Origin: Bdellovibrionota bacterium
GTDB taxonomy: Bacteria; Bdellovibrionota_C; UBA2361; JBIKUX01
Direction of reading: 5' to 3'
Assembly: GCA_044347345.1 (NCBI GenBank)
Contig: JBIKUX010000005.1
Coordinates: forward strand, 47,228-111,227
Length of the DNA stretch: 64,000 nucleotides
Shown here: in pieces, positions 1 to 64,000 of the stretch
Layout: each line of letters opens with the position of its first letter
Position numbering within the stretch: the stretch's first letter is position 1
Notes under the pieces: generated by a model
Databases searched by the model: none
Seen by the model: the letters and a program-made list of their open reading frames with translations, nothing else
Told to the model about the DNA's origin: nothing
Program-made: the position numbers and the translations under genes

Positions 1-1505
1 TTCTCTTCAAAAAGGTCTGGAACTGGTAAAGCAAGCGGTAAAAGCAACCGTTGAGTTGAAGGCTCTTTACCAGTGTCACGATTTGAATTGAACCTAACCA
101 AAAGTCGGTCAAAATTGACTCTCTCATGAGCGGCATGCGCGTCTAAAATAATACATTGATTATTCCATTCACCAACAAAGTAGACACCAAGCACTTGCCC
201 AATAAATCTTATATCTTGATATCTAAAAGTCTCACAAAAAGGCATTGGACTGCTATTACTATCAATCTCTAATTCTGGTATGCTGGTAACTTGGTTTTCT
301 TGTGGATACTTAAATAATCTCGGCATAGAAGAGGGAAAGCTACCAACAATAGAGCTATCAACAACAGAAATCTCTGCCCTATAATAATTACTTTTGCCTA
401 GCTCATCTTGAGAGATAAATCCAACAGAACTATCTCTAAAATTTTCGACTCGCCCTGAATCAACATCTCTCCTCACGATACTAATTGGAGCGCGAAAAGC
501 AGCAAAACCTTCGACCACGGCATCGCGCACAAGAGAGTAAATATCACCGCTGTTAGCAAATCTCACTTCTGCTTTCTGAGGATGAACATTAATATCAAGT
601 AGAGATGCAGGAAGAGTAATACTTAACATTCCAACCGGTAATTCTCGCTCGCGAAGCGCAGTGCCAAACCCCTCTCGCGTTGCTCGCACAATACCAGCAT
701 CACGAATGAGACGGTTGTTTACCAGAATATACAAAGGAGACGCGATGCTTCGTGCATTTGCAGGGTGACCAAGAAGTCCAGTGACAGACAAACAATCCCG
801 ACTAAGAGAGATGGGCACTAAGGTACCGTGTAAAATATGCCTAGCTCTATCAATAATACTTGAGGCAGGAAACACAGAAAATATCTCCTTACCATCATTT
901 GATAAACAAAACCTCACCGATGGTGCCGTAAGTGAGGTTCCAGTCACCCAATTAAGTATTGCAGAAAGCTCGGTTCGCTCACTTTTTAAAAATTTACGTC
1001 GCACGGGGGTATTAAAGAAGAGATGATGCACAGCCACCGAGCTACCAACTTTAGCGGCAGGAACAGAATCTACGGAAATTACCTTTCCACCGTGAATACG
1101 TACGACTGTCCCTTCTTTAGTAACAACGGACTTTACTTCTGGCTCTTTCGTCAGCAAATCGCGAGGAGCAGTAATAAGCTCTACCCTACTTACCGATGCA
1201 ATTGCCGCCAAAGCCTCTCCTCTAAAGCCTCGGGTAGATAATAGGAGCAGATCATCAAATTCAGCTATCTTCGATGTAGCATGACGCTCAAATGCAAGAA
1301 CTGCATCATTACGATCCATGCCTATTCCGTCATCTATCACGCGAACTAAGCGAGTGCCTCCCCCTTCTAATGAGATTAAGACTGTGCTACTGGATGCATC
1401 TAAGGAATTATCAACTAATTCTCGAACAATCGAGACCGGGCGTTCTACAACTTCACCTGCTGCAATCTGAGAAGCTACAATATCGGAGAGAACACGCACT
1501 GGCAT
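1..1505 (-). CDS. mutL: DNA mismatch repair protein MutL (3' end outside window)
   Basis: Not in ORF track. Manual minus-strand translation from ATG 1505 gives MPVRVLSDIVASQIAAGEVVERPVSIVRELVDNSLDA...DDGIGM...RHATSKI...GFRGEAL. The in-frame endonuclease-like motif DAHAAHERVNFD lies at 108-143. Confidence 0.95.
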   Translation of the reverse strand, partial: MPVRVLSDIVASQIAAGEVVERPVSIVRELVDNSLDASSSTVLISLEGGGTRLVRVIDDGIGMDRNDAVLAFERHATSKIAEFDDLLLLSTRGFRGEALAAIASVSRVELITAPRDLLTKEPEVKSVVTKEGTVVRIHGGKVISVDSVPAAKVGSSVAVHHLFFNTPVRRKFLKSERTELSAILNWVTGTSLTAPSVRFCLSNDGKEIFSVFPASSIIDRARHILHGTLVPISLSRDCLSVTGLLGHPANARSIASPLYILVNNRLIRDAGIVRATREGFGTALRERELPVGMLSITLPASLLDINVHPQKAEVRFANSGDIYSLVRDAVVEGFAAFRAPISIVRRDVDSGRVENFRDSSVGFISQDELGKSNYYRAEISVVDSSIVGSFPSSMPRLFKYPQENQVTSIPELEIDSNSSPMPFCETFRYQDIRFIGQVLGVYFVGEWNNQCIILDAHAAHERVNFDRLLVRFNSNRDTGKEPSTQRLLLPLALPVPDLFEE

Positions 1506-1535
1506 TGATTGATTCCCTGACTAAGAAAGAGGTGA

Positions 1536-2690
1536 CTACTCAAATTTAGGCATAACCCGCACTTCTCGAGTAGAACCCCGCTGACCACCACGCTTTAAAG
1601 TAAGAGAAATAGACTCACCTCGTGGTGTTTTTAGCACCTGTTCCTCAATCTCCTCTTTGGTTCTAACTATCACTCCATTCACTGCGACAACAAGATCGGC
1701 ATTCTTAAAATCATGCACTACTCCGCGCATAAAAGCCCCACCCACTCGTCTCTCAATAGCACTAATTCCATTAGTGTCAGCCGGCCCACCCTCTAAAACT
1801 CGAAGCACCATTGGACCTTGATTTGTATCAACAAGCACCCAACCAAGGTCTGCTACTCGCACTTTACCAAATTGGATTAGTTCAGGAAGAATGCGCTTGA
1901 TTTCATTAATCGGTATCGCAAATCCTATTCCCGCGGAATCACCTGATTGGCTCAAAATAGCCGTGTTTATCCCAATTAGCGTGCCAGTGATATCAAGGAG
2001 AGGGCCACCAGAGTTACCCGGATTGATGGCTGCATCGGTCTGAATTAAGCCCCTAAGAAGAGCTCCCGTCGGACTGCGAACAGAGCGTTCCAGACTAGAA
2101 ACAATACCGGTAGTTAGTGTGTGATGCAGACCAAATGGATTACCGATTGCAAGCACTCTCTGTCCAACTACTAAACTATTGGAATCACCAAGAGCCACTC
2201 CCACCAAATCCTTTGGGATATTAATTAAACGAAGCACTGCAATATCACCGGACCGGTCGTACCCTACAATCTCGGCTGGATAGTTTTTACCATTGGCGAG
2301 AGTCACTTCTATTCGCTGAGCTTCACCGACAACATGAAGGTTTGTCAGAATAATACCGCGACGCGGATCAACAATTACTCCCGAACCCGTACCTTGCCTT
2401 GGGCGAACATCGAGAAAAATATCGAAGGGATCAATGGCAAGACTTATAGTGGTTATAAATACTACCGATTCTTTTACCTTGCGATATACTCCAATGGTTC
2501 TTATTTCTTCCTCACTTCGATAAGGACCCTCAACCTCTCTAGCGACAGCCGGTCTAATAGAAGAAGACGACAAGAAAATGCCGAAGCATGTACCCACTAA
2601 AACAGAAATAAGTACTAACAGGATTCTAGCTCTAACTGGCCTGTATTCTGAACTAAAGATACTTATATTTTTTCTTAAGAGTGTCTTCAC
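1536..2690 (-). CDS. HtrA/DegP-family serine protease with one PDZ domain
   Basis: N-terminal TM, TNLHVV, DIAVL, TDAAINPGNSGGPL catalytic motifs, C-terminal PDZ-like region. Confidence 0.93.
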   Translation of the reverse strand: MKTLLRKNISIFSSEYRPVRARILLVLISVLVGTCFGIFLSSSSIRPAVAREVEGPYRSEEEIRTIGVYRKVKESVVFITTISLAIDPFDIFLDVRPRQGTGSGVIVDPRRGIILTNLHVVGEAQRIEVTLANGKNYPAEIVGYDRSGDIAVLRLINIPKDLVGVALGDSNSLVVGQRVLAIGNPFGLHHTLTTGIVSSLERSVRSPTGALLRGLIQTDAAINPGNSGGPLLDITGTLIGINTAILSQSGDSAGIGFAIPINEIKRILPELIQFGKVRVADLGWVLVDTNQGPMVLRVLEGGPADTNGISAIERRVGGAFMRGVVHDFKNADLVVAVNGVIVRTKEEIEEQVLKTPRGESISLTLKRGGQRGSTREVRVMPKFE

Positions 2691-2748
2691 GTTATAACCA
2701 CTAAGAAATTTTCATAACTACTGGGAAATTGTCCAATAAAATTACCAA

Positions 2749-5049
2749 CTATTCGCGATCAAGATTAAGTGTACTCATAAAATGAGTGACTCTTTCAACT
2801 TTAGTAACTCCAGATACTTGCTCTATAGCTCGCCGCACTCGCGATAGTTGCCCAGCATCCTTAATATGCAACTCAAAAGTCACTGTAGCTTTACCTATAT
2901 TTGACGTCTTACAAGAACAACCAGATATATTCGCGCCTTGGGATGTTATGGCACTACTTAGGCCAGCCAAGAGCCCAAGCATATCTTGAGCATGTACGGT
3001 GAGCCTAACCTTTCTAAGCGCATCAACTTCTTGCTCCCATGTCACCTCAACAAGTCGTAAAGGATCTGACTGATGCACCTGCATACAATCAGCATTATGC
3101 ACGGTTACTCCCCTCCCCCGTGTTATAAAGCCTACAATTCTATCTCCTGGAAGAGGCTCACAACATCGAGCAAATCTTACAATAACATCTTCAACACCAC
3201 TGACTCTGACTCCAACTCGTTTTCGACTAGTGCGCGCCGCTCGTTGAAAAATTCGCTCAAGAGGTGAAACATCCGACACAAGAGGCGCCGTGATGGGCGA
3301 GCCATCCGGCAAAAATCGAGCCAGAACTTTTGATGGAGTAAGCTTGCCGTAACCAAGCTCTGCATACAAATCATCTTCAGATTTTAATCCTAGCTCTTTT
3401 GCTACCTCTAAAACCTTACCACTCTTTTCAAGTTTTCTAAGGCTGAGCTTAAGCTTACGCATATCTTTAGTTAAAAGCTCTAAACCCAAAGCTAAAGAAC
3501 TCGTTCTTTCTTGATGTTTTAAAAAAGCTCGGATCCGTTGCTTAGCTTTTGAGGACTGAACAAATCTTAACCAATCTTTACTTGGTATATGCTGCTTAGA
3601 TGTTAAGATTTCTACCGTATCACCATTTTGAAGTTGATAATCAAGTGGAACGATCTGACCATTTGCTTTAGCACCAATGGTTCTATGCCCTACATCAGTG
3701 TGTACAGCATAAGCAAAATCAATCGGAGTTGCGTTGTAAGGTAAACGAAAAAGGTCTCCCTTTGGTGTAAAAACAAAAACTTCCTCAGGGAATAATTCAC
3801 TCTTTACCGATTGGATAAATTCATCTGGATTTTTAAGATAAGCTTGACTTTCTACGAGGTCTTTAACCCATCTTAAATCAAACTCACCCTCAGTTATAGA
3901 TTCTCCACGCTCTTTATATCGCCAATGTGCGGCTATACCATCTTCTGCAACCCTATGCATTTCAGGTGTGCGAATTTGTATCTCAACCCTATGACCTTCA
4001 GGCCCTATTACGGTAGTATGTAGCGACTGATACATATTTGGCTTAGGCATTGCGATGTAATCTTTGAATCTACCGGGAACAGGGCGCCAAGAAGCATGAA
4101 TTATCCCCAGCGTTTCGTAACAAGCTCGCACTGTCGGCACAATGATACGGAAACCAAGAAGATCATGAATTTCATTAAAGGCGAGGTTTTGCCTCTCCAT
4201 TTTTTGCCAAACAGAGTATGCATGCTTGACACGCCCCGTTACAGAAGCTGTAATTCCGCTGTTTTCTAGAAAACTTGAGATCTTTTCTCCAGTTTGCTTG
4301 ATGTATTGCTCACGCTCTGGAGCAGTTCGGTCAAACTCAGCGTTAATTGAGCTAAATAATTCAGGGCGAATATGAAGAAAACAAAGGTCCTCAAGCTCAG
4401 ACTTTAACCAGTGAATACCTAGTCTGTTCGCTATCGGAGCGTAAATATCTTTAGTTTCATTTGCTATGCGTAATCTTTTTTCGGGAGCGAGCTCTCCTAA
4501 AGTTCGCATATTATGTAAACGATCGCATAATTTTACCAGCACAACGCGAATGTCTTTCGCCATTGCTATGAGCATTTTTCGGAAACTTTCAGCTTGCTTT
4601 ACTTCACGCGAAGAGAATTCAATTCTGGTGAGTTTAGTAACACCATCAACTATATGAGCAACATCCTCACCAAACCTTGATGCAATATCCTCTCGAGTAA
4701 CACCCGTATCCTCTATAGTATCATGAAGCAATGCAGCTATAACTGAAGCTGCATCTAATTTTAAGCTACAAACTAGCAGCGTTGTCTCCTCAACATGATT
4801 AAAAAAAGGCTCACCAGAAACTCGGCGTTGCGGCGAGTGAGCAGCCTTTGCAAAACCATAAGCCTCAATTACATGAGGAAGGTCTGGATCTGGATAATAT
4901 TTTTTTAAAGCCTCACAAATCTGCCCCAACTTTCCGCAATCTGCAGAAGAAACTTCAGAAATAACCGTCTCAACGGAACCTAGCTTTTGAAGCTTATAGG
5001 CTCGATTGGCTGGACTAATAAAGCTACGGCTACCCTTATCTTTACTCAC
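2749..5049 (-). CDS. spoT: Bifunctional (p)ppGpp synthetase/hydrolase (long RSH, Rel/SpoT)
   Basis: Intact hydrolase motifs LLHDTIEDT and VKLCDRLHN; synthetase motifs RFKDY, YQSLHT, EIQIRT; TGS, CC and ACT regions; follows rpoZ. Confidence 0.95.
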   Translation of the reverse strand: MSKDKGSRSFISPANRAYKLQKLGSVETVISEVSSADCGKLGQICEALKKYYPDPDLPHVIEAYGFAKAAHSPQRRVSGEPFFNHVEETTLLVCSLKLDAASVIAALLHDTIEDTGVTREDIASRFGEDVAHIVDGVTKLTRIEFSSREVKQAESFRKMLIAMAKDIRVVLVKLCDRLHNMRTLGELAPEKRLRIANETKDIYAPIANRLGIHWLKSELEDLCFLHIRPELFSSINAEFDRTAPEREQYIKQTGEKISSFLENSGITASVTGRVKHAYSVWQKMERQNLAFNEIHDLLGFRIIVPTVRACYETLGIIHASWRPVPGRFKDYIAMPKPNMYQSLHTTVIGPEGHRVEIQIRTPEMHRVAEDGIAAHWRYKERGESITEGEFDLRWVKDLVESQAYLKNPDEFIQSVKSELFPEEVFVFTPKGDLFRLPYNATPIDFAYAVHTDVGHRTIGAKANGQIVPLDYQLQNGDTVEILTSKQHIPSKDWLRFVQSSKAKQRIRAFLKHQERTSSLALGLELLTKDMRKLKLSLRKLEKSGKVLEVAKELGLKSEDDLYAELGYGKLTPSKVLARFLPDGSPITAPLVSDVSPLERIFQRAARTSRKRVGVRVSGVEDVIVRFARCCEPLPGDRIVGFITRGRGVTVHNADCMQVHQSDPLRLVEVTWEQEVDALRKVRLTVHAQDMLGLLAGLSSAITSQGANISGCSCKTSNIGKATVTFELHIKDAGQLSRVRRAIEQVSGVTKVERVTHFMSTLNLDRE

Positions 5050-5104
5050 CTGAATCTACTCATGGCCAAGTTAATGGCTCGGTTACTCCTCGAAAAAACT
5101 TTTT

Positions 5105-5527
5105 TTAAGCAGCGTTTGGACTAAGTGGCTCAGATAACTCATCTTGAGCTAAGTTATCTCGGGCAACAGAGCTAGACTGCTCTGTAGTGCTCAGTGTTTT
5201 CCCATCAGTCGTTTTCCCGTCAGCGCGAGGATCTACTGAACCTCCACTAACACTCCCTAGTAAAGCATTTGCTCGGTCTGCTAGAGCTTCTTTTTGTTTT
5301 AACGCAGCATCTTCGCTCCTCTTGCGAAGCTCTTCATGAGACATGAGATACACCAAACCATCTGCAATTTCTCTTAGAGACACAACAACAGCTTTGTTCC
5401 CTCTCGCATCAGGGATAAGCACCTTTCCGCCGTGGAGCAACTGTTTGGTACGCTTTGCTGCTAATTGTACAAGAGCAAAACGATTTCTCTCATGAGCTAG
5501 ACAATCTTCAACGGTAATTCGCGCCAT
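5105..5527 (-). CDS. rpoZ: RNA polymerase omega subunit with C-terminal extension
   Basis: [10 protein letters not shown]...[16 protein letters not shown]...SLREIADG. Confidence 0.95.
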
Positions 5528-5694
5528 ATCTATCCAACAAAGTAATAATAGAAGTCATACCAGATTAGCAAGTATCTAACATTTTCGAAAGCCTTTAGTA
5601 CCTTAAAAGATTGAGAGGGTTTTTCCACCATTTATTTTTGGCAATTATATTAAACAGAAGCTCTAGGGAAACTAATTAAAAACGATAGCTAATT

Positions 5695-7629
5695 TTAATC
5701 GCGCGTAGCGTCTTGGCGCTTGATAAAGCCCGGACGGCCATTCTTTGAGGCAAGCTTTAGCCACTCCCCGTTAAGTCTCTCTACTCTCACTTTATCCCCG
5801 CGCCTCAAAATAGCCACAGGTGCTCCAAACGGTGAGGGCTTAGACATAACTTCAGTCGAGGTGAGGATGCGATAAAATCCAGCAGTAGTACCGGTTTTTA
5901 TCTCTGCTCTGTCAACAGTATCACTGTCACTGGTGTCATTAGACTCATTTCTAGCTAAAGGAAGGCGAATTTCCGGCGATTGATGCTCTGAACGAGCCAC
6001 TAACCGAGAAGTATTCTCTCGCCGGTTTATATAAGCGGTTGGAAAACTGCGAGGAGTTACTTTTTTAGTAGCTTTAAGCCCATCCGGTTCAATTGGTCCG
6101 TCAGTTCTAACCTTTTCCTTAATTTTACTTGCCTGCTGAGACTGCTGTAATGGGGTGCTGGTGCTCACCGTAGCTTCTGGAGGAGCAGAACCAGTCGGTA
6201 TCGCTTGAGCAACCAATGTTGAATTTACAGGGGCAAGATTAGAGTTACTTACAGTATTTTCTCCGCTGGTGTCAGAACTGCTTACAGGATTAACCTCAGA
6301 GTCGTTTGATGCTAAATTTTCTTGAGGTTTATTCCTATCCTCAGCTACCTCGTAGTAGACCAAATCAAGTGCCGTATCAAATGAGGCTCTCTTTACGTTA
6401 GGAAGAGCTAATTTAGGATTATCTGGCACAAAAACAGTTGCGATAGAAGGAGAAGCCTCAGTTGTGACCGTAAGCCTCTGCAACCACCACCAAATTCCAA
6501 TAAAACCGAGAAGCGTTGGTATAGCAAAAAATAGAAGCTTGCCTAATCCTCCTCCCTCAACGCTTCGTCCTCCTACGCCCCTTTCCGTCACTTCACTTCT
6601 TCTAGTTGAGCCGTATTGAATAGCTGGTGTCAATGGACGCCAACTGGCAGCAAGTCTCGCTTGTGTATCATCTTCATGTGCATCCTCAACAGTCGGAGGT
6701 AAAATATTTGTGCTTGGCTCTGCAACCAGTTGAGCTGCGACCGGTTGAGCTGCGACCGGTTGAAACTGGACATCATCGCCAATAATTTTGAGTTTTTGAA
6801 GTACATCAAACAAATAACTTGGTATTTCATTTTGTGACACAAAACCGCTCAATTTTGCGCTAAGAGCAACAAGATTAGAGGGATTTGGCTCTGGTGCTCT
6901 GCTTTGATCTTTGGTTAAAAGATCGGCAACCTCCTTGAGAGAGGCAATAACAATTCGTAATACTAGTTCTTCTCGAGGAGTAGGACTTATCTCCCCTTTT
7001 TTAAGGTAAAAATCCTCCGAAGAGAGAGTTTCAGTATCGGGAGCTATAGATGGATCTAAAAGAGCGTTATTATGAAGATGGTCTGTTTCAAAATTATCAC
7101 ATAAGGATTTTATTAAATCCTCAGATAGTGACTCCAGTGGCCCTGCTAAGATTGAAATTGGGACACCATTGGTTAGAAGCTGCGCCCTAATCCACCAACA
7201 GCGAGCCTCTTGATTCAGACTAAGAATCTTAAGTCCGGTATTACCGTCAGGTAGCTCTTCACTTAAAGTTACACTCTGAGCTTCAATTTGACTTGAAGTT
7301 TGTGCGTCATCTTTTAATTCTGGTAAGCTGGTGGGTCTTGGCTCCGGGGCACTACTAAGACTACTTGGCACTTCTTTAATTGCCATCTCACACCAAGTGA
7401 TTAGGGAAGACCAATCCTTTCTTATGGCAAATTCAGCTGGTGAGCCAAGGATAATATTGCTAAGTGTATTATTATTAAATGCCTTAGCTGGATTTGATTC
7501 GTTAGCTTGGGGATGGTTATCAATATCAGAACCATTTGGGATAGAACCAACCCTAATAAGTTCCTCCAAACCTAAGTCAACCCTACCTCTGTCCTCGTCC
7601 CTACCTCTGTCCTCATCGCCATCTATCAT
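5695..7629 (-). CDS. Hypothetical bitopic membrane protein with disordered linker and C-terminal SH3b-like domain
   Basis: Single TM (LLFFAIPTLLGFIGIWWWL); C-terminus VAILRRGDKVRVERLNGEWLKL...GFI resembles bacterial SH3. Confidence 0.65.
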   Translation of the reverse strand: MIDGDEDRGRDEDRGRVDLGLEELIRVGSIPNGSDIDNHPQANESNPAKAFNNNTLSNIILGSPAEFAIRKDWSSLITWCEMAIKEVPSSLSSAPEPRPTSLPELKDDAQTSSQIEAQSVTLSEELPDGNTGLKILSLNQEARCWWIRAQLLTNGVPISILAGPLESLSEDLIKSLCDNFETDHLHNNALLDPSIAPDTETLSSEDFYLKKGEISPTPREELVLRIVIASLKEVADLLTKDQSRAPEPNPSNLVALSAKLSGFVSQNEIPSYLFDVLQKLKIIGDDVQFQPVAAQPVAAQLVAEPSTNILPPTVEDAHEDDTQARLAASWRPLTPAIQYGSTRRSEVTERGVGGRSVEGGGLGKLLFFAIPTLLGFIGIWWWLQRLTVTTEASPSIATVFVPDNPKLALPNVKRASFDTALDLVYYEVAEDRNKPQENLASNDSEVNPVSSSDTSGENTVSNSNLAPVNSTLVAQAIPTGSAPPEATVSTSTPLQQSQQASKIKEKVRTDGPIEPDGLKATKKVTPRSFPTAYINRRENTSRLVARSEHQSPEIRLPLARNESNDTSDSDTVDRAEIKTGTTAGFYRILTSTEVMSKPSPFGAPVAILRRGDKVRVERLNGEWLKLASKNGRPGFIKRQDATRD

Positions 7630-7876
7630 GACTCCATTACCTCTTCAGTCTTTATTACCTCTACAGTCTTTTCCTCAATCCCTCTGGTAAGTTTTTTTCA
7701 CAGACTCCCCTTATTTTTTATTTTTATTCTTAAGAGGCGAGTGCTTTCTATAAAAATGGAGGCAATCCCAACAAATTCAAAACGCTTTAAAGAGATTTTT
7801 TACCTTTTGATGTCACCCCAGTTCATCAGCTATACTTTTTTATTTCAAGCAGAATTCATAATAAGTTTATAATATT

Positions 7877-8383
7877 GTGCTTAATAAATATTTTTTCATT
7901 TTAATCATCTGCGCTTTAATCATCTGCGCTACATTCCCAAGCTGTACAACGACTGAGGTCATAAGCAGATTGCCAAACACCAAATCAGATAAATTCGGTA
8001 CCAATAAGTGGCTCACTGCTTATTCATCAAATAAATTTTCTCGGTCTGTTGGGTTTCAATACCTTTTTGGAATAATACCGTTTGGCAAAGTGAATCTCAA
8101 AGACCCTTTAGAAGATATTACAATATCAGTACAAGGATTGGGAGCGTTGCCGGACCCATTAAACACCGAGATAACACTAAATGCTTTTGATCTATTTTTT
8201 ACCCGCTCTCTAAGTTGCAAAATTTCAACCGTTCTAATTTGGAAAAATATTCCAAGGCTCGTGCAAGTAAACACCTCTCACCAAGAATGGAGTGCCTTTG
8301 GATTTTCTCTTGACCTAAGTCGCGCTTGGACCAGATGCTTATGGAATTTGCAAAAAAAAGCTGCTCAAGCCATCAAAAGGTGA
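7877..8383 (+). CDS. Putative lipoprotein
   Basis: Hydrophobic N-terminus ending FPSC (lipobox-like); 168 aa. Confidence 0.55.
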   Translation: MLNKYFFILIICALIICATFPSCTTTEVISRLPNTKSDKFGTNKWLTAYSSNKFSRSVGFQYLFGIIPFGKVNLKDPLEDITISVQGLGALPDPLNTEITLNAFDLFFTRSLSCKISTVLIWKNIPRLVQVNTSHQEWSAFGFSLDLSRAWTRCLWNLQKKAAQAIKR

Positions 8384-8540
8384 ATTTTTCGCTTTGGCTG
8401 CCCTAACGAAATACGACCTCTGATTTCGTAGAATTGCACTCTCTTAGAATTGCGCTTTCTAGGGAGCTTCTTATATCATTGCAAAAGAAACACCAGCTTT
8501 TACATTTGGTTTTCTAACTTTCATTTTTGGGGAATTTCTA

Positions 8541-10568
8541 GTGTCACCATCTTTTAAACTTAATCTTCACATTTGCCACAAATTAAGGCTTGCCCGGCTT
8601 TCTCTCGTGACTACATTCTTCCTCTCGCTAACCATGTCAGTTTTAGCGATTGGAATTTTTAGCTCATGTAAAAAAGCAGATAAAAGCTCCTCAAAAGATG
8701 CCTCAGTTAGTGATCTTAGCTCAAAAAATACATCTACCAATAATGATATAGTCGAAATGTCGGCTTCTAATTTACCGGTGGGCGCGATAGCTATTTTAAT
8801 TACTGATTATACCTCACTTGGTAGCCAAAAATTCTTAAGCAGTCCAAACTACGCCTCGCAAACTAAAGCTTTATCACTAGCTCTAGCTGCAGAATCCTCT
8901 TCAAAAAAAGCTGAAGAGAGTGACAAGGGTAACGAATCTGATAAATCCAAAAACTCCGCTCTCTCGGACGCTATTTTAAAAACTGGTATTTTAGAGTCCC
9001 CTTTTGTGATCGGTCGATCTGATAAGTTTCCAACGATTAAACGTAAAGTCTGGTATGCAATAGCCAAGGAAAAAGGTTCAAAAGATTCATCAACTACTCC
9101 TAACTCCGCTGCATCAAATCTTCCAGAAAAGGATAAGTATCCGGATATCGGAGTGGTAGTATATGGTTTAAGCGAAGACAAAAATAATGGTATAAATTTT
9201 ATCCAAAATCTTATTACCCAATTCAAAGCACGAGAATTGGCAGACAACGGCGTTACGGTAACATCACTTTCAGATGGTTTACCAGATAAGGTAGTTGGAG
9301 CTACAATAAGTCTACCTGCAGAAATACTACTTAAAAACTTACCAACAACTACTGAATGGCAATCACAAGATTCAGAATCTGAGCAAAGTAGTGCTAAAAA
9401 ATCGGAAAAAACCAAGGAGTCCAAAGAAAAGTATATACCAATCACTTTTCTCAGTAACGGAAGTGTACTTGTAGCTGGTACGTCTCTTAAAGCCTCTCTC
9501 CTTCCCTTTTCGTCAAAAACTGTAGTTACAGATGGTAGCAACTTTCCCCTAATAGCCAACAATCAGGCCTATACTGACCTTAAATCGTTGGAAGACGCTC
9601 AAACTAGCTCGACTTATGGTGTGGTATTGATTGAGCCTCTAATCTCGTCAGCGACTCAATTTAAAACTACAACGGACTCTAAAAATACAAAATTTTCGGT
9701 TGCGACTTCTCCAGCTGATACAACCCAAGCTCTTTCTCATCTTACTTTTGTCAGAAGTTACGCCGATAGCTTAACTGACCAAGTTGAGCTTAAATTTAGC
9801 AAATCTCAACCTTTACTTGCCATAGATACACAAGACCGACCGAGCGAGAAGCTCCTAGAAGGTGGTATTATTGGTGTAAGTTTTGGCAAAACTATAGTCA
9901 GCAAGATAGCACCGCTTCTAAGTATAGCCGTACTTACAGGTCAGATTCCGCTCAATAATGAATTAGTAGCTTTAGCTAAAGAGTTAGAATCTTTAACGCT
10001 TTCACTTCACACTGCAAAACAAGATCAGGCAGGATTAATCCCGTCCGTCATAATCTCAGCCAATGTGGCTAAGCCCGCAGAAGCTCATAAGCTTTTAGAG
10101 AAGGGAATAGTCGCATCTTTGAAGCAAGGCGGTTTACCTCTAGCTGCTTCACCCTTTGAAGATATTAAAGTTGGCGACATCTCAGCGCGGTCGCTACAGA
10201 CCCCTTTTGGACTTACCGTTTTATCAGCCAATAATGACAAAGCTATCGTGTTAAGCACTTCCGCTGAGAGCTTAGCATTAGGCTTTTCTAACCAACGCGA
10301 TACTTCACAGACTAAATCGGAGAAAGAATCTTTACCTGCTCATTTAGCTTATAAAATTAACTTCCCAGAGCTTTTATCTACCTTAGAGTCGCTTCAGGGA
10401 GGGCTATCCATGCTAACGGGCGGAGAGGAAGAAGGGATTTTTTCCAAAGACCGTCTAAATCAACTTAAATCATTAAAAAGTATCGGTTCTCTTGAGGGAT
10501 TCATATCAAGCAGCGATTCAAGTATTCGTGTTACGCAATTATATTCTACATCAACAACTACACCTTAA
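8541..10568 (+). CDS. Putative large lipoprotein, unknown function
   Basis: Hydrophobic stretch ending IFSSC followed by Ser/Lys-rich linker; 675-aa open frame. Confidence 0.65.
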   Translation: MSPSFKLNLHICHKLRLARLSLVTTFFLSLTMSVLAIGIFSSCKKADKSSSKDASVSDLSSKNTSTNNDIVEMSASNLPVGAIAILITDYTSLGSQKFLSSPNYASQTKALSLALAAESSSKKAEESDKGNESDKSKNSALSDAILKTGILESPFVIGRSDKFPTIKRKVWYAIAKEKGSKDSSTTPNSAASNLPEKDKYPDIGVVVYGLSEDKNNGINFIQNLITQFKARELADNGVTVTSLSDGLPDKVVGATISLPAEILLKNLPTTTEWQSQDSESEQSSAKKSEKTKESKEKYIPITFLSNGSVLVAGTSLKASLLPFSSKTVVTDGSNFPLIANNQAYTDLKSLEDAQTSSTYGVVLIEPLISSATQFKTTTDSKNTKFSVATSPADTTQALSHLTFVRSYADSLTDQVELKFSKSQPLLAIDTQDRPSEKLLEGGIIGVSFGKTIVSKIAPLLSIAVLTGQIPLNNELVALAKELESLTLSLHTAKQDQAGLIPSVIISANVAKPAEAHKLLEKGIVASLKQGGLPLAASPFEDIKVGDISARSLQTPFGLTVLSANNDKAIVLSTSAESLALGFSNQRDTSQTKSEKESLPAHLAYKINFPELLSTLESLQGGLSMLTGGEEEGIFSKDRLNQLKSLKSIGSLEGFISSSDSSIRVTQLYSTSTTTP

Positions 10569-10682
10569 CTGGTGGCTATGGTTACGGTAGTTAGGTTTGT
10601 GGCTAACTCACTGACATAACTCAGTGACGATGAAACGAATCTGAGATACAGCTCAGTACATCCTTACAGGTACCTCGTAATT

Positions 10683-10931
10683 TTGCTCACTACAATTTTA
10701 AAATTGATTGCGGAGGAGAAGGTGGAAACTGTGCAAAAACTACAAGAGCTATCTAATAGAATAGAGCATCTGCAATCTTTAGCTGATTGGGTAACTCGAG
10801 AAACAACTCATAGCGATAATGCAGTATCACAAACAGCTACCCTAATCACGGTTTTAGCTGAGGATATAAGAGAGAGAGTATATGAAGTAGTACGCGAATG
10901 TGAGGAATATACGGCTCTTCACGTTCAGTAG
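10683..10931 (+). CDS. Small helical hypothetical protein (start probably GTG 10722)
   Basis: GGAGGAG RBS just before GTG 10722; amphipathic helical sequence; fits the gap before purQ. Confidence 0.6.
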   Translation: MLTTILKLIAEEKVETVQKLQELSNRIEHLQSLADWVTRETTHSDNAVSQTATLITVLAEDIRERVYEVVRECEEYTALHVQ

Positions 10932-10939
10932 TAAGCCAG

Positions 10940-11722
10940 TTACATGATGGAACGTAGAATTTGAAGCCCTGAGTCGCCGCCTATCCATCCTACTAGAGGC
11001 TCAGCGGCTCGCTCCGGGTGTGGCATCAATCCGACTACATTTCTTTGAACATTACAAATACCAGCAATACTTTCAGTTGAACCATTTGGATTACTAGTTC
11101 GACTATTTTCACAAACTTCGCCGTCACTACCAACGTATCTAAAAACTATCTGACTATTTAATTTGAGACTGGCTAGAGTGTCTGGCGGAGCAAAGTAGTT
11201 GCCTTGAAAGTGTGCTACCGGACATTTAATTACTGTGCCTTCACGAACAATTCGGGTAAACGGGGTAGATGACTGCTCAATTCTTATATTTACAAACCGA
11301 CTGATGAACCGAGTCGTGACATTTTCCAAAAGCGCTCCGGGCAAGAGCCCTGCTTCGCACAAAATTTGAAATCCATTACATATACCCAAAACAGGGCCAC
11401 CACCTTCAGCAAATTCTTTTACTCGCTGCATAACCGGCGACATTCTAGCTATAGCTCCTGATCTCAGATAATCCCCGTAAGAGAACCCGCCGGGAATCAC
11501 TATTACATTTGAGTCTTTAAGTGAAGTATCTTGATGCCATAGTGAAATCACTTCACATCCAAGAATATCGCGATAAACGTGTATTACATCTCGGTCACAA
11601 TTAGTACCCGGAAAAACCAATACACCTACCCTTAAAGGGAAATTGGGTTTAGTGTAATCGGTAGAGAGTGTATTAGAAGTGCTGGAACAAGAGTCTGTCA
11701 TAAAAATAAGTCCTAACAGCAA
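10940..11722 (-). CDS. purQ: Phosphoribosylformylglycinamidine synthase subunit PurQ
   Basis: FPGTNCD, PGGFSYGDYLR, GICNGFQIL, MPHPER. Confidence 0.97.
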   Translation of the reverse strand: MLLGLIFMTDSCSSTSNTLSTDYTKPNFPLRVGVLVFPGTNCDRDVIHVYRDILGCEVISLWHQDTSLKDSNVIVIPGGFSYGDYLRSGAIARMSPVMQRVKEFAEGGGPVLGICNGFQILCEAGLLPGALLENVTTRFISRFVNIRIEQSSTPFTRIVREGTVIKCPVAHFQGNYFAPPDTLASLKLNSQIVFRYVGSDGEVCENSRTSNPNGSTESIAGICNVQRNVVGLMPHPERAAEPLVGWIGGDSGLQILRSIM

Positions 11723-11723
11723 T

Positions 11724-11975
11724 CTAAACTTTTTTTATCTCATAAGTTTCAATTACTGGATTGCTAAGAAGCGATTCACATAATACCCCAGCCTTATCTA
11801 AAGCATCCTGCTCACTATCAGCTGTCACCGTAAGTTCTATTAGTTTACCAACTCGAATATCGCTTCCTAAAGGTAAATAAGGCGAGTCTCGAAGGCTTTG
11901 TTCAATGGTCTTACCTTGAACATCTAAAACTCCTTCACGGAGCCGCACCAATACTTGTAAACGAAACTCTACCAT
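11724..11975 (-). CDS. purS: FGAM synthase subunit PurS
   Basis: GVLDVQG...RVGK...LLSNPVIE; adjacent to purQ. Confidence 0.93.
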   Translation of the reverse strand: MVEFRLQVLVRLREGVLDVQGKTIEQSLRDSPYLPLGSDIRVGKLIELTVTADSEQDALDKAGVLCESLLSNPVIETYEIKKV

Positions 11976-12028
11976 ATACTCTTTGTTGAATATTTAGTTA
12001 TTAGCCAATTTGAAAGTTATACAATCTC

Positions 12029-13351
12029 TTATTGAGGTTCAAATGTTCGCGCAAAAATCTCCTCAACGTGTAGAAAATGTCGTTCTAATGAAAATACTTT
12101 ACGCAACTCTTCTGGTGTGAGCAAAGAAGATATTGTAGCATCTTTCTCAATTAACTCTTGAAAACTCGCTACATTACCGGCATCCTGAACCGAACCGGCA
12201 TCCCGAGCAGTCAGAGCGTATTTTTGCACTAAAGCATATGCGTCTTCTCTTGACATACCTTTATCAGCGAGACTTATCAACAGAGACCCTGAAAATATGA
12301 GCCCCCCTGTAAGATCGATGTTAGACCTCATCTTGTCATCATGAACAACTAGAGTCTCAATCAAATAAGCTACTCTGGCAAGCGCAAAATCAAGAAGCAC
12401 GCATGCATCAGGAGCAATTATGCGTTCAACAGAGCTATGACTGATATCCCGCTCATGCCATAGAGCGACATTTTCAAGAGCACTGACAGCATAGCCCCTT
12501 ATTAGTCGAGCAAGCCCTGAGACGTTCTCTGAAAGTATCGGATTTTTCTTGTGTGGCATGGCAGAAGAGCCTTTCTGTGCTTTACCAAAGCCCTCCTCTA
12601 CCTCAGCTACTTCAGTTCGCTGCAAATGGCGAATCTCTGTTACCATGCGCTCCAAAGAGCTAGCTATCAAAGCAAGTGACGTAAAATAAGCCGCATGACG
12701 GTCTCTATGAACAATCTGAGATGGAACAAGCTCTGGCGTTAGACCAAACTGTCTTAAGACTTTTGCTTCAACGCTTGGTGACACTGATTGATAAGTGCCA
12801 ACTGCCCCAGCAATTTTCCCCGTAGCTACTTCTTGAGTGGCTTGATTAAAGTGATGTCTTCTCCGAAGTAATTCTGCATAAAACGACGCTAACTTAAGAC
12901 CAAAGGTAGTAGGCTCAGCGTGGATTCCATGACTCCTTCCAATCGTCGGTAAATACTTGTATTCAATGGCTCGGCGATGCAATACGGATAAGAGCTTTTC
13001 AAGCCCTTTATCAAGGAGTGTAGATGCTCGCGTAAGTTGAATTGCAAAAGAAGTATCTAGAAGATCGCTTGAGGTCATTCCTCGATGAAGAAATCTTGCT
13101 GGCTGACCAGCCTGCTCAGCTATAGCGGTAAGAAAGGCGATAACATCGTGCTTAACCTCGGCCTCAATCTCAACAATGCGCTCAATATCAATTTTAGCTT
13201 TGCCTCTAATCTGAGAAGCTGCCCCCTGTGGAGCAACTCCCTCTTCTTCCATGGCCTGAAGCGCCGCAAGCTCCACATCAAGCCAAATCTGATACTTGGT
13301 TTCTTCTGACCAAATAGCCACCATTTCAGGGCGAGAATACCGCTTAATCAT
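12029..13351 (-). CDS. purB: Adenylosuccinate lyase
   Basis: MIKRY, KHDVIAF, GRSHGIHAEPTTFG, GSSAMPHKKNP. Confidence 0.97.
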   Translation of the reverse strand: MIKRYSRPEMVAIWSEETKYQIWLDVELAALQAMEEEGVAPQGAASQIRGKAKIDIERIVEIEAEVKHDVIAFLTAIAEQAGQPARFLHRGMTSSDLLDTSFAIQLTRASTLLDKGLEKLLSVLHRRAIEYKYLPTIGRSHGIHAEPTTFGLKLASFYAELLRRRHHFNQATQEVATGKIAGAVGTYQSVSPSVEAKVLRQFGLTPELVPSQIVHRDRHAAYFTSLALIASSLERMVTEIRHLQRTEVAEVEEGFGKAQKGSSAMPHKKNPILSENVSGLARLIRGYAVSALENVALWHERDISHSSVERIIAPDACVLLDFALARVAYLIETLVVHDDKMRSNIDLTGGLIFSGSLLISLADKGMSREDAYALVQKYALTARDAGSVQDAGNVASFQELIEKDATISSLLTPEELRKVFSLERHFLHVEEIFARTFEPQ

Positions 13352-13543
13352 TGATTCGTAGACCTACAGTTTTGTAACAACTTCCAGAAAAATCCTAGAG
13401 CCACCAAAAAAACTCTAAGCCTCGCTGGAAAGTAACACATTCATTAGAGGGTAACACTGTTTTTTGAAATTAAACCCGTCTTTTGAAATATAAACTATGG
13501 CCGTACAAAAAACCAATCCCTGAGCATATAATCTTAGAGTTTT

Positions 13544-13744
13544 TCAGGATCTACTATCTAATAAAAAGTAGAGCAAAAATATCTCACTAATCATAACTGT
13601 AATTCCAGTCATTGATAGAAAAAACGCATCCCCATACACCGAAACGTTTAGAATTGAGTAAAGAGCTCCAAAAGCAAGAACTGCTTCAGCTAATCGCGCT
13701 CTGATACCAACAAAAAATACCTTAAATTTACTTTCTGTTTTCAC
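13544..13744 (-). CDS. Small two-TM membrane protein
   Basis: 66 aa with two hydrophobic segments; purine-rich RBS-like sequence upstream. Confidence 0.45.
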   Translation of the reverse strand: MKTESKFKVFFVGIRARLAEAVLAFGALYSILNVSVYGDAFFLSMTGITVMISEIFLLYFLLDSRS

Positions 13745-13897
13745 GTCACTAACTAAGCCCCCTTTTTTCGCTTAGAGGTTATCATGAACCGCTAATAGCT
13801 CATGCTTAGCACAACCTGCTAAACAACCGTTAAACAAAAATAAAAGAGGCTATATTTAACTTAAAATGAAACAATTATTAGAATATTTAGGTATTAT

Positions 13898-14104
13898 TTA
13901 TTGGGGAATATTATTTTTAGTCATCCATTCTTGGAGGTTTGCTTGAGTAAACGTCCAGCCCCGCGGCGGTGGCGTGCCCGCACGGTTTCTATAAGAACTA
14001 TAGGCATCATAAAGCGCTCTAGCGTCATTTTGAGTGATACTCAACGCGGCATTTGCACTATGACTAAGATCATCCATCCCCGTCGGCCAATTAAGGGAAA
14101 ACAT
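13898..14104 (-). CDS. Small hypothetical protein or gene remnant
   Basis: 68-aa ORF, protein-like composition, co-oriented with neighbours. Confidence 0.35.
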   Translation of the reverse strand: MFSLNWPTGMDDLSHSANAALSITQNDARALYDAYSSYRNRAGTPPPRGWTFTQANLQEWMTKNNIPQ

Positions 14105-14136
14105 AGTTCTTATGAAATTGTAGTGCTCCAGTAATT

Positions 14137-14157
14137 TAGTTACTAGCTCAGTAACTA
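14137..14157. terminator. Inverted repeat, possible terminator after the wcaJ operon
   Basis: TAGTTACT-agctc-AGTAACTA, about 50 nt downstream of the wcaJ stop; no clear U-tract. Confidence 0.3.
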
Positions 14158-14204
14158 GTCGCGGTTAATTAAAGTTTAATTCCAAAAAAACTAGATAATT
14201 TATT

Positions 14205-15614
14205 TTAATAAGCGTTTTTTCCTTTAAGGCCTTGGAATAATGTTAAAAATAAAATTTTTATATCTAATAACAGTGACCAATTCTGAATATAAAATAAGTC
14301 ACATTCTATTCTTTGGTCGATAGAAGTGTCCCCTCTCCAGCCATTTACTTGTGCCCAGCCAGTAATGCCAGCTGGGACTTTGTGTCTTAACATATACTTA
14401 GGTATTCGCTTTCGAAATTCTCTAATAAATACCGGCCTTTCAGGACGAGGACCTACAAAAGACATGTCACCCTGCAAAACATTTATAATTTGTGGAATTT
14501 CATCGAGGCTGTAGCGCCTTAAAAATCTGCCAAGAGGCATAATCCGGTTATCTCCCTCTTTTGTCCATCCTGGTCCATTTATCTCCGCATCAAGCGCCAT
14601 GGTACGAAATTTTAGGATTGAAAAAGGGGTACCATCAAGACTCACTCTTTCTTGAGCGTAAAATATTGGGCCTTTAGAAGTCAGCTTTATGAGAAGAGCA
14701 ATAAAACTACATATGGGGATACTAACCAGACCAACAATCAATGCTAGAGTAATATCAAAGATTCTTTTAATTACTCTCCCCTTTCCATCTAAGGGCGTAG
14801 TCTGGACATTTAAAACAGGGATTCCCTCAAATTCCTCTATTGCACCTGCAAGAGAAATAAACTGATAGTGATCAGGTACTATCTTTACCTCAGCCATCGT
14901 TTGTCTGGTGCTCTCCATAACAGCCGGCAGATAGCTATGATCCTCTAATGGAAGTGCCACGATAACTTGGTCAACCTGGATTGAGGAAAGATACCTCATC
15001 AAGTCACCGTCACCGTAACCGCCAATAATTGGGATACCGCACGGACCGTCTGCTAAAGTTGCTTGCCGTGCAAAACATCCAACTATTTGTAGACCAAGCT
15101 CTGTATGATTCTGACATCTAACGATTATATCCTGCGCAGCTCTACCGGTGCCAATAACCACGACGTAGCGTAAATTATAACCTTTTCTCCTTATTTCGCG
15201 CAGTACAGCTCTAAATAAAGACCTCTCAACGATGGTAAATATGGTGGCTAATACCCAAAAATAGGCAAATACCAGACGAGAAAATGGCACTGTTTTTTCA
15301 CGAAAAAGGTAAACTACCGCTAAAAAAAGGAGGATTGCTAAGCTATTTCCTTGTAAAAGAAGCCACCTTTCTTTTCCGCGCCTAGCTCCCCTCATAGGTT
15401 GATAAAGCCCGAGACGTCCAAAAACTATAGGCCAAATAAATAATATAAAAACGGTAAGTGAAAGATAGTTAGCAATTGGCGGGACGCCTTTCTCAACTGG
15501 AAATATCTCTAAATCAAACCTTAACCAGTAAGCACAAATCCAAGCGATTGAAACCACCAATAAATCGGCCAAACCGAGGAGTACTTCAAAAAATTGTCTT
15601 TGCTCTCGAAGCAT
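14205..15614 (-). CDS. wcaJ: Undecaprenyl-phosphate glucose phosphotransferase (priming glycosyltransferase)
   Basis: 4 N-terminal TMs, CoA-binding-like domain, KFRTM, SLDEIPQ, GDMSFVGPRPE, GITGWAQVNG. Confidence 0.92.
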   Translation of the reverse strand: MLREQRQFFEVLLGLADLLVVSIAWICAYWLRFDLEIFPVEKGVPPIANYLSLTVFILFIWPIVFGRLGLYQPMRGARRGKERWLLLQGNSLAILLFLAVVYLFREKTVPFSRLVFAYFWVLATIFTIVERSLFRAVLREIRRKGYNLRYVVVIGTGRAAQDIIVRCQNHTELGLQIVGCFARQATLADGPCGIPIIGGYGDGDLMRYLSSIQVDQVIVALPLEDHSYLPAVMESTRQTMAEVKIVPDHYQFISLAGAIEEFEGIPVLNVQTTPLDGKGRVIKRIFDITLALIVGLVSIPICSFIALLIKLTSKGPIFYAQERVSLDGTPFSILKFRTMALDAEINGPGWTKEGDNRIMPLGRFLRRYSLDEIPQIINVLQGDMSFVGPRPERPVFIREFRKRIPKYMLRHKVPAGITGWAQVNGWRGDTSIDQRIECDLFYIQNWSLLLDIKILFLTLFQGLKGKNAY

Positions 15615-15639
15615 AGATTTTACTTAATAAGTGAATTTT

Positions 15640-16827
15640 CTAGTTAAATTCTTTTAATAACATTCTATGCCATTCGTGAAAAAACCGCTCAGGAGAAAAC
15701 TGCCGAGAACGCTCTATGCAAGCAGAAGTAGATATATGCCCTTCTGCTTGCTCGATAAAATAACGTATCGCTACAATAAGGTGTTCAACACAAACTCTGC
15801 CCACTTTTGCATTAAGTGACGCTCTAGGCATCAGTACTCCGGTAGTTAAAGGATTAAACGGGGGAGATGTACCAGGAGCTACACCAATTACGCTCTCAGC
15901 TACTCCACCTCTATTGACACCAATTACCGGGCGACCAGCCGCCATCACCTCTACTGGTATCATGCCAAAATCTTCAATTGCCGGAAAAACCAAGGCACGT
16001 GAAAGACCGTAAACTTCAGCTAGCTCATTATCGCTAATACGACCAAAAAATGTGATGTTTTTCTTTGCTACTGACCTTAAAACCTTGGCATCTGGCCCAT
16101 CACCTACCACCCAAAGTGGCAAACCTAAAGTGTTAAATGCCTCAATAACTACCTGAGCTCCCTTATAAGGAACTAATGCCCCTGCAAAGAGAAAAGCTTC
16201 ACCTTGTTTCGGTTTGGTAGTACTCGGCTCTAGATTTACAGCCTCTAAATTTACCGGGGATTTGATCCAAGATGTATCCACAGGCGGATAAATTACTGAA
16301 GAATTCCTGCGATAAAAGCACCTGGCTCTGGCAGAAACAAATCTGCTTATAGACACAAGCTCATCTACTTTGGTACTACCGTTAAAATCCCACCTGCGAA
16401 GTGGTGCCAAAATTGGCCACAAAATATGCGAAGCGCACCGACCAAAATAAGCTTGTACTTGATCCCAGATGTACCTCATTGGTGTGAAAAGATACACTAT
16501 GTGGCGGGTTCCATGAGGTACTTTAACATTTTTTGCGGCCGCATGACTTAAAGATATCACTACATCATATTTGCCCGGCTCGATATTTATCGAGCGAACA
16601 GCTAGGGGAAATAATGGCAATAAACATCGGTAATATCTTTCAATTCTTGGAAGTTGTTGCAACCATGAAGTACCCCGCACATGCTCGTCTATCAATGAGC
16701 TCGTAGCACCTGGAAGATGAAAAAGCGAGTAAACGTGAGCGTCTGGAAATAGCGTCAAAAACTGCTCTAGGCAACGCTCTCCTCCTCGCATTCCGGTAAG
16801 CCAATCATGTATTAGTGCTACTCGCAT
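15640..16827 (-). CDS. Glycosyltransferase family 4
   Basis: HDWLTGMRGGE; EDFGMIPVEVMAAG (EX7E). Confidence 0.92.
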   Translation of the reverse strand: MRVALIHDWLTGMRGGERCLEQFLTLFPDAHVYSLFHLPGATSSLIDEHVRGTSWLQQLPRIERYYRCLLPLFPLAVRSINIEPGKYDVVISLSHAAAKNVKVPHGTRHIVYLFTPMRYIWDQVQAYFGRCASHILWPILAPLRRWDFNGSTKVDELVSISRFVSARARCFYRRNSSVIYPPVDTSWIKSPVNLEAVNLEPSTTKPKQGEAFLFAGALVPYKGAQVVIEAFNTLGLPLWVVGDGPDAKVLRSVAKKNITFFGRISDNELAEVYGLSRALVFPAIEDFGMIPVEVMAAGRPVIGVNRGGVAESVIGVAPGTSPPFNPLTTGVLMPRASLNAKVGRVCVEHLIVAIRYFIEQAEGHISTSACIERSRQFSPERFFHEWHRMLLKEFN

Positions 16828-16872
16828 TAAAAATTACCAAATAAAAATAGAAATAACCTGCCCTTACCGAGA

Positions 16873-18129
16873 CTATACAATTTGTAGTGCTGATTCATAC
16901 ACTCTTAAGGTCTGCTCCGATACAGAAGCAATGGAAAATCGTAATGAAGGAGGTTCTGGTACAGAGTCGCTGACCCAAGCACTAGCCAGAGCATCAGCTA
17001 GAGAAGAACTAGAAAAATCTCTCGCTACAGTATCTGCCTTCCCAAGCAGTTCAGTTATTGCTGGAACAGGTGTTGTCACTACCGGTACTCCAGCCGCATG
17101 CGCCTCAAGAACTGGAATACAAAACCCTTCTACGGTTGATCCCACCAAAAGTAATCTAGCTTTTTGATACAGGTGTTCAAACAAGTCAGATGGCAGAGCA
17201 CCATAAATTTTAATTATGCCCTTAGCACATGCATTATCAACAGCACTTAGTAAGGAGGGCGAAAGCTGCCTTCTCCATCCGTCATCTTTAAAGGCATACC
17301 CTGCCAAAGTAAGTGCGGCAGGAGAAGATAACGATGATGTGGTAGTAGAACACGCTGGCTCTAATAAACCACTATTTTTAGCCATTAAAAATGCTTCAAT
17401 AATTCTAGTTACCCCTTTATGAGGCTTACAATTTGATAAAACGGCAAGAATATCCGAGCGCTCTCTGAGAGGATAACCTCTAACAGCGCTATCATTATTA
17501 TCATCACCATCCGTGCTCCCATCTTTTTTAGCCGTACTGGCACAATTACCTTTATTTTTTGTCCATTCAATTTTTTCTGCTACTGAGCTTGGAGCGGCAT
17601 TAGGTATGAGATTAATTCTACGGCCACTAAAAGAAAAACTCCTACTGAGAGAACTCAATGTTTTTCTACTTGCTTCGCTCACTGTAATTATTTCATTTGC
17701 ACAAAATAGCGACCGAAGTAGTACAGGGCCTGTAATGAAGGGATAATACCACCGTTCAGGTGCTGAAAGATGAATAATATCGTGGATAGTAACTACTGAA
17801 GGTATTTGCATTCGAATTGGCAAAGGATAATGTGGGGTATGAAAGAGGTCCCACTGATTAGCAGTTATCTCTCTACCTAATTGCCAAAATTCTCCTAAAG
17901 AATAAGGACGATGAGATGTAGTTACGATGTTAACAGAGCGTTTACTAAATAACTCAGTGTATCCTTTCTCAGTGTGTTTTTTCTCAGTGTGTTTGTTGAC
18001 GAGAAGCGTCAAAGATACCCGAGCAAGGCATAAAGTGTTTGTAGTTAACCCTTCAATCAAACGCTCAAGATAAACCCCTATTCCACCATCACCTAGCTTT
18101 CTTGCATCAAGGAGTAAACGGATTTTCAA
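16873..18129 (-). CDS. Glycosyltransferase family 4
   Basis: GGIGVY, VVTIHD, KPHKG, EGFCIPVLE. Confidence 0.88.
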   Translation of the reverse strand: MKIRLLLDARKLGDGGIGVYLERLIEGLTTNTLCLARVSLTLLVNKHTEKKHTEKGYTELFSKRSVNIVTTSHRPYSLGEFWQLGREITANQWDLFHTPHYPLPIRMQIPSVVTIHDIIHLSAPERWYYPFITGPVLLRSLFCANEIITVSEASRKTLSSLSRSFSFSGRRINLIPNAAPSSVAEKIEWTKNKGNCASTAKKDGSTDGDDNNDSAVRGYPLRERSDILAVLSNCKPHKGVTRIIEAFLMAKNSGLLEPACSTTTSSLSSPAALTLAGYAFKDDGWRRQLSPSLLSAVDNACAKGIIKIYGALPSDLFEHLYQKARLLLVGSTVEGFCIPVLEAHAAGVPVVTTPVPAITELLGKADTVARDFSSSSLADALASAWVSDSVPEPPSLRFSIASVSEQTLRVYESALQIV

Positions 18130-18171
18130 GACTCAAACCTAACTTAAAATGCCAGCTTATTTACCAATTAA

Positions 18172-19203
18172 CTAGTCGTTTACCGCTTGAGCAGAAGATG
18201 CTTGAGCCGAGGATATAGCTACAACGGTTTTATCATCTTCTACACCTTGACGATGAACATTTCTAACTACGTAAGTCCGGCGCTGTTGCGACTCATAATA
18301 GGTACGAGCCAACATTTCAGCTAAAAGCCCAAACACCAAGAATTGTAAGCCCATTAAGCAAAGCATCACTCCAAGTGATAAAAGCGGCCTGTTACCCATG
18401 GGAACATTTTGTACGAGCCGCTGCCAAGTCAAAAAAAACAGGAGAGCTATACCGCCACTACCCATAAATAGCCCTACACTACCAAATAAGTGGATGGGTC
18501 GTTTTGAGTATCCGAGAAGGAATTTTACAGTGATAAGATCAAGAATAACTCGCACTGTTCTGGAAATACCATACTTAGAGACCCCGTGCTGTCTTTCTCT
18601 ATGATTAACCGGCACCTCAACGATACGCGCTCCCAGCTCGTCAGCAAGAGCTGGAATAAATCTGTGCATCTCACCATAAAGCCGAATGCCGCGAGCAATA
18701 TCACCTCGCATTACTTTTAACGTGCAGCCGTAATCATGAAGATGAACCTTAGTTATAAAGGATATTAATCTGTTAGCTATCAGGCTGGGCACCTTACGAC
18801 TGATTAGGCGATCTTTGCGGTGTTTTCTCCATCCCGCTACCAAATCAGCACCACCTCTTAAAATCTCAACCATTTTCGGAATCTCTTTTGGGTCGTTTTG
18901 AAGATCACCATCAAGAGATACCACCGTTTCGTAGCGTGTATAATAAAAACCAGCGGCCATAGCGGCGGTTTGACCAAAATTGCGCCGAAACTCAACAACA
19001 ACCACAGATTTATCGACCTTAGCGACCTCAAGTAATCGCGTAAGAGTACGATCTGAGGACCCATCATCAACAAAAATGATCTCATAAGGTTCTGCTAATG
19101 ACTTAAGCACGTCACGAACCTCTTTATAGCAGTCAAACACATTGTCTTCCTCGTTATACACGGGAATTACTGCTGATATTCCTCGAGGCTCTAGTACCGA
19201 CAT
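18172..19203 (-). CDS. Glycosyltransferase family 2 (ArnC/polyprenol-phosphate sugar synthase-like)
   Basis: IPVYNEE, VDDGSSD, NFGQTAA, DGDLQNDP, two C-terminal TMs. Confidence 0.93.
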   Translation of the reverse strand: MSVLEPRGISAVIPVYNEEDNVFDCYKEVRDVLKSLAEPYEIIFVDDGSSDRTLTRLLEVAKVDKSVVVVEFRRNFGQTAAMAAGFYYTRYETVVSLDGDLQNDPKEIPKMVEILRGGADLVAGWRKHRKDRLISRKVPSLIANRLISFITKVHLHDYGCTLKVMRGDIARGIRLYGEMHRFIPALADELGARIVEVPVNHRERQHGVSKYGISRTVRVILDLITVKFLLGYSKRPIHLFGSVGLFMGSGGIALLFFLTWQRLVQNVPMGNRPLLSLGVMLCLMGLQFLVFGLLAEMLARTYYESQQRRTYVVRNVHRQGVEDDKTVVAISSAQASSAQAVND

Positions 19204-19424
19204 AGAAAATTCTCATTAGTTAGTATGTAGTGTAAACAAATATTTACATCTATTATAAAGTTTAAGTGATACTCAAACGTAATGGTAATATATCTTAAAA
19301 GTTTCTCATATACCGACAGCTCTAACCTTTGTATCTTCTGTTAGTACCAGACCAAGAGCTATCCTTTCTAAGTAGGTTTAATTCATCTAACGAAGTTAAT
19401 GTTTTTTAAGCAGGTAACGTATAC

Positions 19425-20282
19425 GTGTTTCCCACAATTATTTTAGCTGGTGTAGCGATATTTTTCTCAACCTCATATCTAGTAATTAAATCAACAAATT
19501 TGCCAGCGGTTACTTTTGCTTTATTTCGTGGTCTAGTGCCAACTATTCTTCTATGGTCTATTCCATCTGTAAGATCTGAGATCAAACGAAATTACTCCCT
19601 ACCCTTAATTTCACTCGGATTTTTAACAGCGCTTAGAATTTTTGCTTGGATCTCAGCGGCAAAACTTGCACCAATGGGGCTTGCATCAGTTGTGCTTTTT
19701 GTTTGGCCGGTATTTTTTGTTCTAGCAGATTCAATACGCCGCAAATCACCACCATCTTATACGGAATTTGGTGGAGCGCTTTGTGCATTTTTAGGGATAG
19801 CGATTGCTAGAGTAGGATTTCCAAGAGCTCTAACTACAGATGAATTTTTAGGATTAGTGCTAATATTTTTTGTCGCCATAGGCAATACATTTGTTTTGAT
19901 GGTTAACCGTTCTTTACAAAATCGAATTTCACCAGAGGTATTGCTATTTTATGACACAGCTCTAGTAGGGTTAATATTTCTCCCCTTTGCTGCTGAACCC
20001 ATTATTGCCGCATCTTGGCAAGATTTAAAGATGGCTCTTTTTTTTGGATTTGCTTATGGCTGCCTAGGTTGGTACCTGATGTTTCGTATCACCCAAACAC
20101 TTCCAGCTCACATTACTGCGTTTGTAATGTATCTTGAACCAGCCGCAGCGATTGTCTTTGGTTGGCTGTTTCTTGATGAGCCTCTTACTTTTATCACCAT
20201 CTTGGGAGGTCTTCTTTTAGCTTGTGGGGGCGTAATAACAAAACTACACTCTATTAAAAGTCTGGGCTCTGCCTCCAAGTAA
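19425..20282 (+). CDS. DMT/EamA-family transporter
   Basis: About 10 TMs in two repeats; YLEPAAAIVFGWLFLDE. Confidence 0.88.
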   Translation: MFPTIILAGVAIFFSTSYLVIKSTNLPAVTFALFRGLVPTILLWSIPSVRSEIKRNYSLPLISLGFLTALRIFAWISAAKLAPMGLASVVLFVWPVFFVLADSIRRKSPPSYTEFGGALCAFLGIAIARVGFPRALTTDEFLGLVLIFFVAIGNTFVLMVNRSLQNRISPEVLLFYDTALVGLIFLPFAAEPIIAASWQDLKMALFFGFAYGCLGWYLMFRITQTLPAHITAFVMYLEPAAAIVFGWLFLDEPLTFITILGGLLLACGGVITKLHSIKSLGSASK

Positions 20283-20312
20283 AATACCCCCAAGTAAAGT
20301 AAGAGTAGATAA

Positions 20313-21608
20313 CTATTGCTGGCGAGCTCTTGCTTTAGAATCTGTCAATAATTTCCAGATTAACTCCTCATACTTATCTGTGATTGAATCCCAACTATAC
20401 CGAGCTTTGGCTCTAATTTTTGCATGATGTCTGTATGCACCAAGTAGTTCAGCATTAGATAAGAGTCTGGGAAGCAGGTCAGCCAATTCAGAAAAATCAT
20501 TTTTCTGATAGTAAGCACCTGCTCCACCCAAAACTTCGTAGTGTTCAGGCACTCCATTTGCTACTATAGCGTTTCCGTAAACCATAGCCTCAAGAAGCGC
20601 TGGATGAGTACCACCCACCTCTGAGGCTTGAATATAAAGAGCAGGGTGAGTCCGGAGTTCTCGGTAAGCTGCTCCAAACTGATATCCAGTAAATATGACT
20701 TTATCGTTTGCGGCTTCTCTTAGTAACTTTTTGTAACTAGATGCATACGGGGCGTCTCCTACTACCACCAAAGGCATCTCAAGTCCTGAGGCTACATAAG
20801 CCTGAATCACACCCAAGGCATTATTCTCTGGCTCAAGGCGACCGACATACAAAAGATAAGCTCCAGATACTAATCCAAACTTAGCTAAAATATCTCCTGA
20901 GGGCACCGCCTCTTCCAGTGCACCGTAGTCGATATGAGTGCTGTCGCAATCGTAACGCGAGCAATAATACTGCTTAATAACAAGAGCATCAGTTACCACA
21001 ACTGATGCAAACTGCACCGAACACCATTCACCTAAACGATACCAAGCGCGACCAATAGAGCTCCACTTAGTCCGCTTTCGCTCTATTCCGTCTACATTTA
21101 TCGCTGTCGGAATGCCCGCTAAACGTGGAATACAAGCAAAGGGGCTTGTAGCGGCATTGCAGAGTATGATTACATCGGTGTCGCCTCGCATTGCTACATC
21201 TACAAGTGAACTAAATGCTGCAAGTGGAGTATCTAAATATTTGTGCCTGAGTGTAAAAGTTTTTCGGCACCGTATTCCACGGTACAAAGTCTCCGGGTAC
21301 AGAGACTGTGGATAACTAGACTGTGGGTACTTAGACTGTGGGTACTTAGACTGTGGGTACCAATCTTTCCGGTACCGCGACTCATCGCTAAAATTATCAT
21401 CAATAATATCAGATAAATACCTTCTACCGTATACCGTTACCGGATACCCCCTGGCCACAAGCTGAGAGCCAAGCTCCTCGGCAAATGTCTCGAAACCACC
21501 GTAACTAGCTGGAACTCCTCTAGTACCCATTATTGCTACACGGGGTCTCCAAACGGATTTCTTTAATAATAATTCCATCAAAAATCTATATTTAACCAAC
21601 TTAATCAA
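20313..21608 (-). CDS. GT-B glycosyltransferase (DUF1972-type N-terminus)
   Basis: MGTRGVPASYGGFETFAEE, NVDGIE, VGRLEPENN, EVGGTHPALLEAM. Confidence 0.9.
   Translation of the reverse strand: MIKLVKYRFLMELLLKKSVWRPRVAIMGTRGVPASYGGFETFAEELGSQLVARGYPVTVYGRRYLSDIIDDNFSDESRYRKDWYPQSKYPQSKYPQSSYPQSLYPETLYRGIRCRKTFTLRHKYLDTPLAAFSSLVDVAMRGDTDVIILCNAATSPFACIPRLAGIPTAINVDGIERKRTKWSSIGRAWYRLGEWCSVQFASVVVTDALVIKQYYCSRYDCDSTHIDYGALEEAVPSGDILAKFGLVSGAYLLYVGRLEPENNALGVIQAYVASGLEMPLVVVGDAPYASSYKKLLREAANDKVIFTGYQFGAAYRELRTHPALYIQASEVGGTHPALLEAMVYGNAIVANGVPEHYEVLGGAGAYYQKNDFSELADLLPRLLSNAELLGAYRHHAKIRAKARYSWDSITDKYEELIWKLLTDSKARARQQ
21281..21376. repeat. 15-nt tandem array (about 6 units) inside the GT gene
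   Basis: ggtacttagactgtg x2 exact plus diverged flanking units; encodes YPQSK YPQSK YPQSS YPQSL YPETL. Confidence 0.95.
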
Positions 21609-21742
21609 TAATCTTTTGCAACTTATGCTACAACAATAGCAAGTATGTAGATTAACAAAAAAATGACCGATAGGTAGTTACTAACTGGATGGGATAAGCC
21701 ATACACATTTAATGGCGTTTGTTGTTTAATCGAGAAATTTAA

Positions 21743-24241
21743 GTGCAAAATTTTTTGGAGGATTTACTTCTTTCTACTTTATCCTGGTTTTTTACCTGGA
21801 ACGGAGGGCTCATACTTGTTTGGCTAGGAGCAATTGCCGGAATTGGTTATCAATTCTTGCGGGGCAAAGGAAATATGACCCCAGCATTAATTGGTTTTGG
21901 TTTTCTTCTAGCAGCGCTTTATCACATGTCGAAAGGTGAGTCTTTTGCTCGGTCAGTTGAAGAATATTTAAAGAGACGCGACTCTTCAGACTTTTATCGA
22001 CCAGCAGCTCCCTTAGGAGAAAAACTATTTTCGTCTTTCCTTGGTGATCCATCCGAAAGGAGTTTTGTGTCTGAAATATTTCTTGTCTTTTTTGTCTGTT
22101 ATATATTTATCGCACTTCTTGAGTCTTTTAGGGCTCGTAAAGGGCAAACAATAGGCAGTCAGTCGGCCTTAAGCTCTCTCTGGAGCCTATTTGCTCGTAA
22201 GCAACAAATTCGTCCTGCTCGTTCCTACACTAACGAGTTAGGTTCAGGAGATCTCGCTACCACAGAACAAATCCTTAAGTGGTGTAAACCTTCAGGTAAG
22301 CCTGGGGATACTGTTCTTAAAGTTACCGACCTTCGTGGCTCTGAAGGTATAGCCCTCAAGAACGGTGCGGTAGTCTGGCCCCGTGACATGCGTAATCGTC
22401 ACATTCTAATTATTGCTAAAACAGGTAGCGGTAAAACTACAAAAATGATTTTACCTGTTCTCTATAGTGACTGCATATGTAAGACGCGCTCCACTATTGT
22501 TATCGACTCTAAACCTGAAATGTGGAAGAAGCTGGCAGGGCTAACCGCAAAGTATAACCCTGAAAAGGAGATTCTACTTTTTAATCCTCTAGACCGAATT
22601 AGAAGCTTAAGTTGGAACATTCTCTCCAAGATAAGTGACGATACAGACGCTAAGCTTATCGCGAACACTATCGTAATGGCTACCGATGTACCTGGTGCTA
22701 AATCAGACAGCCCTTTTTTTCGTAATAATGCTCTTGCTATCCTAAATGCGATAATGGTCGGGCTTCTTCATGACCCCAATGATGTCTTATCAATGCCACG
22801 CATACATGAGCTTGTTCAATCAGGGATAAAACCCCTATGCTCGTGGCTTGAACAACATCCTCAAGCTTACCGAACTACTAGAACATTTACCGAGCTTGCC
22901 AAATCTGGTTCACAAAATGCCGATACCATAATGTCGGAATTAAGTATGAGACTTGCCGCCTGGGATTTAACGGCGATAAGAGCGACAACTAGTGAAAATG
23001 AGTTGGATCTTGAAAAATTAATTGAAAAGCCAACGCTTCTTATAGTTGAGTTTCGAGAGTCAGAGCTCGAGATGCTACGCCCAATGGCTAACGTAATCGT
23101 TGTAGAGATTCTCCGATTTCTCACCAAGCGTGCTGAACAGATGGAGGGAGTTACTCTGCCCCGGCCAGTAAGTTTAGTCATAGATGAGTTTGCTTCGGCA
23201 CTAGGTCGCTTACCCGATATTCACGTTAAACTAAACACCATCAGATCTAGAAACGTCAGCATTTGTGCCGCGATACAGTCTACTGCGCAAGTTAAGGCTA
23301 ATTACGGCGACGATGCAGACTCCGTACTTGCTGGTTTCAGCACAAAGATATTCATGCCAGCGCTAGACTTGGTTGACTCCGAATGGGCCTCTAAGGAATC
23401 CGGTCAGATGACAATCAGATTTAAAACAGCTTCGATTGGTTCCAATAAAAAAATTATTGAATTCTTTGCGAGCCGAAACGATAGCGTGCAGGAGCAAGTG
23501 CAACAGCGCGCTGTGCTCACGCCTGACGAAATAGGTCGCCCTGTAGATAACATTTCTACCTTCTTTTTACCAAGTACCCCAGTGTTTCAAGGGTTTTTGG
23601 TGCCGTATTATGAAGATTCTGAAATAGGATCGCGTATCAATGAGGCTGAGCATTCTGAGACTGAATACCAGCTTCGTAATGAACCAATATCTTTTAAAGA
23701 AAAACTACCCGACCCTCCGACAACTGACCAATCGTCTGGTATGTTCATGCCTCTAGGAATATCGAATACTAAGGGGTGGAGTGATGAACAACTGCGTAGC
23801 AGACTAGAAGCTATTAAGAAAGATTACTTAGAATGGCCAAAAACCTCTGGTAGCGCTAAGAAGTGGTGGGAATCTTTTGAAAGTGAAAATCAAAACAGGC
23901 TCGCTTTAGTTTTCCGTCTTGCAGAAGAACTTAAGAATCGTAAAGCTACCATTACCGAATTCTTTCTCTCATACGTTTACAGTAATACAGATAATATCCA
24001 AGCTAACCTTCATTATCTTGACTACACCCGCATTAAAAAAGAAGAAGAGCGTAAGCGTAAAGAGGCTGCACAACAAGCAGCTACCGAAAAGAATAATAGC
24101 GACAAAGATAACAAGACTAGTACATCAGAAGCTAAACCTTCAAGCAGCACTCCATCTCAAAAGGAAAATAAGGAAAATTCTGTTAATACTAATACCAATA
24201 CAAAAACTAATAAGAGCGGAAACCAAGTAGCAGCCGCTTAA
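21743..24241 (+). CDS. Type IV secretion coupling protein, VirD4/TraG family, with extra C-terminal domain
   Basis: N-terminal TMs; Walker A AKTGSGKT; Walker B SLVIDEF; RSRNVSICAAIQSTAQV..NYG motif. Confidence 0.85.
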   Translation: MQNFLEDLLLSTLSWFFTWNGGLILVWLGAIAGIGYQFLRGKGNMTPALIGFGFLLAALYHMSKGESFARSVEEYLKRRDSSDFYRPAAPLGEKLFSSFLGDPSERSFVSEIFLVFFVCYIFIALLESFRARKGQTIGSQSALSSLWSLFARKQQIRPARSYTNELGSGDLATTEQILKWCKPSGKPGDTVLKVTDLRGSEGIALKNGAVVWPRDMRNRHILIIAKTGSGKTTKMILPVLYSDCICKTRSTIVIDSKPEMWKKLAGLTAKYNPEKEILLFNPLDRIRSLSWNILSKISDDTDAKLIANTIVMATDVPGAKSDSPFFRNNALAILNAIMVGLLHDPNDVLSMPRIHELVQSGIKPLCSWLEQHPQAYRTTRTFTELAKSGSQNADTIMSELSMRLAAWDLTAIRATTSENELDLEKLIEKPTLLIVEFRESELEMLRPMANVIVVEILRFLTKRAEQMEGVTLPRPVSLVIDEFASALGRLPDIHVKLNTIRSRNVSICAAIQSTAQVKANYGDDADSVLAGFSTKIFMPALDLVDSEWASKESGQMTIRFKTASIGSNKKIIEFFASRNDSVQEQVQQRAVLTPDEIGRPVDNISTFFLPSTPVFQGFLVPYYEDSEIGSRINEAEHSETEYQLRNEPISFKEKLPDPPTTDQSSGMFMPLGISNTKGWSDEQLRSRLEAIKKDYLEWPKTSGSAKKWWESFESENQNRLALVFRLAEELKNRKATITEFFLSYVYSNTDNIQANLHYLDYTRIKKEEERKRKEAAQQAATEKNNSDKDNKTSTSEAKPSSSTPSQKENKENSVNTNTNTKTNKSGNQVAAA

Positions 24242-24305
24242 AAAGCCCTATTTGTTTATTTAATGGGTTGCTTGCTTTATTAAGTGGAGGCGCAGAGGAA
24301 GAGGA

Positions 24306-26045
24306 TTAGGAGAGCGGGCCCAATCCGGTACTTTCTCTTAAATTGGGTGCGTCGTTTAAAAGTGTTGCACGGTCTGTACCAAGTGCGCTACAAGCAGCAT
24401 CTACCAAAAATTGGAAATTGCTCTTTTTTGAAGAGTGTCCCTTTTGCATATCCAACTCATCTATCAATTTTAGTAAAAGTGGCCCAGCAACCTCTTTTAG
24501 TTCAGCTCGGCTAACACTATCATCGTTAAGACCGTACAAAAGCGTGATAAAAACTTTAAGATACATCTCCAAATTTTTATCGCTATTTCTACCTCTGCCA
24601 AAGAATACGGCAAGTATGCCAACATTCACATTCACATTAAAATTATTTATCACTACTTTTAAATTATTCGTAAACTCATTAACAACAGCCCGCTTGTCTT
24701 GGCCAGAGGTAGCATAATAGAAACGGCATACGAAAGCTTTTAAGGTTTCATTTCCATAAATTGTTTCAATATCTGGAGGCGTAATTCGATTTTCACCTGC
24801 TTCTTGAGCCTTCGTACTAAAACTGTTAATTAAACTTTGAAATTGTTCTTTTGTTGTAGTAGTCGAATTTGGCACGGGTGTGTTAACCTCATACGTAACG
24901 ACTCTTCGTGGCGCAGTGTAATTAACTAATCCTGTTCTTTCTAACATGCTTACAATTCTGTTCAGTTCTTGTGCAGTTAAATCACGATCTGGCGGCTGAT
25001 TCATCCTAGCTAGCAGTTTGGCTATCTCTTTCTTAATATCAATAATATCACCGCTGTTATTAGTAACCCTTGAAACTATTGTACTAACCTTTAAATTTAG
25101 GTCTCTCAATTCTCTCTCAACATCTGTTATCTGTGTCCCGTAAAGGGCCCTAAGTTCCTCCAATTCTAGCCCCAGACTTGAAACTGCCCTTTCAACATTT
25201 CCAAGTCTTCCTTCAACATCACTCTTTAACATTTCTAGTGACGCTTTTATGGAATCTACAATACTACGTAAACCATTATAATCTGTCTTTACTTCTCTAA
25301 TAGCTTGCTGGTTTAGCATTGCTAGTTTTCCAATATCATCTATTTGCTGCGAATGGGTCTTAATAGTGCTTTGTATTTGACCTAACTGGTCTTGAAAACC
25401 TTGTATTGCTTGCCTGTTTTCCGCAATATTGCTGGTGTTTTTGTTAACCTGTTGAGTAAGTTTTCCTACGCTGGTTCTTAAATTTTCCAAATTGTGAAAC
25501 AACTCTGTAATTTGAGTCTTATATTGATCTAGCACGGATTCAATATTAGTTACCCGACCTTCAAGAGTTTCTATCGCCTGCGTGTTTTGAGCTATCGCAG
25601 CCGTGTTTAGGCCTACCTGTTGTTCTATTTGCTAAAAAAGCGTTTGAAGCCTTTCAGTGGTTTTTAAGGCTAATTGGGCAGTCTTTTCAACATCCTGTAA
25701 TCTACCTTCAAACCCGTCAAGCCTTTTGGCTTGGTCATACTGTGTTCTAAGTATTTGTTCTATAATAGTTTGAGTTCTAGTACGTTCCTCGTTGAGCTCT
25801 GTAATTTGTTTATCGTGGTAATCTAATCTGGTTCCATGATTAGCCTGTGTGTTTTGTAAAATCGTTATTTTGCTCTCCAAACCTGCAATTGTTGCTCGCA
25901 ACTGATTAACTTGTGCTAGAGCTGCGTTTCCATCTGAATTGTTGCTTCGAGCTAAAAAAGCTTTATCAAACGACGTTTAATCTACGACTTCAACATCGCG
26001 GTGAGGGATATCATCTCCATCTGGAGCAGGCAATAGATTGGCCAC
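24306..26045 (-). pseudogene. Long coiled-coil protein gene interrupted by two in-frame stops
   Basis: Track ORFs 25632-25901 and 24306-25535 share one frame. The frame opens at GTG 26045, with TAA at 25977-25979 and TAG at 25632-25634. Heptad sequence is continuous across the TAG. Confidence 0.7.
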
Positions 26046-26179
26046 AAATTAATCTCGAAAATATAACACTAGTTAAACAAGTTAAACCGAATCTTAAGAT
26101 ACATCGTTTAAATACTAAGACAAGAAAAAAAGATGCTAGAGGCTTACAAAATTTAAGTGTTAATAATATCAGATAGTTA

Positions 26180-26884
26180 TTATAATCCGAGATAGGATTC
26201 AATAATTCTTGAATCAGCTTTAACTTGTTTAGAACAGCCGTTAAATACGAGTTTACCAAGCTCAATTACATAAGCCCTACTGGATAGATCTAAAGCTCGT
26301 TCAATATTTTGTTCTACTAATAAGATGGTTAAGCCAGCTTTAGATAAGAGTAGTAAAGTTTCAAAAATAGCATCAACAATAATAGGAGCTACTCCCATTG
26401 ATGGCTCGTCAAGTAGGAGTAATTTAGGATTACTCATAAGTGCCCGCCCAATCGCTAACATCTGTTGCTCACCGCCAGAGAGAGTTCCAGCAATCTGAGA
26501 GCTCCGCTCTAGTAACACAGGGAACAGCGAGGTGACTCTGTCATACATCTCATTACGCTTATGTTTATCATGAATAACATAAGACCCTAATTGCAAATTC
26601 TCAAACACAGTAAGTCTTGGAAAGACCTTGCGACCCTCTGGGACAAGAGCCATTCCTAGAGATACCCGCTTAGATGTTTCTAAACGAGTGATATCTATCT
26701 CTGATAAAAAACACTCACCACTCCTTATAGGAATAAGACCAATTAAGGCTCGCATTAAAGTAGTTTTTCCAGCTCCGTTGGCGCCAATAATACTAACCAA
26801 TTCTCCTTGAGAAACTTGTAGCGAAATAGACTCAAGTGCCGTCACTGTACCATAAGCTACAGATATACCCCTTACATCAAGCAT
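26180..26884 (-). CDS. livF: Branched-chain amino acid ABC transporter ATPase
   Basis: GANGAGKT, VPEGR, LSGGEQQM, LLDEPSMG. Confidence 0.93.
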   Translation of the reverse strand: MLDVRGISVAYGTVTALESISLQVSQGELVSIIGANGAGKTTLMRALIGLIPIRSGECFLSEIDITRLETSKRVSLGMALVPEGRKVFPRLTVFENLQLGSYVIHDKHKRNEMYDRVTSLFPVLLERSSQIAGTLSGGEQQMLAIGRALMSNPKLLLLDEPSMGVAPIIVDAIFETLLLLSKAGLTILLVEQNIERALDLSSRAYVIELGKLVFNGCSKQVKADSRIIESYLGL

Positions 26885-26897
26885 ACAGAAACTCTAT

Positions 26898-28016
26898 CTA
26901 CTTAATCTTACTTTCCCGCTTACCAAGGTATGCCTCTATTACCTCCGGATGAGAAGCTATTTCTTCAGGAGAACCTGACGCTATTAACCGGCCATAATTA
27001 AGCACATTAATGTAATCAGAAATCCCCATAACAACTTTCATATGATGCTCAATAAGAGCTACTGTCACACCAGTCTCATTAATAGCACGTAATACCCCCA
27101 TTAGCTGCAAGATCTCAACCGGATTCATCCCAGCCGCAGGTTCATCGAGAAGAAGAATTGAGGGAGACGTACCTAAAGCTCGAGCTATCTCTACACGTCT
27201 CCTTTGCCCGTAAGAAAGCACAGAGATATCCTTATCACTAACATCAGATAAGCCCACTACTTTTAAAAGATCATCAGCATGATGCGCAGCCCATGAAATT
27301 TCGCTCCGTAACGATGACGAAAGAAGGGTGTTACGCCACCATCTACGCAACCAAGATATTTCTCGCCAAGACCCTTCTCGCCAAGATTCTGCTCTGTCGT
27401 TTAGTGACATTCCTAACATTACATTTTCCCGTACCGAATGGCCGGCAATAAGCCTTATATTCTGAAATGTCCTTGCTACTCCTAATGTCGATAACACCTC
27501 AGGGCTAATGACGTTACGGCGCCAAATTATGTATCCACCAGCACCCCCAATTATTCCACCAACTAAGGGCGGCAGTAGCACAGAATACCAATGCGTCGAG
27601 CTAAAATAGTTTAAAAAACGGGCAAAGGCATTGACCCAAGAAAATGGTTCAAGATATCGGTACTGAGATACAATTACATGCTCCCAAAGAGGCACCAGGT
27701 GAAAAAGAAAAACAAAAAATAACCCCGATAGAGACGCAAAAAAACAGATCCGAAGTAATACTTTTAAGTCGAAAGAACGGCTCGCTAATACACCATTAAC
27801 TAATACAGAACCTTCTGACGGCGGATGTACTCCAGTAATCGCATTAAAAAGAGAGGTTTTTCCAGCCCCATTCGGGCCAATAATTGAGGTGATTTTACCG
27901 TGAGGTACGTTTAATGACACGTTATTAACGGCAGTAAGACCGCCGAAACAAACCTTTAAATTAACAACCGATAATGCAAAAGTTGGTGATGACGACATAA
28001 TCATAACCCTAAGCAC
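26898..28016 (-). CDS. livG: Branched-chain amino acid ABC ATPase with hydrophobic insertion
   Basis: GPNGAGKT, ARTFQNIRL, LSYGQRRRVEIARAL, LDEPAAG, IEHHM, EAYLG. Confidence 0.9.
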   Translation of the reverse strand: MLRVMIMSSSPTFALSVVNLKVCFGGLTAVNNVSLNVPHGKITSIIGPNGAGKTSLFNAITGVHPPSEGSVLVNGVLASRSFDLKVLLRICFFASLSGLFFVFLFHLVPLWEHVIVSQYRYLEPFSWVNAFARFLNYFSSTHWYSVLLPPLVGGIIGGAGGYIIWRRNVISPEVLSTLGVARTFQNIRLIAGHSVRENVMLGMSLNDRAESWREGSWREISWLRRWWRNTLLSSSLRSEISWAAHHADDLLKVVGLSDVSDKDISVLSYGQRRRVEIARALGTSPSILLLDEPAAGMNPVEILQLMGVLRAINETGVTVALIEHHMKVVMGISDYINVLNYGRLIASGSPEEIASHPEVIEAYLGKRESKIK

Positions 28017-29082
28017 CCATACCCATTTTTCGCTCAGGTGGAAGCAATCCCTCAGGCCGCCACCTGATCATTAAAATAAGAGCTAGTCCAAACACAAAAT
28101 ATTTCCAATTGTTTGGCGATGCATACACAGAGCCTCCCGCTACTACCCCTTGCACAGATAGTAACCGCGTTAACCATCCAAGGAATAATGAGGTAAATCC
28201 CACGACTAATGCAGTCCCTAAAACGCTGCCCACAAGACTGCCCAGACCTCCAGTTATCACTATACACAAGGCGATAATAGATACTTGAAAATCAAAGTTA
28301 CTCGGCTCACCACTAGTACCGAGCGAAGCCGCCCACAATGCCCCAGATAATGACGCTAGTGCCGCCCCAAGAAATAGAGCTCGCATTTTATTTTTTGTCA
28401 CCGATATCTTCATACAACCGGCAACAATTTCATCAAGTGCCACTGATCTCCAAGACATTCCTTGAGGCGAGCGCTCGATATTAGCGATTGCCCAAGTGAT
28501 AAAAAATACCATAACGCAAAGTGTGTAATACCATAGTACGGGGCTGCCGGTTACAAGCGATATCCCGAACAATTCGGGAGAAGGTAAGGGAGAAATACCT
28601 TGCGTGCCTTTGGTAATAACTTCAAGGTTCTTCAAAATATCCTGAACTATTTCACCAAATCCTAAGGTAACAATAGCTAAATAATCTCCTCTTAATCTGA
28701 GGGTAGGAATCCCCAAAAAACAGCCAAACGCGCCTCCAAAAAGCCATGCTATAATCAGAGCTAACCACCCATTCAACTGAAAGGGATAAATTTGAGCGGT
28801 AAGAATAGCATAACTATAGGAACCTATAGCCATAAATGCGGCGATACCTAAATGAAGCAATCCGGTAATACCAGTTATTATGTGCAAAGAAAGACCAAGA
28901 AGAGTAAAAATGAGAATGTTCTGAACCGGTCGAATAAAATTACCATTCGCCGCAAATATAATATCTATTAGTGGTAAAAAAGAGAGAAACAAAGCATAGA
29001 GCAAGCCAGCTTTACGATGCGAAAACCTCGGAATCCCTGAATCGTCCAAACGCTCTGAAAATATTGCCATCAAGTACGCCAC
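28009..29082 (-). CDS. livM: Branched-chain amino acid ABC permease
   Basis: LRLRGDYLAIVTLGFGEI, GGLGS, WRPEGL. Confidence 0.92.
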   Translation of the reverse strand: MAYLMAIFSERLDDSGIPRFSHRKAGLLYALFLSFLPLIDIIFAANGNFIRPVQNILIFTLLGLSLHIITGITGLLHLGIAAFMAIGSYSYAILTAQIYPFQLNGWLALIIAWLFGGAFGCFLGIPTLRLRGDYLAIVTLGFGEIVQDILKNLEVITKGTQGISPLPSPELFGISLVTGSPVLWYYTLCVMVFFITWAIANIERSPQGMSWRSVALDEIVAGCMKISVTKNKMRALFLGAALASLSGALWAASLGTSGEPSNFDFQVSIIALCIVITGGLGSLVGSVLGTALVVGFTSLFLGWLTRLLSVQGVVAGGSVYASPNNWKYFVFGLALILMIRWRPEGLLPPERKMGMGA

Positions 29083-31331
29083 TACACTTTTTCTTTAATT
29101 TCACTACCCATTATGCCCCCAGGCCTGAATATCAAAACGGCTATAAGCACGGAAAATACCACAACATTAGTCCAGCTAGTTGCAATATAGTGATCACTAA
29201 AAGCCCGCAGAACACCGATCAACAAGCCGCCAATACAGGCACCAAAAAGGCTTCCAATACCACCAAGAACCGCAGCGACAAAGGCGTCCATTCCTACTCT
29301 GTAGCCCATCTGAAAAAAAACTGTGCCGTTAAACAAGGCGTACGCTGTCGATGCTACTCCAGCAAGAGCGCCACCAAGAAAAAAAGTGCGGGAAATTATT
29401 TTATCGACAGGGATACCCATTAACCGAGCCGCATCTACATTTTGTGCAACTGCTCGCATCGCCATACCCGTTTTAGAGTATTTGATAAAAATGGATAGAG
29501 ATAATAGCAGTGGAATCGTGATAACTGTCACCAAAAGATCTCGAGTGGTAAATGTAAGCCCTGACCCTGCGCTGAAAAGATTAACTGAAGAAAACAACGT
29601 TGGAAAATTCTTTGGAGCTGATGCAGCGTGCCCATTATCAAATACTTCAAGTGGCAAACCGCCCCAAAAAAGGCCGATATTGAGAAAAATAAAAGACACC
29701 CCTATTGCCGACACCAGCGGGGCTAAGCGAGAGGACTGCCTTCTCAGAGGACGATAAGCATAACGCTCAACCAAACAATTTAAACCACCAGTAAATAAAG
29801 GAACTAGTACCACTAACAGTATCCAAGTCAAAGGAGATGTTGAACCGAATATGCCGACAATCGTTAAAGCTAAAAATGCCCCAAGCATAAACAAATCACC
29901 GTGAGCAAAGTTAATAAGCTCAATGATGCCGTATACCATAGTGTACCCGAGCGCAATCAGCGCTATTATTGCACCATTAGAGAGCCCGGTTATAATCTGC
30001 TGGCGCAGTGTAGCTGAATTCGAAAATGCTGCCTCCTGAAAAGAGCCAACATCCTGAAAAGAGCTAACGGCTGCCTCATCAGTAGTATTTCTATTTGCAG
30101 CGGCAGGAGGAGTCACTATTTTACTCAAAAGAGAGTCATCTAGCAGCTCAACAAAATAAAAATTACCATTTTTTATGCCATTAAGACTCATCGTCTTAAG
30201 AGAAATATCACCGCTATCTTCAAAACTCCAAGTACCTAAGGCACCAGTGAAATCTTTGATATTCCGAACTTCTGCTATAATCTTACGCCTGTCTGCACTC
30301 TTAGCTCTGCGAAGACCTTCCAGAACTACCTTTGCAGCCTCATAACCATAAATTGCAAATGCCTCTGGCTGGACGCCAAAGGTTGCTAGATATTTCTTCA
30401 CAAAAACTGCACCTAGCCCCGTCAATTTTTGAGGCGGAAGACCGCCGAAGGTAAAAAAAGTATTTCCCTCCAAAACAGCAGCTCCAGCAGATGAAATAAA
30501 AGCCTGCTCAAAGCATCCATCTGGAACTATTAAAGTTGCGGTCACGCCGGAGTTACGCAAATCTTTTGCCAGTTGACCCCCGTTAGTTTGCGTAGTGCCA
30601 CCGTAGTAAACAATATCCGTTCCTCGACCACGAAGTAATGTAGCTAATGCCCTATAGTTAGAAGCCTTAGAATCAATGCCTTCATAACCTACTACTGAAC
30701 CTCCGCGCATTTTAAACTCACGGGCGAAAAGATCCGCTAAGCCCTTACCGTAAAGCTCTCTATCATGAATAACAAAGGCTCTATGTTTTCCTTGGGCACG
30801 CGCCCATTGAGCCGCTCGAGGGCCCTGAATATCGTCAGTAGGAAATACTCTAAAATAAGTTACCTCACCACTCGGTCGGTAAACCAAGGGTTCGCTAGCT
30901 TCACCGAATCCAGGTTTAGTCAAACCTGGCCAGGAATTAGCCGGGCTAACCATAAGCAGCGGTGCTCGGTTAAGTTTAGGCATTGAAATTTTTGCAGCAC
31001 CTGAGTTGTAGGTTCCAATGTAGGCTATAACACGAGGGTTAGCTATGGCACGATCAGCATTAGCGCCCTCAACTGCTGGATCCCAAGCTCCACGCTCAGG
31101 AGTAGCGTCATCCCAATCTTCGTAACGAATATCAAATTGAGATAAAGATGAACGCTCTTCCTCTATGGCAAGTGTAATACCATTAACTATTGCTGAGGTT
31201 TGTGAGTGCACACTTCCAGTTCTCGGCAAACTTGATACAATAATTACTTGATTATCGATTGCGTAACCGACTTGGAGAAAAATCAAGGTAGATAAAAGAG
31301 ATAAAGTTAAGAGAAAAAAAATTGCTCTCAT
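29082..31331 (-). CDS. Fused LivK/J-type substrate-binding protein and LivH-type permease
   Basis: Signal peptide; periplasmic domain (IGTYNSGAAK, YFRV, YGKGLAD); linker; LivH motifs ALIALGYTMVYGIIELINFAHG, AAVLGGIG, FRPGG. Confidence 0.9.
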   Translation of the reverse strand: MRAIFFLLTLSLLSTLIFLQVGYAIDNQVIIVSSLPRTGSVHSQTSAIVNGITLAIEEERSSLSQFDIRYEDWDDATPERGAWDPAVEGANADRAIANPRVIAYIGTYNSGAAKISMPKLNRAPLLMVSPANSWPGLTKPGFGEASEPLVYRPSGEVTYFRVFPTDDIQGPRAAQWARAQGKHRAFVIHDRELYGKGLADLFAREFKMRGGSVVGYEGIDSKASNYRALATLLRGRGTDIVYYGGTTQTNGGQLAKDLRNSGVTATLIVPDGCFEQAFISSAGAAVLEGNTFFTFGGLPPQKLTGLGAVFVKKYLATFGVQPEAFAIYGYEAAKVVLEGLRRAKSADRRKIIAEVRNIKDFTGALGTWSFEDSGDISLKTMSLNGIKNGNFYFVELLDDSLLSKIVTPPAAANRNTTDEAAVSSFQDVGSFQEAAFSNSATLRQQIITGLSNGAIIALIALGYTMVYGIIELINFAHGDLFMLGAFLALTIVGIFGSTSPLTWILLVVLVPLFTGGLNCLVERYAYRPLRRQSSRLAPLVSAIGVSFIFLNIGLFWGGLPLEVFDNGHAASAPKNFPTLFSSVNLFSAGSGLTFTTRDLLVTVITIPLLLSLSIFIKYSKTGMAMRAVAQNVDAARLMGIPVDKIISRTFFLGGALAGVASTAYALFNGTVFFQMGYRVGMDAFVAAVLGGIGSLFGACIGGLLIGVLRAFSDHYIATSWTNVVVFSVLIAVLIFRPGGIMGSEIKEKV

Positions 31332-31394
31332 TGTTCTATAACAAACCCCTGTTCTACCGTTACATAATTTCGCAGTTATTAATACTGATCTACT

Positions 31395-32174
31395 TTAGAA
31401 AACTTTATTTTTACCTACTGCTACAGTCGTATTTGGAGGAATAGACGAAACCACCCAAGCGTTACCACCAATCACGGAATCATGCCCAATAATAGTATCA
31501 CCGCCAAGCACAGTAGCGTTAGCGTAAATTATAACTCTATCTTGAACAGTCGGATGTCGTTTTTTACTTGCTTGCTCTTTTGATACAGAGAGCGCCCCTA
31601 AAGTCACCCCCTGATAAATCTGCACTCTATCTCCGATTGTTGTAGTCTGTCCGATAACAACTCCAGTGCCGTGATCAATTGAAAAACCTTTACCGACCGT
31701 AGCCCCGGGATGAATATCAATACCAGTTCTTTCATGGGCATAATATGAAATAATACGTGGAACAAGCGGCAATCCTTTAAGATACAAAAGATGCGCTATT
31801 CGGTAAAACGCTATTGCTACAAATCCTGGGTAGCACAGAATAACTTCTTCTACTGATGTAGCCGCCGGATCCTGCTCAAATTGAGCCTCTGCGTCTAACA
31901 TTAAAGCTTGGTGTAGAGCTTGCAAATTATCCCAAAAAAAATCCAACGCCTCCTTGTTACTCTTCGAAGAAGGAATTTTAGTTTGTACACTCTGAATTAA
32001 CGCACCTAAAAGAACTTTTATTTCACTCTCCTGAAGCCGCCTTTTTCTTCCTATAGGAAAAAGAAAACTAAATAATTCATCAACAAATAGCCGGACATCT
32101 GCAACAGAGAGAGTCACAGCAGACACGCTTTTATTAACATCAGATAAATCATCAGATACACGCATCGGAATCAT
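31395..32174 (-). CDS. cysE: Serine O-acetyltransferase
   Basis: DPAA..VEEVILCYPG, TGIDIHPGA, IDHGTGVVIG, YQGVTLG, KRHPT. Confidence 0.93.
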   Translation of the reverse strand: MIPMRVSDDLSDVNKSVSAVTLSVADVRLFVDELFSFLFPIGRKRRLQESEIKVLLGALIQSVQTKIPSSKSNKEALDFFWDNLQALHQALMLDAEAQFEQDPAATSVEEVILCYPGFVAIAFYRIAHLLYLKGLPLVPRIISYYAHERTGIDIHPGATVGKGFSIDHGTGVVIGQTTTIGDRVQIYQGVTLGALSVSKEQASKKRHPTVQDRVIIYANATVLGGDTIIGHDSVIGGNAWVVSSIPPNTTVAVGKNKVF

Positions 32175-32181
32175 TGCTTAA

Positions 32182-32949
32182 TTAACCAAATTTTCTAGTC
32201 ACATAATTTAAAGTTTCACAATCTTTCGGTGACGAAAAAATCTGCCCTGTCTCACCATATTCACGAAGTGAGCCATCTAGAAAAAAGGCAGTATTATCCG
32301 CTAACCGCTCCGCTTGACCTAAATTATGAGTAACCATAATTAGTGATACAGATTTTTTTAAATTAGTCAGTAGCTCCTCAATTCGAGCAGTAGAACGTGG
32401 ATCAAGAGCAGAGGTGGGTTCATCTAAAAGAAGCACAGAAGGTCTTACCGCCAAAGCTCTGGCTATACATAGGCGCTGCTGCTGACCTCCTGACAAGGTA
32501 AGAGCAGATGAATGCAATCGGTCTTTGACCTCGGAAAAAAGTTCGGCCGATTCTAAGGCCTGTTCAACTCTTTGCTCTAATTCTCCGCGCTGCTTTATCC
32601 CGTGAAGACGAAGACCAAAGGCAATGTTTTCAAAAACACTTTTCGGGAATGGATTGGGCTTTTGAAATACCATTCCTATCTCTCTTCGTAATAGTACTGG
32701 GTCAGGATCAGCTAAGATGTTTCTTCCAGCAAAATAAATCGCTCCTGAAACGCTCATCCCCAAAACTTCATCGTGCATTCTATTTATTGCCCGTAGGAAG
32801 GTAGATTTTCCGCACCCTGAAGGTCCAATAATTGCAAAAAGTAGTTGCTTAGGAATAGTTACTGATACATTCGATAGGATAGTTTTAGTATAAAACTTTA
32901 CCGATAAATCTTTTATGGAAAGCACTGTTTGAGCTGAATTCAGAATCAC
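32182..32949 (-). CDS. pstB: Phosphate ABC transporter ATPase
   Basis: GPSGCGKST, VFQKPNPFP, LSGGQQQRLCIAR, DEPTSALDP. Confidence 0.96.
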   Translation of the reverse strand: MILNSAQTVLSIKDLSVKFYTKTILSNVSVTIPKQLLFAIIGPSGCGKSTFLRAINRMHDEVLGMSVSGAIYFAGRNILADPDPVLLRREIGMVFQKPNPFPKSVFENIAFGLRLHGIKQRGELEQRVEQALESAELFSEVKDRLHSSALTLSGGQQQRLCIARALAVRPSVLLLDEPTSALDPRSTARIEELLTNLKKSVSLIMVTHNLGQAERLADNTAFFLDGSLREYGETGQIFSSPKDCETLNYVTRKFG

Positions 32950-32982
32950 AACTTATCTTTTTAGTTAAGCATATTGAAAATT

Positions 32983-33837
32983 TTAACCCCTCGAAGAGTA
33001 TATATATCTAATACTCCAGGAAATACCGTTTAAGATAGCTACAAGCGCAAGTAATAACATAATAGTTGAGGCAGCAATTACATGGAATGCCTCCTGCGGA
33101 CGATTAAGCCAAGAAAATACTGCTAGCGGAAGAGCCGTAAAGCTATCCAACAGACTTGTTGGCACAAATCCGATATAAGCGTAAGCTCCAATTGCAAGTA
33201 GTGGCGCAGTTTCACCAATAACTCTAGCAAATGCTAGAAAGCAACCGGTAAAAATAGCGGGAGTTGCGGCTGGCAACAAATGACTTGTAATTACTTGCCA
33301 CCGCGAAGCCCCTAAAGCCAGTGCTCCCTCTCTAACTCCAACAGGTATTTGCCTGAGTGCTTCTCTTGCTATGGTAATAACAACTGGAAGAACTAGAAGA
33401 GAAAGCGTGAGTGCTGCCGCTAGAATACTCCGACCTAAACTCATTTGACGAACAAAAAAATGCAATCCTAATAATCCAAATAGAATGGAAGGAGTTCCTG
33501 CTAAAGTTATCAGATTAATCTCCATCAACCGTGCAAGCTGTGGTGGTGGCGAATATTCCTCCAAATATAAAGCTGTAGCAAGGGCTAAGGGCGTTGCTAT
33601 AAAAATAGTGAGAAGCACTAGAGCTAGTGACCCAATAAGAGCAGGTAATACACCAGCTCTATGAGGGCTTGGTGACGGAAAACCGAGAAGAAAACTTAAG
33701 GTTATCCCCTCTGTGCCTCTTACAAAAATCTGAATCAATAAAAAAGCGAATACTCCCAGCACTCCAATTAGAAGACTCAGAGCAACAAACTTAAACAGGC
33801 TCTCAAAAAAAAGGTGAGGTCTATTGATAATAGTCAC
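32983..33837 (-). CDS. pstA: Phosphate ABC transporter permease
   Basis: YLEEY, PSILFGLLG, EGALALGA, RVIGETAPL. Confidence 0.93.
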   Translation of the reverse strand: MTIINRPHLFFESLFKFVALSLLIGVLGVFAFLLIQIFVRGTEGITLSFLLGFPSPSPHRAGVLPALIGSLALVLLTIFIATPLALATALYLEEYSPPPQLARLMEINLITLAGTPSILFGLLGLHFFVRQMSLGRSILAAALTLSLLVLPVVITIAREALRQIPVGVREGALALGASRWQVITSHLLPAATPAIFTGCFLAFARVIGETAPLLAIGAYAYIGFVPTSLLDSFTALPLAVFSWLNRPQEAFHVIAASTIMLLLALVAILNGISWSIRYIYSSRG

Positions 33838-33908
33838 AATTTTAAGCTCGCAAGAAAGAAACCAAAGTTACTGATATGCACAACTTACTTTCAACAAACC
33901 TATTGTTA

Positions 33909-34793
33909 TTAGTTATTTCGCTCAACTGTACCCCTCAACCAAACTACAATACCATTAACCAATAAAGTTAAAAAAAATAATCCCGCTGCAACGACAAATA
34001 TTGACCTATATTCAAGTGAATCCTGAGAAATATCTCCCAGAGAGACCTTTGCAATATAGGTAGTCATTGTTTCCACCGAGGAGAAAGGATTAAACGTCAA
34101 ACTTGCCTGCTGGCCAGCAGCCATGGTGACAATCATAGTTTCACCGATAGCCCGCGCTAAGCCAAGTAAAATTCCAACAAATATTCCGTCCTTTGCAGCC
34201 GGAACAACAATATGTGTAATTACTGAAAGACGACTAGCTCCAAGAGCACTAGCTGCTTCTCGAAGTGAGATAGGCACAGCTCGTAACGCATCTGAAGACA
34301 CTGCTACGATAGTTGGAAGTATCATTAAACCCATCACCATGCCAGGGCTTAGCGCGTTAAAAGCGGGTAAATTGGGAAAAATCAATTGAAGTAAAGGAGT
34401 AACAGAAGTTAGTGCGAAATAACCCAAGACTACTGTCGGGATACCAGCAAACAATTCAATTATAAAACGTGCAATTTTAACAAATCTAGTGGTAGGTAAC
34501 TCAGAAAGATAGACTGACAAAACTATACCAATAGGGGTTGCTACAAAGAGTGCTATCATGGATGTTAAGCATGTTCCTGATAAAAGTGGCCAAATACCAT
34601 AACGCTTTTCTGAAAAAAGTGGCGTCCATACAGAGTCAAGAAAAAATGCTGAAAAAGAAACTGACTTAAAAAAGAGTGCGGCCTGCCAGAGGAGTACAAC
34701 TACTGTAGTCACCGTTATAAAGAGTGTAAAAGAGGCAATACTTGCAAGCATTGGACGAATAAAATAACGTTCAACCTTGTAGCTAGAGCTCAT
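33909..34793 (-). CDS. pstC: Phosphate ABC transporter permease
   Basis: YGIWPL, AGIPTVV, EAASALGA, RAIGETM. Confidence 0.93.
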   Translation of the reverse strand: MSSSYKVERYFIRPMLASIASFTLFITVTTVVVLLWQAALFFKSVSFSAFFLDSVWTPLFSEKRYGIWPLLSGTCLTSMIALFVATPIGIVLSVYLSELPTTRFVKIARFIIELFAGIPTVVLGYFALTSVTPLLQLIFPNLPAFNALSPGMVMGLMILPTIVAVSSDALRAVPISLREAASALGASRLSVITHIVVPAAKDGIFVGILLGLARAIGETMIVTMAAGQQASLTFNPFSSVETMTTYIAKVSLGDISQDSLEYRSIFVVAAGLFFLTLLVNGIVVWLRGTVERNN

Positions 34794-34796
34794 AAA

Positions 34797-34841
34797 TTTT
34801 CCTATGGTGCTTATTTCCGACGGTGCTTATTTCCTACGGTG
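34797..34841. repeat. 16-nt tandem duplication at the pstS-pstC junction
   Basis: ggtgcttatttccgac ggtgcttatttcctac ggtg. Confidence 0.85.
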
Positions 34842-35934
34842 ATGGCACGAGCGAATTTTGCAGAGGAAGTAACCCAACTTCTGTGGCTAACCTGTTTCTA
34901 TTGGCTCTTATAAAAGTCATAAACCGATCTACTATTTTCAATTTTTTGGGATTACCCCCTTGAGAAATGGGGTCTTTCTGAGAAGTTTGGTAGTAAATAA
35001 ATAGTGGCCTAGTAAGTGGCGCATAGTCACCAGAGGCTACAGATTCATAAGACGGAAGTACGAACTTTTTTATTGGTGGGCGAGGATCTTGAACAAAAGA
35101 GTTCGCCTGTGATTTTACCACTCCTGCAATACTTTTTTGCTCAATTGTATTTTGTTCTACGATCTTTTGTTCTAAGATCTTTTGTTCTATTGCTACTGCT
35201 CTTAGCTTGTCTCTTTGCGCAAAATAATAAGAATATCCCAGATACCCTAATGCATATTTATTCCGCGATACAGCCGAAACAATTAAATTGTCATCTTCGC
35301 TACTGGTAAAATCACTCCTTGTTGCACCCGCAGTACCGACTACTACCTTTGTGAAAAAATCAAAGGTACCTGAATCAATACCAGGACCAAATAGATTAAT
35401 CGGAGTGTCAGGCCAATTAGAACGAATATCTCGCCAATTTTTAATTTTGTGTGCTTTATATCTAGGTGCTGGCTGCCAAAGTGACTTTAGCTCGTCAAGA
35501 GTTAATTCATAAGCCCAATCGTTATCACGATTAACGACTATAGCTATTGCATCAAGCGCTACTGTCTCCTGCTTAAAATTAATTCCGCGAATTTTACAAT
35601 CATTAGCCTCCTGAGATTTCATCTCACGAGAAGCTTGCGCTAAATCTATCTCACCTCGACAAAACCGCTTCAGTCCACCACCTGTACCTGACACCCCTAC
35701 GGCCACTCTAATATCGGGCATTTCTTTAAGAACTGCCTCGGCAGCCGCCTCCATAAGTGGATACACCGTGCTTGACCCATCTATCCTTAGTTCGGGAAAA
35801 TTATTAACACCGATACCAATCTGACCAATAAATAAGGTCGCCAAAAGGGATGCATATACAACTACCACCAGACCAATAAGAAAGGTTTTCATCAGATTTA
35901 AAAGACTACTTTTTAGCTCTTCGGTCTTGAACAT
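34834..35934 (-). CDS. pstS: Phosphate ABC substrate-binding protein (start probably MKTFL, about 35892)
   Basis: IDGSSTVYP, SGTGGG, ASR, DSGTFDFF, SEDDN. Confidence 0.93.
   Translation of the reverse strand: MFKTEELKSSLLNLMKTFLIGLVVVVYASLLATLFIGQIGIGVNNFPELRIDGSSTVYPLMEAAAEAVLKEMPDIRVAVGVSGTGGGLKRFCRGEIDLAQASREMKSQEANDCKIRGINFKQETVALDAIAIVVNRDNDWAYELTLDELKSLWQPAPRYKAHKIKNWRDIRSNWPDTPINLFGPGIDSGTFDFFTKVVVGTAGATRSDFTSSEDDNLIVSAVSRNKYALGYLGYSYYFAQRDKLRAVAIEQKILEQKIVEQNTIEQKSIAGVVKSQANSFVQDPRPPIKKFVLPSYESVASGDYAPLTRPLFIYYQTSQKDPISQGGNPKKLKIVDRFMTFIRANRNRLATEVGLLPLQNSLVPSP
35135..35194. repeat. 15-nt tandem array (4 units) in pstS
   Basis: ttttgttctacgatc/ttttgttctaagatc; encodes EQKIL EQKIV EQNTI EQK. 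Confidence 0.9.
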
Positions 35935-36670
35935 CTATGTCACTTGGAAAAGATGCTTCAAAAAAATCTGACGGCAACTTTGGCTCGATAACTAAATCAC
36001 GAAGTAAAATTGCAGTCTCATTTCCTCCAACATCAAGTGTCTTAGCACCTACAGGCAGATACGTAGAGCTACCAATTAGGAGTGTAAACATCCTTAGTTG
36101 TTCGTCTTTACTACCGTTAGTTACTCCCTTGATCTTAGGAAGAAGCTTTAGCACGATCCCATCAAAATTCCTACAGCCACTATCTGCAATAAACTGCTCC
36201 TTTAGAGAGCCAATACCCATCAGAAAAGCAACAGGAAGCTCCGATAGTAACATCTGCTCCATTTTATCGATTAATAGCTGTTTTTCCCTAGGCTGATACA
36301 GCCAGAAGGTGCTATCAGCAATTAGAAAAGTTTGAGGCTCAGGCTTAGAGTACTCCCACCGCATTTTTCCTGGCTTAGCAAAAACAACTGTCCCACCACT
36401 TTGTTCACTTATTTCCAGCGCCTTTAAAAATGAATCTTGTTCAAAGGATGCTCGCAAGGCGGCTATTCCCTCGTATCGTTCTTGCGTCTTATTTAGAGCC
36501 TCCTGTAGCTCTGAGCTAGAGAGCCGATTATCACTGTTAGGCTCACACAAAAATTCTCGAGGCTCTGCTCGAGCTGCTGAGATAACAAAAAAATTGCTCA
36601 AAAGAACCAGTCCGGTAACTATGATGTAAACAGAATTACCAATTACTTTGAACCAATTTAAAACAAACAT
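35906..36670 (-). CDS. lolA: Outer-membrane lipoprotein carrier protein LolA
   Basis: ASFEQ, KPGKMRWEY..PEPQ; directly downstream of ftsK (common synteny). Confidence 0.88.
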   Translation of the reverse strand: MFVLNWFKVIGNSVYIIVTGLVLLSNFFVISAARAEPREFLCEPNSDNRLSSSELQEALNKTQERYEGIAALRASFEQDSFLKALEISEQSGGTVVFAKPGKMRWEYSKPEPQTFLIADSTFWLYQPREKQLLIDKMEQMLLSELPVAFLMGIGSLKEQFIADSGCRNFDGIVLKLLPKIKGVTNGSKDEQLRMFTLLIGSSTYLPVGAKTLDVGGNETAILLRDLVIEPKLPSDFFEASFPSDIDVQDRRAKK

Positions 36671-36718
36671 ACATCCACCGCTTGATAGTTTAACAACGAG
36701 AGTGCTTTTTAATATTTT

Positions 36719-39463
36719 TTAAAGTTTTACTGTTTTTGGCTCACTCTCTTGGGGAATTTTTTCAATTAAAACCTCTCTCGGCTTTACGCCATCCATTGGC
36801 CCTACGATTCCTTCTCTCTCCATCTGCTCAATGAGCCGAGCAGCCCGATTGTATCCTATTCTAAGAGCTCTTTGAACCATTGATGTACTAGCTTGCCCCT
36901 TGGCAACAACTAATGCCACAGCTTGGTCGTACTGAGGGTCATAATCCACACCAGTTACCTCATCATCTCCGCCTTGTCCCTGCTCCTTTGCTTCTTCCCG
37001 TTCATACAGAGCTAAAATGCGTTTATCGTACCTAGGAGAGGAAGTCATCTTTAGTTGCGTAACCCACGAAACAACTTCTTCATCAGCGACAAAAGCACCA
37101 TGCACTCTGCGTAAAGGGCCAGCTCCGGGTAACATTAATAACATATCACCCCGACCAAGCAGTCGTTCAGCTCCCATGGAATCAAGAATAGTTCTAGAAT
37201 CAATCCTGCTAGCCACTCTAAATGACATTCGCGCCGGAAAATTTGCCTTAATTAAACCTGTAACTACATCGACTGAGGGACGCTGGGTTGCTACCACTAA
37301 ATGAATACCGGCGGCACGAGCTTTTTGAGCTAACCTAGTTATAAGCTCCTCAACTTCTCGCCCAACCTGAAACATTAGGTCGGCTAGCTCATCAATGACT
37401 ATAACTATTTTTGGAAGTGGCTGAAGCCGCTCTACTACCTGCGAGGCTTCAAGGTCTTCTGAAACCTCTGTAGCTGGTACCTCACTGAATAATACTGCAT
37501 CAACACCTTGCCCGCCAGCCCCTGCCCCTGCTCCCTCCCCTTCTCCTTTGACAAAGGCATTGTAGCTATCAATACTTCTAACTCCAAACTGTTGCATCAG
37601 TCTATAACGCCTATCCATTTCTTTAACAGCCCAGTCAAGTACCACTCGAGCGCGACGACAATCAGTAACCACTGGAACACGAAGATGCGGAATATCCTCA
37701 TAAACGCTTAGTTCTAAAATTTTCGGATCAATTAAAATAAGACCCAACTCATCAGGACTGGCTCGATACAGTAAACTAAGCAATATACTATTTATACAAA
37801 CAGATTTTCCTGTACCCGTAGCACCAGCTATAAGTAGATGTGGCATTTTTGCTATATCAAGTACAACAGGTATGCCGCAGGCATCCTTTCCCACAGCGAT
37901 GGTTAACGAAGAAGCACTAGATGTGAATTGTGATGATTCAATTACATCTCTTAAAGAAACTACTTCCCTTTCAGGGTTGGGGACTTCAATACCTACTGTA
38001 TCCTTGCCTGGTATTGGCGCTATAACCCTAATAGCTGAGGCTTTTAACCCCATTGCTATCTCGTCTTGCAGAGAAGTAATCCGCCCGACTTTAACCCCCC
38101 TTGCAGGCTGAAACTCATAGAGAGTCACAAGCGGTCCAGTGTGCCGCTCAGTAACCTGCCCTTGGATATTAAAAGAAGCAAGCTGTTCCGAGATAGCAAG
38201 CTCAACTTTACGAAAATCACCCTCACCTAATCTGATATTACTTACTTCACCGGTTGATAATAACGAAATTGAGGGGGGTAAATACTTGTTATTATCGTTA
38301 GAAAGGTCACTCACTAAATTACGAGATACTTTTCTTTGTTTTAAAAACTGACGTATTTGCAAAACAGACGGAGCTCTTACCGTATTGTCGTCACTACTCT
38401 TTGGTACTGAGGAACTAGTAGCTTGAAGAAAAGCGCCTGTGCGACTAATCAGAGGTTGAGAAGAGCTAGCACTTATTATACCGCCCAATTTATCGTTGAT
38501 TTGGCTCACTGTATTTTGCTTCAGCCCAGCTGAGTTTATAGACTCATAATTATCAAGTTTAGCAGGACGGCGAGAAATAAAAGTTACTTGCCCTACTTTT
38601 TTAGCTACTACTACAAAAAAGCAGGATAACTTGCGTGAGGCTAACCGAATAAAGCCACATAAAGCTGATGTAGTGTCTTTACACAAAGGCCAGACTTTTT
38701 TATAAAATTTAATACCGGAGAGACGACAGGTTTTAATAGTATAAACCATGACATTGCGACTCCAGATAATAATCTGTCTTGCGCTACTTATGAACGTGAC
38801 TAAGGCAAGTTTTTTTAGATTTGGATGTAGTGCAAACAAAGCCGCAGAAGCAACCACAACAAGACCCCATACTCCAATATGTGGCGTAAGAAACCGTAGT
38901 GTTTGATATGAAAGATTACCACCCCACCATTGCCCACCAAGCGCTGAGGCTATTAACGCTAGACTTACAGCACTAAATAAACCTCGCGCAAGACGCACCA
39001 ACCTCTCTAAGCGTGCTAATCTTGGGCGATAGGTAGCTTGCCATACAGAAATTGGTAAAAATAAAGCTGATACCCCTAACCACTGAATCACAAACAATGC
39101 TGCGCTTGACCCAGTCGACCCTACAATACTTCCAGGTGGTCTTGACAAAAAGTCTGTTTCAGCTAGCAGAGTGATAATTATACAGCCAGCCGTATAGACA
39201 GATAGTAATCGAAAAATAAACCTACATCCGGAATAAAAAAAACTAACAGAGGAATTAGGCAACGAGACTAAATCTTTCTTAAAAAGTGATGGAGAAGGCA
39301 GATCTATAACAGTTACCTGTTCAAGATTTTCCCTAAATTTCTTTTGAACATTATCTTTTGTGCCCTTAATTCCAATCGAACTTTTACTATGTCGCTTAGT
39401 TGTGCTTACCATTTTTACAGTGGAATTACCGAGACTCTTACTTGCTGACTTTTTTTCTGACAC
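36719..39463 (-). CDS. ftsK: DNA translocase FtsK
   Basis: N-terminal TMs, PHLLIAGATGTGKS, VIDELAD, ATQRPSVDV, gamma domain STSMVQRALRIGYNRAAR. Confidence 0.97.
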   Translation of the reverse strand: MSEKKSASKSLGNSTVKMVSTTKRHSKSSIGIKGTKDNVQKKFRENLEQVTVIDLPSPSLFKKDLVSLPNSSVSFFYSGCRFIFRLLSVYTAGCIIITLLAETDFLSRPPGSIVGSTGSSAALFVIQWLGVSALFLPISVWQATYRPRLARLERLVRLARGLFSAVSLALIASALGGQWWGGNLSYQTLRFLTPHIGVWGLVVVASAALFALHPNLKKLALVTFISSARQIIIWSRNVMVYTIKTCRLSGIKFYKKVWPLCKDTTSALCGFIRLASRKLSCFFVVVAKKVGQVTFISRRPAKLDNYESINSAGLKQNTVSQINDKLGGIISASSSQPLISRTGAFLQATSSSVPKSSDDNTVRAPSVLQIRQFLKQRKVSRNLVSDLSNDNNKYLPPSISLLSTGEVSNIRLGEGDFRKVELAISEQLASFNIQGQVTERHTGPLVTLYEFQPARGVKVGRITSLQDEIAMGLKASAIRVIAPIPGKDTVGIEVPNPEREVVSLRDVIESSQFTSSASSLTIAVGKDACGIPVVLDIAKMPHLLIAGATGTGKSVCINSILLSLLYRASPDELGLILIDPKILELSVYEDIPHLRVPVVTDCRRARVVLDWAVKEMDRRYRLMQQFGVRSIDSYNAFVKGEGEGAGAGAGGQGVDAVLFSEVPATEVSEDLEASQVVERLQPLPKIVIVIDELADLMFQVGREVEELITRLAQKARAAGIHLVVATQRPSVDVVTGLIKANFPARMSFRVASRIDSRTILDSMGAERLLGRGDMLLMLPGAGPLRRVHGAFVADEEVVSWVTQLKMTSSPRYDKRILALYEREEAKEQGQGGDDEVTGVDYDPQYDQAVALVVAKGQASTSMVQRALRIGYNRAARLIEQMEREGIVGPMDGVKPREVLIEKIPQESEPKTVKL

Positions 39464-39574
39464 TTTTGGTTAAGATAATTCGAGCCAATAGAGCCATGAT
39501 AAAGTATGATGCTAGTCTGGCACCATAGTAAGCAATCAGTGATAATAAATAGTTGTATCTTAAAATAACGCTCC

Positions 39575-40354
39575 TTACTCAGGCTGAGTAAAACCGGCTT
39601 CTCTCTGTGTCTGTAATTTACGAGCCGCGGCATGGAAAGCTTCTCTAGCCAATACATCAGTATTTTTCCAGCCTGTCCCTGTACCACCACCCTCAGCACG
39701 TTTCTTCAGTGCCAATAGGTTATCTGTAAACGCCTTATCATGAAATGAGTAGCTTGCTCGCCACATCGTTTTCCCGTCTGAGACCCGAACTAAAACCATC
39801 CGAAATGCTACTTCTCCCGGACTAGCCGAACCCATTTGCGACCCTTCTCTGCTTGAAAATCTATCTATATCTGAGAATAAAATAGCGTCTATCCCCTTTG
39901 AACGAGCCGTTAATAAGATTTTTTGTCGCCATTTTTGCGATTGTTCAGAAGAAGCACTCAATTTTAATCTTGGAGCTTCTAATAAATCAAATATCTCTAA
40001 TGAAAGTTCATCTCGAAAAGCTTGAACTATCTCCTGAGATAAGCGCTCGCGGTCAGACGTCCCTCCAGAAAGAGCACCATTGTTAAAGTAGGGAGTAACC
40101 ACACCGATTGATGTTAACTTTATAAGTTCACGATAATCTGAATTTTGTGTGTCGAGCGACCGAATGGAATCAATACCTTTAGCAGTTGTAGTACCAGCAT
40201 ACTCCATGCAACCCACTACAAGAGTTAAAACAGCCGCTAAAAAAACCCTTTTTTTGTTAATTAGGAGTTTTTTGCCAAATTTAAGTAAACAAGGAGCAAA
40301 ATTGGAACTTCTCAATAATTCTGGACGGTAAATTTTTTTCAAAACGTTTTTCAA
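39575..40354 (-). CDS. Putative lipoprotein (alpha/beta LpoB/CsgG-like fold possible)
   Basis: AAGGAG RBS before TTG; lipobox-like VVGC; GIDAILF...VAFRMVLVRVSDGKTMW pattern. Confidence 0.6.
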   Translation of the reverse strand: MKNVLKKIYRPELLRSSNFAPCLLKFGKKLLINKKRVFLAAVLTLVVGCMEYAGTTTAKGIDSIRSLDTQNSDYRELIKLTSIGVVTPYFNNGALSGGTSDRERLSQEIVQAFRDELSLEIFDLLEAPRLKLSASSEQSQKWRQKILLTARSKGIDAILFSDIDRFSSREGSQMGSASPGEVAFRMVLVRVSDGKTMWRASYSFHDKAFTDNLLALKKRAEGGGTGTGWKNTDVLAREAFHAAARKLQTQREAGFTQPE

Positions 40355-40793
40355 AGAGTGCTCCTTTAAACAGTCTATTGCTTAACAGTCTCTTGCTTGC
40401 TCGTAACAACAATGAGCTTTTGTTTTGATACGCAAACGCATCTTACCACTCATATGAGCTCCACTGAAGATAAGTAAATAACTCAGTAAAAAAGTAATTA
40501 AGAAGTTCCCTCTGAGCGGAAGATTTATCTACTATTGTTACTGCAGTCTAGCCCTTTTTATCTAGCAGACTTTTTAAAGAAAGTAACTTTTTAAATAATG
40601 GCGAATCAAAAAATCACTAATTTACTTCCGCCTCTAACTGAGCGAGACTTACTAATAAGTGATAACTTTTTAACAAAAATTTACAGAAAGTAACAATCAG
40701 CTTGCTCTAGGCTCTTGCGTCGGCCTCGTCATTCTGATTAGTTGAGGGTCGAAAAATAATCGTCGTTGCTTGGAATATTAGTGGAGTTCACTC

Positions 40794-41237
40794 GTGGCAA
40801 AGCCAACTGAAAAGATAATTGATGCGCTTACTCAACTCATGGAAGCTTTTGTAGAGCTTCGTGACAGTATAGAGGAGAGTGAGGAAGGGGAAGGTGAAGA
40901 AGAGAGTGAGCTTGAGGATGATGAAGAAGGCGGCCATCAGTCGCGTTTGGTATCCGAATTCAGAACTGCTCTTGACTCGGTTATTGAAGCCGAAGATTTT
41001 TCGCCGGATGATTTTGCATCTCTCATCTCATCTCTTACCGAAGCCCTTGAAGAAGTAGATCCAACTATTTTTGAAGATGAAGGAGAAGAGGAAGACGAAG
41101 AATACGAAGAAGAAGACGACGAAGACTACGGCGAGGACGACGAGGATTACGACCTCGATGAAGACGACCTAGACGAAGACGACCTCGATGAAGATGAAGA
41201 GGAAGAGGAAGATGAGGATGAAGATGAAGATGACTAA
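40794..41237 (+). CDS. Extremely acidic hypothetical protein with poly-D/E tail
   Basis: GGAG RBS before GTG; helical N-terminus; last ~54 residues almost all D/E. Confidence 0.8.
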   Translation: MAKPTEKIIDALTQLMEAFVELRDSIEESEEGEGEEESELEDDEEGGHQSRLVSEFRTALDSVIEAEDFSPDDFASLISSLTEALEEVDPTIFEDEGEEEDEEYEEEDDEDYGEDDEDYDLDEDDLDEDDLDEDEEEEEDEDEDEDD

Positions 41238-41355
41238 ACATTAGACTTCATTTTTCAAAATTAGGTTGAGATTGCCTAACATAGCAAAAATACTTCTTTT
41301 TAGACCTAATATATTTTTGTGCAGTGGCAGTACTAATTCCTACTAAAAAGCTGCC

Positions 41356-41419
41356 AAGGCCTTACAGTAGCAAGGCCTTTCAGTAAAAAGGCCTTGCGGT
41401 AAAAAATCTTGTGGCAAAA
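41356..41419. repeat. 16-nt tandem array with palindromic AAGGCCTT core
   Basis: aaggccttacagtagc aaggcctttcagtaaa aaggccttgcggtaaa plus one decayed unit. Confidence 0.85.
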
Positions 41420-41466
41420 AAAGTAGTTGATGTGGTTTAACCTGCAAGCTCTACCAACTAAAAGCT

Positions 41467-43779
41467 GTGACTAAGAGACTGTGGGTAAATAGACTGTGGG
41501 TAAGAAACTACGTGTTAGAATCTGTGCCCCACTCAAAATTGCATTCCATACCATTTGGCTTCTCGCTTCCATTGTTCATCTTTGCAGCTCTCGCAACTTT
41601 TATAGCTCGTTTTGAATGTTTTGATCGAATCAATACTCACTCACTAAGCGGTACGTTAGGAGATGGGGGCATCTATTTATGGCTCTTATCCGTTGTGCCG
41701 CAAGCCTTAGATCCCGAAAATTGGTACAATGTTCCTGCCTTTTACCCTTACGGTCAGGCCTTAGCTTGGAGTGATAATTATATTCTACCCTCCCTGCTAT
41801 TAATGCTGCTAAGGTCATTTTCGACTCTTGCCCTACCCGTTCAATCACTAATTGTAGCACACAATGGTCTACTACTTGGGGCTACTGCTCTTACTGGTTG
41901 GTGTGTCAGTCGCCTGACTTTTCGTTTAACTGGCAGTTTACTACCAAGTTGTTACTCGTGTTTAGCCGTTATCTTCTGTCATTTTTTTATTGAGCATTTG
42001 GGTCATCCACAACTTCAGTATGGATTTTTTTTACCGCTATCGGCAGAAGTTGCTTTGCTGATAACGTCTGCATCGACATCAAAATCGGACAAAAAAGCTA
42101 CAAAGATACTGAGAGCTGTGCTCCTAGGTATAGTCGTTGGATGTGCCTTCCTAACCGCGGTATACTACGGAATTTTTTCAGCCTCTATTGCCATAATTAT
42201 CCTTCTTTGTTGGTTAGCAACTGCATTTAGTCGCCGTTGTATAGCTGAGCTAACTTATCTGGTCTTTGGAGGCATTCTCGGATTTTCTCCTTTTATCCCT
42301 TTTTTATTGCCTTATTTTGCTACCGAGGCAACTTTTGGACAAAGAAATCTTTACGAAGCTTATTACTTTTCAGCACATCTTTTATCTTATCTTTCAGCAG
42401 GACCGCTCCATACCTATTCTGGTATACTTGGAAAATCAACCTGGTCTCACAGTGAAGCACATCTGTCATTAGGAATTATAAGCCCAATTCTCCTTCTTTG
42501 GGGTGCAGTTTCAACAAACTATTTACATAAATATAAAATTGGAATAACCGTTTGCTTTGCTTCCTTAATGTTAGCACTTGCTACTAATATTCATGGCTTA
42601 GGAATTCCTAGTCTAAAAGTTGCAAGCGCATTTCTTGCATGGATAGCTCTTACAAGTGGTGTTTTTGTATTTATCCAAAGCCAAAAACTTACTAACTCAA
42701 ATTCCATCCATTTAGGGGCATTAACGCTAGTAATACTTACTTCAATTATTTTCTCATTAGGACCTCTTGGTAATCCAGTTAAAGGTGAACTCGCTTTAGG
42801 TCCATTTGCAGTAGCTCATCAATTCATACCTGGTATGGGGGGGATTAGAGCTGTAAGCAGATGGGGAGTGGTGGTATTAATCTTTTTACCTGTTATAGCT
42901 GCAGTCCTGGCTCACAGGGCTTATAAACAAATAGCCCTAGCAAAAACATACAAACGAGCCTTTTTTCAATATTTTTTTTGGTTATCCTTCATGATTCTAG
43001 TGTTTCTAGAGCAATACACCACAGGATACGGGAAAGGGATGGAAGAATTACCGAAGATTCCTCCCGTAGTACACAGTATGACAAGAAGTGAAAAAAATTC
43101 AGGAGCAATCATTTTTCTGCCGATGAGTCATCCTCTTAGCTCTACTGGAGAGATACTATCTTGGAGCGATTTTATTCGTCGAAATATCACCGCTATGAAC
43201 GCATCAGTTCACTTAAATATGCCTACTGTTAATGGATATTCGGGAGTAAAAACAAAAATTATGCGAGACTTACCAAGAAGAACTCGCTTGTTTCCTGACG
43301 AAAGAAGCTGTACAGCTCTTCAAGAAATATCAGGATTAAAATTTGTAGTTTGGGAACAACACAATAAACTCGTGATACCAAAATCTTTACCATCATGCCT
43401 TAGCTATCTAGGTCATGACGATACCGGCTATCATCTATTTAAAATAAAAGATGAGGTTCCGCTAAATGGTGAACGCACCGTAATAGCCTCTCCAACATCA
43501 ACAAGTATTTTACTACAATTTAGTGGCTGCAACGCAGTTACTATCCAAGAATCAATTAATAAAAACGTCATTTCGACTAGCGATCTTAATCTAGTTGGTC
43601 ATGCTACAAAAAGAGTTATTTGCCCATCTAAAATTACATCAACAAAAATGGCACCGCGCTATTGGCAAATTAAACCTAGCTCATCAAAGCCAGAAAATAC
43701 CTGTTTTTTCTCAGTAACAAAAGCCCCATCTGTGCCCTATTCGATTGATGAAATTGCTGGTAGATGCTTTTTGGATTAA
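41467..43779 (+). CDS. Polytopic membrane protein, probable GT-C-fold glycosyltransferase (YfhO/PMT-like)
   Basis: More than 10 TMs; N-terminal loop GD..IYLW...[27 protein letters not shown]. Confidence 0.65.
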
Positions 43780-45506
43780 GAGTCTGTGATACATCCAAGC
43801 GAAGCAGATGCTACAAGCGCTCGATATTTTTTAAGCACACCATGCAACTTTACCTCTTTGTTTCCATAACCTTGAGTTTGATGACGTTGTTTATCTGAGT
43901 TAACTTGCCAACTAGCACGTCGCTCAGCCAGTGTATTATCGTCTACCACTAAAACTAATTTACCGGAAACTGCATCGATACTAATTTGGTCACCGTCCTC
44001 TACAAGAGCTAATAATCCCCCGACATAAGCTTCTGGAGTGATGTGACCTACCACAAAACCGTGAGTACCCCCTGAAAAGCGCCCATCAGTAATAAGAGCT
44101 ACAGACTTTCCTAACCCTCTCCCCATGATTGCCGCGGTTATTTTAAGCATCTCCCTCATCCCAGGACCGCCTTTTGGACCTTCGTAGCGAATAACCACTA
44201 CGTCGCCGCTTTTTACCTTACCTTCCTGAATACCGATTAAACATTCTTCCTCTGAATTAAACACTCTAGCCGGTCCAGAAAAGTGCTCACCTTCTTTACC
44301 TGTTATTTTTGCTACTGATCCCTCAGAGGCAAGATTTCCATATAAAATTTTAAGATGACCAGTCTCTTTTACAGGATTACGGGGTGAAAAAATAATCTTT
44401 TGGTTTGCCTTTAAATCCGGCCATTCAGCTAGATTCTCCGCCAATGTTTTTCCTGTTACTGTTAAACAGTCACCATTAAGTAGGCCTTCTTTAAGTAATA
44501 ATTTCATTACTGCTGGTAACCCTCCGACCTCAAAAAGATCCTCCATTACATAAGTACCACTTGGCTTAAGATCAGCAAGAAGAGGAGTTTTGTTATTTAT
44601 ACGAGTAATATCATCTAATGAAAAATCAACTCCAGCTGAGTAAGCTATTGCTAGAAGATGGAGTACGGCATTAGTGGATCCCCCGGTAGCTACAACTACA
44701 GAAACGGCATTCTCTAAACTCTCCCGCGTAATAATTTTGCTGGGAGTAATATCATGTTCAAGACATAATTTAATCGCCTCTCCGACCCTTTGAAGGCACT
44801 CTTCTTTCTTCTTGTCATGAGTAGCTGGAATTGATGAACTGTTTGGAAGACTTAAGCCAAGTGCTTCAATAGCACTTGCCATAGTGTTAGCTGTGTACAT
44901 TCCACCACATGCCCCAGCTCCCGGGCATGAATGTTTCAACACTTCTCGGTACTCTTTTTCAGATATGGTTCCAGCTAAAAACTGACCATAAGCTTCAAAA
45001 GCTGAGACAATATCTAACTTTTGCTCTTTCAACCATCCTGGTCTAATTGTCCCACCATAAACCATAATAGATGGGCGGTTAACTCTGGCCATGGCGATAA
45101 CTGACCCTGGCATATTTTTATCACAGCCAGGAACAGCTACTAAAGCATCGTAATACTGAGCTCCCATGACTGTTTCAATTGAATCAGCAATCACATCTCG
45201 GGAAACCAGCGAATACTTCATACCCTCTGTGCCCATTGAGATACCATCACTAACGCCAATTGTGTGAAATATAAGCCCCACTAAACCTGCTGATTTAACA
45301 CCTGTCTTGATATCTTGAGCGAGGCTGTTCAGATGCAAATTACAGGTATTTCCCTCCCATCCCATGCTTGCAATACCAACTTGAGCACGAGAAAAATCTT
45401 CATCAGTTAATCCCACGCCATAAAGCATTGCCTGCGACCCAGACTGAGTTGGATCTTGAGTTAAACGACTACTAAATTTGTTAAGGGGTTTGTTATTAGG
45501 CGACAT
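43776..45506 (-). CDS. ilvD: Dihydroxy-acid dehydratase
   Basis: [50 protein letters not shown]. Confidence 0.97.
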
Positions 45507-45653
45507 GATTACTAAGCAATTATTCAGAAATAAAATTTATTGAAACCACAGGGTCGATTACAGGCTCTGACTTAGATTCCACCCCTCTTGATGTATTGTC
45601 AAATTTATTGATTGAGCTCGAATAATTTAGGATCTTATAAAGTAATTTTCACT

Positions 45654-45830
45654 TTATTCTTTACGCATTGAAGAACCTAAAGAATAAATAAAAAGGCCGA
45701 CAAAGAGAAGTATAAGGAGTCTAGCAAATTGGTGACTTGCATTTCCTGACACCTTCAGAGAGAGGCCGCTTGCAAGACTAACTAATATAAGTAGTGAAAA
45801 ACCGATAACTACGTACCGAGAAATATCCAT
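45654..45830 (-). CDS. Small 58-aa two-TM membrane protein (below ORF-track cutoff)
   Basis: Manual translation MDISRYVVIGFSLLILVSLASGLSLKVSGNASHQFARLLILLFVGLFIYSLGSSMRKE*; TAAGGTG upstream. Confidence 0.55.
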   Translation of the reverse strand: MDISRYVVIGFSLLILVSLASGLSLKVSGNASHQFARLLILLFVGLFIYSLGSSMRKE

Positions 45831-45953
45831 AGCACCTTACTTAAACAGCACCTTGCTTAAAACCACAACTTCCCAAAATTGTTACTTTTTTTTAATTAAA
45901 ATGCAAGCTTAGTTGAGTATAAAAAAATCTTAGTAAGAATTATCCATCAAAAT

Positions 45954-47180
45954 CTAATTCCTGTTTTTACAGCCATAACAGTCCGATTTAATAACTGCGA
46001 CCACTCTTCCCGGATACTTTTGCATACCTGCGCGAAATCCTGATTTTTCACCAGTACCAAAAAAAATATCAACCCTTTCAACTCCTACAATTGCTCCCCC
46101 CGTATCTTGAGCTGACATAATACCCATAAGTGGCTCTAACTTGAACTTTTCCTCGCTACTACCCTCAGAATCTACTGCTACAGTTTCAACAAAAAGAGGA
46201 GTACCTAAGGGATATATCTTAGGGTCGACAGCAACACTTCTTTGTGGTGTAAGCGGTACTCCTAAACTCCCAATCGGCCCTTCGCCCTCTGCAGAGGATA
46301 TAATCCGAAAAAACACGTAACTTTCATCATAGGTGAGAGTTTGTTGCAGATATTGCGGATTTTCTCGAAGAAAAGCCCTGATTCGTTGCATTGATACCTC
46401 ACTACTTGTCAAAAAACCTTGTTCAATAAGGTAGCGACCAATAGGACGATATGGATGTCCATTTTTGTCTGCAAAACCGACTTTAACTATTCGATTATCA
46501 GGCAACACTATTTGACCAGAACCTTGAATATGAAGAAAAGCTCTATCAACTGGATCTTTTAACCAAGCAATTTCCAATCCTCGCCCTGAGAGCGCTTGCT
46601 CATAATCAATCTGTTTTCTCGAAAAGTATGGGACTAATGAACCATCACTAATCCGTCTAGCTCTTCCCAAAGTAAATCTTTTCGAATCTTCACTATGAAC
46701 AAGGTCATCAGGTAATCCGTAGAGAGGGAATCTATGTGCAGGTGTTGGCACAAGAGAGCCGTAAATAACCGGCTCATAGTAGCCTGTTATTAGGCCTTTT
46801 CCTGAGTCTTCACTGCAAATAGCAATAAAATTACGTTCAAGAAATTTTGCCAGTGCTTCTCCCTCTCCCCACTGACGTACGCTATCAGCGATAATAAGAT
46901 TAGACGATATGAGATCTGAACGCGTAACTGTTAGAGGTCCAAGAGTCAGAAGAGCAGAAGAGTCACGTTTTGCAAGACTTGATGCAGTTGCCTCAAGGGT
47001 ACGAGCTACTTGTTCCCGATCCGAAAAGCTAGAAGCACTATTATTATCACCGCTAAAAATTTTGGCTAGAGTGCCAGACTCACATATAACTAAACTGATA
47101 GGACTAATCTTGCGTGCACACCCAAATCCACCGCAAAAAAAGATCGCGATAAGCGCTAGTAATCTCAAAAAATGATACAC
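45954..47180 (-). CDS. mltA: Membrane-bound lytic murein transglycosylase A
   Basis: Lipobox GFGC, TGYYEP, FLHIQGSG, NGHPY, SYVFF, AVDP, QDTGGAI, DIFFG. Confidence 0.93.
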   Translation of the reverse strand: MYHFLRLLALIAIFFCGGFGCARKISPISLVICESGTLAKIFSGDNNSASSFSDREQVARTLEATASSLAKRDSSALLTLGPLTVTRSDLISSNLIIADSVRQWGEGEALAKFLERNFIAICSEDSGKGLITGYYEPVIYGSLVPTPAHRFPLYGLPDDLVHSEDSKRFTLGRARRISDGSLVPYFSRKQIDYEQALSGRGLEIAWLKDPVDRAFLHIQGSGQIVLPDNRIVKVGFADKNGHPYRPIGRYLIEQGFLTSSEVSMQRIRAFLRENPQYLQQTLTYDESYVFFRIISSAEGEGPIGSLGVPLTPQRSVAVDPKIYPLGTPLFVETVAVDSEGSSEEKFKLEPLMGIMSAQDTGGAIVGVERVDIFFGTGEKSGFRAGMQKYPGRVVAVIKSDCYGCKNRN

Positions 47181-48311
47181 AAACCCTCCCCCCCTCTAAC
47201 ACGAAGAAATACTGACTCATCAGAGCTATACGATCATGCTTGGGAGTATATCACCGCATTTCTCTCGCAGAAGAGCCCTGAAACTCAACGTACCTACAAA
47301 ACTGTTCTTAGGGAATTTACCTCTTTTTTGGGAAGTAGTTACGGTACGAGTAAAGCAGCTCAGGTTTTGTGTCGCGTTGATGAACGAATTGTTCTATCAT
47401 ACAGGGAATGGATAACTCACCTGCCAGGACAAACAAGCACGGTAATTCGTGCGAGTTATTCAAATTCAAATGAACAATGTTCCCCTACCACTACTTATCT
47501 TTTTAACCAAAGTCCCGTCCACCCAACCCAAACGCCACACTCCAAGCGTGATGGTTTTCAGAGAACAGCGGGAAACGCCACGATAAGAAAAAAACTCACC
47601 ATAATGCGACGTATCTACCGCGCGTTGTCGCCGATAATTTCTCATAATCCTTTCGATACCGATCTAATCTCCATACCCTCCGAAAGGTCTGGAATGAAAC
47701 GTCCTACACAATTGCTCTCTAATTTGGAGGTCACTAAACTTCTTGCACTTCCAGATCGTGCATCTATTAAGGGCTCACAAGACTACTGTATCCTTGCTCT
47801 TTTATTTGGATGTGGGCTAAGGCGAGGAGAAATAGCGCGGCTAGCTATGGGAGACATAGGAACCTCAAGAAAAAAAGACCTTCTAACGGTTACTCTTAGA
47901 GCGCCCAAAGGAGGAAAAGATGCAACTCTGCCACTACCATCTTGGACAGCCTCAGCAGTAAAAACCCAAAAATTTCTGCGTGAAAGTCACGGAGCCTCAT
48001 CCAGAGATCCACTGTTTGTTGGATTTAGCGGAAGAGGCGGTATTATTCCAACAACTCGCCCTATCTCAGTTGAAAGTATTTATACGATGTTTCTAAGATA
48101 CTCTAAGCTGGCGAATCTAGCTTTAGGAGTTGCGCCTCATGCCGCAAGAGCAACAGCTATTACTACATTGCTTGATCGTGGGTTTTCCCACCGAGATGTA
48201 AAAAACTTTTCTCGGCATTCTAGTATTCAAATGGTAGAGGTATATGACAAACGTCGACTTGAAATAGAAGATAATCCTGCTTTAAGTCTTGATTATGAAA
48301 CTAAAAACTAG
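47172..48311 (+). CDS. Tyrosine recombinase/integrase
   Basis: Catalytic set GLRRGE (R), PKGGK (K), PHAAR (HxxR), SRH (H), EVYD (Y). Confidence 0.9.
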   Translation: MIHKPSPPLTRRNTDSSELYDHAWEYITAFLSQKSPETQRTYKTVLREFTSFLGSSYGTSKAAQVLCRVDERIVLSYREWITHLPGQTSTVIRASYSNSNEQCSPTTTYLFNQSPVHPTQTPHSKRDGFQRTAGNATIRKKLTIMRRIYRALSPIISHNPFDTDLISIPSERSGMKRPTQLLSNLEVTKLLALPDRASIKGSQDYCILALLFGCGLRRGEIARLAMGDIGTSRKKDLLTVTLRAPKGGKDATLPLPSWTASAVKTQKFLRESHGASSRDPLFVGFSGRGGIIPTTRPISVESIYTMFLRYSKLANLALGVAPHAARATAITTLLDRGFSHRDVKNFSRHSSIQMVEVYDKRRLEIEDNPALSLDYETKN

Positions 48312-48378
48312 CCCTATAGTTTACCACAAGATCTAGTAGCTAAAGCGCGGATACAAACTAAGTTTATTATTAAAAACC

Positions 48379-50312
48379 ATGGTTCAAGGATTATCTAAAA
48401 GTTTCGCTGATGAACAACTAAAAAAATTTGGGCCTAATGAATTACCTTCAGCACAACAAAAGCAATTATGGAGAATCGCCTATGAGGTTCTCAAAGAGCC
48501 AATGTTTCTGCTACTTCTTTTAAGTGGCACTTTTTACTTTCTTTTAGGAGATTACAAAGAAAGTCTGGTTCTTCTCTCCACAATTTTCGTTATCATCAGT
48601 ATCACCTTTTATCAATACACAAGAACCGAACGAGCCCTTCAATCATTAAGAGACCTTTCATCCCCTCGAGCACTAGTTATCCGTGATGGCCAGGAGATTA
48701 GAATAGCAGGCAGAGAGGTGGTGCCAATGGATTTACTAGTTTTAAATGAAGGAGACCGTATACCGGCTGATGCCCAACTTACGGAGGCTACGAATTTGTT
48801 ACTTGATGAATCATTATTTACTGGCGAGTCACAACCGCTTCAAAAGTCACTGGAAGAGGGGCAATCACAACTTTTAAGTGCGACTTTAATCGTACAGGGC
48901 AGAGGTAAGGCACTAGTAACCAAAACAGGAACTAATACTGAATTCGGCAAAATTGGCCTAACTTTACAAAACTTAGAGGATAATCCCACCAGATTTCAAT
49001 TAGAAATAAAAATCTTAGTAAAACGACTAGCTATTATAGGGATTTTAGTTTCAATCGCCGTTGTACTCGCATTTTACTTGTCGAGAGGCAATTTTTTAAA
49101 GTCATTACTAAGTGGATTAGCTGCGTCCATGTCTATTTTACCGGAAGAATTTCCGGTTGTATTAACTATTTTTTTAGCATTAGGAGCTTGGAGACTTTCA
49201 CTCAAAAATGTTCTAACTAGGAAACCTTCAGCTATAGAAACTTTAGGCTCTGCTACAGTTCTTTGTACTGACAAAACAGGAACTATTACGCAAAACAAGA
49301 TGCAGATTCAAGTTATTAGTGATGGGCTTGTATCACACCAAATTAAGAATGTACATGCAGAATACAAGGACATGCCGAGCATTATTCAGTCAGCATTTAG
49401 AGCTTCTCTTGAAGTGTCAATTGATCCTATGGAACAAGCTATTCAAGAAGAATATTATCGTTTATTTGATAATAATAAAGAGGTTTATACTCTCATAAGA
49501 GAATATCCTTTAAGCAAGCACCTGATGGCTATGACACGTGTGCTGAAGATTTCCGATGATCCCTTACACCTTTATGCATCCGCTAAAGGAGCCCCAGAGG
49601 CTATCTTTGAGATTTGCAAACTAAGCAAAGATCTTAAACAGCAATATTTAGAATCGGTAATTAAATTAGCTAAAAAAGGATATAGAGTTTTAGGTGTTGC
49701 ATCTGCTGCTCCTTTTATAGGTGAGTTACCGGAAACTCAAACAGAATTCAATTTTAAGTTCCAAGGCTTAATTGGCTTGGCAGATCCTATTCGGCCTGAA
49801 GTTCCGGAAGCTATTAGCAAATGCTACACGGCTGGTATTAAAGTAATTATGATTACCGGTGATTACCCTTAAAACAGCTAAAAGTATAGCTCAGGAAATT
49901 TTTAAATTATCCAATTCTGAAGAAGTAATTACCGGTGATATGCTAAATTCATTTAGTGATAGCCAATTAAGCGAGACAATAAGGAACACTACTATATTTG
50001 CCCAAATTATCTCTGAACAAAAGCTCAGAATTGTCGAAGCGCTTCTAATAATAGGTAACCTTTTTTTTAATATTAACTAACTTATCCGAAACAAGGAGCT
50101 GTTTGGCCGTTTTAACCGAAAAAAATTGGTCAGCAGTGGGAATACTTTTGCTGTCTACTGCAATTATGGTGCTAATAACTTCAGTACCAGCTCTCGGAGC
50201 TTTATTCAGCTTTGAATTCCCAGGATACAAGCATTTTATCTCATCAATTATAAGCGCCTCAATCTTACTTTTCACACTTGAAAGTTTCAAAGTTATGAGA
50301 AATAGAAGCTGA
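48379..50312 (+). pseudogene. Decayed cation-transporting P-type (P2-like) ATPase
   Basis: GPNEL, TGES, PEEF, DKTGT (49270), KGAPE, DPIR, MITGD are present. +1 frameshift at about 49870, deletion of the GDGxND region at about 50045, +1 slip in T8 at 50061-50068. Confidence 0.9.
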
Positions 50313-50380
50313 TATTTTTGTGTATATTCTACAAGATAAACCTTATTTATCGTTAAAAAGATTTGTTCGCATCATTTTTG

Positions 50381-51490
50381 TCAGTAGGATACTCTCGATA
50401 GTCGATTCAGAATTGTTTGATGAAAATCTTTGGCAATTTTTAAGTAATTGAAACGCTCAAAAGCTTTACTGCGAGCTACCTGCGACCTAAGCTCTAATTC
50501 ATCGGGGTTAGTAAGGAGATATATTACATTTGCGACAAACTCATTATCGTACTCTTCAGTTCCAGGCACTCCCCTTATCAAAATTCCTTCATTTCCAACC
50601 GTAGAAGCAAGTCCTCCAAGATTAGAAGTAACAGGAATGCATCCGGCTGCGAGAGCTTCAGCGGCAGTGATACAAAAAGTTTCGGCAAAAGTATTTGGAT
50701 AAAAAAGAATAGCACTTTTCATAAACTCTCTTGCAAGTTGTGCTTGAGAGATATTATCCGAAAACCTTATACCTGAAACTTTTTTACATTCAGCCTTGAT
50801 AGCCTCATACTCTGCTAGTTGCTGATGCGGAATTGTATTAGACATCCCATTTTCATAAACCTTATAACCAGAAAATATGTACATTTCTGCATCGGGCACA
50901 AAAGTTTTTACTCGATTAAAAAGACGTGGTACATGAGCTAAACCTCGGTAAGGAGTAGATGAATATATGAGTCTTTTCCAATTTCGTTGTTCAGCGCCTT
51001 GAAAAAAAGGAATGTGTACTCCATTTGGAAGTATTTGGAGTTTCTCTTTTGGTACCCCTGCGGAGGCACACATTGTATCACCTTGCCACTGACTGGTAAA
51101 AAGTAACGCAGTAAGCTTAGACCAAACGCGCTTATCCCCTAGTCCAAACGATGCAGGTTGGTCGTAGGCATCTCCAGTCCAAAAATACCGCAAAGTTCCA
51201 GGCAAATCTGCAACTGCCGGAAGCCAATCACGCACTGCAATCAATACATCGGCGCGCCGAACACTGTTAACATGTTCTGGTGGAAGATACTGGATAAGGC
51301 CTAAAGAATCATTTTTTGGGTTTGTATGAGGAGTGCAAACTATAACATCATTTCCCCATTGAGCAAGCCCTTCCGCGAATCTTATCACGGCTGTTTCAAT
51401 TCCACCAAGAGGGCGCTCATCTAAAGACCTACCATCAAATGGCAGGCATTTCGACGCCACTAAAAGATACCGAAGGGTTAAAAAGGTCAT
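50381..51490 (-). CDS. GT-B glycosyltransferase (family 4-like)
   Basis: LGGIETA, YSSTPYRGL, ETFCITAAEALAAG. Confidence 0.88.
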   Translation of the reverse strand: MTFLTLRYLLVASKCLPFDGRSLDERPLGGIETAVIRFAEGLAQWGNDVIVCTPHTNPKNDSLGLIQYLPPEHVNSVRRADVLIAVRDWLPAVADLPGTLRYFWTGDAYDQPASFGLGDKRVWSKLTALLFTSQWQGDTMCASAGVPKEKLQILPNGVHIPFFQGAEQRNWKRLIYSSTPYRGLAHVPRLFNRVKTFVPDAEMYIFSGYKVYENGMSNTIPHQQLAEYEAIKAECKKVSGIRFSDNISQAQLAREFMKSAILFYPNTFAETFCITAAEALAAGCIPVTSNLGGLASTVGNEGILIRGVPGTEEYDNEFVANVIYLLTNPDELELRSQVARSKAFERFNYLKIAKDFHQTILNRLSRVSY

Positions 51491-51725
51491 CTGTAATTCT
51501 AACTATACTCTCAAGCAAGTCTAATATCGTTTATGCGGCTATATCTCTCTTTATTGTTTGATTAAGTGAAATCTATCTTATTCCGATGAATTCTAAGGGG
51601 AATAAGTTTTTAACCCTTATTAACTATCAGCTGTTAACACAAAACACCTTTTTGTAAGTACAGTAAATCAGAATATACCGAATATACACAGTTTTTTAGA
51701 TGCCATTTTATAGTTTGTTAACAGT

Positions 51726-53720
51726 ATGAAGGTTTCACTGGAAGACATACTTCACATCATTGGAACCAGCATTATTGCCGGTGGCATAACTATACTACTT
51801 AGCGAATCAAATCCTCAGGCAGTCCTAACGATTACTGCAGTAACTAGCCTTATTGCCGTTCTTGAAATACTTCTCTATCTCCGTTTTAAAAAAATCTCTA
51901 AACACCTTGGTCTACCAGTGATTCATCTTCCCTTTGATTACGGTGCTTCTCGCGTACTACGTCAACTTACGCTACTTGATCGAGCAATGTTCTTAGGTAT
52001 GGAAAAGCGGAAGATAAAAAGTAATCGGAGCCTAGCAGCTACTTTTGACTTTATGGTTAAAAGTGCTTATTTCCTCATTCCGGCAGATCATATTGAAATT
52101 ACATTGAGCGACGGCCAACAGGAGTATCCTCAGACTTCGTATCTTCGTAGTAGTCAATTTAAACAATCAAGAATGATGGAAAAAATTCTTGCCGAGGGAA
52201 TACAAAGAGTAGAAGCTGAAACTCCCATAGAGCTATCAGGTGCTAGATTAGGAAGTATTAAAGTTGTATTTCCCGCTCTCTATACTCCAACAAAGGCTGA
52301 CAAGGTTTTACTCGATATTCTGGCCCACCAAGCAATGGTAGCAATACTGAATAGCAGATTCTCGCAAAAGTTACTTGCTATAAAACAAGTTTCAGAGCAG
52401 CTACAACAAGCTCAAACTGGCTTTCTTGCAAATCTAAGCCATGAACTAAGAGGGCCTATCGGATTTTTATTAAACGCAACAGAGCTCCTCGAAGACGGTC
52501 TGTACGGTGAAATGAATCAAGGACAATTAGAACTTCTGCAAATGATGAAGCGAAGCGGTGACCACCTTCTTGATTTAATGAATGACGTTCTTGATTTTGC
52601 AAAGGCTGAAAGTGGTAAAACTACGGTAGATCCAGTACACAATGACATTAACGAGCTCCTAAAGGATATGGTAGGTGTAGTCAGGAAAGATGCTGAAGAC
52701 AAGGGGCATCGGCTAGTGATGATTCCTCACCAAGATTCTCCAACCGTAGTATGCGACCGTCGTCATATAAGGCAGATACTCATAAATATTCTTACCAATG
52801 CCGTAAAGTACACACCCAACAAAGGGGGGCGTATTGAGATTTGGGCCGATCGACTAAATGACGGTAATATCCGCATTCACATACGTGACAATGGCGTCGG
52901 GATTGCTCAAGAAGACTTTAAAAAAGTTTTTGCTCCCTTTGAACGACTTAATAACCCTTATTCAAAAGCTCAATCAGGTAGTGGAATTGGCATGAGCTTA
53001 GTAAAGCATTTAGTAGAGTTAAATAACGGAAAGATAGACTTTGAATCTCAAGTGGGACAAGGAACTCATTTTTGGGTTGAGTTTCCAGAGAAACAAGAGG
53101 GAGTACCAACAACTGTTCAATTAATCGAAGAGGCTATTTCTCTCGATGGAAACGGAAAGACTATTATTCTTTTCAGTGAGAATAAGGGTGAAAGGACAAT
53201 AATTAATAGATATTTAAGTCATATTGGATTCGATGTACGAGAGGCAATCTCAGCTCAAGGAGCAGAATTTGTTTTAGAGCGAGAGTCCGTGAAACTCGCT
53301 GTAATTAACGGTTCACTCGTTAATCCAGAAGTAGAGCAACTTTTACAGATTCTTCGGTCGAGACCACAAAGTGAAGGCATTCCAGTTATCACAGTTAGTA
53401 GTGAAGCGATGAGATGGGAAGTTAAAAAATACCTAAGAGCAGGAGTAGACAGATATTTAGCAAAGCCTCTTAGCCTTGAACAATTAGGATCAGCTTGTTG
53501 TAAAATGATAAAAACCGAAAATCTTGGTAATGTAATCCCACGCGCCTTATTACAAAAAGGAGCTACCTACAAAGAAATAAGTGAATCAGAGGCCGAAAAA
53601 ATTTCAAGCGCTGGTCGAAGAATACGCAAGCCCCCAGGCTATAACAAACAGGAACAATATCATCAGGAACAAGATCTAGAACCTTTACCCCTTGATGACT
53701 ATTTTCATGACCAGAGTTAA
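51726..53720 (+). CDS. Hybrid sensor histidine kinase with degenerate receiver domain
   Basis: 2 TMs, H-box LSHELRGP, N-box NILTNAVKYT, G1 DNGVGI, G2 GSGIG, C-terminal receiver-like domain ending YLAKP. Confidence 0.92.
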   Translation: MKVSLEDILHIIGTSIIAGGITILLSESNPQAVLTITAVTSLIAVLEILLYLRFKKISKHLGLPVIHLPFDYGASRVLRQLTLLDRAMFLGMEKRKIKSNRSLAATFDFMVKSAYFLIPADHIEITLSDGQQEYPQTSYLRSSQFKQSRMMEKILAEGIQRVEAETPIELSGARLGSIKVVFPALYTPTKADKVLLDILAHQAMVAILNSRFSQKLLAIKQVSEQLQQAQTGFLANLSHELRGPIGFLLNATELLEDGLYGEMNQGQLELLQMMKRSGDHLLDLMNDVLDFAKAESGKTTVDPVHNDINELLKDMVGVVRKDAEDKGHRLVMIPHQDSPTVVCDRRHIRQILINILTNAVKYTPNKGGRIEIWADRLNDGNIRIHIRDNGVGIAQEDFKKVFAPFERLNNPYSKAQSGSGIGMSLVKHLVELNNGKIDFESQVGQGTHFWVEFPEKQEGVPTTVQLIEEAISLDGNGKTIILFSENKGERTIINRYLSHIGFDVREAISAQGAEFVLERESVKLAVINGSLVNPEVEQLLQILRSRPQSEGIPVITVSSEAMRWEVKKYLRAGVDRYLAKPLSLEQLGSACCKMIKTENLGNVIPRALLQKGATYKEISESEAEKISSAGRRIRKPPGYNKQEQYHQEQDLEPLPLDDYFHDQS

Positions 53721-53731
53721 AATGCCTGAGG

Positions 53732-54316
53732 TTGAAATCTTGTATAAACCCTATGAACCGAGTCTCAGCAGATTTAATGATATCAGATTTAATTACAGCT
53801 TTAATAACTAAAATCGATTCAGACCCAACGAGAGAGGGACTCCGTGATTCTCCAAAACGTATAGCTCATTTTTACTCTGAATGGATTACAACGGGAGATC
53901 CTAATTTTCCAGTTACTACCTTTGATTCAGAATCGTTAGACGAGATGGTAATAGTTCGAGAGATTCCTTTCTATTCATTATGTGAACACCATATGCTTCC
54001 TTTTTTTGGCACTGCATCCGTTGCTTATATCCCTAGCACCAAAATAGTTGGTCTCTCAAAAATACCGAGAATTGTCCAACACTATGCGCGGAGGTTACAG
54101 AACCAAGAGCGAATGACTCAACAGATAGCCGACTTCTTGGAGGAAATAATAAAACCTAAAGGAACGGCAGTAACATTGCGAGCTAGACACTTATGCACTG
54201 AAATGCGCGGTATTAAATCTATTGGAAATGAAACAATCACCTCTAAATTAAAAGGAGTACTTAAAACAAATCCCGCAACACGCGCTGAATATTTTCAGTT
54301 AACTAGCGCTACCTAG
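53732..54316 (+). CDS. folE: GTP cyclohydrolase I
   Basis: REGL..SPKR, SLCEHHMLPF, GLSKIPR, RRLQNQE, HLCTEMRG. Confidence 0.96.
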   Translation: MKSCINPMNRVSADLMISDLITALITKIDSDPTREGLRDSPKRIAHFYSEWITTGDPNFPVTTFDSESLDEMVIVREIPFYSLCEHHMLPFFGTASVAYIPSTKIVGLSKIPRIVQHYARRLQNQERMTQQIADFLEEIIKPKGTAVTLRARHLCTEMRGIKSIGNETITSKLKGVLKTNPATRAEYFQLTSAT

Positions 54317-54355
54317 TTGCAACCCCTGCTCTAGTTGCAACAGGTTAATCAGAAT

Positions 54356-55585
54356 TTAAGCTGGAATTAATCTATATTCGCTCCAATTTGTAAACGGAAA
54401 GCGTTTAGCTACTCTGGATATATCACCTAACGATACTGATTCAATGCGCCTTATCCTCTCAGACAGCGATATCGCTTCACCTTGAGCAAGCATTCCATTA
54501 CCGATTGCCATGACCCGCGACATAGGTACTTCACCACTTAAAACTATCTGAGAAATATGCTTTAATTTTACTCGTTGTAAATCTGCTTCAGTCCAGAAAT
54601 GTTCCGCCGTAAATACCTCTTCCATACGCTCCCGAACAGTATCAAGCTGACTGATGCCTGAAACTGCGTAAGCCATAACGAGCCCAGTACCATCTCTTTC
54701 ATCGGTAGCAACCATCACATCTTCAGCTAAACCTTCGTGAGTGATATTCCAATAAAGTGGTGAATTACCAGAATCACCTACAAGCAAAGCTAGTAGATTC
54801 AAAGCATACCGATCTGTATCTATACATGAACAACCTTCCCTAACCATAAATAAATAGGCCTGTTCAAGATTGGGTTTGGTAAAAGTATGCTCCAACTTTT
54901 CCCCCTGATATGGCTCAACTGTTCGACTAGCAGCGAAAGACTCCCAATGTCGGGTAGCCTTTTCAGTCAGCGTAAGTATTTCATCCCAATCAAATTCACC
55001 GGCAATACCGAACACTATATTTTGAGGCGTATAGCGTCGATTAAAGTAAGAGCGCATCTGCTCACACGTAAGAGCAGAAATGGACGCATTAGAACCTAAT
55101 ACTGAATTTCCGGCTGGATGACCTCTGTAATAATGAGATAAAGCTTGATCCATCAAGTAAAATTGCGGACGATCTTGATAAAGGGCTATCTCTTCTAGTA
55201 TTACATTTTTTTCGAGTGAAAATTCTTTTTCATCGAGCGTGGGGCGCATCATATCACTTAGCACACCATGATACTCCGCAAGATGCTCACTTATAACAGC
55301 ACCGTAATAAACTGTAGACTCTTCAGAGGTATAAGCGTTTGCTTGCACCCCAAGTCTAGCAAGTTCAAGGCTCAAACCTATAGCATCAAATCGAGAGGAG
55401 CCCTTAAATAGCATGTGTTCGAGGAAGTGCGATACTCCAGACTCTACACCTATCTCATCGCGAGCGCCTGTTTTAACAAAATATCCAAGCGCTGCACTCC
55501 TTGAAACAGGATTGCGCTCTCCAACAACGACTAAACCGTTAGGCAAAGTCTCAGTTAAAATTTCTAGTGACGAAGCTGACTTCAT
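54356..55585 (-). CDS. M16 family zinc peptidase, catalytic subunit
   Basis: SHFLEHMLFKG (HxxEH), NAYTS, EKNVILEE. Confidence 0.93.
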   Translation of the reverse strand: MKSASSLEILTETLPNGLVVVGERNPVSRSAALGYFVKTGARDEIGVESGVSHFLEHMLFKGSSRFDAIGLSLELARLGVQANAYTSEESTVYYGAVISEHLAEYHGVLSDMMRPTLDEKEFSLEKNVILEEIALYQDRPQFYLMDQALSHYYRGHPAGNSVLGSNASISALTCEQMRSYFNRRYTPQNIVFGIAGEFDWDEILTLTEKATRHWESFAASRTVEPYQGEKLEHTFTKPNLEQAYLFMVREGCSCIDTDRYALNLLALLVGDSGNSPLYWNITHEGLAEDVMVATDERDGTGLVMAYAVSGISQLDTVRERMEEVFTAEHFWTEADLQRVKLKHISQIVLSGEVPMSRVMAIGNGMLAQGEAISLSERIRRIESVSLGDISRVAKRFPFTNWSEYRLIPA

Positions 55586-55641
55586 ACAAATTATAAACCT
55601 CCAGATTATTCGTAGTAGTTTGGAAGGAACGTCGAAAAATT

Positions 55642-56868
55642 TTAGCGAGTAGAACCCAATGTAACTATCGTAGCGTTATTAACCGAATAAGCGGCTAGGT
55701 AATCGCTGACTCGCTCAACAGTAATTTCATTTAAAGCACTTTCTATCTCTTTATTAGAGCGAACTCTTCCAAAAATCCATACATCAACTAAATTACTACT
55801 ACTACGTACCTGAGGAGATTCGTCACCAATAACCAAAAGTGCCTTAAGCCCTGTTCTAGCCCGTTCAAGCTCCTCGTGAGTAACTGTGCTGGCTAATTCC
55901 GCTAATTCATCTTGAATAACTGTGAGAGTTTCATGAGCTCTTTCTGGAGTGGTTCCGGCATAAATTCTTAGCATGCCACTCTCTCGAGTTGCCACCATCC
56001 TAGCGTGTACCGCGTAGCAAAGACCCCGTTTCTCTCGCACCTCGATAAATAACCGCCCTCCCATACCGGTATGTAGCACGCCTACGGCCAAACGAGCTGC
56101 GTAGTAAAGTGGATCTGTAGGACCAACACTAGGAATAGCTATAGCTATTTGTAATTGAGCAGTTTCAGAAGGAACATGGTCTCTAGCTCCCGTAAGTACA
56201 GAGCCAAATGTAGGGCGAGCTACTTTTTTACCAGTAAAATCGCTAAAAAGATCTTTTACATTTTTTAAAAGTTCAGAAGGATTAACATTACCGGCCACCG
56301 ATAGCACTGCACCATCAGGAACAAAATATCTTTGCCAAGCATCTCGCACATCACGGTCAGTAATTTTTGCTAACCCTTCTGCATCTCCTTCAAGAGGGCG
56401 ACCGTAAGGAGAGGGATAGTAACATCGATTTAACTCATTTATTACCCGTCTTGAAGGATTGTCGAGAAGCGAAGCTAATTCAAACAAAAGCAATTGACGA
56501 ACAGGATCTATGTCTGCCTGAGCCAAGGTAGGTCTCTGAACCATGAGCTTGAGCAAGGATAATGCCTCTGGTAAAGCTGTTGGAAGACAGGCTCCCCCTA
56601 AATCGAAAGATTCAAGAGCAGAACTCTCGAAATGCAAAATACCCTTGCTATCAAAGGCCTGAGCTAGGCCTCGAGCATCAAACTCACCAGCACCACGTTC
56701 GAGCAATCCGGCCACTAAGTTTGATGTTCCAAGTAGATTTTCATCATCATATACGATACCCCCCGGCATTCTTAATTGGTAGGCAACTGAATGTGCATAT
56801 GGGAGTGGTTGAATAACAACCTTTAAACCGTTAGCTAATTCCTCGAGTATAACTTCACTCATTAACAC
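55642..56868 (-). CDS. M16 family peptidase, non-catalytic subunit
   Basis: M16 fold motifs but HxxEH replaced by NLVAG; GMGGRLF.EVREKRGLCY. Confidence 0.9.
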   Translation of the reverse strand: MLMSEVILEELANGLKVVIQPLPYAHSVAYQLRMPGGIVYDDENLLGTSNLVAGLLERGAGEFDARGLAQAFDSKGILHFESSALESFDLGGACLPTALPEALSLLKLMVQRPTLAQADIDPVRQLLLFELASLLDNPSRRVINELNRCYYPSPYGRPLEGDAEGLAKITDRDVRDAWQRYFVPDGAVLSVAGNVNPSELLKNVKDLFSDFTGKKVARPTFGSVLTGARDHVPSETAQLQIAIAIPSVGPTDPLYYAARLAVGVLHTGMGGRLFIEVREKRGLCYAVHARMVATRESGMLRIYAGTTPERAHETLTVIQDELAELASTVTHEELERARTGLKALLVIGDESPQVRSSSNLVDVWIFGRVRSNKEIESALNEITVERVSDYLAAYSVNNATIVTLGSTR

Positions 56869-56927
56869 CTCTTAACAATAACCTACATGATTATTTTTGT
56901 TTGAGGAACTATAACTTAAAGTATCTA

Positions 56928-58385
56928 CTAAGTGCCAGTCTGCTCGTCAGCATCGGGTCGGTCAGGTATACCCAGTTTATCCATTTTATATTTTAATATT
57001 CTACGACTGATCCCCAGAAGAGCCGCTGCTTTTGTCTGAACATAATTGGTACGCTTGAGAGCTTTAACGATCATCTCCGACTCAAATCGACGCTCAGCAT
57101 CATCAAAAGACATCCCACCTGAATAAACCTCTAAGTCTCGATGAACCCGAATATCTTCAACAATTTTGCGGGGTAAATCTTCTGATGTGATTATATCGGT
57201 GGGAGCAAGAGCCAAAAGCGACTCAAGAAGGTTCTCAAGTTCACGAACATTTCCTGGCCAACGATACCGACTAAGAGCACCTATAGCAGTATCATCAAAG
57301 GAAAGATCTCGATTACCGTAGGCTAATCGATACTTTTTAACAAAGTGCTCAATTAACCAGGGTATATCTCCCTGACGCTCTCGAAGGGGAGGCATAGAAA
57401 TTGATACCACATTGATACGATAAAAAAGATCTTCACGAAATTTTTTCTGAGCAATTAGCTCTTCTAAATCTCGATTAGTGGCCGCAACAATTCGTACATC
57501 AACCTTTATAGGGCGCGACCGGCCAACGCGGTAAAATTCCTGCTCTTGTAAGAATCTGAGCATCTTTACTTGAACCGATAAAGTTAGCTCTCCTATTTCA
57601 TCAAGAAAGAGTGTGCCTTTATCAGCTAGTTCAAAATGACCGATTCGCCGCTCAACAGCATGAGTAAATGCTCCTTTTTCATGTCCAAAAAGCTCTGATT
57701 CAATCAAGGTTTCTGGTATCGCAGCGCAATTAATAGCCACAAAAGGTGCATTTGCTCGAGGACTAAGTTCATGAATACGGCGGGCAATTAACTCTTTACC
57801 AGTACCTGATTCACCCGTAATCAACACAGTTGTATCACGGAATGCCACTGCACTTACACGAGCAAATAACTCCTCCATGGCCTCTGACTGCCCTATTAAC
57901 GAGCCAAAGTGTCCAGCAGCAGCAACTTCATCACTCTGCTCAATCTCACTCTGAGAAGTTTGAGAAACATCCCACTCGTTGCCTGAATCACGAGTTTGCT
58001 CTGTTTCTAAGATTTTTACTATTAGTGCAGTGAGCTCTTCAATATCAAAAGGTTTACTCAGGTAATCTACCGCTCCAATTTTCATTGCCTGTACGGCAGT
58101 ACGCACAGTGTTACTTGCTGTAAGCATGACCACCGGCAAGTTGAAAAATGTCTCTCGAATCTGTTTTAGTGTTTCAATTCCGTCCATTCCGGGCATTAAA
58201 ACATCCAGTAAAATAAGGTGTGGTAGACTTACTCCTTCTGTAACAAGTCGACCAAGGTAACTGACTGCTTCCTCTCCTGTTGACACAGCCGCAACATCGA
58301 AGCTTCTTTTTAAAAGAAGTTCAAGAGAGGAGCGCACTGCCTCTTCGTCGTCAATTATAAGGACGCTTTTTCGATAACCAATCAT
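56928..58385 (-). CDS. Sigma54-dependent response regulator (NtrC/AtoC family)
   Basis: Receiver LLDVLMP, GESGTGKE, GAFTHA loop, WPGNVRE, Fis-type HTH. Confidence 0.95.
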   Translation of the reverse strand: MIGYRKSVLIIDDEEAVRSSLELLLKRSFDVAAVSTGEEAVSYLGRLVTEGVSLPHLILLDVLMPGMDGIETLKQIRETFFNLPVVMLTASNTVRTAVQAMKIGAVDYLSKPFDIEELTALIVKILETEQTRDSGNEWDVSQTSQSEIEQSDEVAAAGHFGSLIGQSEAMEELFARVSAVAFRDTTVLITGESGTGKELIARRIHELSPRANAPFVAINCAAIPETLIESELFGHEKGAFTHAVERRIGHFELADKGTLFLDEIGELTLSVQVKMLRFLQEQEFYRVGRSRPIKVDVRIVAATNRDLEELIAQKKFREDLFYRINVVSISMPPLRERQGDIPWLIEHFVKKYRLAYGNRDLSFDDTAIGALSRYRWPGNVRELENLLESLLALAPTDIITSEDLPRKIVEDIRVHRDLEVYSGGMSFDDAERRFESEMIVKALKRTNYVQTKAAALLGISRRILKYKMDKLGIPDRPDADEQTGT

Positions 58386-58553
58386 AAAGAGGAGATAAGC
58401 ACACTTTCTGTGGGAGCCTATTTTAAGGAAAACATTATACCGTAAGGGTAAGATGCTACCTCGTCATTGTAAGAAACGATAAACTGAAGGTCTTTCATTC
58501 CATACTAATTTTATAGTACCTTTCCAAAGTGTTGTTTCTAAGTTTCAGGTCTT

Positions 58554-59534
58554 GTGGAAAAAATTCAATTAAATCAATCTGTACGAACAGACCAAAAAAT
58601 TGTCATAACTGGTGCGGCCGGACTGGTAGGGCAAAATCTACTTGTTCTTCTAAAAGAAAAAGGCTTTACTAACATTATTGCCATCGATAAACACGAAGCT
58701 AATTGCCGTATTTTAAAACAATTACATCCTGAATTTGAGAATAACATTGTGGTAGCTGACGTTGGTCATAATCACGATTGGAAAAAACATCTCCACGGAG
58801 CTGCATGCGTGATTCAACTCCATGCACAGATAACCGGTACCTCTGAAGAACCCTTTGTAGCAAATAACATTAAAGCTACTGCTTCAGTGCTTGAAGGCAT
58901 TAAAGCCGCTAACGTCCCTTACCTAATCCATATTAGTAGTTCAGTAGTGAAATCAGTCGCCCATGATTGGTACAGTGAAACTAAGCGAAAACAAGAAGAG
59001 CTCGTTAGCACTAGTGGCATAAAACATGTCATTCTGAGCCCTACGCTAATGTTTGGCTGGTTTGATCCGAAACACTTGGGATGGCTTAGTCGCTTTATGG
59101 CTAAGATACCGATCTTCCCAATTCCCGGCCACGGCAAGTATGTGCGCCAACCTCTATATGCTAGAGATTTTTGCCGCGTTATCGTTCGTTGCTTGGAAAC
59201 ATGTCCAGTAAATGCTCGGTATGACATAGTAGGAAGAGAAGAAGTTTTTTATATTGATTTAATCAAGCGCATAAAAAATCTTACTGGTTCTAGAGCGGCA
59301 ATCGTTAAAATCCCTTACTCTCTCTTCTCGATTCTCCTAAAAAGTTACGCTATTTTTTCATCACGCCCCCCTTTTACTGCCCATCAATTAAAAGCTCTCA
59401 CCGCAGGTGATTATTTTACAGGGGTTGATATTGAAAAGGAGTTTGCTATTAAACCTACTCCTTTAGTTGATGCTTTTCGTGAAACTTTTTGTCATCCACT
59501 TTATAGTAGTGTTATTTTGGATCAAACCGCATGA
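58554..59534 (+). CDS. NAD-dependent epimerase/dehydratase (extended SDR)
   Basis: ITGAAGLVG, HISSS, YSETK (YxxxK). Confidence 0.9.
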   Translation: MEKIQLNQSVRTDQKIVITGAAGLVGQNLLVLLKEKGFTNIIAIDKHEANCRILKQLHPEFENNIVVADVGHNHDWKKHLHGAACVIQLHAQITGTSEEPFVANNIKATASVLEGIKAANVPYLIHISSSVVKSVAHDWYSETKRKQEELVSTSGIKHVILSPTLMFGWFDPKHLGWLSRFMAKIPIFPIPGHGKYVRQPLYARDFCRVIVRCLETCPVNARYDIVGREEVFYIDLIKRIKNLTGSRAAIVKIPYSLFSILLKSYAIFSSRPPFTAHQLKALTAGDYFTGVDIEKEFAIKPTPLVDAFRETFCHPLYSSVILDQTA

Positions 59535-60871
59535 GCAACTTTGCTGTTTTGGGAGCTGGCCCAATGGGTCTTGCCGCCGCTCATTCTCTAGTTGAAGCTG
59601 GTCACAAAGTGACATTATTTGAAGCTGACGATCGTCTAGGCGGAATGTCAGCCTCTTTTGACTTTGATGGTCTTTCTATTGAGCGGTATTACCACTTTTT
59701 ATGCAAAAGTGACTATCCGCTATTTGCTTACGCAGAGAGGTTAGGATTATCGGATAAGATTAAATGGCAAGCCACTACCATGGGCTATTATTTCTCTGAG
59801 AAGGTTCATCCTTGGGGAACACCATTAGCTCTTCTTGCTTTTCCTCATCTTGATTTAATCACAAAGCTCAGATACGGCCTGCATGTTTACCGAACTAGTC
59901 GAATTACTGACTGGAGCATCCTTGAAGATGTAAACGCCAAGGATTGGATTGAGCGATGGGTAGGTAAAAAGGGCTACGACGTTCTGTGGAAAGGACTTTT
60001 TGATCTAAAGTTTTTTGAGTATTCTGAAGAGCTGTCTGCCGCTTGGATTGGCACTCGTATTAAACGAGTAGGTACATCGCGTCGCAATCCATGGACTGAA
60101 GAGCTTGGATATATTGAGGGCGGCTCTGAAGTGCTCATGCAAGCCATCGGCAAAGCTATTAGTAACCAAGGCGGTACAATTCGTCTAAATCAACCGGTAA
60201 GTGAAGTAGTGGTGCTTGGGGGGCGAGTAGCTGGAGTGCGGACGGCTGAAGGCTTTCTACCTTTTGATGGAGTGCTGTCTACTGTACCGCTTCCATATTT
60301 ACCAAGATTAATACCGCAGCTACCTCTGCGTGAAAAAGAGCAGATTCTTGCAATCAAGAACATCGGTGTAGTGTGTGTCATTCTTAAACTTTCGCAACCC
60401 CTAACACCTCATTTTTGGCTTAATGTAAGAGATTCAAACATAGCCATACCTGGCTTAATTGAATTTTCAAACTTACGTTCCTTTGGTGCGGGTAATCACA
60501 TTGTTTACTTACCATACTATATGCCTCAAACACACCCTAAGTTTAGGGCTCCCGAGGATTGGTTTTACCTTGAAGCATGCAAATATTTAGGGGCTATTGA
60601 GCCTCGGTTTAAAACTGACTGGATAAAAGCAGCTCATTTTCATAGATACCAGTATGCACAAGTGGTATGCCCACCCGGCTTTGCTCAAACCTTACCTAAT
60701 ATGGAAAGTGAGATTAACGGACTATTTTACGCTGATACCTCTTATTACTATCCAGAAGATCGCTCGATGTCTGAAAGTCTCAGGCTTGGATTAAAGCTTG
60801 GCTCACTCAGTGCATCGTGGGCTGAAGAATTAAACGGACAACAACGGCATCAAAGAGAAGCTAGTGGATAG
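59531..60871 (+). CDS. FAD-dependent oxidoreductase (amine oxidase/protoporphyrinogen oxidase-like)
   Basis: VLGAGPMGL, FEA..RLGG, IERYYHF, YYPEDRS; ATGA overlap with the epimerase gene. Confidence 0.88.
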   Translation: MSNFAVLGAGPMGLAAAHSLVEAGHKVTLFEADDRLGGMSASFDFDGLSIERYYHFLCKSDYPLFAYAERLGLSDKIKWQATTMGYYFSEKVHPWGTPLALLAFPHLDLITKLRYGLHVYRTSRITDWSILEDVNAKDWIERWVGKKGYDVLWKGLFDLKFFEYSEELSAAWIGTRIKRVGTSRRNPWTEELGYIEGGSEVLMQAIGKAISNQGGTIRLNQPVSEVVVLGGRVAGVRTAEGFLPFDGVLSTVPLPYLPRLIPQLPLREKEQILAIKNIGVVCVILKLSQPLTPHFWLNVRDSNIAIPGLIEFSNLRSFGAGNHIVYLPYYMPQTHPKFRAPEDWFYLEACKYLGAIEPRFKTDWIKAAHFHRYQYAQVVCPPGFAQTLPNMESEINGLFYADTSYYYPEDRSMSESLRLGLKLGSLSASWAEELNGQQRHQREASG

Positions 60872-60922
60872 TTTAAGGTGGAGATAGTTTTAAATTTTGA
60901 TCTAATTATTTCCTACTTCAAA

Positions 60923-61651
60923 TTAAGTAGTCGGGCTAGTGTTATTCGTAGTTATGCTTCGCCAAAGACTCTTAAACGGCCATGCTACGACACTAATTAA
61001 GGCTTGAGCCGCTTTAACCATATAGGTACCACATTGTGAGTAGCTCTTTAGAGAAAACAAATTGTTAACACTGGTTCTAGTGGGGCAAAAAAGGTAATAA
61101 AATAAAGGAGCGCCAATCAGTGCAAGTTGAGGAGCACCAACAAAATAGCTTAACGTGCCAAAAAGTTGCCCCACGCCAAATGCTTTAAAACAATTTAATA
61201 AAGTAGAATCATATCTTTGATTTTCAGATGCATTATAAGATCCTCCAAAAGTCATCGCTAAAGAGATTAGAGCGACTACTGGCACAACCACAGGTGAGAT
61301 GCTAGCACTTGTAGCTGTAAGTAATGAAACAGCAAGCGGTGCTGAATTAATTGCAATAAGGCTAGAGACAGATTTTCCAATAGTAAAGTCGATTACAGTT
61401 TGACCGCACCAATTAAGTAGAGATGTAACTGGCTCTAGTAGCTTTTTAAAGGAAAACAATGATTGTCTTTGATTAGGCTGGCTGTTAGCAGAATTTCCTA
61501 AACTAGGCCCCTGGATGTGAGATGCAGGTTGCGGTTGATTAACACCTCCACCTTCAGAGGGCTTAAAGGAAGTGTTAAGAAGATTGCCATTCGGAGATTG
61601 TTGCCTAGTCGTTTCATCGGTAGTAGCCGTTCTCCCGGTCCGGTTAATCAT
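60923..61651 (-). CDS. Hypothetical membrane protein with disordered N-terminus
   Basis: Q/S/N/P-rich first ~65 aa followed by paired hydrophobic segments. Confidence 0.6.
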   Translation of the reverse strand: MINRTGRTATTDETTRQQSPNGNLLNTSFKPSEGGGVNQPQPASHIQGPSLGNSANSQPNQRQSLFSFKKLLEPVTSLLNWCGQTVIDFTIGKSVSSLIAINSAPLAVSLLTATSASISPVVVPVVALISLAMTFGGSYNASENQRYDSTLLNCFKAFGVGQLFGTLSYFVGAPQLALIGAPLFYYLFCPTRTSVNNLFSLKSYSQCGTYMVKAAQALISVVAWPFKSLWRSITTNNTSPTT

Positions 61652-61732
61652 TATGAGAACCTTTTGGATTATCGGTCATGTTCAAATATTAACTTTTATT
61701 TTTTAGGGACTTAGTAAATAGATAACCTAAAG

Positions 61733-64000
61733 TTAAGCAAAATAACTAAAACTAAGATTTAATAGTGACTTTAACCAAACAAACAACCTAAACCAAGGGG
61801 TTGCCACTTTTATCTCTATTATCTCCTGACCTGATTGTCCTAAACTTAAGACTGCACCCTTAGTAAGGTATGGGCACTTAGGATCAAATAGTTCTCTAAG
61901 AAACTCAGCTAAACCCGATGGTTGAATTTCTTCTGTACTACTAAAAGAAGTTTCTAATACCAGAGGGTTCTCATGATAATCAGGTACAGTAACAATCTGT
62001 ATTAATTCATTATTTTCTGGATCCAACACAAAAAATACTACTCCTGAATCTGGTCTTAAAGGGTCAATAGGGGCTTTCCCCAAGATTATAAACTGTTTGG
62101 ATAAAAAATTTTCAATCTCACCTGAATTAATATTTCCAGCTACAGTTATCTGAGGTAAATCAAGCGGAAGCTCAACACCAAGCCCAAATGTTCCCATCTG
62201 TTCCCTTCTGACTTGTTTTTCTAAATATTCAGGAATAGTAATGGTTGGAGATGATTTTTGCCGGCAAATAACTTTTATTTCACCTGCGGGAAAGTTTACC
62301 TCCCAAGTGGTCACTGCAGCTTTTAGCTCGAATCTAGCCACTTCTTCTGTGACCTTAAGCTTACCCATAAAGAGTTTAGCTAATACTTCTTGGTTATGGC
62401 CAAATGCCGAGTAGGTTATTGTTTGATTTTTTGACCGGTCAGAAATTAGGCCTTGTATTAGTTTCTGAGCTGCACTTAAAAGCGGCTCTTCTCTAAGTTG
62501 AATTATTTTAGTGAGTTTCCACTTAAAAAACTTAATAACATATGGTGGAATAAAAATATTGATGTTTTGCTGTGCCTGGTTTGTAGCACTTGTATAATTT
62601 AAAATTACCATTTGCAGAGCCCCTATAGGCCCTGCAAAACTTATAATATTTTTTTCTGGCGAAATAATACAAGTCGTAAATGACGACATCAATTTATGCT
62701 TGGGTTGAAACTCTTCTTTGCAAAGGCTCTCTAAAAGCTCGGTTTTTGCAGATAAGTCTGGCAGACTCTGTAATTGGTTATCATAAGAGCTGAAATCAGA
62801 GACTGAAAAATCAACAGACTTACCCAAAAAAATTAATAGATCAGTAAATTTAGCAAGCGGTGCTACTAATTTATTAATCCAAACATGTAACTGAGCTACT
62901 ACATGTTTATCCCCTTCTGCTAAAAGTAGTGCAACAAGGCTTATAAGCTTCTGATAAAATACGGAGTAAGTAATTGAAAGGGTTTTTAATTCGTTCAAAT
63001 TATAATTAATCGTGTCTATAAAGCCCAGTGGAGTTAAAGAACTAGGGGGAGCTCGTTTTTGCTCATCGATTACTTTTTCATTTAGTGACTCAAGTAATTG
63101 TGACTTAATATATTGTAAAGTGTTCGGAAATAAATCATTTAAAGAAGCTAGCCCTTTAAAAATTAATAATCTCTCAAAAATACTTCTATAACGCTCCCAA
63201 ATAGAAAATCGTGCAGGATCTTTTGTGTGTCTATCTACAAGTTCTAAAAGCTCAGTCTTAGTAGATTGAACTTGAACCGATTCTTTCCATTCTGTATGAT
63301 CCTCGCCAGCTAAAGAAAACATTCGCTCAATTAACTCTTTATATAGACGAGGTAATGAACTAGCCCCCCCTATCTTCTTTTCAATTTCTTCAGCAAGTAG
63401 AAGATAATAAGGACCTCGCTTTTTCACATAGTCTAAATCTATATCTTCTTTATCTTCTTCTTTTTTAGTAATATATGTAGCAAGGTCGCTCAAACAATTC
63501 TGGAGATTATCTGCAAGTTTAATTAAAGCTGGTATTAATAATATTAAATCCTTAAGCTTATCTTTGAAAACTTCCAAATCACTTGGTTTAGTCATAGCCA
63601 GAATTAACCCAGCCACCAAAAAAGCGGTATCTTTGGGTGTCTCTGACTGCGGATAGTCCTCTTTAGGCCTTTTAGTAACAAGCGTAATAATGGTAATGAG
63701 GGAGTTTAAAAAATCATCAGTTAATGCGCTGTTGCTGCTGTGAGCTTGATTAGCTTGAAAGCTCCTTAGTGTTATTGCTAACCTTTGAGGAGTGCTGCCA
63801 GTATCTTCTAGAAAATCATGGGCGATAGCTGCTAAAAGCACTAAAGATATGACATCATCTGAGTCATCATGTTGATCTAAGTGATAATTGTTTAGAAGCT
63901 CTTTTACTACTTCAACCGCTATAGTAGCGACAGGGACAAGGTGACCATCAAAATAGCTACCTCCGTCTCTTCTTCTTTGACCAGAATGACAAGCTTGTAT
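61733..64000 (-). CDS. Large protein with N-terminal RelA/SpoT-type HD hydrolase domain (5' end outside window)
   Basis: Frame is open to the window edge: IQACHSGQRRRDGGSYFDGHLVPV...AAIAHDFLEDT...ITLVTK...LIKLADNLQN. Confidence 0.8.
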   Translation of the reverse strand: MQACHSGQRRRDGGSYFDGHLVPVATIAVEVVKELLNNYHLDQHDDSDDVISLVLLAAIAHDFLEDTGSTPQRLAITLRSFQANQAHSSNSALTDDFLNSLITIITLVTKRPKEDYPQSETPKDTAFLVAGLILAMTKPSDLEVFKDKLKDLILLIPALIKLADNLQNCLSDLATYITKKEEDKEDIDLDYVKKRGPYYLLLAEEIEKKIGGASSLPRLYKELIERMFSLAGEDHTEWKESVQVQSTKTELLELVDRHTKDPARFSIWERYRSIFERLLIFKGLASLNDLFPNTLQYIKSQLLESLNEKVIDEQKRAPPSSLTPLGFIDTINYNLNELKTLSITYSVFYQKLISLVALLLAEGDKHVVAQLHVWINKLVAPLAKFTDLLIFLGKSVDFSVSDFSSYDNQLQSLPDLSAKTELLESLCKEEFQPKHKLMSSFTTCIISPEKNIISFAGPIGALQMVILNYTSATNQAQQNINIFIPPYVIKFFKWKLTKIIQLREEPLLSAAQKLIQGLISDRSKNQTITYSAFGHNQEVLAKLFMGKLKVTEEVARFELKAAVTTWEVNFPAGEIKVICRQKSSPTITIPEYLEKQVRREQMGTFGLGVELPLDLPQITVAGNINSGEIENFLSKQFIILGKAPIDPLRPDSGVVFFVLDPENNELIQIVTVPDYHENPLVLETSFSSTEEIQPSGLAEFLRELFDPKCPYLTKGAVLSLGQSGQEIIEIKVATPWFRLFVWLKSLLNLSFSYFA

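Follow-up and report, generated by a model that had tools for sequence, protein, structure and literature searches.

Bacterial VNTRs and contingency loci arise by slipped-strand mispairing; their unit lengths are broad, and they usually hold many copies at few loci. The repeats of Borgs, which are extrachromosomal elements of Methanoperedens, are described as perfect, A-rich and often accompanied by partial flanking repeats in the part of the report that we draw on (PMC9879509). There, the unit lengths within ORFs are all divisible by three, compared with only 14-38% in intergenic regions, and about 50-76 repeat regions were counted per 0.66-1.1 Mb under criteria stricter than ours, the arrays analysed having at least three units and at least 50 nt (PMC9879509). 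Target repeats of 15-17 bp (16-17 bp in 67 examples) are described for the ISTde1 subgroup of the IS1202 family, which is reported from many phyla, Deltaproteobacteria included; an element of this type is about 1.5 kb long, has TGT ends and lies between its repeats (excerpts of 10.1101/2022.12.17.520857). In eukaryotes, small tandem duplications have been tied to the filling-in of breaks whose overhangs are complementary (excerpts of PMC8355091).

Here, we analysed a 64-kb stretch of DNA (hereafter the window) from the chromosome of an uncultured Bdellovibrionota bacterium. The original prediction, made from the letters alone, held that the window carries more than 20 independent head-to-tail duplications of narrow unit length that keep the reading frame inside genes.

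Materials and methods

Besides the window, the scan covered 79 other genomes, each represented by about 20 kb (1.27 Mb; 1.33 Mb including the window). The related set comprised 57 loci (886 kb) and the outgroup set 312 kb; E. coli was also compared. The source genome is probably metagenome-derived, because all relatives are bins. Tandem sites were called strictly at ≥85% identity across one unit, and weaker thresholds (≥78% matches, and 75% for period 13) were also applied. Chance expectations came from two null sets of 100 sequences each, one made by codon-block shuffling and the other by a third-order Markov model. TRF was run separately and recovered the same window arrays.

Results

The micro-duplication signal in the window is genuine and far above chance. 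At ≥85%, the scan returned 13 sites of period 15 (0.14 expected from the codon-block shuffles and 0.09 from the Markov sequences), five of period 16 (0.01 and 0.03) and three of period 18 (0 and 0), a strong enrichment over the codon-shuffled control that had been proposed as a check. These 21 strict sites represent 20 arrays, because 41354 and 41372 fall in one array. No site was found at periods 13, 14 and 17 (expected 0.07/0.05, 0.18/0.23 and 0/0.01, shuffle/Markov), nor at periods 11, 19, 20 and 22-45; period 21 gave a single site. Exact k-mer counts confirm this size range; four exact 10-mers, for instance, lay at distance 18 (0.07 expected). The unit-length range of 15-18 nt is narrow, as had been claimed, and intrinsic, with a mode at 15-16. 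Periods 13 and 14 were detectable by the scan, yet empty. The predicted 13-nt unit at 10604 is present as a repeat, but period 13 shows no excess over chance (four sites at the 75% threshold vs 5-5.8 expected).

All 25 predicted coordinates hold a head-to-tail repeat at the claimed period, graded by match in Table 1; 18 reach ≥85% over one unit, four more ≥78%, and three are weaker. The repeats at 12176 and 54313 are probably real, because exact 10-mers at distance 18 exceed expectation. Taken alone, those at 60867 (five exact 8-mers at distance 16 vs 1.3 expected) and 10604 are each indistinguishable from chance. The six copies claimed at 21281 and the four at 35135 include two and one decayed copies, respectively. 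The array at 41149 is ambiguous because its flanking sequence is itself repetitive, and the 15-nt repeat seen at 41392 belongs to the 16-nt array at 41355 as its fourth, decayed unit. The predicted list lacked two repeats, one in the mutL linker at 338 and one that spans the EamA stop codon at 20272.

Table 1 Tandem arrays in the window. The last column gives the site as predicted, with its match over one unit (A, ≥85%; B, ≥78%; C, weaker)
Position	Unit and copies	Location and peptide	Match	Predicted site
338..368	15 nt x2	MutL interdomain linker, VVDSS/IVGSF; region unalignable with relatives	14/16, 2.07 copies	
5196..5223	15 nt x2	RpoZ C-terminal tail	12/13	5196, B
6720..6763	15 nt x3	644-aa protein of unknown family, QPVAA x2 exact then QLVAE	27/29, 2.93 copies	6721, A
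7581..7614	18 nt x2	codons 3-18 of 644-aa-protein ORF, EDRGRD/EDRGRV	16-nt exact repeat	7581, A
7636..7671	18 nt x2	immediately upstream of 644-aa-protein ORF start	94%, 2.0 copies	7636, A
7900..7930	15 nt x2, exact	near start of 168-aa ORF, LIICA x2	100%, 2.1 copies, one extra matching base	7900, A
8429..8460	16 nt x2	intergenic, 0% inside ORF	14/16, 2.00 copies	8429, A
10604..10628	13 nt x2	intergenic	11/13; may be chance	10604, B
12176..12211	18 nt x2, decayed	inside purB, TARDAG/SVQDAG	14/18, 10-nt exact core	12176, C
16228..16254	15 nt x2	GT4 glycosyltransferase, PVNLE/AVNLE	11/12	16228, B
17953..17994	15 nt x3	near N-terminus of second GT4 ORF, NKHTE/KKHTE/KGYTE	24/27, 2.8 copies	17953, A
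18185..18214	15 nt x2	last residues of GT2 glycosyltransferase, SSAQA x2	13/15, 2.00 copies; only synonymous differences	18185, A
20269..20298 (also 20272)	15 nt x2	spanning EamA-type transporter stop codon, 37% inside ORF	13/15	
21281..21360	15 nt, 4 good + 2 decayed	N-terminal part of third GT4 ORF, KYPQS	40/43	21281, A
27351..27394	15 nt x3	LivG, RAESW/REGSW/REISW	TRF and period scan	27360, A
30034..30068	18 nt x2	linker of fused LivK-LivH ORF, VSSFQD/VGSFQE	94%	30034, A
34798..34841	16 nt x3	whole pstS-pstC spacer	89%, 2.8 copies	34797, A
35135..35189	15 nt, 3 good + 1 decayed	PstS, AIEQK/ILEQK/IVEQN	TRF and period scan	35135, A
40369..40398	15 nt x2	intergenic	93%, 2.0 copies	40369, A
41149..41194	15 nt x3	acidic low-complexity ORF, DLDED x3	TRF and period scan; ambiguous	41151, A
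41355..41421	16 nt x3, fourth cut to 15 nt	intergenic	TRF and period scan	41356, A
41476..41503	15 nt x2	start of 770-aa ORF	13-nt exact	41474, A
45831..45861	16 nt x2	intergenic	93%	45831, A
53649..53676	15 nt x2	hybrid histidine kinase C-terminal tail	12/13	53649, A
53769..53793	15 nt x2	FolE codons 12-22, edge of conserved domain (FolE models start at residues 16-19)	12/15	53769, B
54313..54348	18-nt-spaced 11-nt exact repeat	folE stop codon	12/18; weak	54313, C
60867..60898	16-nt-spaced 8-nt repeat	FAD oxidoreductase gene stop	11/16; chance-level	60867, C

The arrays consist of whole-number copies without a partial repeat at their flanks, in the window and in the relatives alike. Matched length modulo period lies mostly between -3 and +1 in the window rows, and a single multi-copy array has +3; in the relatives it is 0 in 8 of 25 rows and +1 in 3 of 25. 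In five perfect arrays (window 7900, L036 16228, L045 2618, L037 2521 and L043 19428), homology at the junction amounts to 0, 0, 1, 0 and 1 bases; decayed arrays could have had 1-2 nt. Most arrays have two copies and about one third have at least three. Copy identity spans the predicted range from exact to decayed, reaching down to about 70%, and an exact pair occurs in only three window arrays.

Also as predicted, the units are mutually unrelated save for one pair, the arrays at 21281 (at 21303) and 41476, which are homologous (85% over 34 nt) and read on opposite strands. The most widely shared 7-mer occurs in four arrays, a count equalled or exceeded in 71 of 300 random sets. The arrays contain 26% A vs 31% in the window. 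No twofold symmetry or boundary consensus was detected in the units (25 of 105 symmetric pairs complementary vs 26 expected); a dimeric cutting enzyme might leave such marks.

Within genes, the lengths that persist are set by the reading frame. All 13 arrays lying wholly within ORFs have units of 15 or 18 nt, whereas four of the six intergenic arrays have 16 nt and two have multiples of three (Fisher p = 0.004 for the strict set, 0.001 for the broad set), which bears out the predicted restriction to multiples of three within ORFs. Array density is 9.4 per 10 kb in intergenic DNA vs 2.3 in ORFs. Among 123 codon pairs compared between copies, 14 codon changes are synonymous and 31 non-synonymous, in keeping with a range of ages and weak constraint.

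Retained coding arrays occupy linkers, loops, insertions and termini. Orthologue alignment, another of the proposed checks, showed that the PstS and LivG arrays fall in insertions absent from orthologues, and that those in the MutL linker and the RpoZ tail fall where these core proteins cannot be aligned. In PstS, the array region has 11 residues more than in a 75%-identical relative (by alignment; 71% by BLASTP), and these sit in a longer insertion that is wholly absent from more distant orthologues. The LivG array lies inside a 22-aa insertion that is missing from five orthologues at 46-48% identity. Most relatives of RpoZ (140 residues) align only over about residues 1-72, and two reach 100-110. 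The two domains of the LivK-LivH ORF match at residues 21-376 and 443-749.

Arrays of 15-18 nt occur at 3.3 per 10 kb in the window, compared with 0.28 in the 57 related loci, 0.10 in the outgroup loci and 0 in E. coli. The related loci contain 12, 4, 5 and 4 arrays of periods 15, 16, 17 and 18, and none of periods 19-24. In the outgroup loci, counts drop steadily from period 10, with three at period 15, none at 16-19 and two at 20. The duplications had been called lineage-specific: consistent with this, the three nearest sampled relatives have no arrays in 40 kb; however, other members of the clade (Bdellovibrionota) carry the same clean 15-18-nt duplications at about one-tenth of the window density. 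On a SpoT tree the arrays are patchy, being present in the window, L045, L055/L056 and others and absent from the sister clade of the window.

Discussion

About two dozen unrelated, clean duplications of near-uniform length point to a process that duplicates DNA in lengths set by an internal ruler and keeps inserting short peptide repeats into proteins. The original interpretation is, as a whole, partly supported. The reading that we prefer, and to which we give an even chance of being right, is that the arrays are scars of a genuine, long-running mutational process in this lineage, in which a fixed 15-18-nt patch is duplicated cleanly head to tail, probably by staggered-break fill-in, followed by slippage and frame selection. 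Each event would begin with one break in either strand, the two lying about one and a half helical turns apart; filling of both overhangs and rejoining of the ends would then duplicate precisely the DNA between the breaks. Once two copies exist, ordinary slippage could add the third to sixth, and frameshifting 16-17-nt events would be purged from genes. Slippage, as a second process, has to be assumed because about one third of the arrays have at least three copies. Staggered-cut fill-in, already suggested in the original prediction, is a proposal consistent with copies in whole numbers and with the missing junction microhomology, and its chemistry has a precedent in eukaryotes (excerpts of PMC8355091). 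The 64-kb window (45 ORFs; 13 ORFs scanned with Pfam) has no gene for a nuclease, a transposase, Ku or LigD, and we know of no bacterial repair pathway with a 15-18-nt ruler.

An alternative source is slippage during replication, or Okazaki or repair flaps that are processed wrongly: a nascent strand or displaced flap of roughly fixed length would re-pair out of register and be sealed, and a flap or single-strand exonuclease weakness of the lineage could make this frequent. Slippage probably explains the arrays of three to six copies, whose ages are layered (6720, 17953, 21281 and 35135), and low-level arrays in most of the clade would suit an inherited replication or repair trait. Furthermore, TRF lists 70 rows in 22 kb of the distant relative L011 (32% GC), whose tandem repeats are abundant and have many different periods, so repeat-prone replication exists in the phylum. 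However, such models require a short direct repeat where the copies join and predict a broad size spectrum that declines with length, whereas here a partial flanking copy is absent, periods 10-14 show no excess and the spectrum stops abruptly beyond 18. We consider this origin unlikely. Distinctly improbable, in our view, is that the arrays are empty-site footprints of departed insertion sequences, of the IS1202-family ISTde1 subgroup or an integrase of similar stagger, with abutted 15-17-bp target-duplication copies left behind. The 15-17-bp ruler of ISTde1, as described in the excerpts used here, is the only bacterial match that we found for the 15-16 of the window and the 15-17 of the relatives; clean ends and unrelated units suit target duplications, and the patchy SpoT-tree spread suits a mobile element that is gained and lost. 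Yet no insertion with 12-30-nt flanking direct repeats and inverted ends was detected in the 1.33 Mb of the window and 79 loci, where the best terminal match (14/25) was at chance level, and a transposase is absent among the 45 window ORFs and the 13 Pfam-scanned ORFs. Absence of insertion sequences from contigs is weak evidence, because short-read bins often break at them. Moreover, up to five window arrays are 18 nt, beyond the 15-17 range, about one third have at least three copies, and some 20-25 footprints per 64 kb would demand very heavy traffic through genes. TGT-ended elements also usually move by copy-out-paste-in and stay at the donor site.

Selection for function might build or keep repeats without a special mutational process, as operator or RNA elements or as useful peptide repeats of 5-6 residues. 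Several arrays look the part: 21303 and 41476 share 13 nt on opposite reading strands, like a DNA-level motif, the 18-nt array at 7636 doubles a ribosome-binding-like motif (GAGG in each unit, minus strand), the palindrome AAGGCCTT recurs in every unit at 41355, and SSAQA x2 and DLDED x3 differ by synonymous changes only. Selection as a general cause is nevertheless very improbable, given that every other unit is unrelated, the window has no Rfam family match, copy differences are mostly non-synonymous (31 vs 14), and the arrays occupy linkers and tails that vary; it would also leave unexplained one common length in coding and non-coding DNA, and 16 nt outside vs 15 nt inside genes. An assembly or sequencing artefact, such as overlapping ends joined unmerged, might be suspected from the probable metagenome-derived source and from a narrow length that could be a software parameter, but is scarcely credible: the copies are mostly diverged, with few exact pairs, the frame is kept in 13 of 13 ORF arrays vs about five expected under the intergenic length mix, the same lengths occur in independent bins from other studies, and one relative's PstS and another's LivG differ at the same loop.

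Among known systems, the resemblance to Borgs raised in the original prediction is superficial. Judging by the part of the Borg report used here (PMC9879509), both sets of repeats are pervasive, arise independently, add repeat peptides to proteins and have units in multiples of three within ORFs, at a density of the same order (here about eight arrays with at least 2.7 copies in 64 kb). Only the frame rule holds as a Borg-like trait, whereas perfection, A-richness, partial flanks and arrays of at least three units do not: here the arrays are mostly two-copy, decayed, not A-rich and free of partial flanks. They are also confined to 15-18 nt and lie on a bacterial chromosome; a narrow Borg unit length is not mentioned in that part of the report.

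Bacterial VNTRs share the head-to-tail order, the kept frame within genes and a copy number that can grow by slippage, but differ from the many two-copy loci, the single narrow length class and the missing junction repeat seen here. Compared with the ISTde1 target duplications, as far as the excerpts describe them (10.1101/2022.12.17.520857), the repeat length is alike and the targets are apparently unrelated, and the IS repeats arise by staggered strand transfer; unlike them, the copies here abut, neither the window nor the 1.27 Mb from relatives showed an element or a transposase, and 18-nt units and multi-copy arrays would be unexpected from target duplication alone. The fill-in duplications described in the excerpts of PMC8355091 differ in being eukaryotic, in involving Pol alpha-primase and in having no fixed length. 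Like the arrays of the window, they are clean and small, and their size equals the distance between the opposite-strand breaks.

Unit lengths of 15, 16 and 18 nt lie far above chance

The window was scanned for tandem periods, counting every site at which at least 85% of one period matches the next, and the counts were compared with 100 local codon-block shuffles and 100 third-order Markov sequences. As the original prediction would have it, periods of 15, 16 and 18 nt were far above the codon-shuffled expectation. There was no excess at periods 10-14 in the window; at periods 13 and 14 the controls expect 0.05-0.23 sites, so that such arrays would be detectable and these classes are truly empty. 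TRF returned 45 rows for the window, 12 of them with period 15, three with period 16 and two with period 18, and exact 10-mers were repeated nine times at a distance of 15 nt (0.13 expected) and four times at 18 nt (0.07 expected). Among longer periods, an excess of 8-mers at distance 36 was considered and rejected, as it consists of scattered weak matches and not of arrays.

Tandem sites in the window by period, with the numbers expected from two kinds of control sequence
Period (nt)	Sites observed	Expected, codon-block shuffle	Expected, third-order Markov	Remark
15	13	0.14	0.09	
16	5	0.01	0.03	
18	3	0	0	
21	1	0	0	Acidic low-complexity (repetitive) ORF
11, 13, 14, 17, 19, 20, 22-45	0			Expected at most 0.59 each

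The original prediction had listed 25 duplication sites. Eighteen of these reach 85% matches, four more reach 78% and the remaining three are weaker; two listed sites, one with a 13-nt unit, are indistinguishable from chance. Conversely, two arrays were missing from that list. A scan of the proteins for older repeats of five residues gave 34 matches at offset 5 (27 expected) and nine at offset 6 (three expected), a small excess that adds little.

Positions of arrays and other features (window coordinates unless a locus from another genome is named)
Feature	Position	Remark
Arrays with homology-supported coding sequence on both sides	338, 6720, 27360, 30032, 35148	
Arrays at predicted ORF starts	7577, 7897, 17962, 21313, 41472	
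Arrays absent from the original prediction	338, 20272	
Sites indistinguishable from chance	10604, 60867	10604, 13-nt unit
Arrays with exact pairs	7900, 6735, 21318	6735 and 21318, inner pairs
Homologous pair of arrays	21303-21360, 41476-41503	
LivG segment aligned to relative P0122	27351-27394	
rpoZ	5105-5527	140 aa
LivK-LivH fusion ORF	29082-31331	749 aa
VirD4/TraG-type coupling protein and coiled-coil ORF	21743-25535	832 aa and 409 aa
Tyrosine recombinase and P-type ATPase ORF	47172-49872	ATPase ORF, 497 aa
12-mer AATATCACCGCT, + strand	540, 25044, 30204, 43183, 47043	47043, 1 mismatch; others exact
Exact arrays in relatives	L043 19428, L036 16228, L045 2618, L037 2521	x3.0 in L043, x2.0 in L036, 16 nt and x2.0 in L045
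Repeat-rich relative	L011 1-22139	

Arrays consist of whole-number copies of unrelated units

When the length of the self-match one period on was taken modulo the period, the remainder was mostly -3 to +1, which indicates that the window arrays hold whole-number copies and end without a partial copy. In perfect arrays the match runs on for only 0-1 nt, and in the exact one at 7900 for a single base. Exact pairs occur in only three window arrays, and the copies of all others are 67-94% identical. About a third of the window arrays have at least three copies, often with an older copy on one side.

The units are unrelated in sequence, as had been proposed, save for one homologous pair (21303 and 41476). 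These two arrays share 13 nt, are 85% identical over 34 nt and are translated from opposite strands in two unrelated ORFs, giving KYPQS in one and RLWV in the other. The likeness may stem from copying of an array or from a DNA-level motif close to the starts of two genes. A general shared motif was rejected: the 7-mer ACAGTCT is present in four arrays, but a top count of at least four also arises in 71 of 300 random sets. Neither twofold symmetry nor a boundary consensus of the units was found. Plus-strand base content is A 26% and T 31% in the arrays vs. A 31% and T 28% in the window, with no strong compositional bias on either strand.

Reading frame filters the arrays inside genes

ORFs cover 57,614 nt of the window and intergenic DNA 6,386 nt, and per 10 kb there are 9.4 intergenic arrays compared to 2.3 inside genes. 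The strict set (at least 85% matches over one unit) comprises 20 arrays: 13 wholly in ORFs (11 of 15 nt, two of 18 nt), six intergenic (four of 16 nt, one of 15 nt, one of 18 nt) and one across a stop codon. Unit length is divisible by three in 13 of 13 ORF arrays vs. two of six intergenic ones (Fisher p = 0.004), and in 17 of 17 vs. three of eight (p = 0.001) when weaker arrays are added. The claim that only multiples of three are kept inside genes is thus borne out. Five coding arrays are flanked on both sides by homology-supported coding sequence, and five lie at predicted ORF starts.

Changes between copies number 16, 17 and 27 at codon positions 1, 2 and 3. Across 123 codon pairs there are 14 synonymous and 31 non-synonymous differences, which suggests that constraint on the new peptides is weak; the exceptions are SSAQA (x2) and DLDED (x3), which differ synonymously only.

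Orthologue alignment confirmed in part that the repeats are insertions. The PstS array (AIEQK/ILEQK/IVEQN) lies within an insertion missing from distant orthologues, and in the closest PstS relative, which is 71% identical by BLASTP and 75% in the alignment, the array region is 11 residues shorter. Likewise, the LivG array (RAESW/REGSW/REISW) sits inside a 22-residue insertion that is missing in five orthologues at 46-48% identity. The LivG of a 78%-identical relative (P0122) has other short repeats there, YCYC and GRGRGRGRG, suggesting that the same loop was hit independently in two lineages. The MutL array is located in an unalignable interdomain linker and the RpoZ array in the C-terminal tail. 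As judged from these alignments, the surviving coding arrays appear to occupy loops and other tolerant parts of proteins.

Regarding the architecture of array-bearing proteins, RpoZ has a conserved omega domain at about residues 1-66 and, beyond it, a lineage-specific tail in which the array lies. In one ORF, a LivK-like substrate-binding domain (residues 21-376) is joined to a LivH permease (residues 443-749), and an 18-nt array lies in the linker between them.

Genomic setting of the arrays

The 45 long ORFs of the window are ordinary bacterial chromosomal genes, eight of them without any family match. They include mutL, spoT/relA, rpoZ, purQ, purB and an HtrA-type protease, a polysaccharide glycosyltransferase cluster, the liv and pst transporter operons, and cysE, lolA, ftsK, ilvD, mltA, folE, two M16 peptidases and a sigma-54 activator. 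The G+C content of the 64 kb is 38-43%, and GC skew is negative in 15 of 16 4-kb windows. Neither tRNA genes nor matches to Rfam families were found anywhere in the 64 kb.

Further features of the window were recorded alongside the arrays. The 12-mer AATATCACCGCT occurs five times vs. 0.24 expected (0 of 100 shuffles reach five), always on the same strand and within unrelated genes; none of the 79 related loci contains it. It has the look of a species-specific oligomer that is over-represented with a strand bias, akin to uptake sequences, Chi or KOPS. Immediately upstream of a P-type ATPase ORF is a tyrosine recombinase gene. The ATPase ORF matches its family model over roughly the first 470 of 755 positions only, with about 500 nt of non-coding DNA after it, and is probably a truncated gene left behind at an old integration site. 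Beside the glycosyltransferase cluster lie a gene for a VirD4/TraG-type coupling protein and a coiled-coil ORF, and no other conjugation genes were found in the 64 kb.

Related bacteria carry similar arrays at low density

The closest SpoT relatives of the window are 62-70% identical, and all come from uncultured Bdellovibrionota or 'Deltaproteobacteria' bins. In a FastTree phylogeny of 76 SpoT sequences (local support only; loci L047, L048, L051 and L059 were dropped for short matches), the window groups with Bdellovibrionota bins, as a long branch sister to L038, L032 and L034 (local support 99).

All sequence sets were subjected to the same scan. Arrays with periods 15-18 reach 3.3 per 10 kb in the window (64 kb), 0.28 in 57 same-clade loci (886 kb), 0.10 in 19 outgroup loci (312 kb; three of 15 nt, none of 16-18 nt) and 0 in E. 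coli K-12 (2 x 50 kb). The clade loci hold three, four, 12, four, five and four arrays at periods 13 to 18 and none at periods 19-24, a spectrum of the same shape as that of the window; the outgroup spectrum falls with length. Arrays of 16-17 nt number nine in the clade vs. about 0.55 expected. Long ORFs contain none of the relatives' five 17-nt arrays and one of their four 16-nt arrays. The relatives' arrays are whole-number too (modulo remainder 0 or +1 in 11 of 25 rows), and several are exact.

On the SpoT tree the arrays are scattered, with five in 13 kb of L045, four in L056, two each in L055, L027, L036 and L044, and none in 40 kb of the window's sister clade. The trait is thus spread through the clade at low density and far more pronounced in certain lineages. 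Alignment of array flanks among relatives, in search of pre-duplication alleles, yielded only gap-ridden matches of about 70-75% identity. A more distant Bdellovibrionota bin (L011; SpoT 54% identical, 32% G+C) has 70 TRF rows in 22 kb, with periods 9-39 and often many copies. Few such repeats are found in its sister L010, and L011 appears to show a distinct, broader phenomenon.

Origin of the duplications

The duplications have an intrinsic size window, clean ends, unrelated units and a long range of ages, and the reading frame filters their survival in genes. Together with the tolerant sites that the arrays occupy, this argues against ordinary slippage as the origin. Slippage requires a repeat at the junction and yields a size spectrum that falls with length. 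Neither short direct repeats nor partial copies were present at array ends in the window and its relatives, and instead of a broad falling spectrum of the VNTR type, unit lengths peak at 15-18 nt in the window and related loci. The copies have diverged from each other and keep the frame in ORFs, and an assembly artefact was rejected on these grounds. The features fit the staggered-break fill-in that had been proposed: two strand breaks at a fixed distance would lead, through fill-in and rejoining, to exact duplication of the intervening DNA, and slippage could add further copies afterwards. Whole-number copies without junction microhomology were found in both the window and its relatives.

A concrete rival is that the arrays are empty-site footprints of insertion sequences of the IS1202 family, ISTde1 subgroup. 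The accessible part of the source describes target repeats of 15-17 bp for this subgroup (bioRxiv 10.1101/2022.12.17.520857), the only ruler of matching size to emerge from a search for known ones, and it agrees with the window's periods of 15 and 16 and with those of 15-17 in relatives. However, the 18-nt arrays (three strong and two weak in the window, four in relatives) fall outside the range given there, target duplication would not be expected to give multi-copy arrays, and the footprint density required would be very high. Moreover, neither an element nor a transposase turned up in the window or in 1.27 Mb from relatives, and the window ORFs (64 kb of the genome) include no IS1202-type DDE transposase. 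An element with inverted TGT...ACA ends would lie between the two repeats, but the copies abut, and no repeat-flanked insertion with inverted ends was found in the window and the 79 loci.

The arrays read as a mutational signature that points to a specific enzyme activity. We tentatively propose an undescribed DNA transaction with a 15-18-nt ruler, which may leave clean micro-duplications chromosome-wide and continuously seed repeats of five or six residues in the loops, linkers and termini of proteins, core enzymes included. Possible agents are an enzyme that makes staggered nicks, a transposase or integrase with a long stagger whose empty sites persist as scars, or a new pathway of repair.

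Comparison with known tandem repeats

In-frame tandem repeats within genes are already known. The present set differs from them in being restricted to 15-18 nt, in having no junction homology and in recurring in several members of one clade, and we found no description of such a narrow, clean signature in open-access papers and preprints.

The original prediction likened the arrays to those of Borgs, and this likeness holds only for the frame rule and the repeat peptides. In the accessible part of the Borg report (PMC9879509), unit lengths are divisible by three in ORFs and mostly not between genes, and repeat peptides are created in proteins, as here. However, the same text describes perfect units without SNPs, whereas exact pairs are rare among the window arrays; partial flanking repeats proposed as seeds, which the window arrays lack; A-rich units, whereas A content here is below that of the window (26% vs. 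31%); and a definition by at least three units, from which the window arrays also differ. As described there, Borgs are giant linear extrachromosomal elements of Methanoperedens archaea, whereas the window carries bacterial housekeeping genes with a Bdellovibrionota SpoT. If confirmed on whole genomes and reads, the comparison of array-rich and array-poor sister genomes would offer a handle on the responsible activity, and the arrays would represent a natural case of new peptide segments seeded in conserved proteins and a bacterial counterpart, by a different route, of Borg repeat-driven protein innovation.

Follow-up and report, generated by a model that had tools for sequence, protein, structure and literature searches.

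A predicted RSH-type hydrolase domain in an 845-residue protein from an uncultured Bdellovibrionota-like lake bacterium

Introduction

Two kinds of RelA/SpoT-homologue (RSH) hydrolase have been described, namely the N-terminal half of long Rel/SpoT enzymes and the small single-domain alarmone hydrolases, or SAHs (PMC3153485, PMC9765508, PMC12691689). The SAHs are single domains of ~140–210 residues (PMC3153485, PMC9765508), and known SAHs also cleave NADPH (PMC9765508). A solved complex of human MESH1 contains PAPS, as stated in its entry title. The catalytic motifs of the domain are HD1 (Arg), HD2 (His), HD3 (His-Asp), HD4 (Glu-Asp), HD5 (Asp and Arg/Lys), and HD6 (Asn) (PMC9293644); in many SAHs, the second HD5 position is occupied by a hydrophobic residue (PMC9293644). 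In this work, a protein encoded by an uncultured lake bacterium is compared with both classes.

Full-length gene

The window (the whole stretch of 64,000 nucleotides that was analysed) coincides at its end with the end of contig C4, which is reached by a minus-strand frame with an open 5' end and 755 residues within the window. The first 127 bases of contig C35 from the same genome are identical to the last 127 bases of C4, and the last 60-mer of C4 is unique among the 68 contigs of the genome apart from this join. The upstream part of the frame, which the earlier note expected beyond the window edge, was thus retrieved from C35, and the joined protein (P0001) has 845 residues:

61733–64000, minus strand, window part of the P0001 gene (residues 91–845 and the stop codon at 61733–61735)
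contig C35, L084 positions 128–397, minus strand, residues 1–90 of P0001 (127-base overlap with C4)

The protein is also found whole, as an 845-residue record of a public collection matched at 100% by both contig pieces. A second public record (P0124) differs solely by V/M at residue 1, and the same protein is called from other assemblies.

The gene is a single open frame of 845 codons. Its codon log-likelihood is −3.87 in frame, where the two alternative frames give −5.03 and −5.09, and lies at the 98th percentile among 1,069 long ORFs. The DNA is indeed AT-richer, as the earlier note remarked, but modestly so: the coding sequence has 35.8% GC, whereas the same ORFs average 40.9% (sd 3.0), which puts it at the 4th percentile, with GC3 at the 14th percentile and a codon usage typical of the genome. 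A recent foreign origin was considered and is ruled out, because the codon usage is native, GC3 is unremarkable, and the flanks are housekeeping genes. The gene is real and lineage-restricted, and belongs to an uncultured Bdellovibrionota-like lake bacterium.

Sequence and predicted fold of the hydrolase domain

The putative RSH-type HD hydrolase domain covers residues ~68–300, and its window part is as follows:

63371–64000, minus strand, RSH-type HD hydrolase domain, window part (residues 91–300)

The motif-by-motif likeness to the Rel of the same window (2749–5049, minus strand, 766 residues), whose own hydrolase domain looks intact, was proposed in the earlier note and is borne out by BLASTP. 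Residues 82–264 of P0001 align with residues 59–188 of Rel with 49/185 identical positions (E 1e-5), pairing HSGQRR with HSPQRR, AHDFLEDT with LHDTIEDT, LVTK with GVTK, and KLADNLQN with KLCDRLHN. Comparison with a profile of 20 long RSHs by hhalign covers residues 68–259 (probability 96.4%, E 1.4e-9). An HMM of 95 small HD_4 proteins, built with the query left out, scores P0001 at 60.1 bits (E 8.2e-17 among 7,757 genome frames); Rel alone is placed above it, with 66.2 bits, and the best unrelated frame is at E 0.54. In a phmmer search of 1.84 billion representatives, three small HD proteins match the HD region with E between 5e-5 and 8.5e-4 (one of the three passes Pfam HD_4). The phage family phrog_990, annotated as 'metal-dependent phosphohydrolase', matches at E 2.1e-4. 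The identity is ~26% to any relative and 18–22% to the solved SAHs.

The Pfam HD_4 profile (PF13328, curated cut-off 27.2 bits) gives no match to P0001 at E≤1 and, when run over the entire genome, detects Rel alone; the generic HD model PF01966 reaches 15.2 bits, under its cut-off of 22. A missing HD_4 hit is what the earlier note had set against its own reading, and on this point the profile check went against it. The missing hit is nevertheless overruled by four positive tests (BLASTP to Rel, hhalign, the leave-one-out HMM, and the superposition by VIA-align given below), which are more sensitive and in part independent of one another. A phmmer search of PDB sequences with the window part of P0001 gave no RSH match.

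Two other database matches were discarded as repeat artefacts. PDB entry 7rdr, a designed repeat protein, owes its low E-value to the addition of eight repeats of 3–4 bits each, and P0002, the best non-self hit of the 1.84-billion search, is a five-fold repeat protein aligned to residues 314–361.

P0001 keeps 10 of the 10 invariant columns of a 97-sequence alignment, which correspond to HD1–HD6. The motif residues, placed by the alignment columns, are encoded at:

63941–63973, minus strand, HD1 R100 (codon 63971–63973) and HD2 H110 (codon 63941–63943), 10 residues apart
63803–63820, minus strand, HD3 H151-D152 and HD4 E155-D156, in AIAHDFLEDT
63497–63511, minus strand, HD5 D254 (followed by N255) and HD6 N258, in KLADNLQN

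Of the six catalytic motifs, HD5 alone departs from the pattern, with its Asp kept but Asn (N255) in place of Arg/Lys; the other five are intact. The predicted Mn2+ ligands (H110, H151, D152 and D254) and the putative catalytic residues E155 and D156 are all retained, with two insertions interrupting the domain.

The AF2 model of the domain has a mean pLDDT of 79.9 and a pTM of 0.80, with one of the two insertions modelled below pLDDT 50. The best 20 rows of VIA-align are all RSH hydrolases (Z 11.8–13.2, rmsd 2.9–3.7 Å, 142–167 residues), although a Z of ~13 is not exceptional among helical models and other HD families follow closely, namely YpgQ (Z 11.6) and phosphodiesterases (up to 10.9). 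Foldseek of the same model returned no match at E≤0.001 (best 0.023). The model shows an all-helical HD fold that can be superposed on solved RSH hydrolases, a match that is not independent of the sequence evidence, because the alignment given to AF2 consisted of HD_4 proteins. Sequence and model together support the N-terminal part of P0001 as a divergent RSH-type (Mesh1/SAH/Rel-like) hydrolase domain, in a protein that is hydrolase-only.

Comparison with known RSH proteins

The SAHs used for comparison were RelH of C. glutamicum (7QOD), the L. levettii SAH (7QOE), PaSAH (6YVC), the (p)ppApp hydrolase of B. caccae (7SMG), and Mesh1/MESH1 (3NQW, 3NR1, 5VXA). P0001 shares with them the all-helical HD fold (predicted model, ~3 Å), motifs HD1–HD4 and HD6, the HD5 Asp, and the hydrolase-only content. 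The spacing between HD1 and HD2 is 10 residues, as in bacterial SAHs (PMC9293644), whereas it is 9 in the Rel of the window and in RelSeq. P0001 differs from the SAHs in its length of 845 residues, a polar leader of ~65 residues, the two domain insertions, a unique C-terminal part of 545 residues, the lack of a Pfam HD_4 score, and the Asn in HD5; by length, it is not a small single-domain SAH in the strict sense. The 183 listed matches of the domain profile among proteins of 86–420 residues are 143–211 residues long.

With the long RSHs (the Rel of the window, T. thermophilus Rel, 6S2T and 7OHG, and SpoT, 7QPR), P0001 has in common the N-terminal position of the HD domain and a protein length of ~750–850 residues, and these structures superpose on the model with comparable Z values (12.0–12.9). 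In contrast to them, P0001 has no detectable RelA_SpoT synthetase, TGS, AH/RIS or ACT domain, and cannot be classed as a long RSH with synthetase, TGS and ACT/RRM. A synthetase is present in all 52 longer database matches of the domain profile but not in P0001.

The three proteins matched by phmmer, P0003 (198 residues), P0004 (207) and P0005 (158), are small metagenomic HD proteins and, once the repeat artefact P0002 is set aside, the only ones that this search connected with P0001. They share with P0001 the patterns H-x-GQ-x-R-x-DG-x-x-Y-(F/Y)-D-x-H, HD-x-x-ED, TK, and KxxD-x-x-x-N, and P0003 and P0004 also the HD1–HD2 spacing of 10. Unlike P0001, all three are stand-alone domains with neither the insertions nor the C-terminal part, and the identity of 29–43% extends over 70–110 residues only. 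A phage collection gave one weak match to P0001, a phage pyrophosphohydrolase (E 0.03), and three to P0005, which are too weak for assignment to a SAH subfamily.

In the full tree (51 of the 95 small-protein rows kept), P0001 joins P0003, a grouping flagged as a meeting of long branches; with P0003 left out, the domain is nearest to the long RSHs. The AU test rejects no placement, and P0001 and the long RSHs as one clade have p 0.86. As to a place between the small SAHs and the long RSHs, the tree cannot separate the domain from the latter. No counterpart of the P0001 architecture was found in the databases or literature searched.

C-terminal part and ends of the protein

The remainder of the protein comprises:

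61736–63370, minus strand, C-terminal 545 residues (301–845), with no detectable relative
61736–61801, minus strand, last 22 residues, moderately hydrophobic and amphipathic, with no predicted transmembrane helix

Residues 301–845 have no relative among the 1.84 billion representatives, in agreement with the more than 500 unrecognised residues reported before. The statement that no synthetase motifs follow the HD domain also holds: neither Pfam nor profile comparison finds synthetase motifs, RelA_SpoT, TGS or ACT, and residues 265–845 match the long-RSH profile at E 0.31, against 0.29 for the reversed sequence. NCBIfam and PADLOC give no match for P0001, and residues 291–845 contain no internal repeats. 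The AlphaFold model of residues 300–845, calculated without an alignment, has a mean pLDDT of 36.7; at this low confidence, it appears helical up to ~residue 530 and mixed alpha/beta thereafter. The ESM Atlas gave no usable match for residues 290–845, the scores for residues 540–845 (0.77–0.84 only) lying in the range of shuffled sequences. Pore-forming-toxin families are found among the nearest named Atlas clusters of residues 540–845, at scores of 0.77–0.80 that are often due to chance, and are recorded as a lead only.

The leader of ~62–65 residues is polar and rich in Ser, Asn and Leu, and the N-terminus does not resemble a signal peptide. At the other end, the hydrophobic tail noticed earlier is real but modest. 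Only 6.3% of 1,096 long-ORF C-termini are more hydrophobic than the last 18 residues, and the mean Kyte-Doolittle value of the tail is 0.94, well below that of a transmembrane segment, with no 19-residue tail window at 1.6. The whole of P0001 contains a single such window (residue 433, 1.61). The proposed membrane anchoring finds no transmembrane segment by this scale and is not upheld.

Neighbourhood and occurrence

The P0001 gene is flanked on one side by genes for an epimerase, UDP-glucose dehydrogenase and a glycosyltransferase, and on the other by those for an orphan membrane protein, an amine oxidase and an epimerase. A neighbouring ORF lies downstream:

60923–61651, minus strand, orphan ORF of 242 residues, 81 bases downstream of the P0001 stop

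The N-terminal half of its product is polar and is followed by hydrophobic segments. No terminator-like site was found on the minus strand between the two genes, and the promoter and terminator scans are at chance level.

Wherever contigs of four lake sequencing runs cover the P0001 gene, they are identical to it; some of these pieces come from two RNA libraries. Lake samples with dates from 2017 to 2024 show no change in the gene. The pieces in the RNA libraries are not a proof of transcription, because DNA can occur in such libraries, and stretches of the gene left uncovered in those RNA runs carry no information. The identity of all lake contigs with the window leaves no variants for judging selection. 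Searches of first 40 and then 90 other genomes of the order gave no orthologue, and the genome itself has no paralogue. P0001 is therefore a singleton of one lake population, for which comparative evidence cannot be brought, and conservation cannot show that the catalytic site is under selection.

Genomes of the same order do contain non-Rel SAH-like HD genes, of which three loci were read (lengths refer to the longest open frame):

L096:1312-2871, non-Rel SAH-like gene, 519 residues
L097:1351-2082, non-Rel SAH-like gene, 243 residues
L090:1249-2118, non-Rel SAH-like gene, 289 residues

They encode an HD core with GG-x-RYFEH, HD-x-x-ED, TK and KxADRxxN, and in the longest open frames polar N-terminal extensions precede the domain. 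The two that were compared with P0001 by BLASTP are similar to it in the HD core only (E 0.011 and 7e-5), and by their sequences these genes are not orthologues.

Proposed function and alternative explanations

P0001 is a real hydrolase-only RSH protein of 845 residues, and probably, though by no means surely, removes the 3'-diphosphate from (p)ppGpp- or (p)ppApp-type nucleotides in a metal-dependent manner. By sequence and model, residues ~68–300 fold as an RSH hydrolase domain in which the predicted Mn2+ ligands H110, H151, D152 and D254, the catalytic pair E155/D156, the base-stacking R100, and the HD6 residue N258 are kept. The reaction would be the one carried out by Mesh1, RelH and PaSAH and by the hydrolase moiety of Rel. 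The polar leader and the unique 545-residue C-terminal part may set where or when hydrolysis takes place. Besides the HD_4 miss, the altered HD5 and the insertions, it speaks against this reading that the genome already has an intact-looking hydrolase domain in its Rel, and that known SAHs also act on NADPH. The earlier reading of a new multi-domain alarmone hydrolase stands in its account of an RSH-type hydrolase-only domain, of a large multi-domain protein, and of an architecture with no counterpart found; its enzymatic part is kept here as a prediction.

A decayed paralogue of a long RSH, in which a Rel-type duplicate kept the hydrolase, lost all recognisable synthetase, TGS and ACT sequence, and serves as a cytoplasmic SpoT-like regulator with the C-terminal part as its remodelled regulatory region, is unlikely. 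Counted from where the HD domain begins, P0001 has ~765–780 residues, close to the 766 of the Rel in the window, the profile pairs the Rel-typical helix MLLAMsKD with LILAMTKPSD, and the domain is nearest to the long RSHs in the tree without P0003, in a clade that the AU test does not reject. Against this origin stands the region after the domain, which matches the long-RSH profile no better than its reverse, has no RelA_SpoT, TGS or ACT in Pfam, and in the low-confidence model is helical where Rel has the alpha/beta synthetase. Moreover, the HD-region matches of the 1.84-billion search are small proteins and no long RSHs, the HD1–HD2 spacing is that of bacterial SAHs and not of Rel and RelSeq, and the full tree, though subject to long-branch attraction, joins P0001 to small SAH-like rows.

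It is rather improbable that P0001 is an exported effector that breaks down the alarmones of a target after delivery into prey, a host cell or the periplasm, and would thereby block the target's stringent response or its alarmone- or toxSAS-based abortive defence, with the C-terminal part acting in translocation or targeting. By the nearest relatives of its Rel (62–70% identity, MAGs so labelled), the organism is a member of Bdellovibrionota, but a predatory lifestyle of this lineage is an assumption. The genome has surplus type III export-gate genes (three of the FlhA/SctV and two of the FlhB/SctU family), with one FHIPEP gene adjoining a 310-residue YscJ/FliF-family protein and a small TPR protein, and the window carries a VirD4/TraG-type coupling protein; VirB4 and TssC were not found in the genome, however, and no secretion genes lie beside P0001, whose neighbours are sugar-nucleotide enzymes. 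Effectors are often fast-evolving singletons, as P0001 appears to be, and the polar 62-residue N-terminus, free of a signal peptide, would be compatible with export. The pore-forming-toxin names of the Atlas agree with this reading as well, but their scores are within reach of shuffled sequences. Still less probable is the bolder form, in which P0001 would be the first exported RSH hydrolase, an 'enzyme plus delivery' that erases (p)ppGpp/(p)ppApp in another cell. If true, a Bdellovibrio-like bacterium would disarm the stringent response or alarmone-based defence of another cell, and the helical middle and the beta-rich C-terminal end would serve translocation and targeting. P0001 would then be to alarmone hydrolysis what the exported synthetases reported in 2025 (PMC12691689) are to alarmone synthesis.

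Self-protection, with P0001 as a type IV antitoxin or immunity-like protein that degrades (p)ppApp or depyrophosphorylates tRNA, is also improbable, and so is the associated source of a toxic small alarmone synthetase in the own cell, a competitor, or a phage. SAHs of the PbcSpo and PaSpo groups, phage ones included, neutralise all tested toxSAS (PMC7229694), and the proteins closest to the domain are similar to phage phosphohydrolases (phrog_990, and the pyrophosphohydrolase at E 0.03). The antitoxin role suggested in the earlier note is not borne out by the neighbourhood, where no RelA/SpoT-type synthetase gene adjoins P0001, so that the arrangement of a SAH beside its synthetase, as in a toxSAS–SAH module, is absent. 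The genome does have a second RelA_SpoT-like gene, the only other one, but it is weak (25.5 bits) and located on another contig, C45, between phosphatase genes. PADLOC, as noted, finds nothing, and the known antitoxin SAHs are small single-domain proteins, which leaves the 545-residue addition unexplained.

An inactive or non-alarmone protein, with the HD domain as a nucleotide-binding relic or acting on another phosphorylated substrate in a fast-evolving, species-specific gene whose function is not conserved, would suit the singleton status, the altered HD5, the large insertions, the HD_4 miss and the low GC, but is very unlikely, as all metal ligands and the Glu-Asp pair are kept at ~26% identity to any relative, and the intact 845-codon frame has native codons and was unchanged in lake samples from 2017 to 2024.

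Significance

A hydrolase-only domain within an 845-residue protein with a large unrelated body falls into neither of the described classes, and P0001 is a hydrolase-only RSH in a new and so far unique architecture. Pfam HD_4 misses divergent but catalytically complete members, so that such proteins are undercounted when alarmone metabolism is surveyed in uncultured lineages. Bdellovibrionota is a phylum known for attacking other bacteria. If P0001 is active, alarmone degradation can be coupled to another function, such as localisation, sensing or delivery.

Gene and deposited protein

The protein under study, P0001, has 845 residues and is encoded at the right edge of the window, next to an orphan ORF; the window also holds a long RelA/SpoT homologue (RSH), Rel:
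61733-64000, minus strand: P0001, 755 residues within the window, 5' end open
60923-61651, minus strand: orphan ORF of 242 aa, the next gene downstream of P0001
2749-5049, minus strand: Rel, with HD_4, RelA_SpoT, TGS, AH/RIS and ACT domains

The right edge of the window (positions 47228-111227 of contig C4, genome G000) is also the end of the contig. C4 shares an exact 127-base overlap with the start of contig C35 (checked by script), and its terminal 60-mer is absent from every other of the 68 contigs. The upstream sequence that the earlier note wished to see retrieved lies on C35, which completes the frame to 845 aa by 90 further residues, up to a TTG-GTG start pair with stop codons and an AT-rich spacer (238 bases) ahead of it. 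The true start is uncertain because the first 225 codons contain no ATG. The product is deposited as a single protein, to which both contig pieces are 100% identical; a second record, P0124, differs only by M for V at residue 1.

The gene is intact. With the genome's own codon table, its in-frame codon log-likelihood is -3.87 per codon (98th percentile among 1,069 long ORFs) versus -5.03 and -5.09 for the two alternative frames. The AT-richness noticed earlier is borne out by a GC content of 35.8% (4th percentile of the same ORFs; mean 40.9%, sd 3.0). GC3 is unremarkable (26.1%, 14th percentile), so the AT-richness comes mostly from a composition rich in Leu, Ser, Ile, Lys, Asn and Phe, and recent import of the gene was rejected on these grounds. 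The 23 runs listed as containing at least part of the stretch are labelled lake or freshwater metagenomes. Where contigs from two DNA runs and from two RNA libraries overlap the window, they agree with it base for base, with no variants; the RNA-library pieces within the gene (62374-62531 and 63495-63737) give a weak hint of transcription.

The N-terminal hydrolase domain

The N-terminal part of P0001 (residues ~68-300) is, with high confidence, an RSH hydrolase domain. All the motif pairs with Rel that had been read by eye were recovered by BLASTP, which aligns P0001 82-264 with Rel 59-188 (49/185 identical, E 1e-5). Curated libraries nearly overlook the domain: in Pfam it is matched by the generic HD model alone (E 0.026, 15.2 bits against a cut-off of 22), NCBIfam gives no match, and a scan of G000 with HD_4 finds only Rel. 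The HD_4 hit on P0001 anticipated by the earlier note thus failed to appear, but four more sensitive tests concur on an RSH hydrolase.

The exhaustive phmmer search (1,835,955,588 representatives, E<=0.001) returned four proteins besides P0001 itself. P0002 was discarded as a repeat artefact, while P0003 (198 aa), P0004 (207 aa) and P0005 (158 aa) align to residues 87-203. P0005 exceeds the Pfam HD_4 cut-off, P0003 falls just short of it, and Pfam offers nothing for P0004 at E<=0.01. A profile of the four sequences from this search recruited 183 proteins in the size range searched (86-420 aa). HD_4 is present in most of the 120 listed, whose lengths are 143-211 aa. When 95 recruits, with the query left out, were made into an HMM and the 7,757 frames of G000 were scored with it, P0001 reached 60.1 bits (E 8.2e-17), next to 66.2 bits for Rel and E 0.54 for the next unrelated frame. 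Against 20 full-length long RSHs, hhalign matches residues 68-259 with a probability of 96.4% (E 1.4e-9).

In PMC9293644, RSH hydrolases are described by six motifs: HD1 Arg, HD2 His, HD3 His-Asp, HD4 Glu-Asp, HD5 Asp with Arg/Lys, and HD6 Asn. The HD1 Arg stacks on the base, the HD4 Glu-Asp makes the nucleophilic attack, and HD2, HD3 and the HD5 Asp are the Mn2+ ligands. The corresponding residues of P0001 all occupy invariant columns of the 97-row alignment:
R100: HD1
H110: HD2
H151-D152: HD3
E155-D156: HD4
D254: HD5
N258: HD6

No predicted metal ligand or catalytic acid is missing. The sole departure is N255 at the usual Arg/Lys site of HD5, a site that is hydrophobic in P0004 and P0005 and, according to the same paper, in many small alarmone hydrolases (SAHs). 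The HD1-HD2 spacing is 10 in P0001, P0003, P0004 and, as stated there, bacterial SAHs, whereas it is 9 in Rel and RelSeq. The domain also carries two insertions, one of ~20 residues after HD4, ahead of the VTK element, and one of ~13 before KLAD.

AlphaFold2, run on residues 63-302 with the 97-row alignment, gave a mean pLDDT of 79.9 and a pTM of 0.80, with one stretch below 50 (204-214). The Foldseek ranking is headed by Mesh1, followed by the B. caccae (p)ppApp hydrolase, MESH1 and T. thermophilus Rel, with nothing at E<=0.001 (best E 0.023). In VIA-align the top 20 rows are RSH hydrolases throughout (Z 11.8-13.2, rmsd 2.9-3.7 Å over 142-167 residues), followed by YpgQ (Z 11.6) and cyclic-nucleotide phosphodiesterases (Z 10.9 or less). 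Other HD families score only slightly lower, and the alignment behind the model was made from HD_4 proteins, so the fold evidence, though supportive, is not independent of the sequence evidence.

The remainder of the protein

The >500 residues of unrecognised sequence pointed out earlier withstood every search. Pfam, NCBIfam, PHROG and PADLOC give no match for residues 301-845, which also have no genuine PDB sequence match, no match of any length among the phmmer representatives, no paralogue in G000 and no internal repeat. Their single-sequence structure prediction is not usable (pLDDT 36.7). The Atlas feature search returned nothing for 290-845; for 540-845 its scores are within reach of shuffled sequences, and the nearest named clusters, pore-forming toxin families (0.77-0.80), are a lead only. 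The hydrophobic tail exists, being moderate and somewhat amphipathic, but does not resemble the membrane anchor once suggested for it: the last 18 residues have a Kyte-Doolittle mean of 0.94 (rank 99 of 828 windows within P0001) and are exceeded in hydrophobicity by 6.3% of long-ORF C-termini in G000. The first 62 residues are polar (11 Leu, 10 Ser, 8 Asn, net charge -1) and lack the shape of a signal peptide.

Relatives and origin

P0001 is a hydrolase-only protein with a unique body. The domain profile, searched over proteins of 421-2000 aa (8,000 candidates scored, E<=0.001), matched P0001 and 52 others, every one of which has a RelA_SpoT synthetase domain. It also matches 86/90 other genomes of the order, overwhelmingly via Rel (open frames of ~720-790 aa); a few have extra non-Rel HD genes (open frames of 166-613 aa). 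Three such loci were read, and in the two compared by BLASTP the likeness to P0001 is limited to the HD core. A whole-protein match was found in none of 40 other same-order genomes, and G000 is the lone member of its family among those compared. In the titles, abstracts and text passages covered, the literature search found no large hydrolase-only or exported RSH hydrolase; a comparable case could be among the classified RSHs listed by Jimmy et al. 2020. P0001 is a divergent RSH hydrolase of new and so far unique architecture.

Among the SAH-like genes of the order, L096:1312-2871 (plus strand, genome G003) encodes 519 aa with an intact SAH-like HD domain and a second region resembling a degenerate HD repeat (AYDLAEHGYAY..., lacking the HD-x-x-ED motif); it would be a tandem SAH with one copy remodelled. 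L090 (genome G034) holds a pair of neighbouring SAH-like genes, of which the first seems to be degenerate.

That P0001 is a decayed Rel paralogue, a reading of its origin more than of its function, is unlikely yet the best placed of the alternatives. The stretch between the beginning of the HD domain and the C-terminus (~765-780 residues) has about the size of Rel, and the profile alignment matches a Rel-typical helix to LILAMTKPSD of P0001. With P0003 omitted the domain falls nearest the long RSHs, and one clade with them is not rejected by the AU test (p 0.86). Residues 265-845, however, score no better against a long-RSH profile (E 0.31) than the reversed-sequence control (E 0.29), and the exhaustive search ties the domain to small proteins and to no long RSH. 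In the full-set tree P0001 joins P0003 by a flagged long-branch meeting, so that the domain has no firm place in the tree.

Genomic context

The gene is flanked by chromosomal housekeeping genes. Upstream lie genes for an epimerase/dehydratase, UDP-glucose dehydrogenase, a glycosyltransferase, a lipid A acyltransferase and ribosomal protein S4; downstream, the 242-aa ORF is followed by convergent epimerase-family and amine-oxidase-family genes. The product of this ORF has no Pfam, NCBIfam, PHROGs or PADLOC match; its first 65 residues are polar and rich in Gln, Asn, Ser and Pro, followed by hydrophobic segments whose Kyte-Doolittle values reach 2.1 near residues 107-140.

Other features of the genome are:
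C63:70443-72416, C45:1126-3174 (L086:1090-3312) and C7:38307-40058 (L087:10272-12170): FlhA/SctV-family (FHIPEP) genes, three in all
C63:69275-70300 and C4:17631-22387: FlhB/SctU-family genes, two in all
21743-24241, plus strand: VirD4/TraG-type coupling protein (T4SS-DNA_transf, TrwB_AAD_bind, TraG-D_C)
47172-48311, plus strand: phage-integrase-family gene
29082-31331, minus strand: 749-aa single ORF, an unusual Peripla_BP_6 and BPD_transp_2 (branched-chain amino-acid ABC permease) fusion in a Liv-type transporter operon
41467-43779, plus strand (770 aa); 5695-7629, minus strand (644 aa); 8541-10568, plus strand (675 aa); 24306-25535, minus strand (409 aa): large ORFs without a Pfam family at E<=1e-4/1e-5; NCBIfam likewise has no match for the first three
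C45:12109-13224 (L085:2109-3224), minus strand: 371 aa, PF04607 RelA_SpoT synthetase-like match of 23.8-25.5 bits, below cut-off

G000 seems rich in large lineage-specific proteins. Among named genomes, the closest relatives of its Rel belong to MAGs with the labels Bdellovibrionota, Bdellovibrionales, Oligoflexia or 'Deltaproteobacteria', at 62-70% identity. The coupling protein and the integrase gene may be what is left of an integrated conjugative element.

Export of P0001 as an effector is improbable. A type III-like route is conceivable: the C7 FHIPEP gene lies near those for a sigma factor, a YscJ/FliF-family protein (310 aa) and a TPR protein (178 aa), and this cluster resembles a portion of a non-flagellar type III system. 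The C45 FHIPEP gene adjoins Tad-like pilus genes, a Ser/Thr kinase and an FHA protein, and neither VirB4 nor TssC was found in G000. Nothing connects the type III-like genes to P0001.

Self-protection against toxic synthetases is equally doubtful. The sole other RelA_SpoT-like gene of G000 is the weak one on C45 (25.5 bits), and around P0001 the toxin-antitoxin arrangement implied by the antitoxin idea of the earlier note is absent. The C45 gene has PP2C and SpoIIE phosphatase genes and one for a DUF2231 membrane protein as its neighbours; its product may be either a small alarmone synthetase of divergent sequence or some other nucleotidyltransferase. Least probable is an inactive or non-alarmone protein; the domain is probably catalytically competent. 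These readings are partly compatible with one another.

Proposed function

In the reading preferred here, Mn2+ would be held by H110, H151, D152 and D254, the base would stack on R100 together with N258, and E155/D156 would take the 3'-diphosphate off (p)ppGpp- or (p)ppApp-type nucleotides. The C-terminal 545 residues may set localisation, partner binding or regulation. The chances that the physiological substrate is an alarmone are about even; known SAHs can also cleave NADPH (PMC9765508). Since P0001 is a singleton, further progress will come by experiments only. The protein is of interest to RSH specialists and to the biology of Bdellovibrio-like bacteria.
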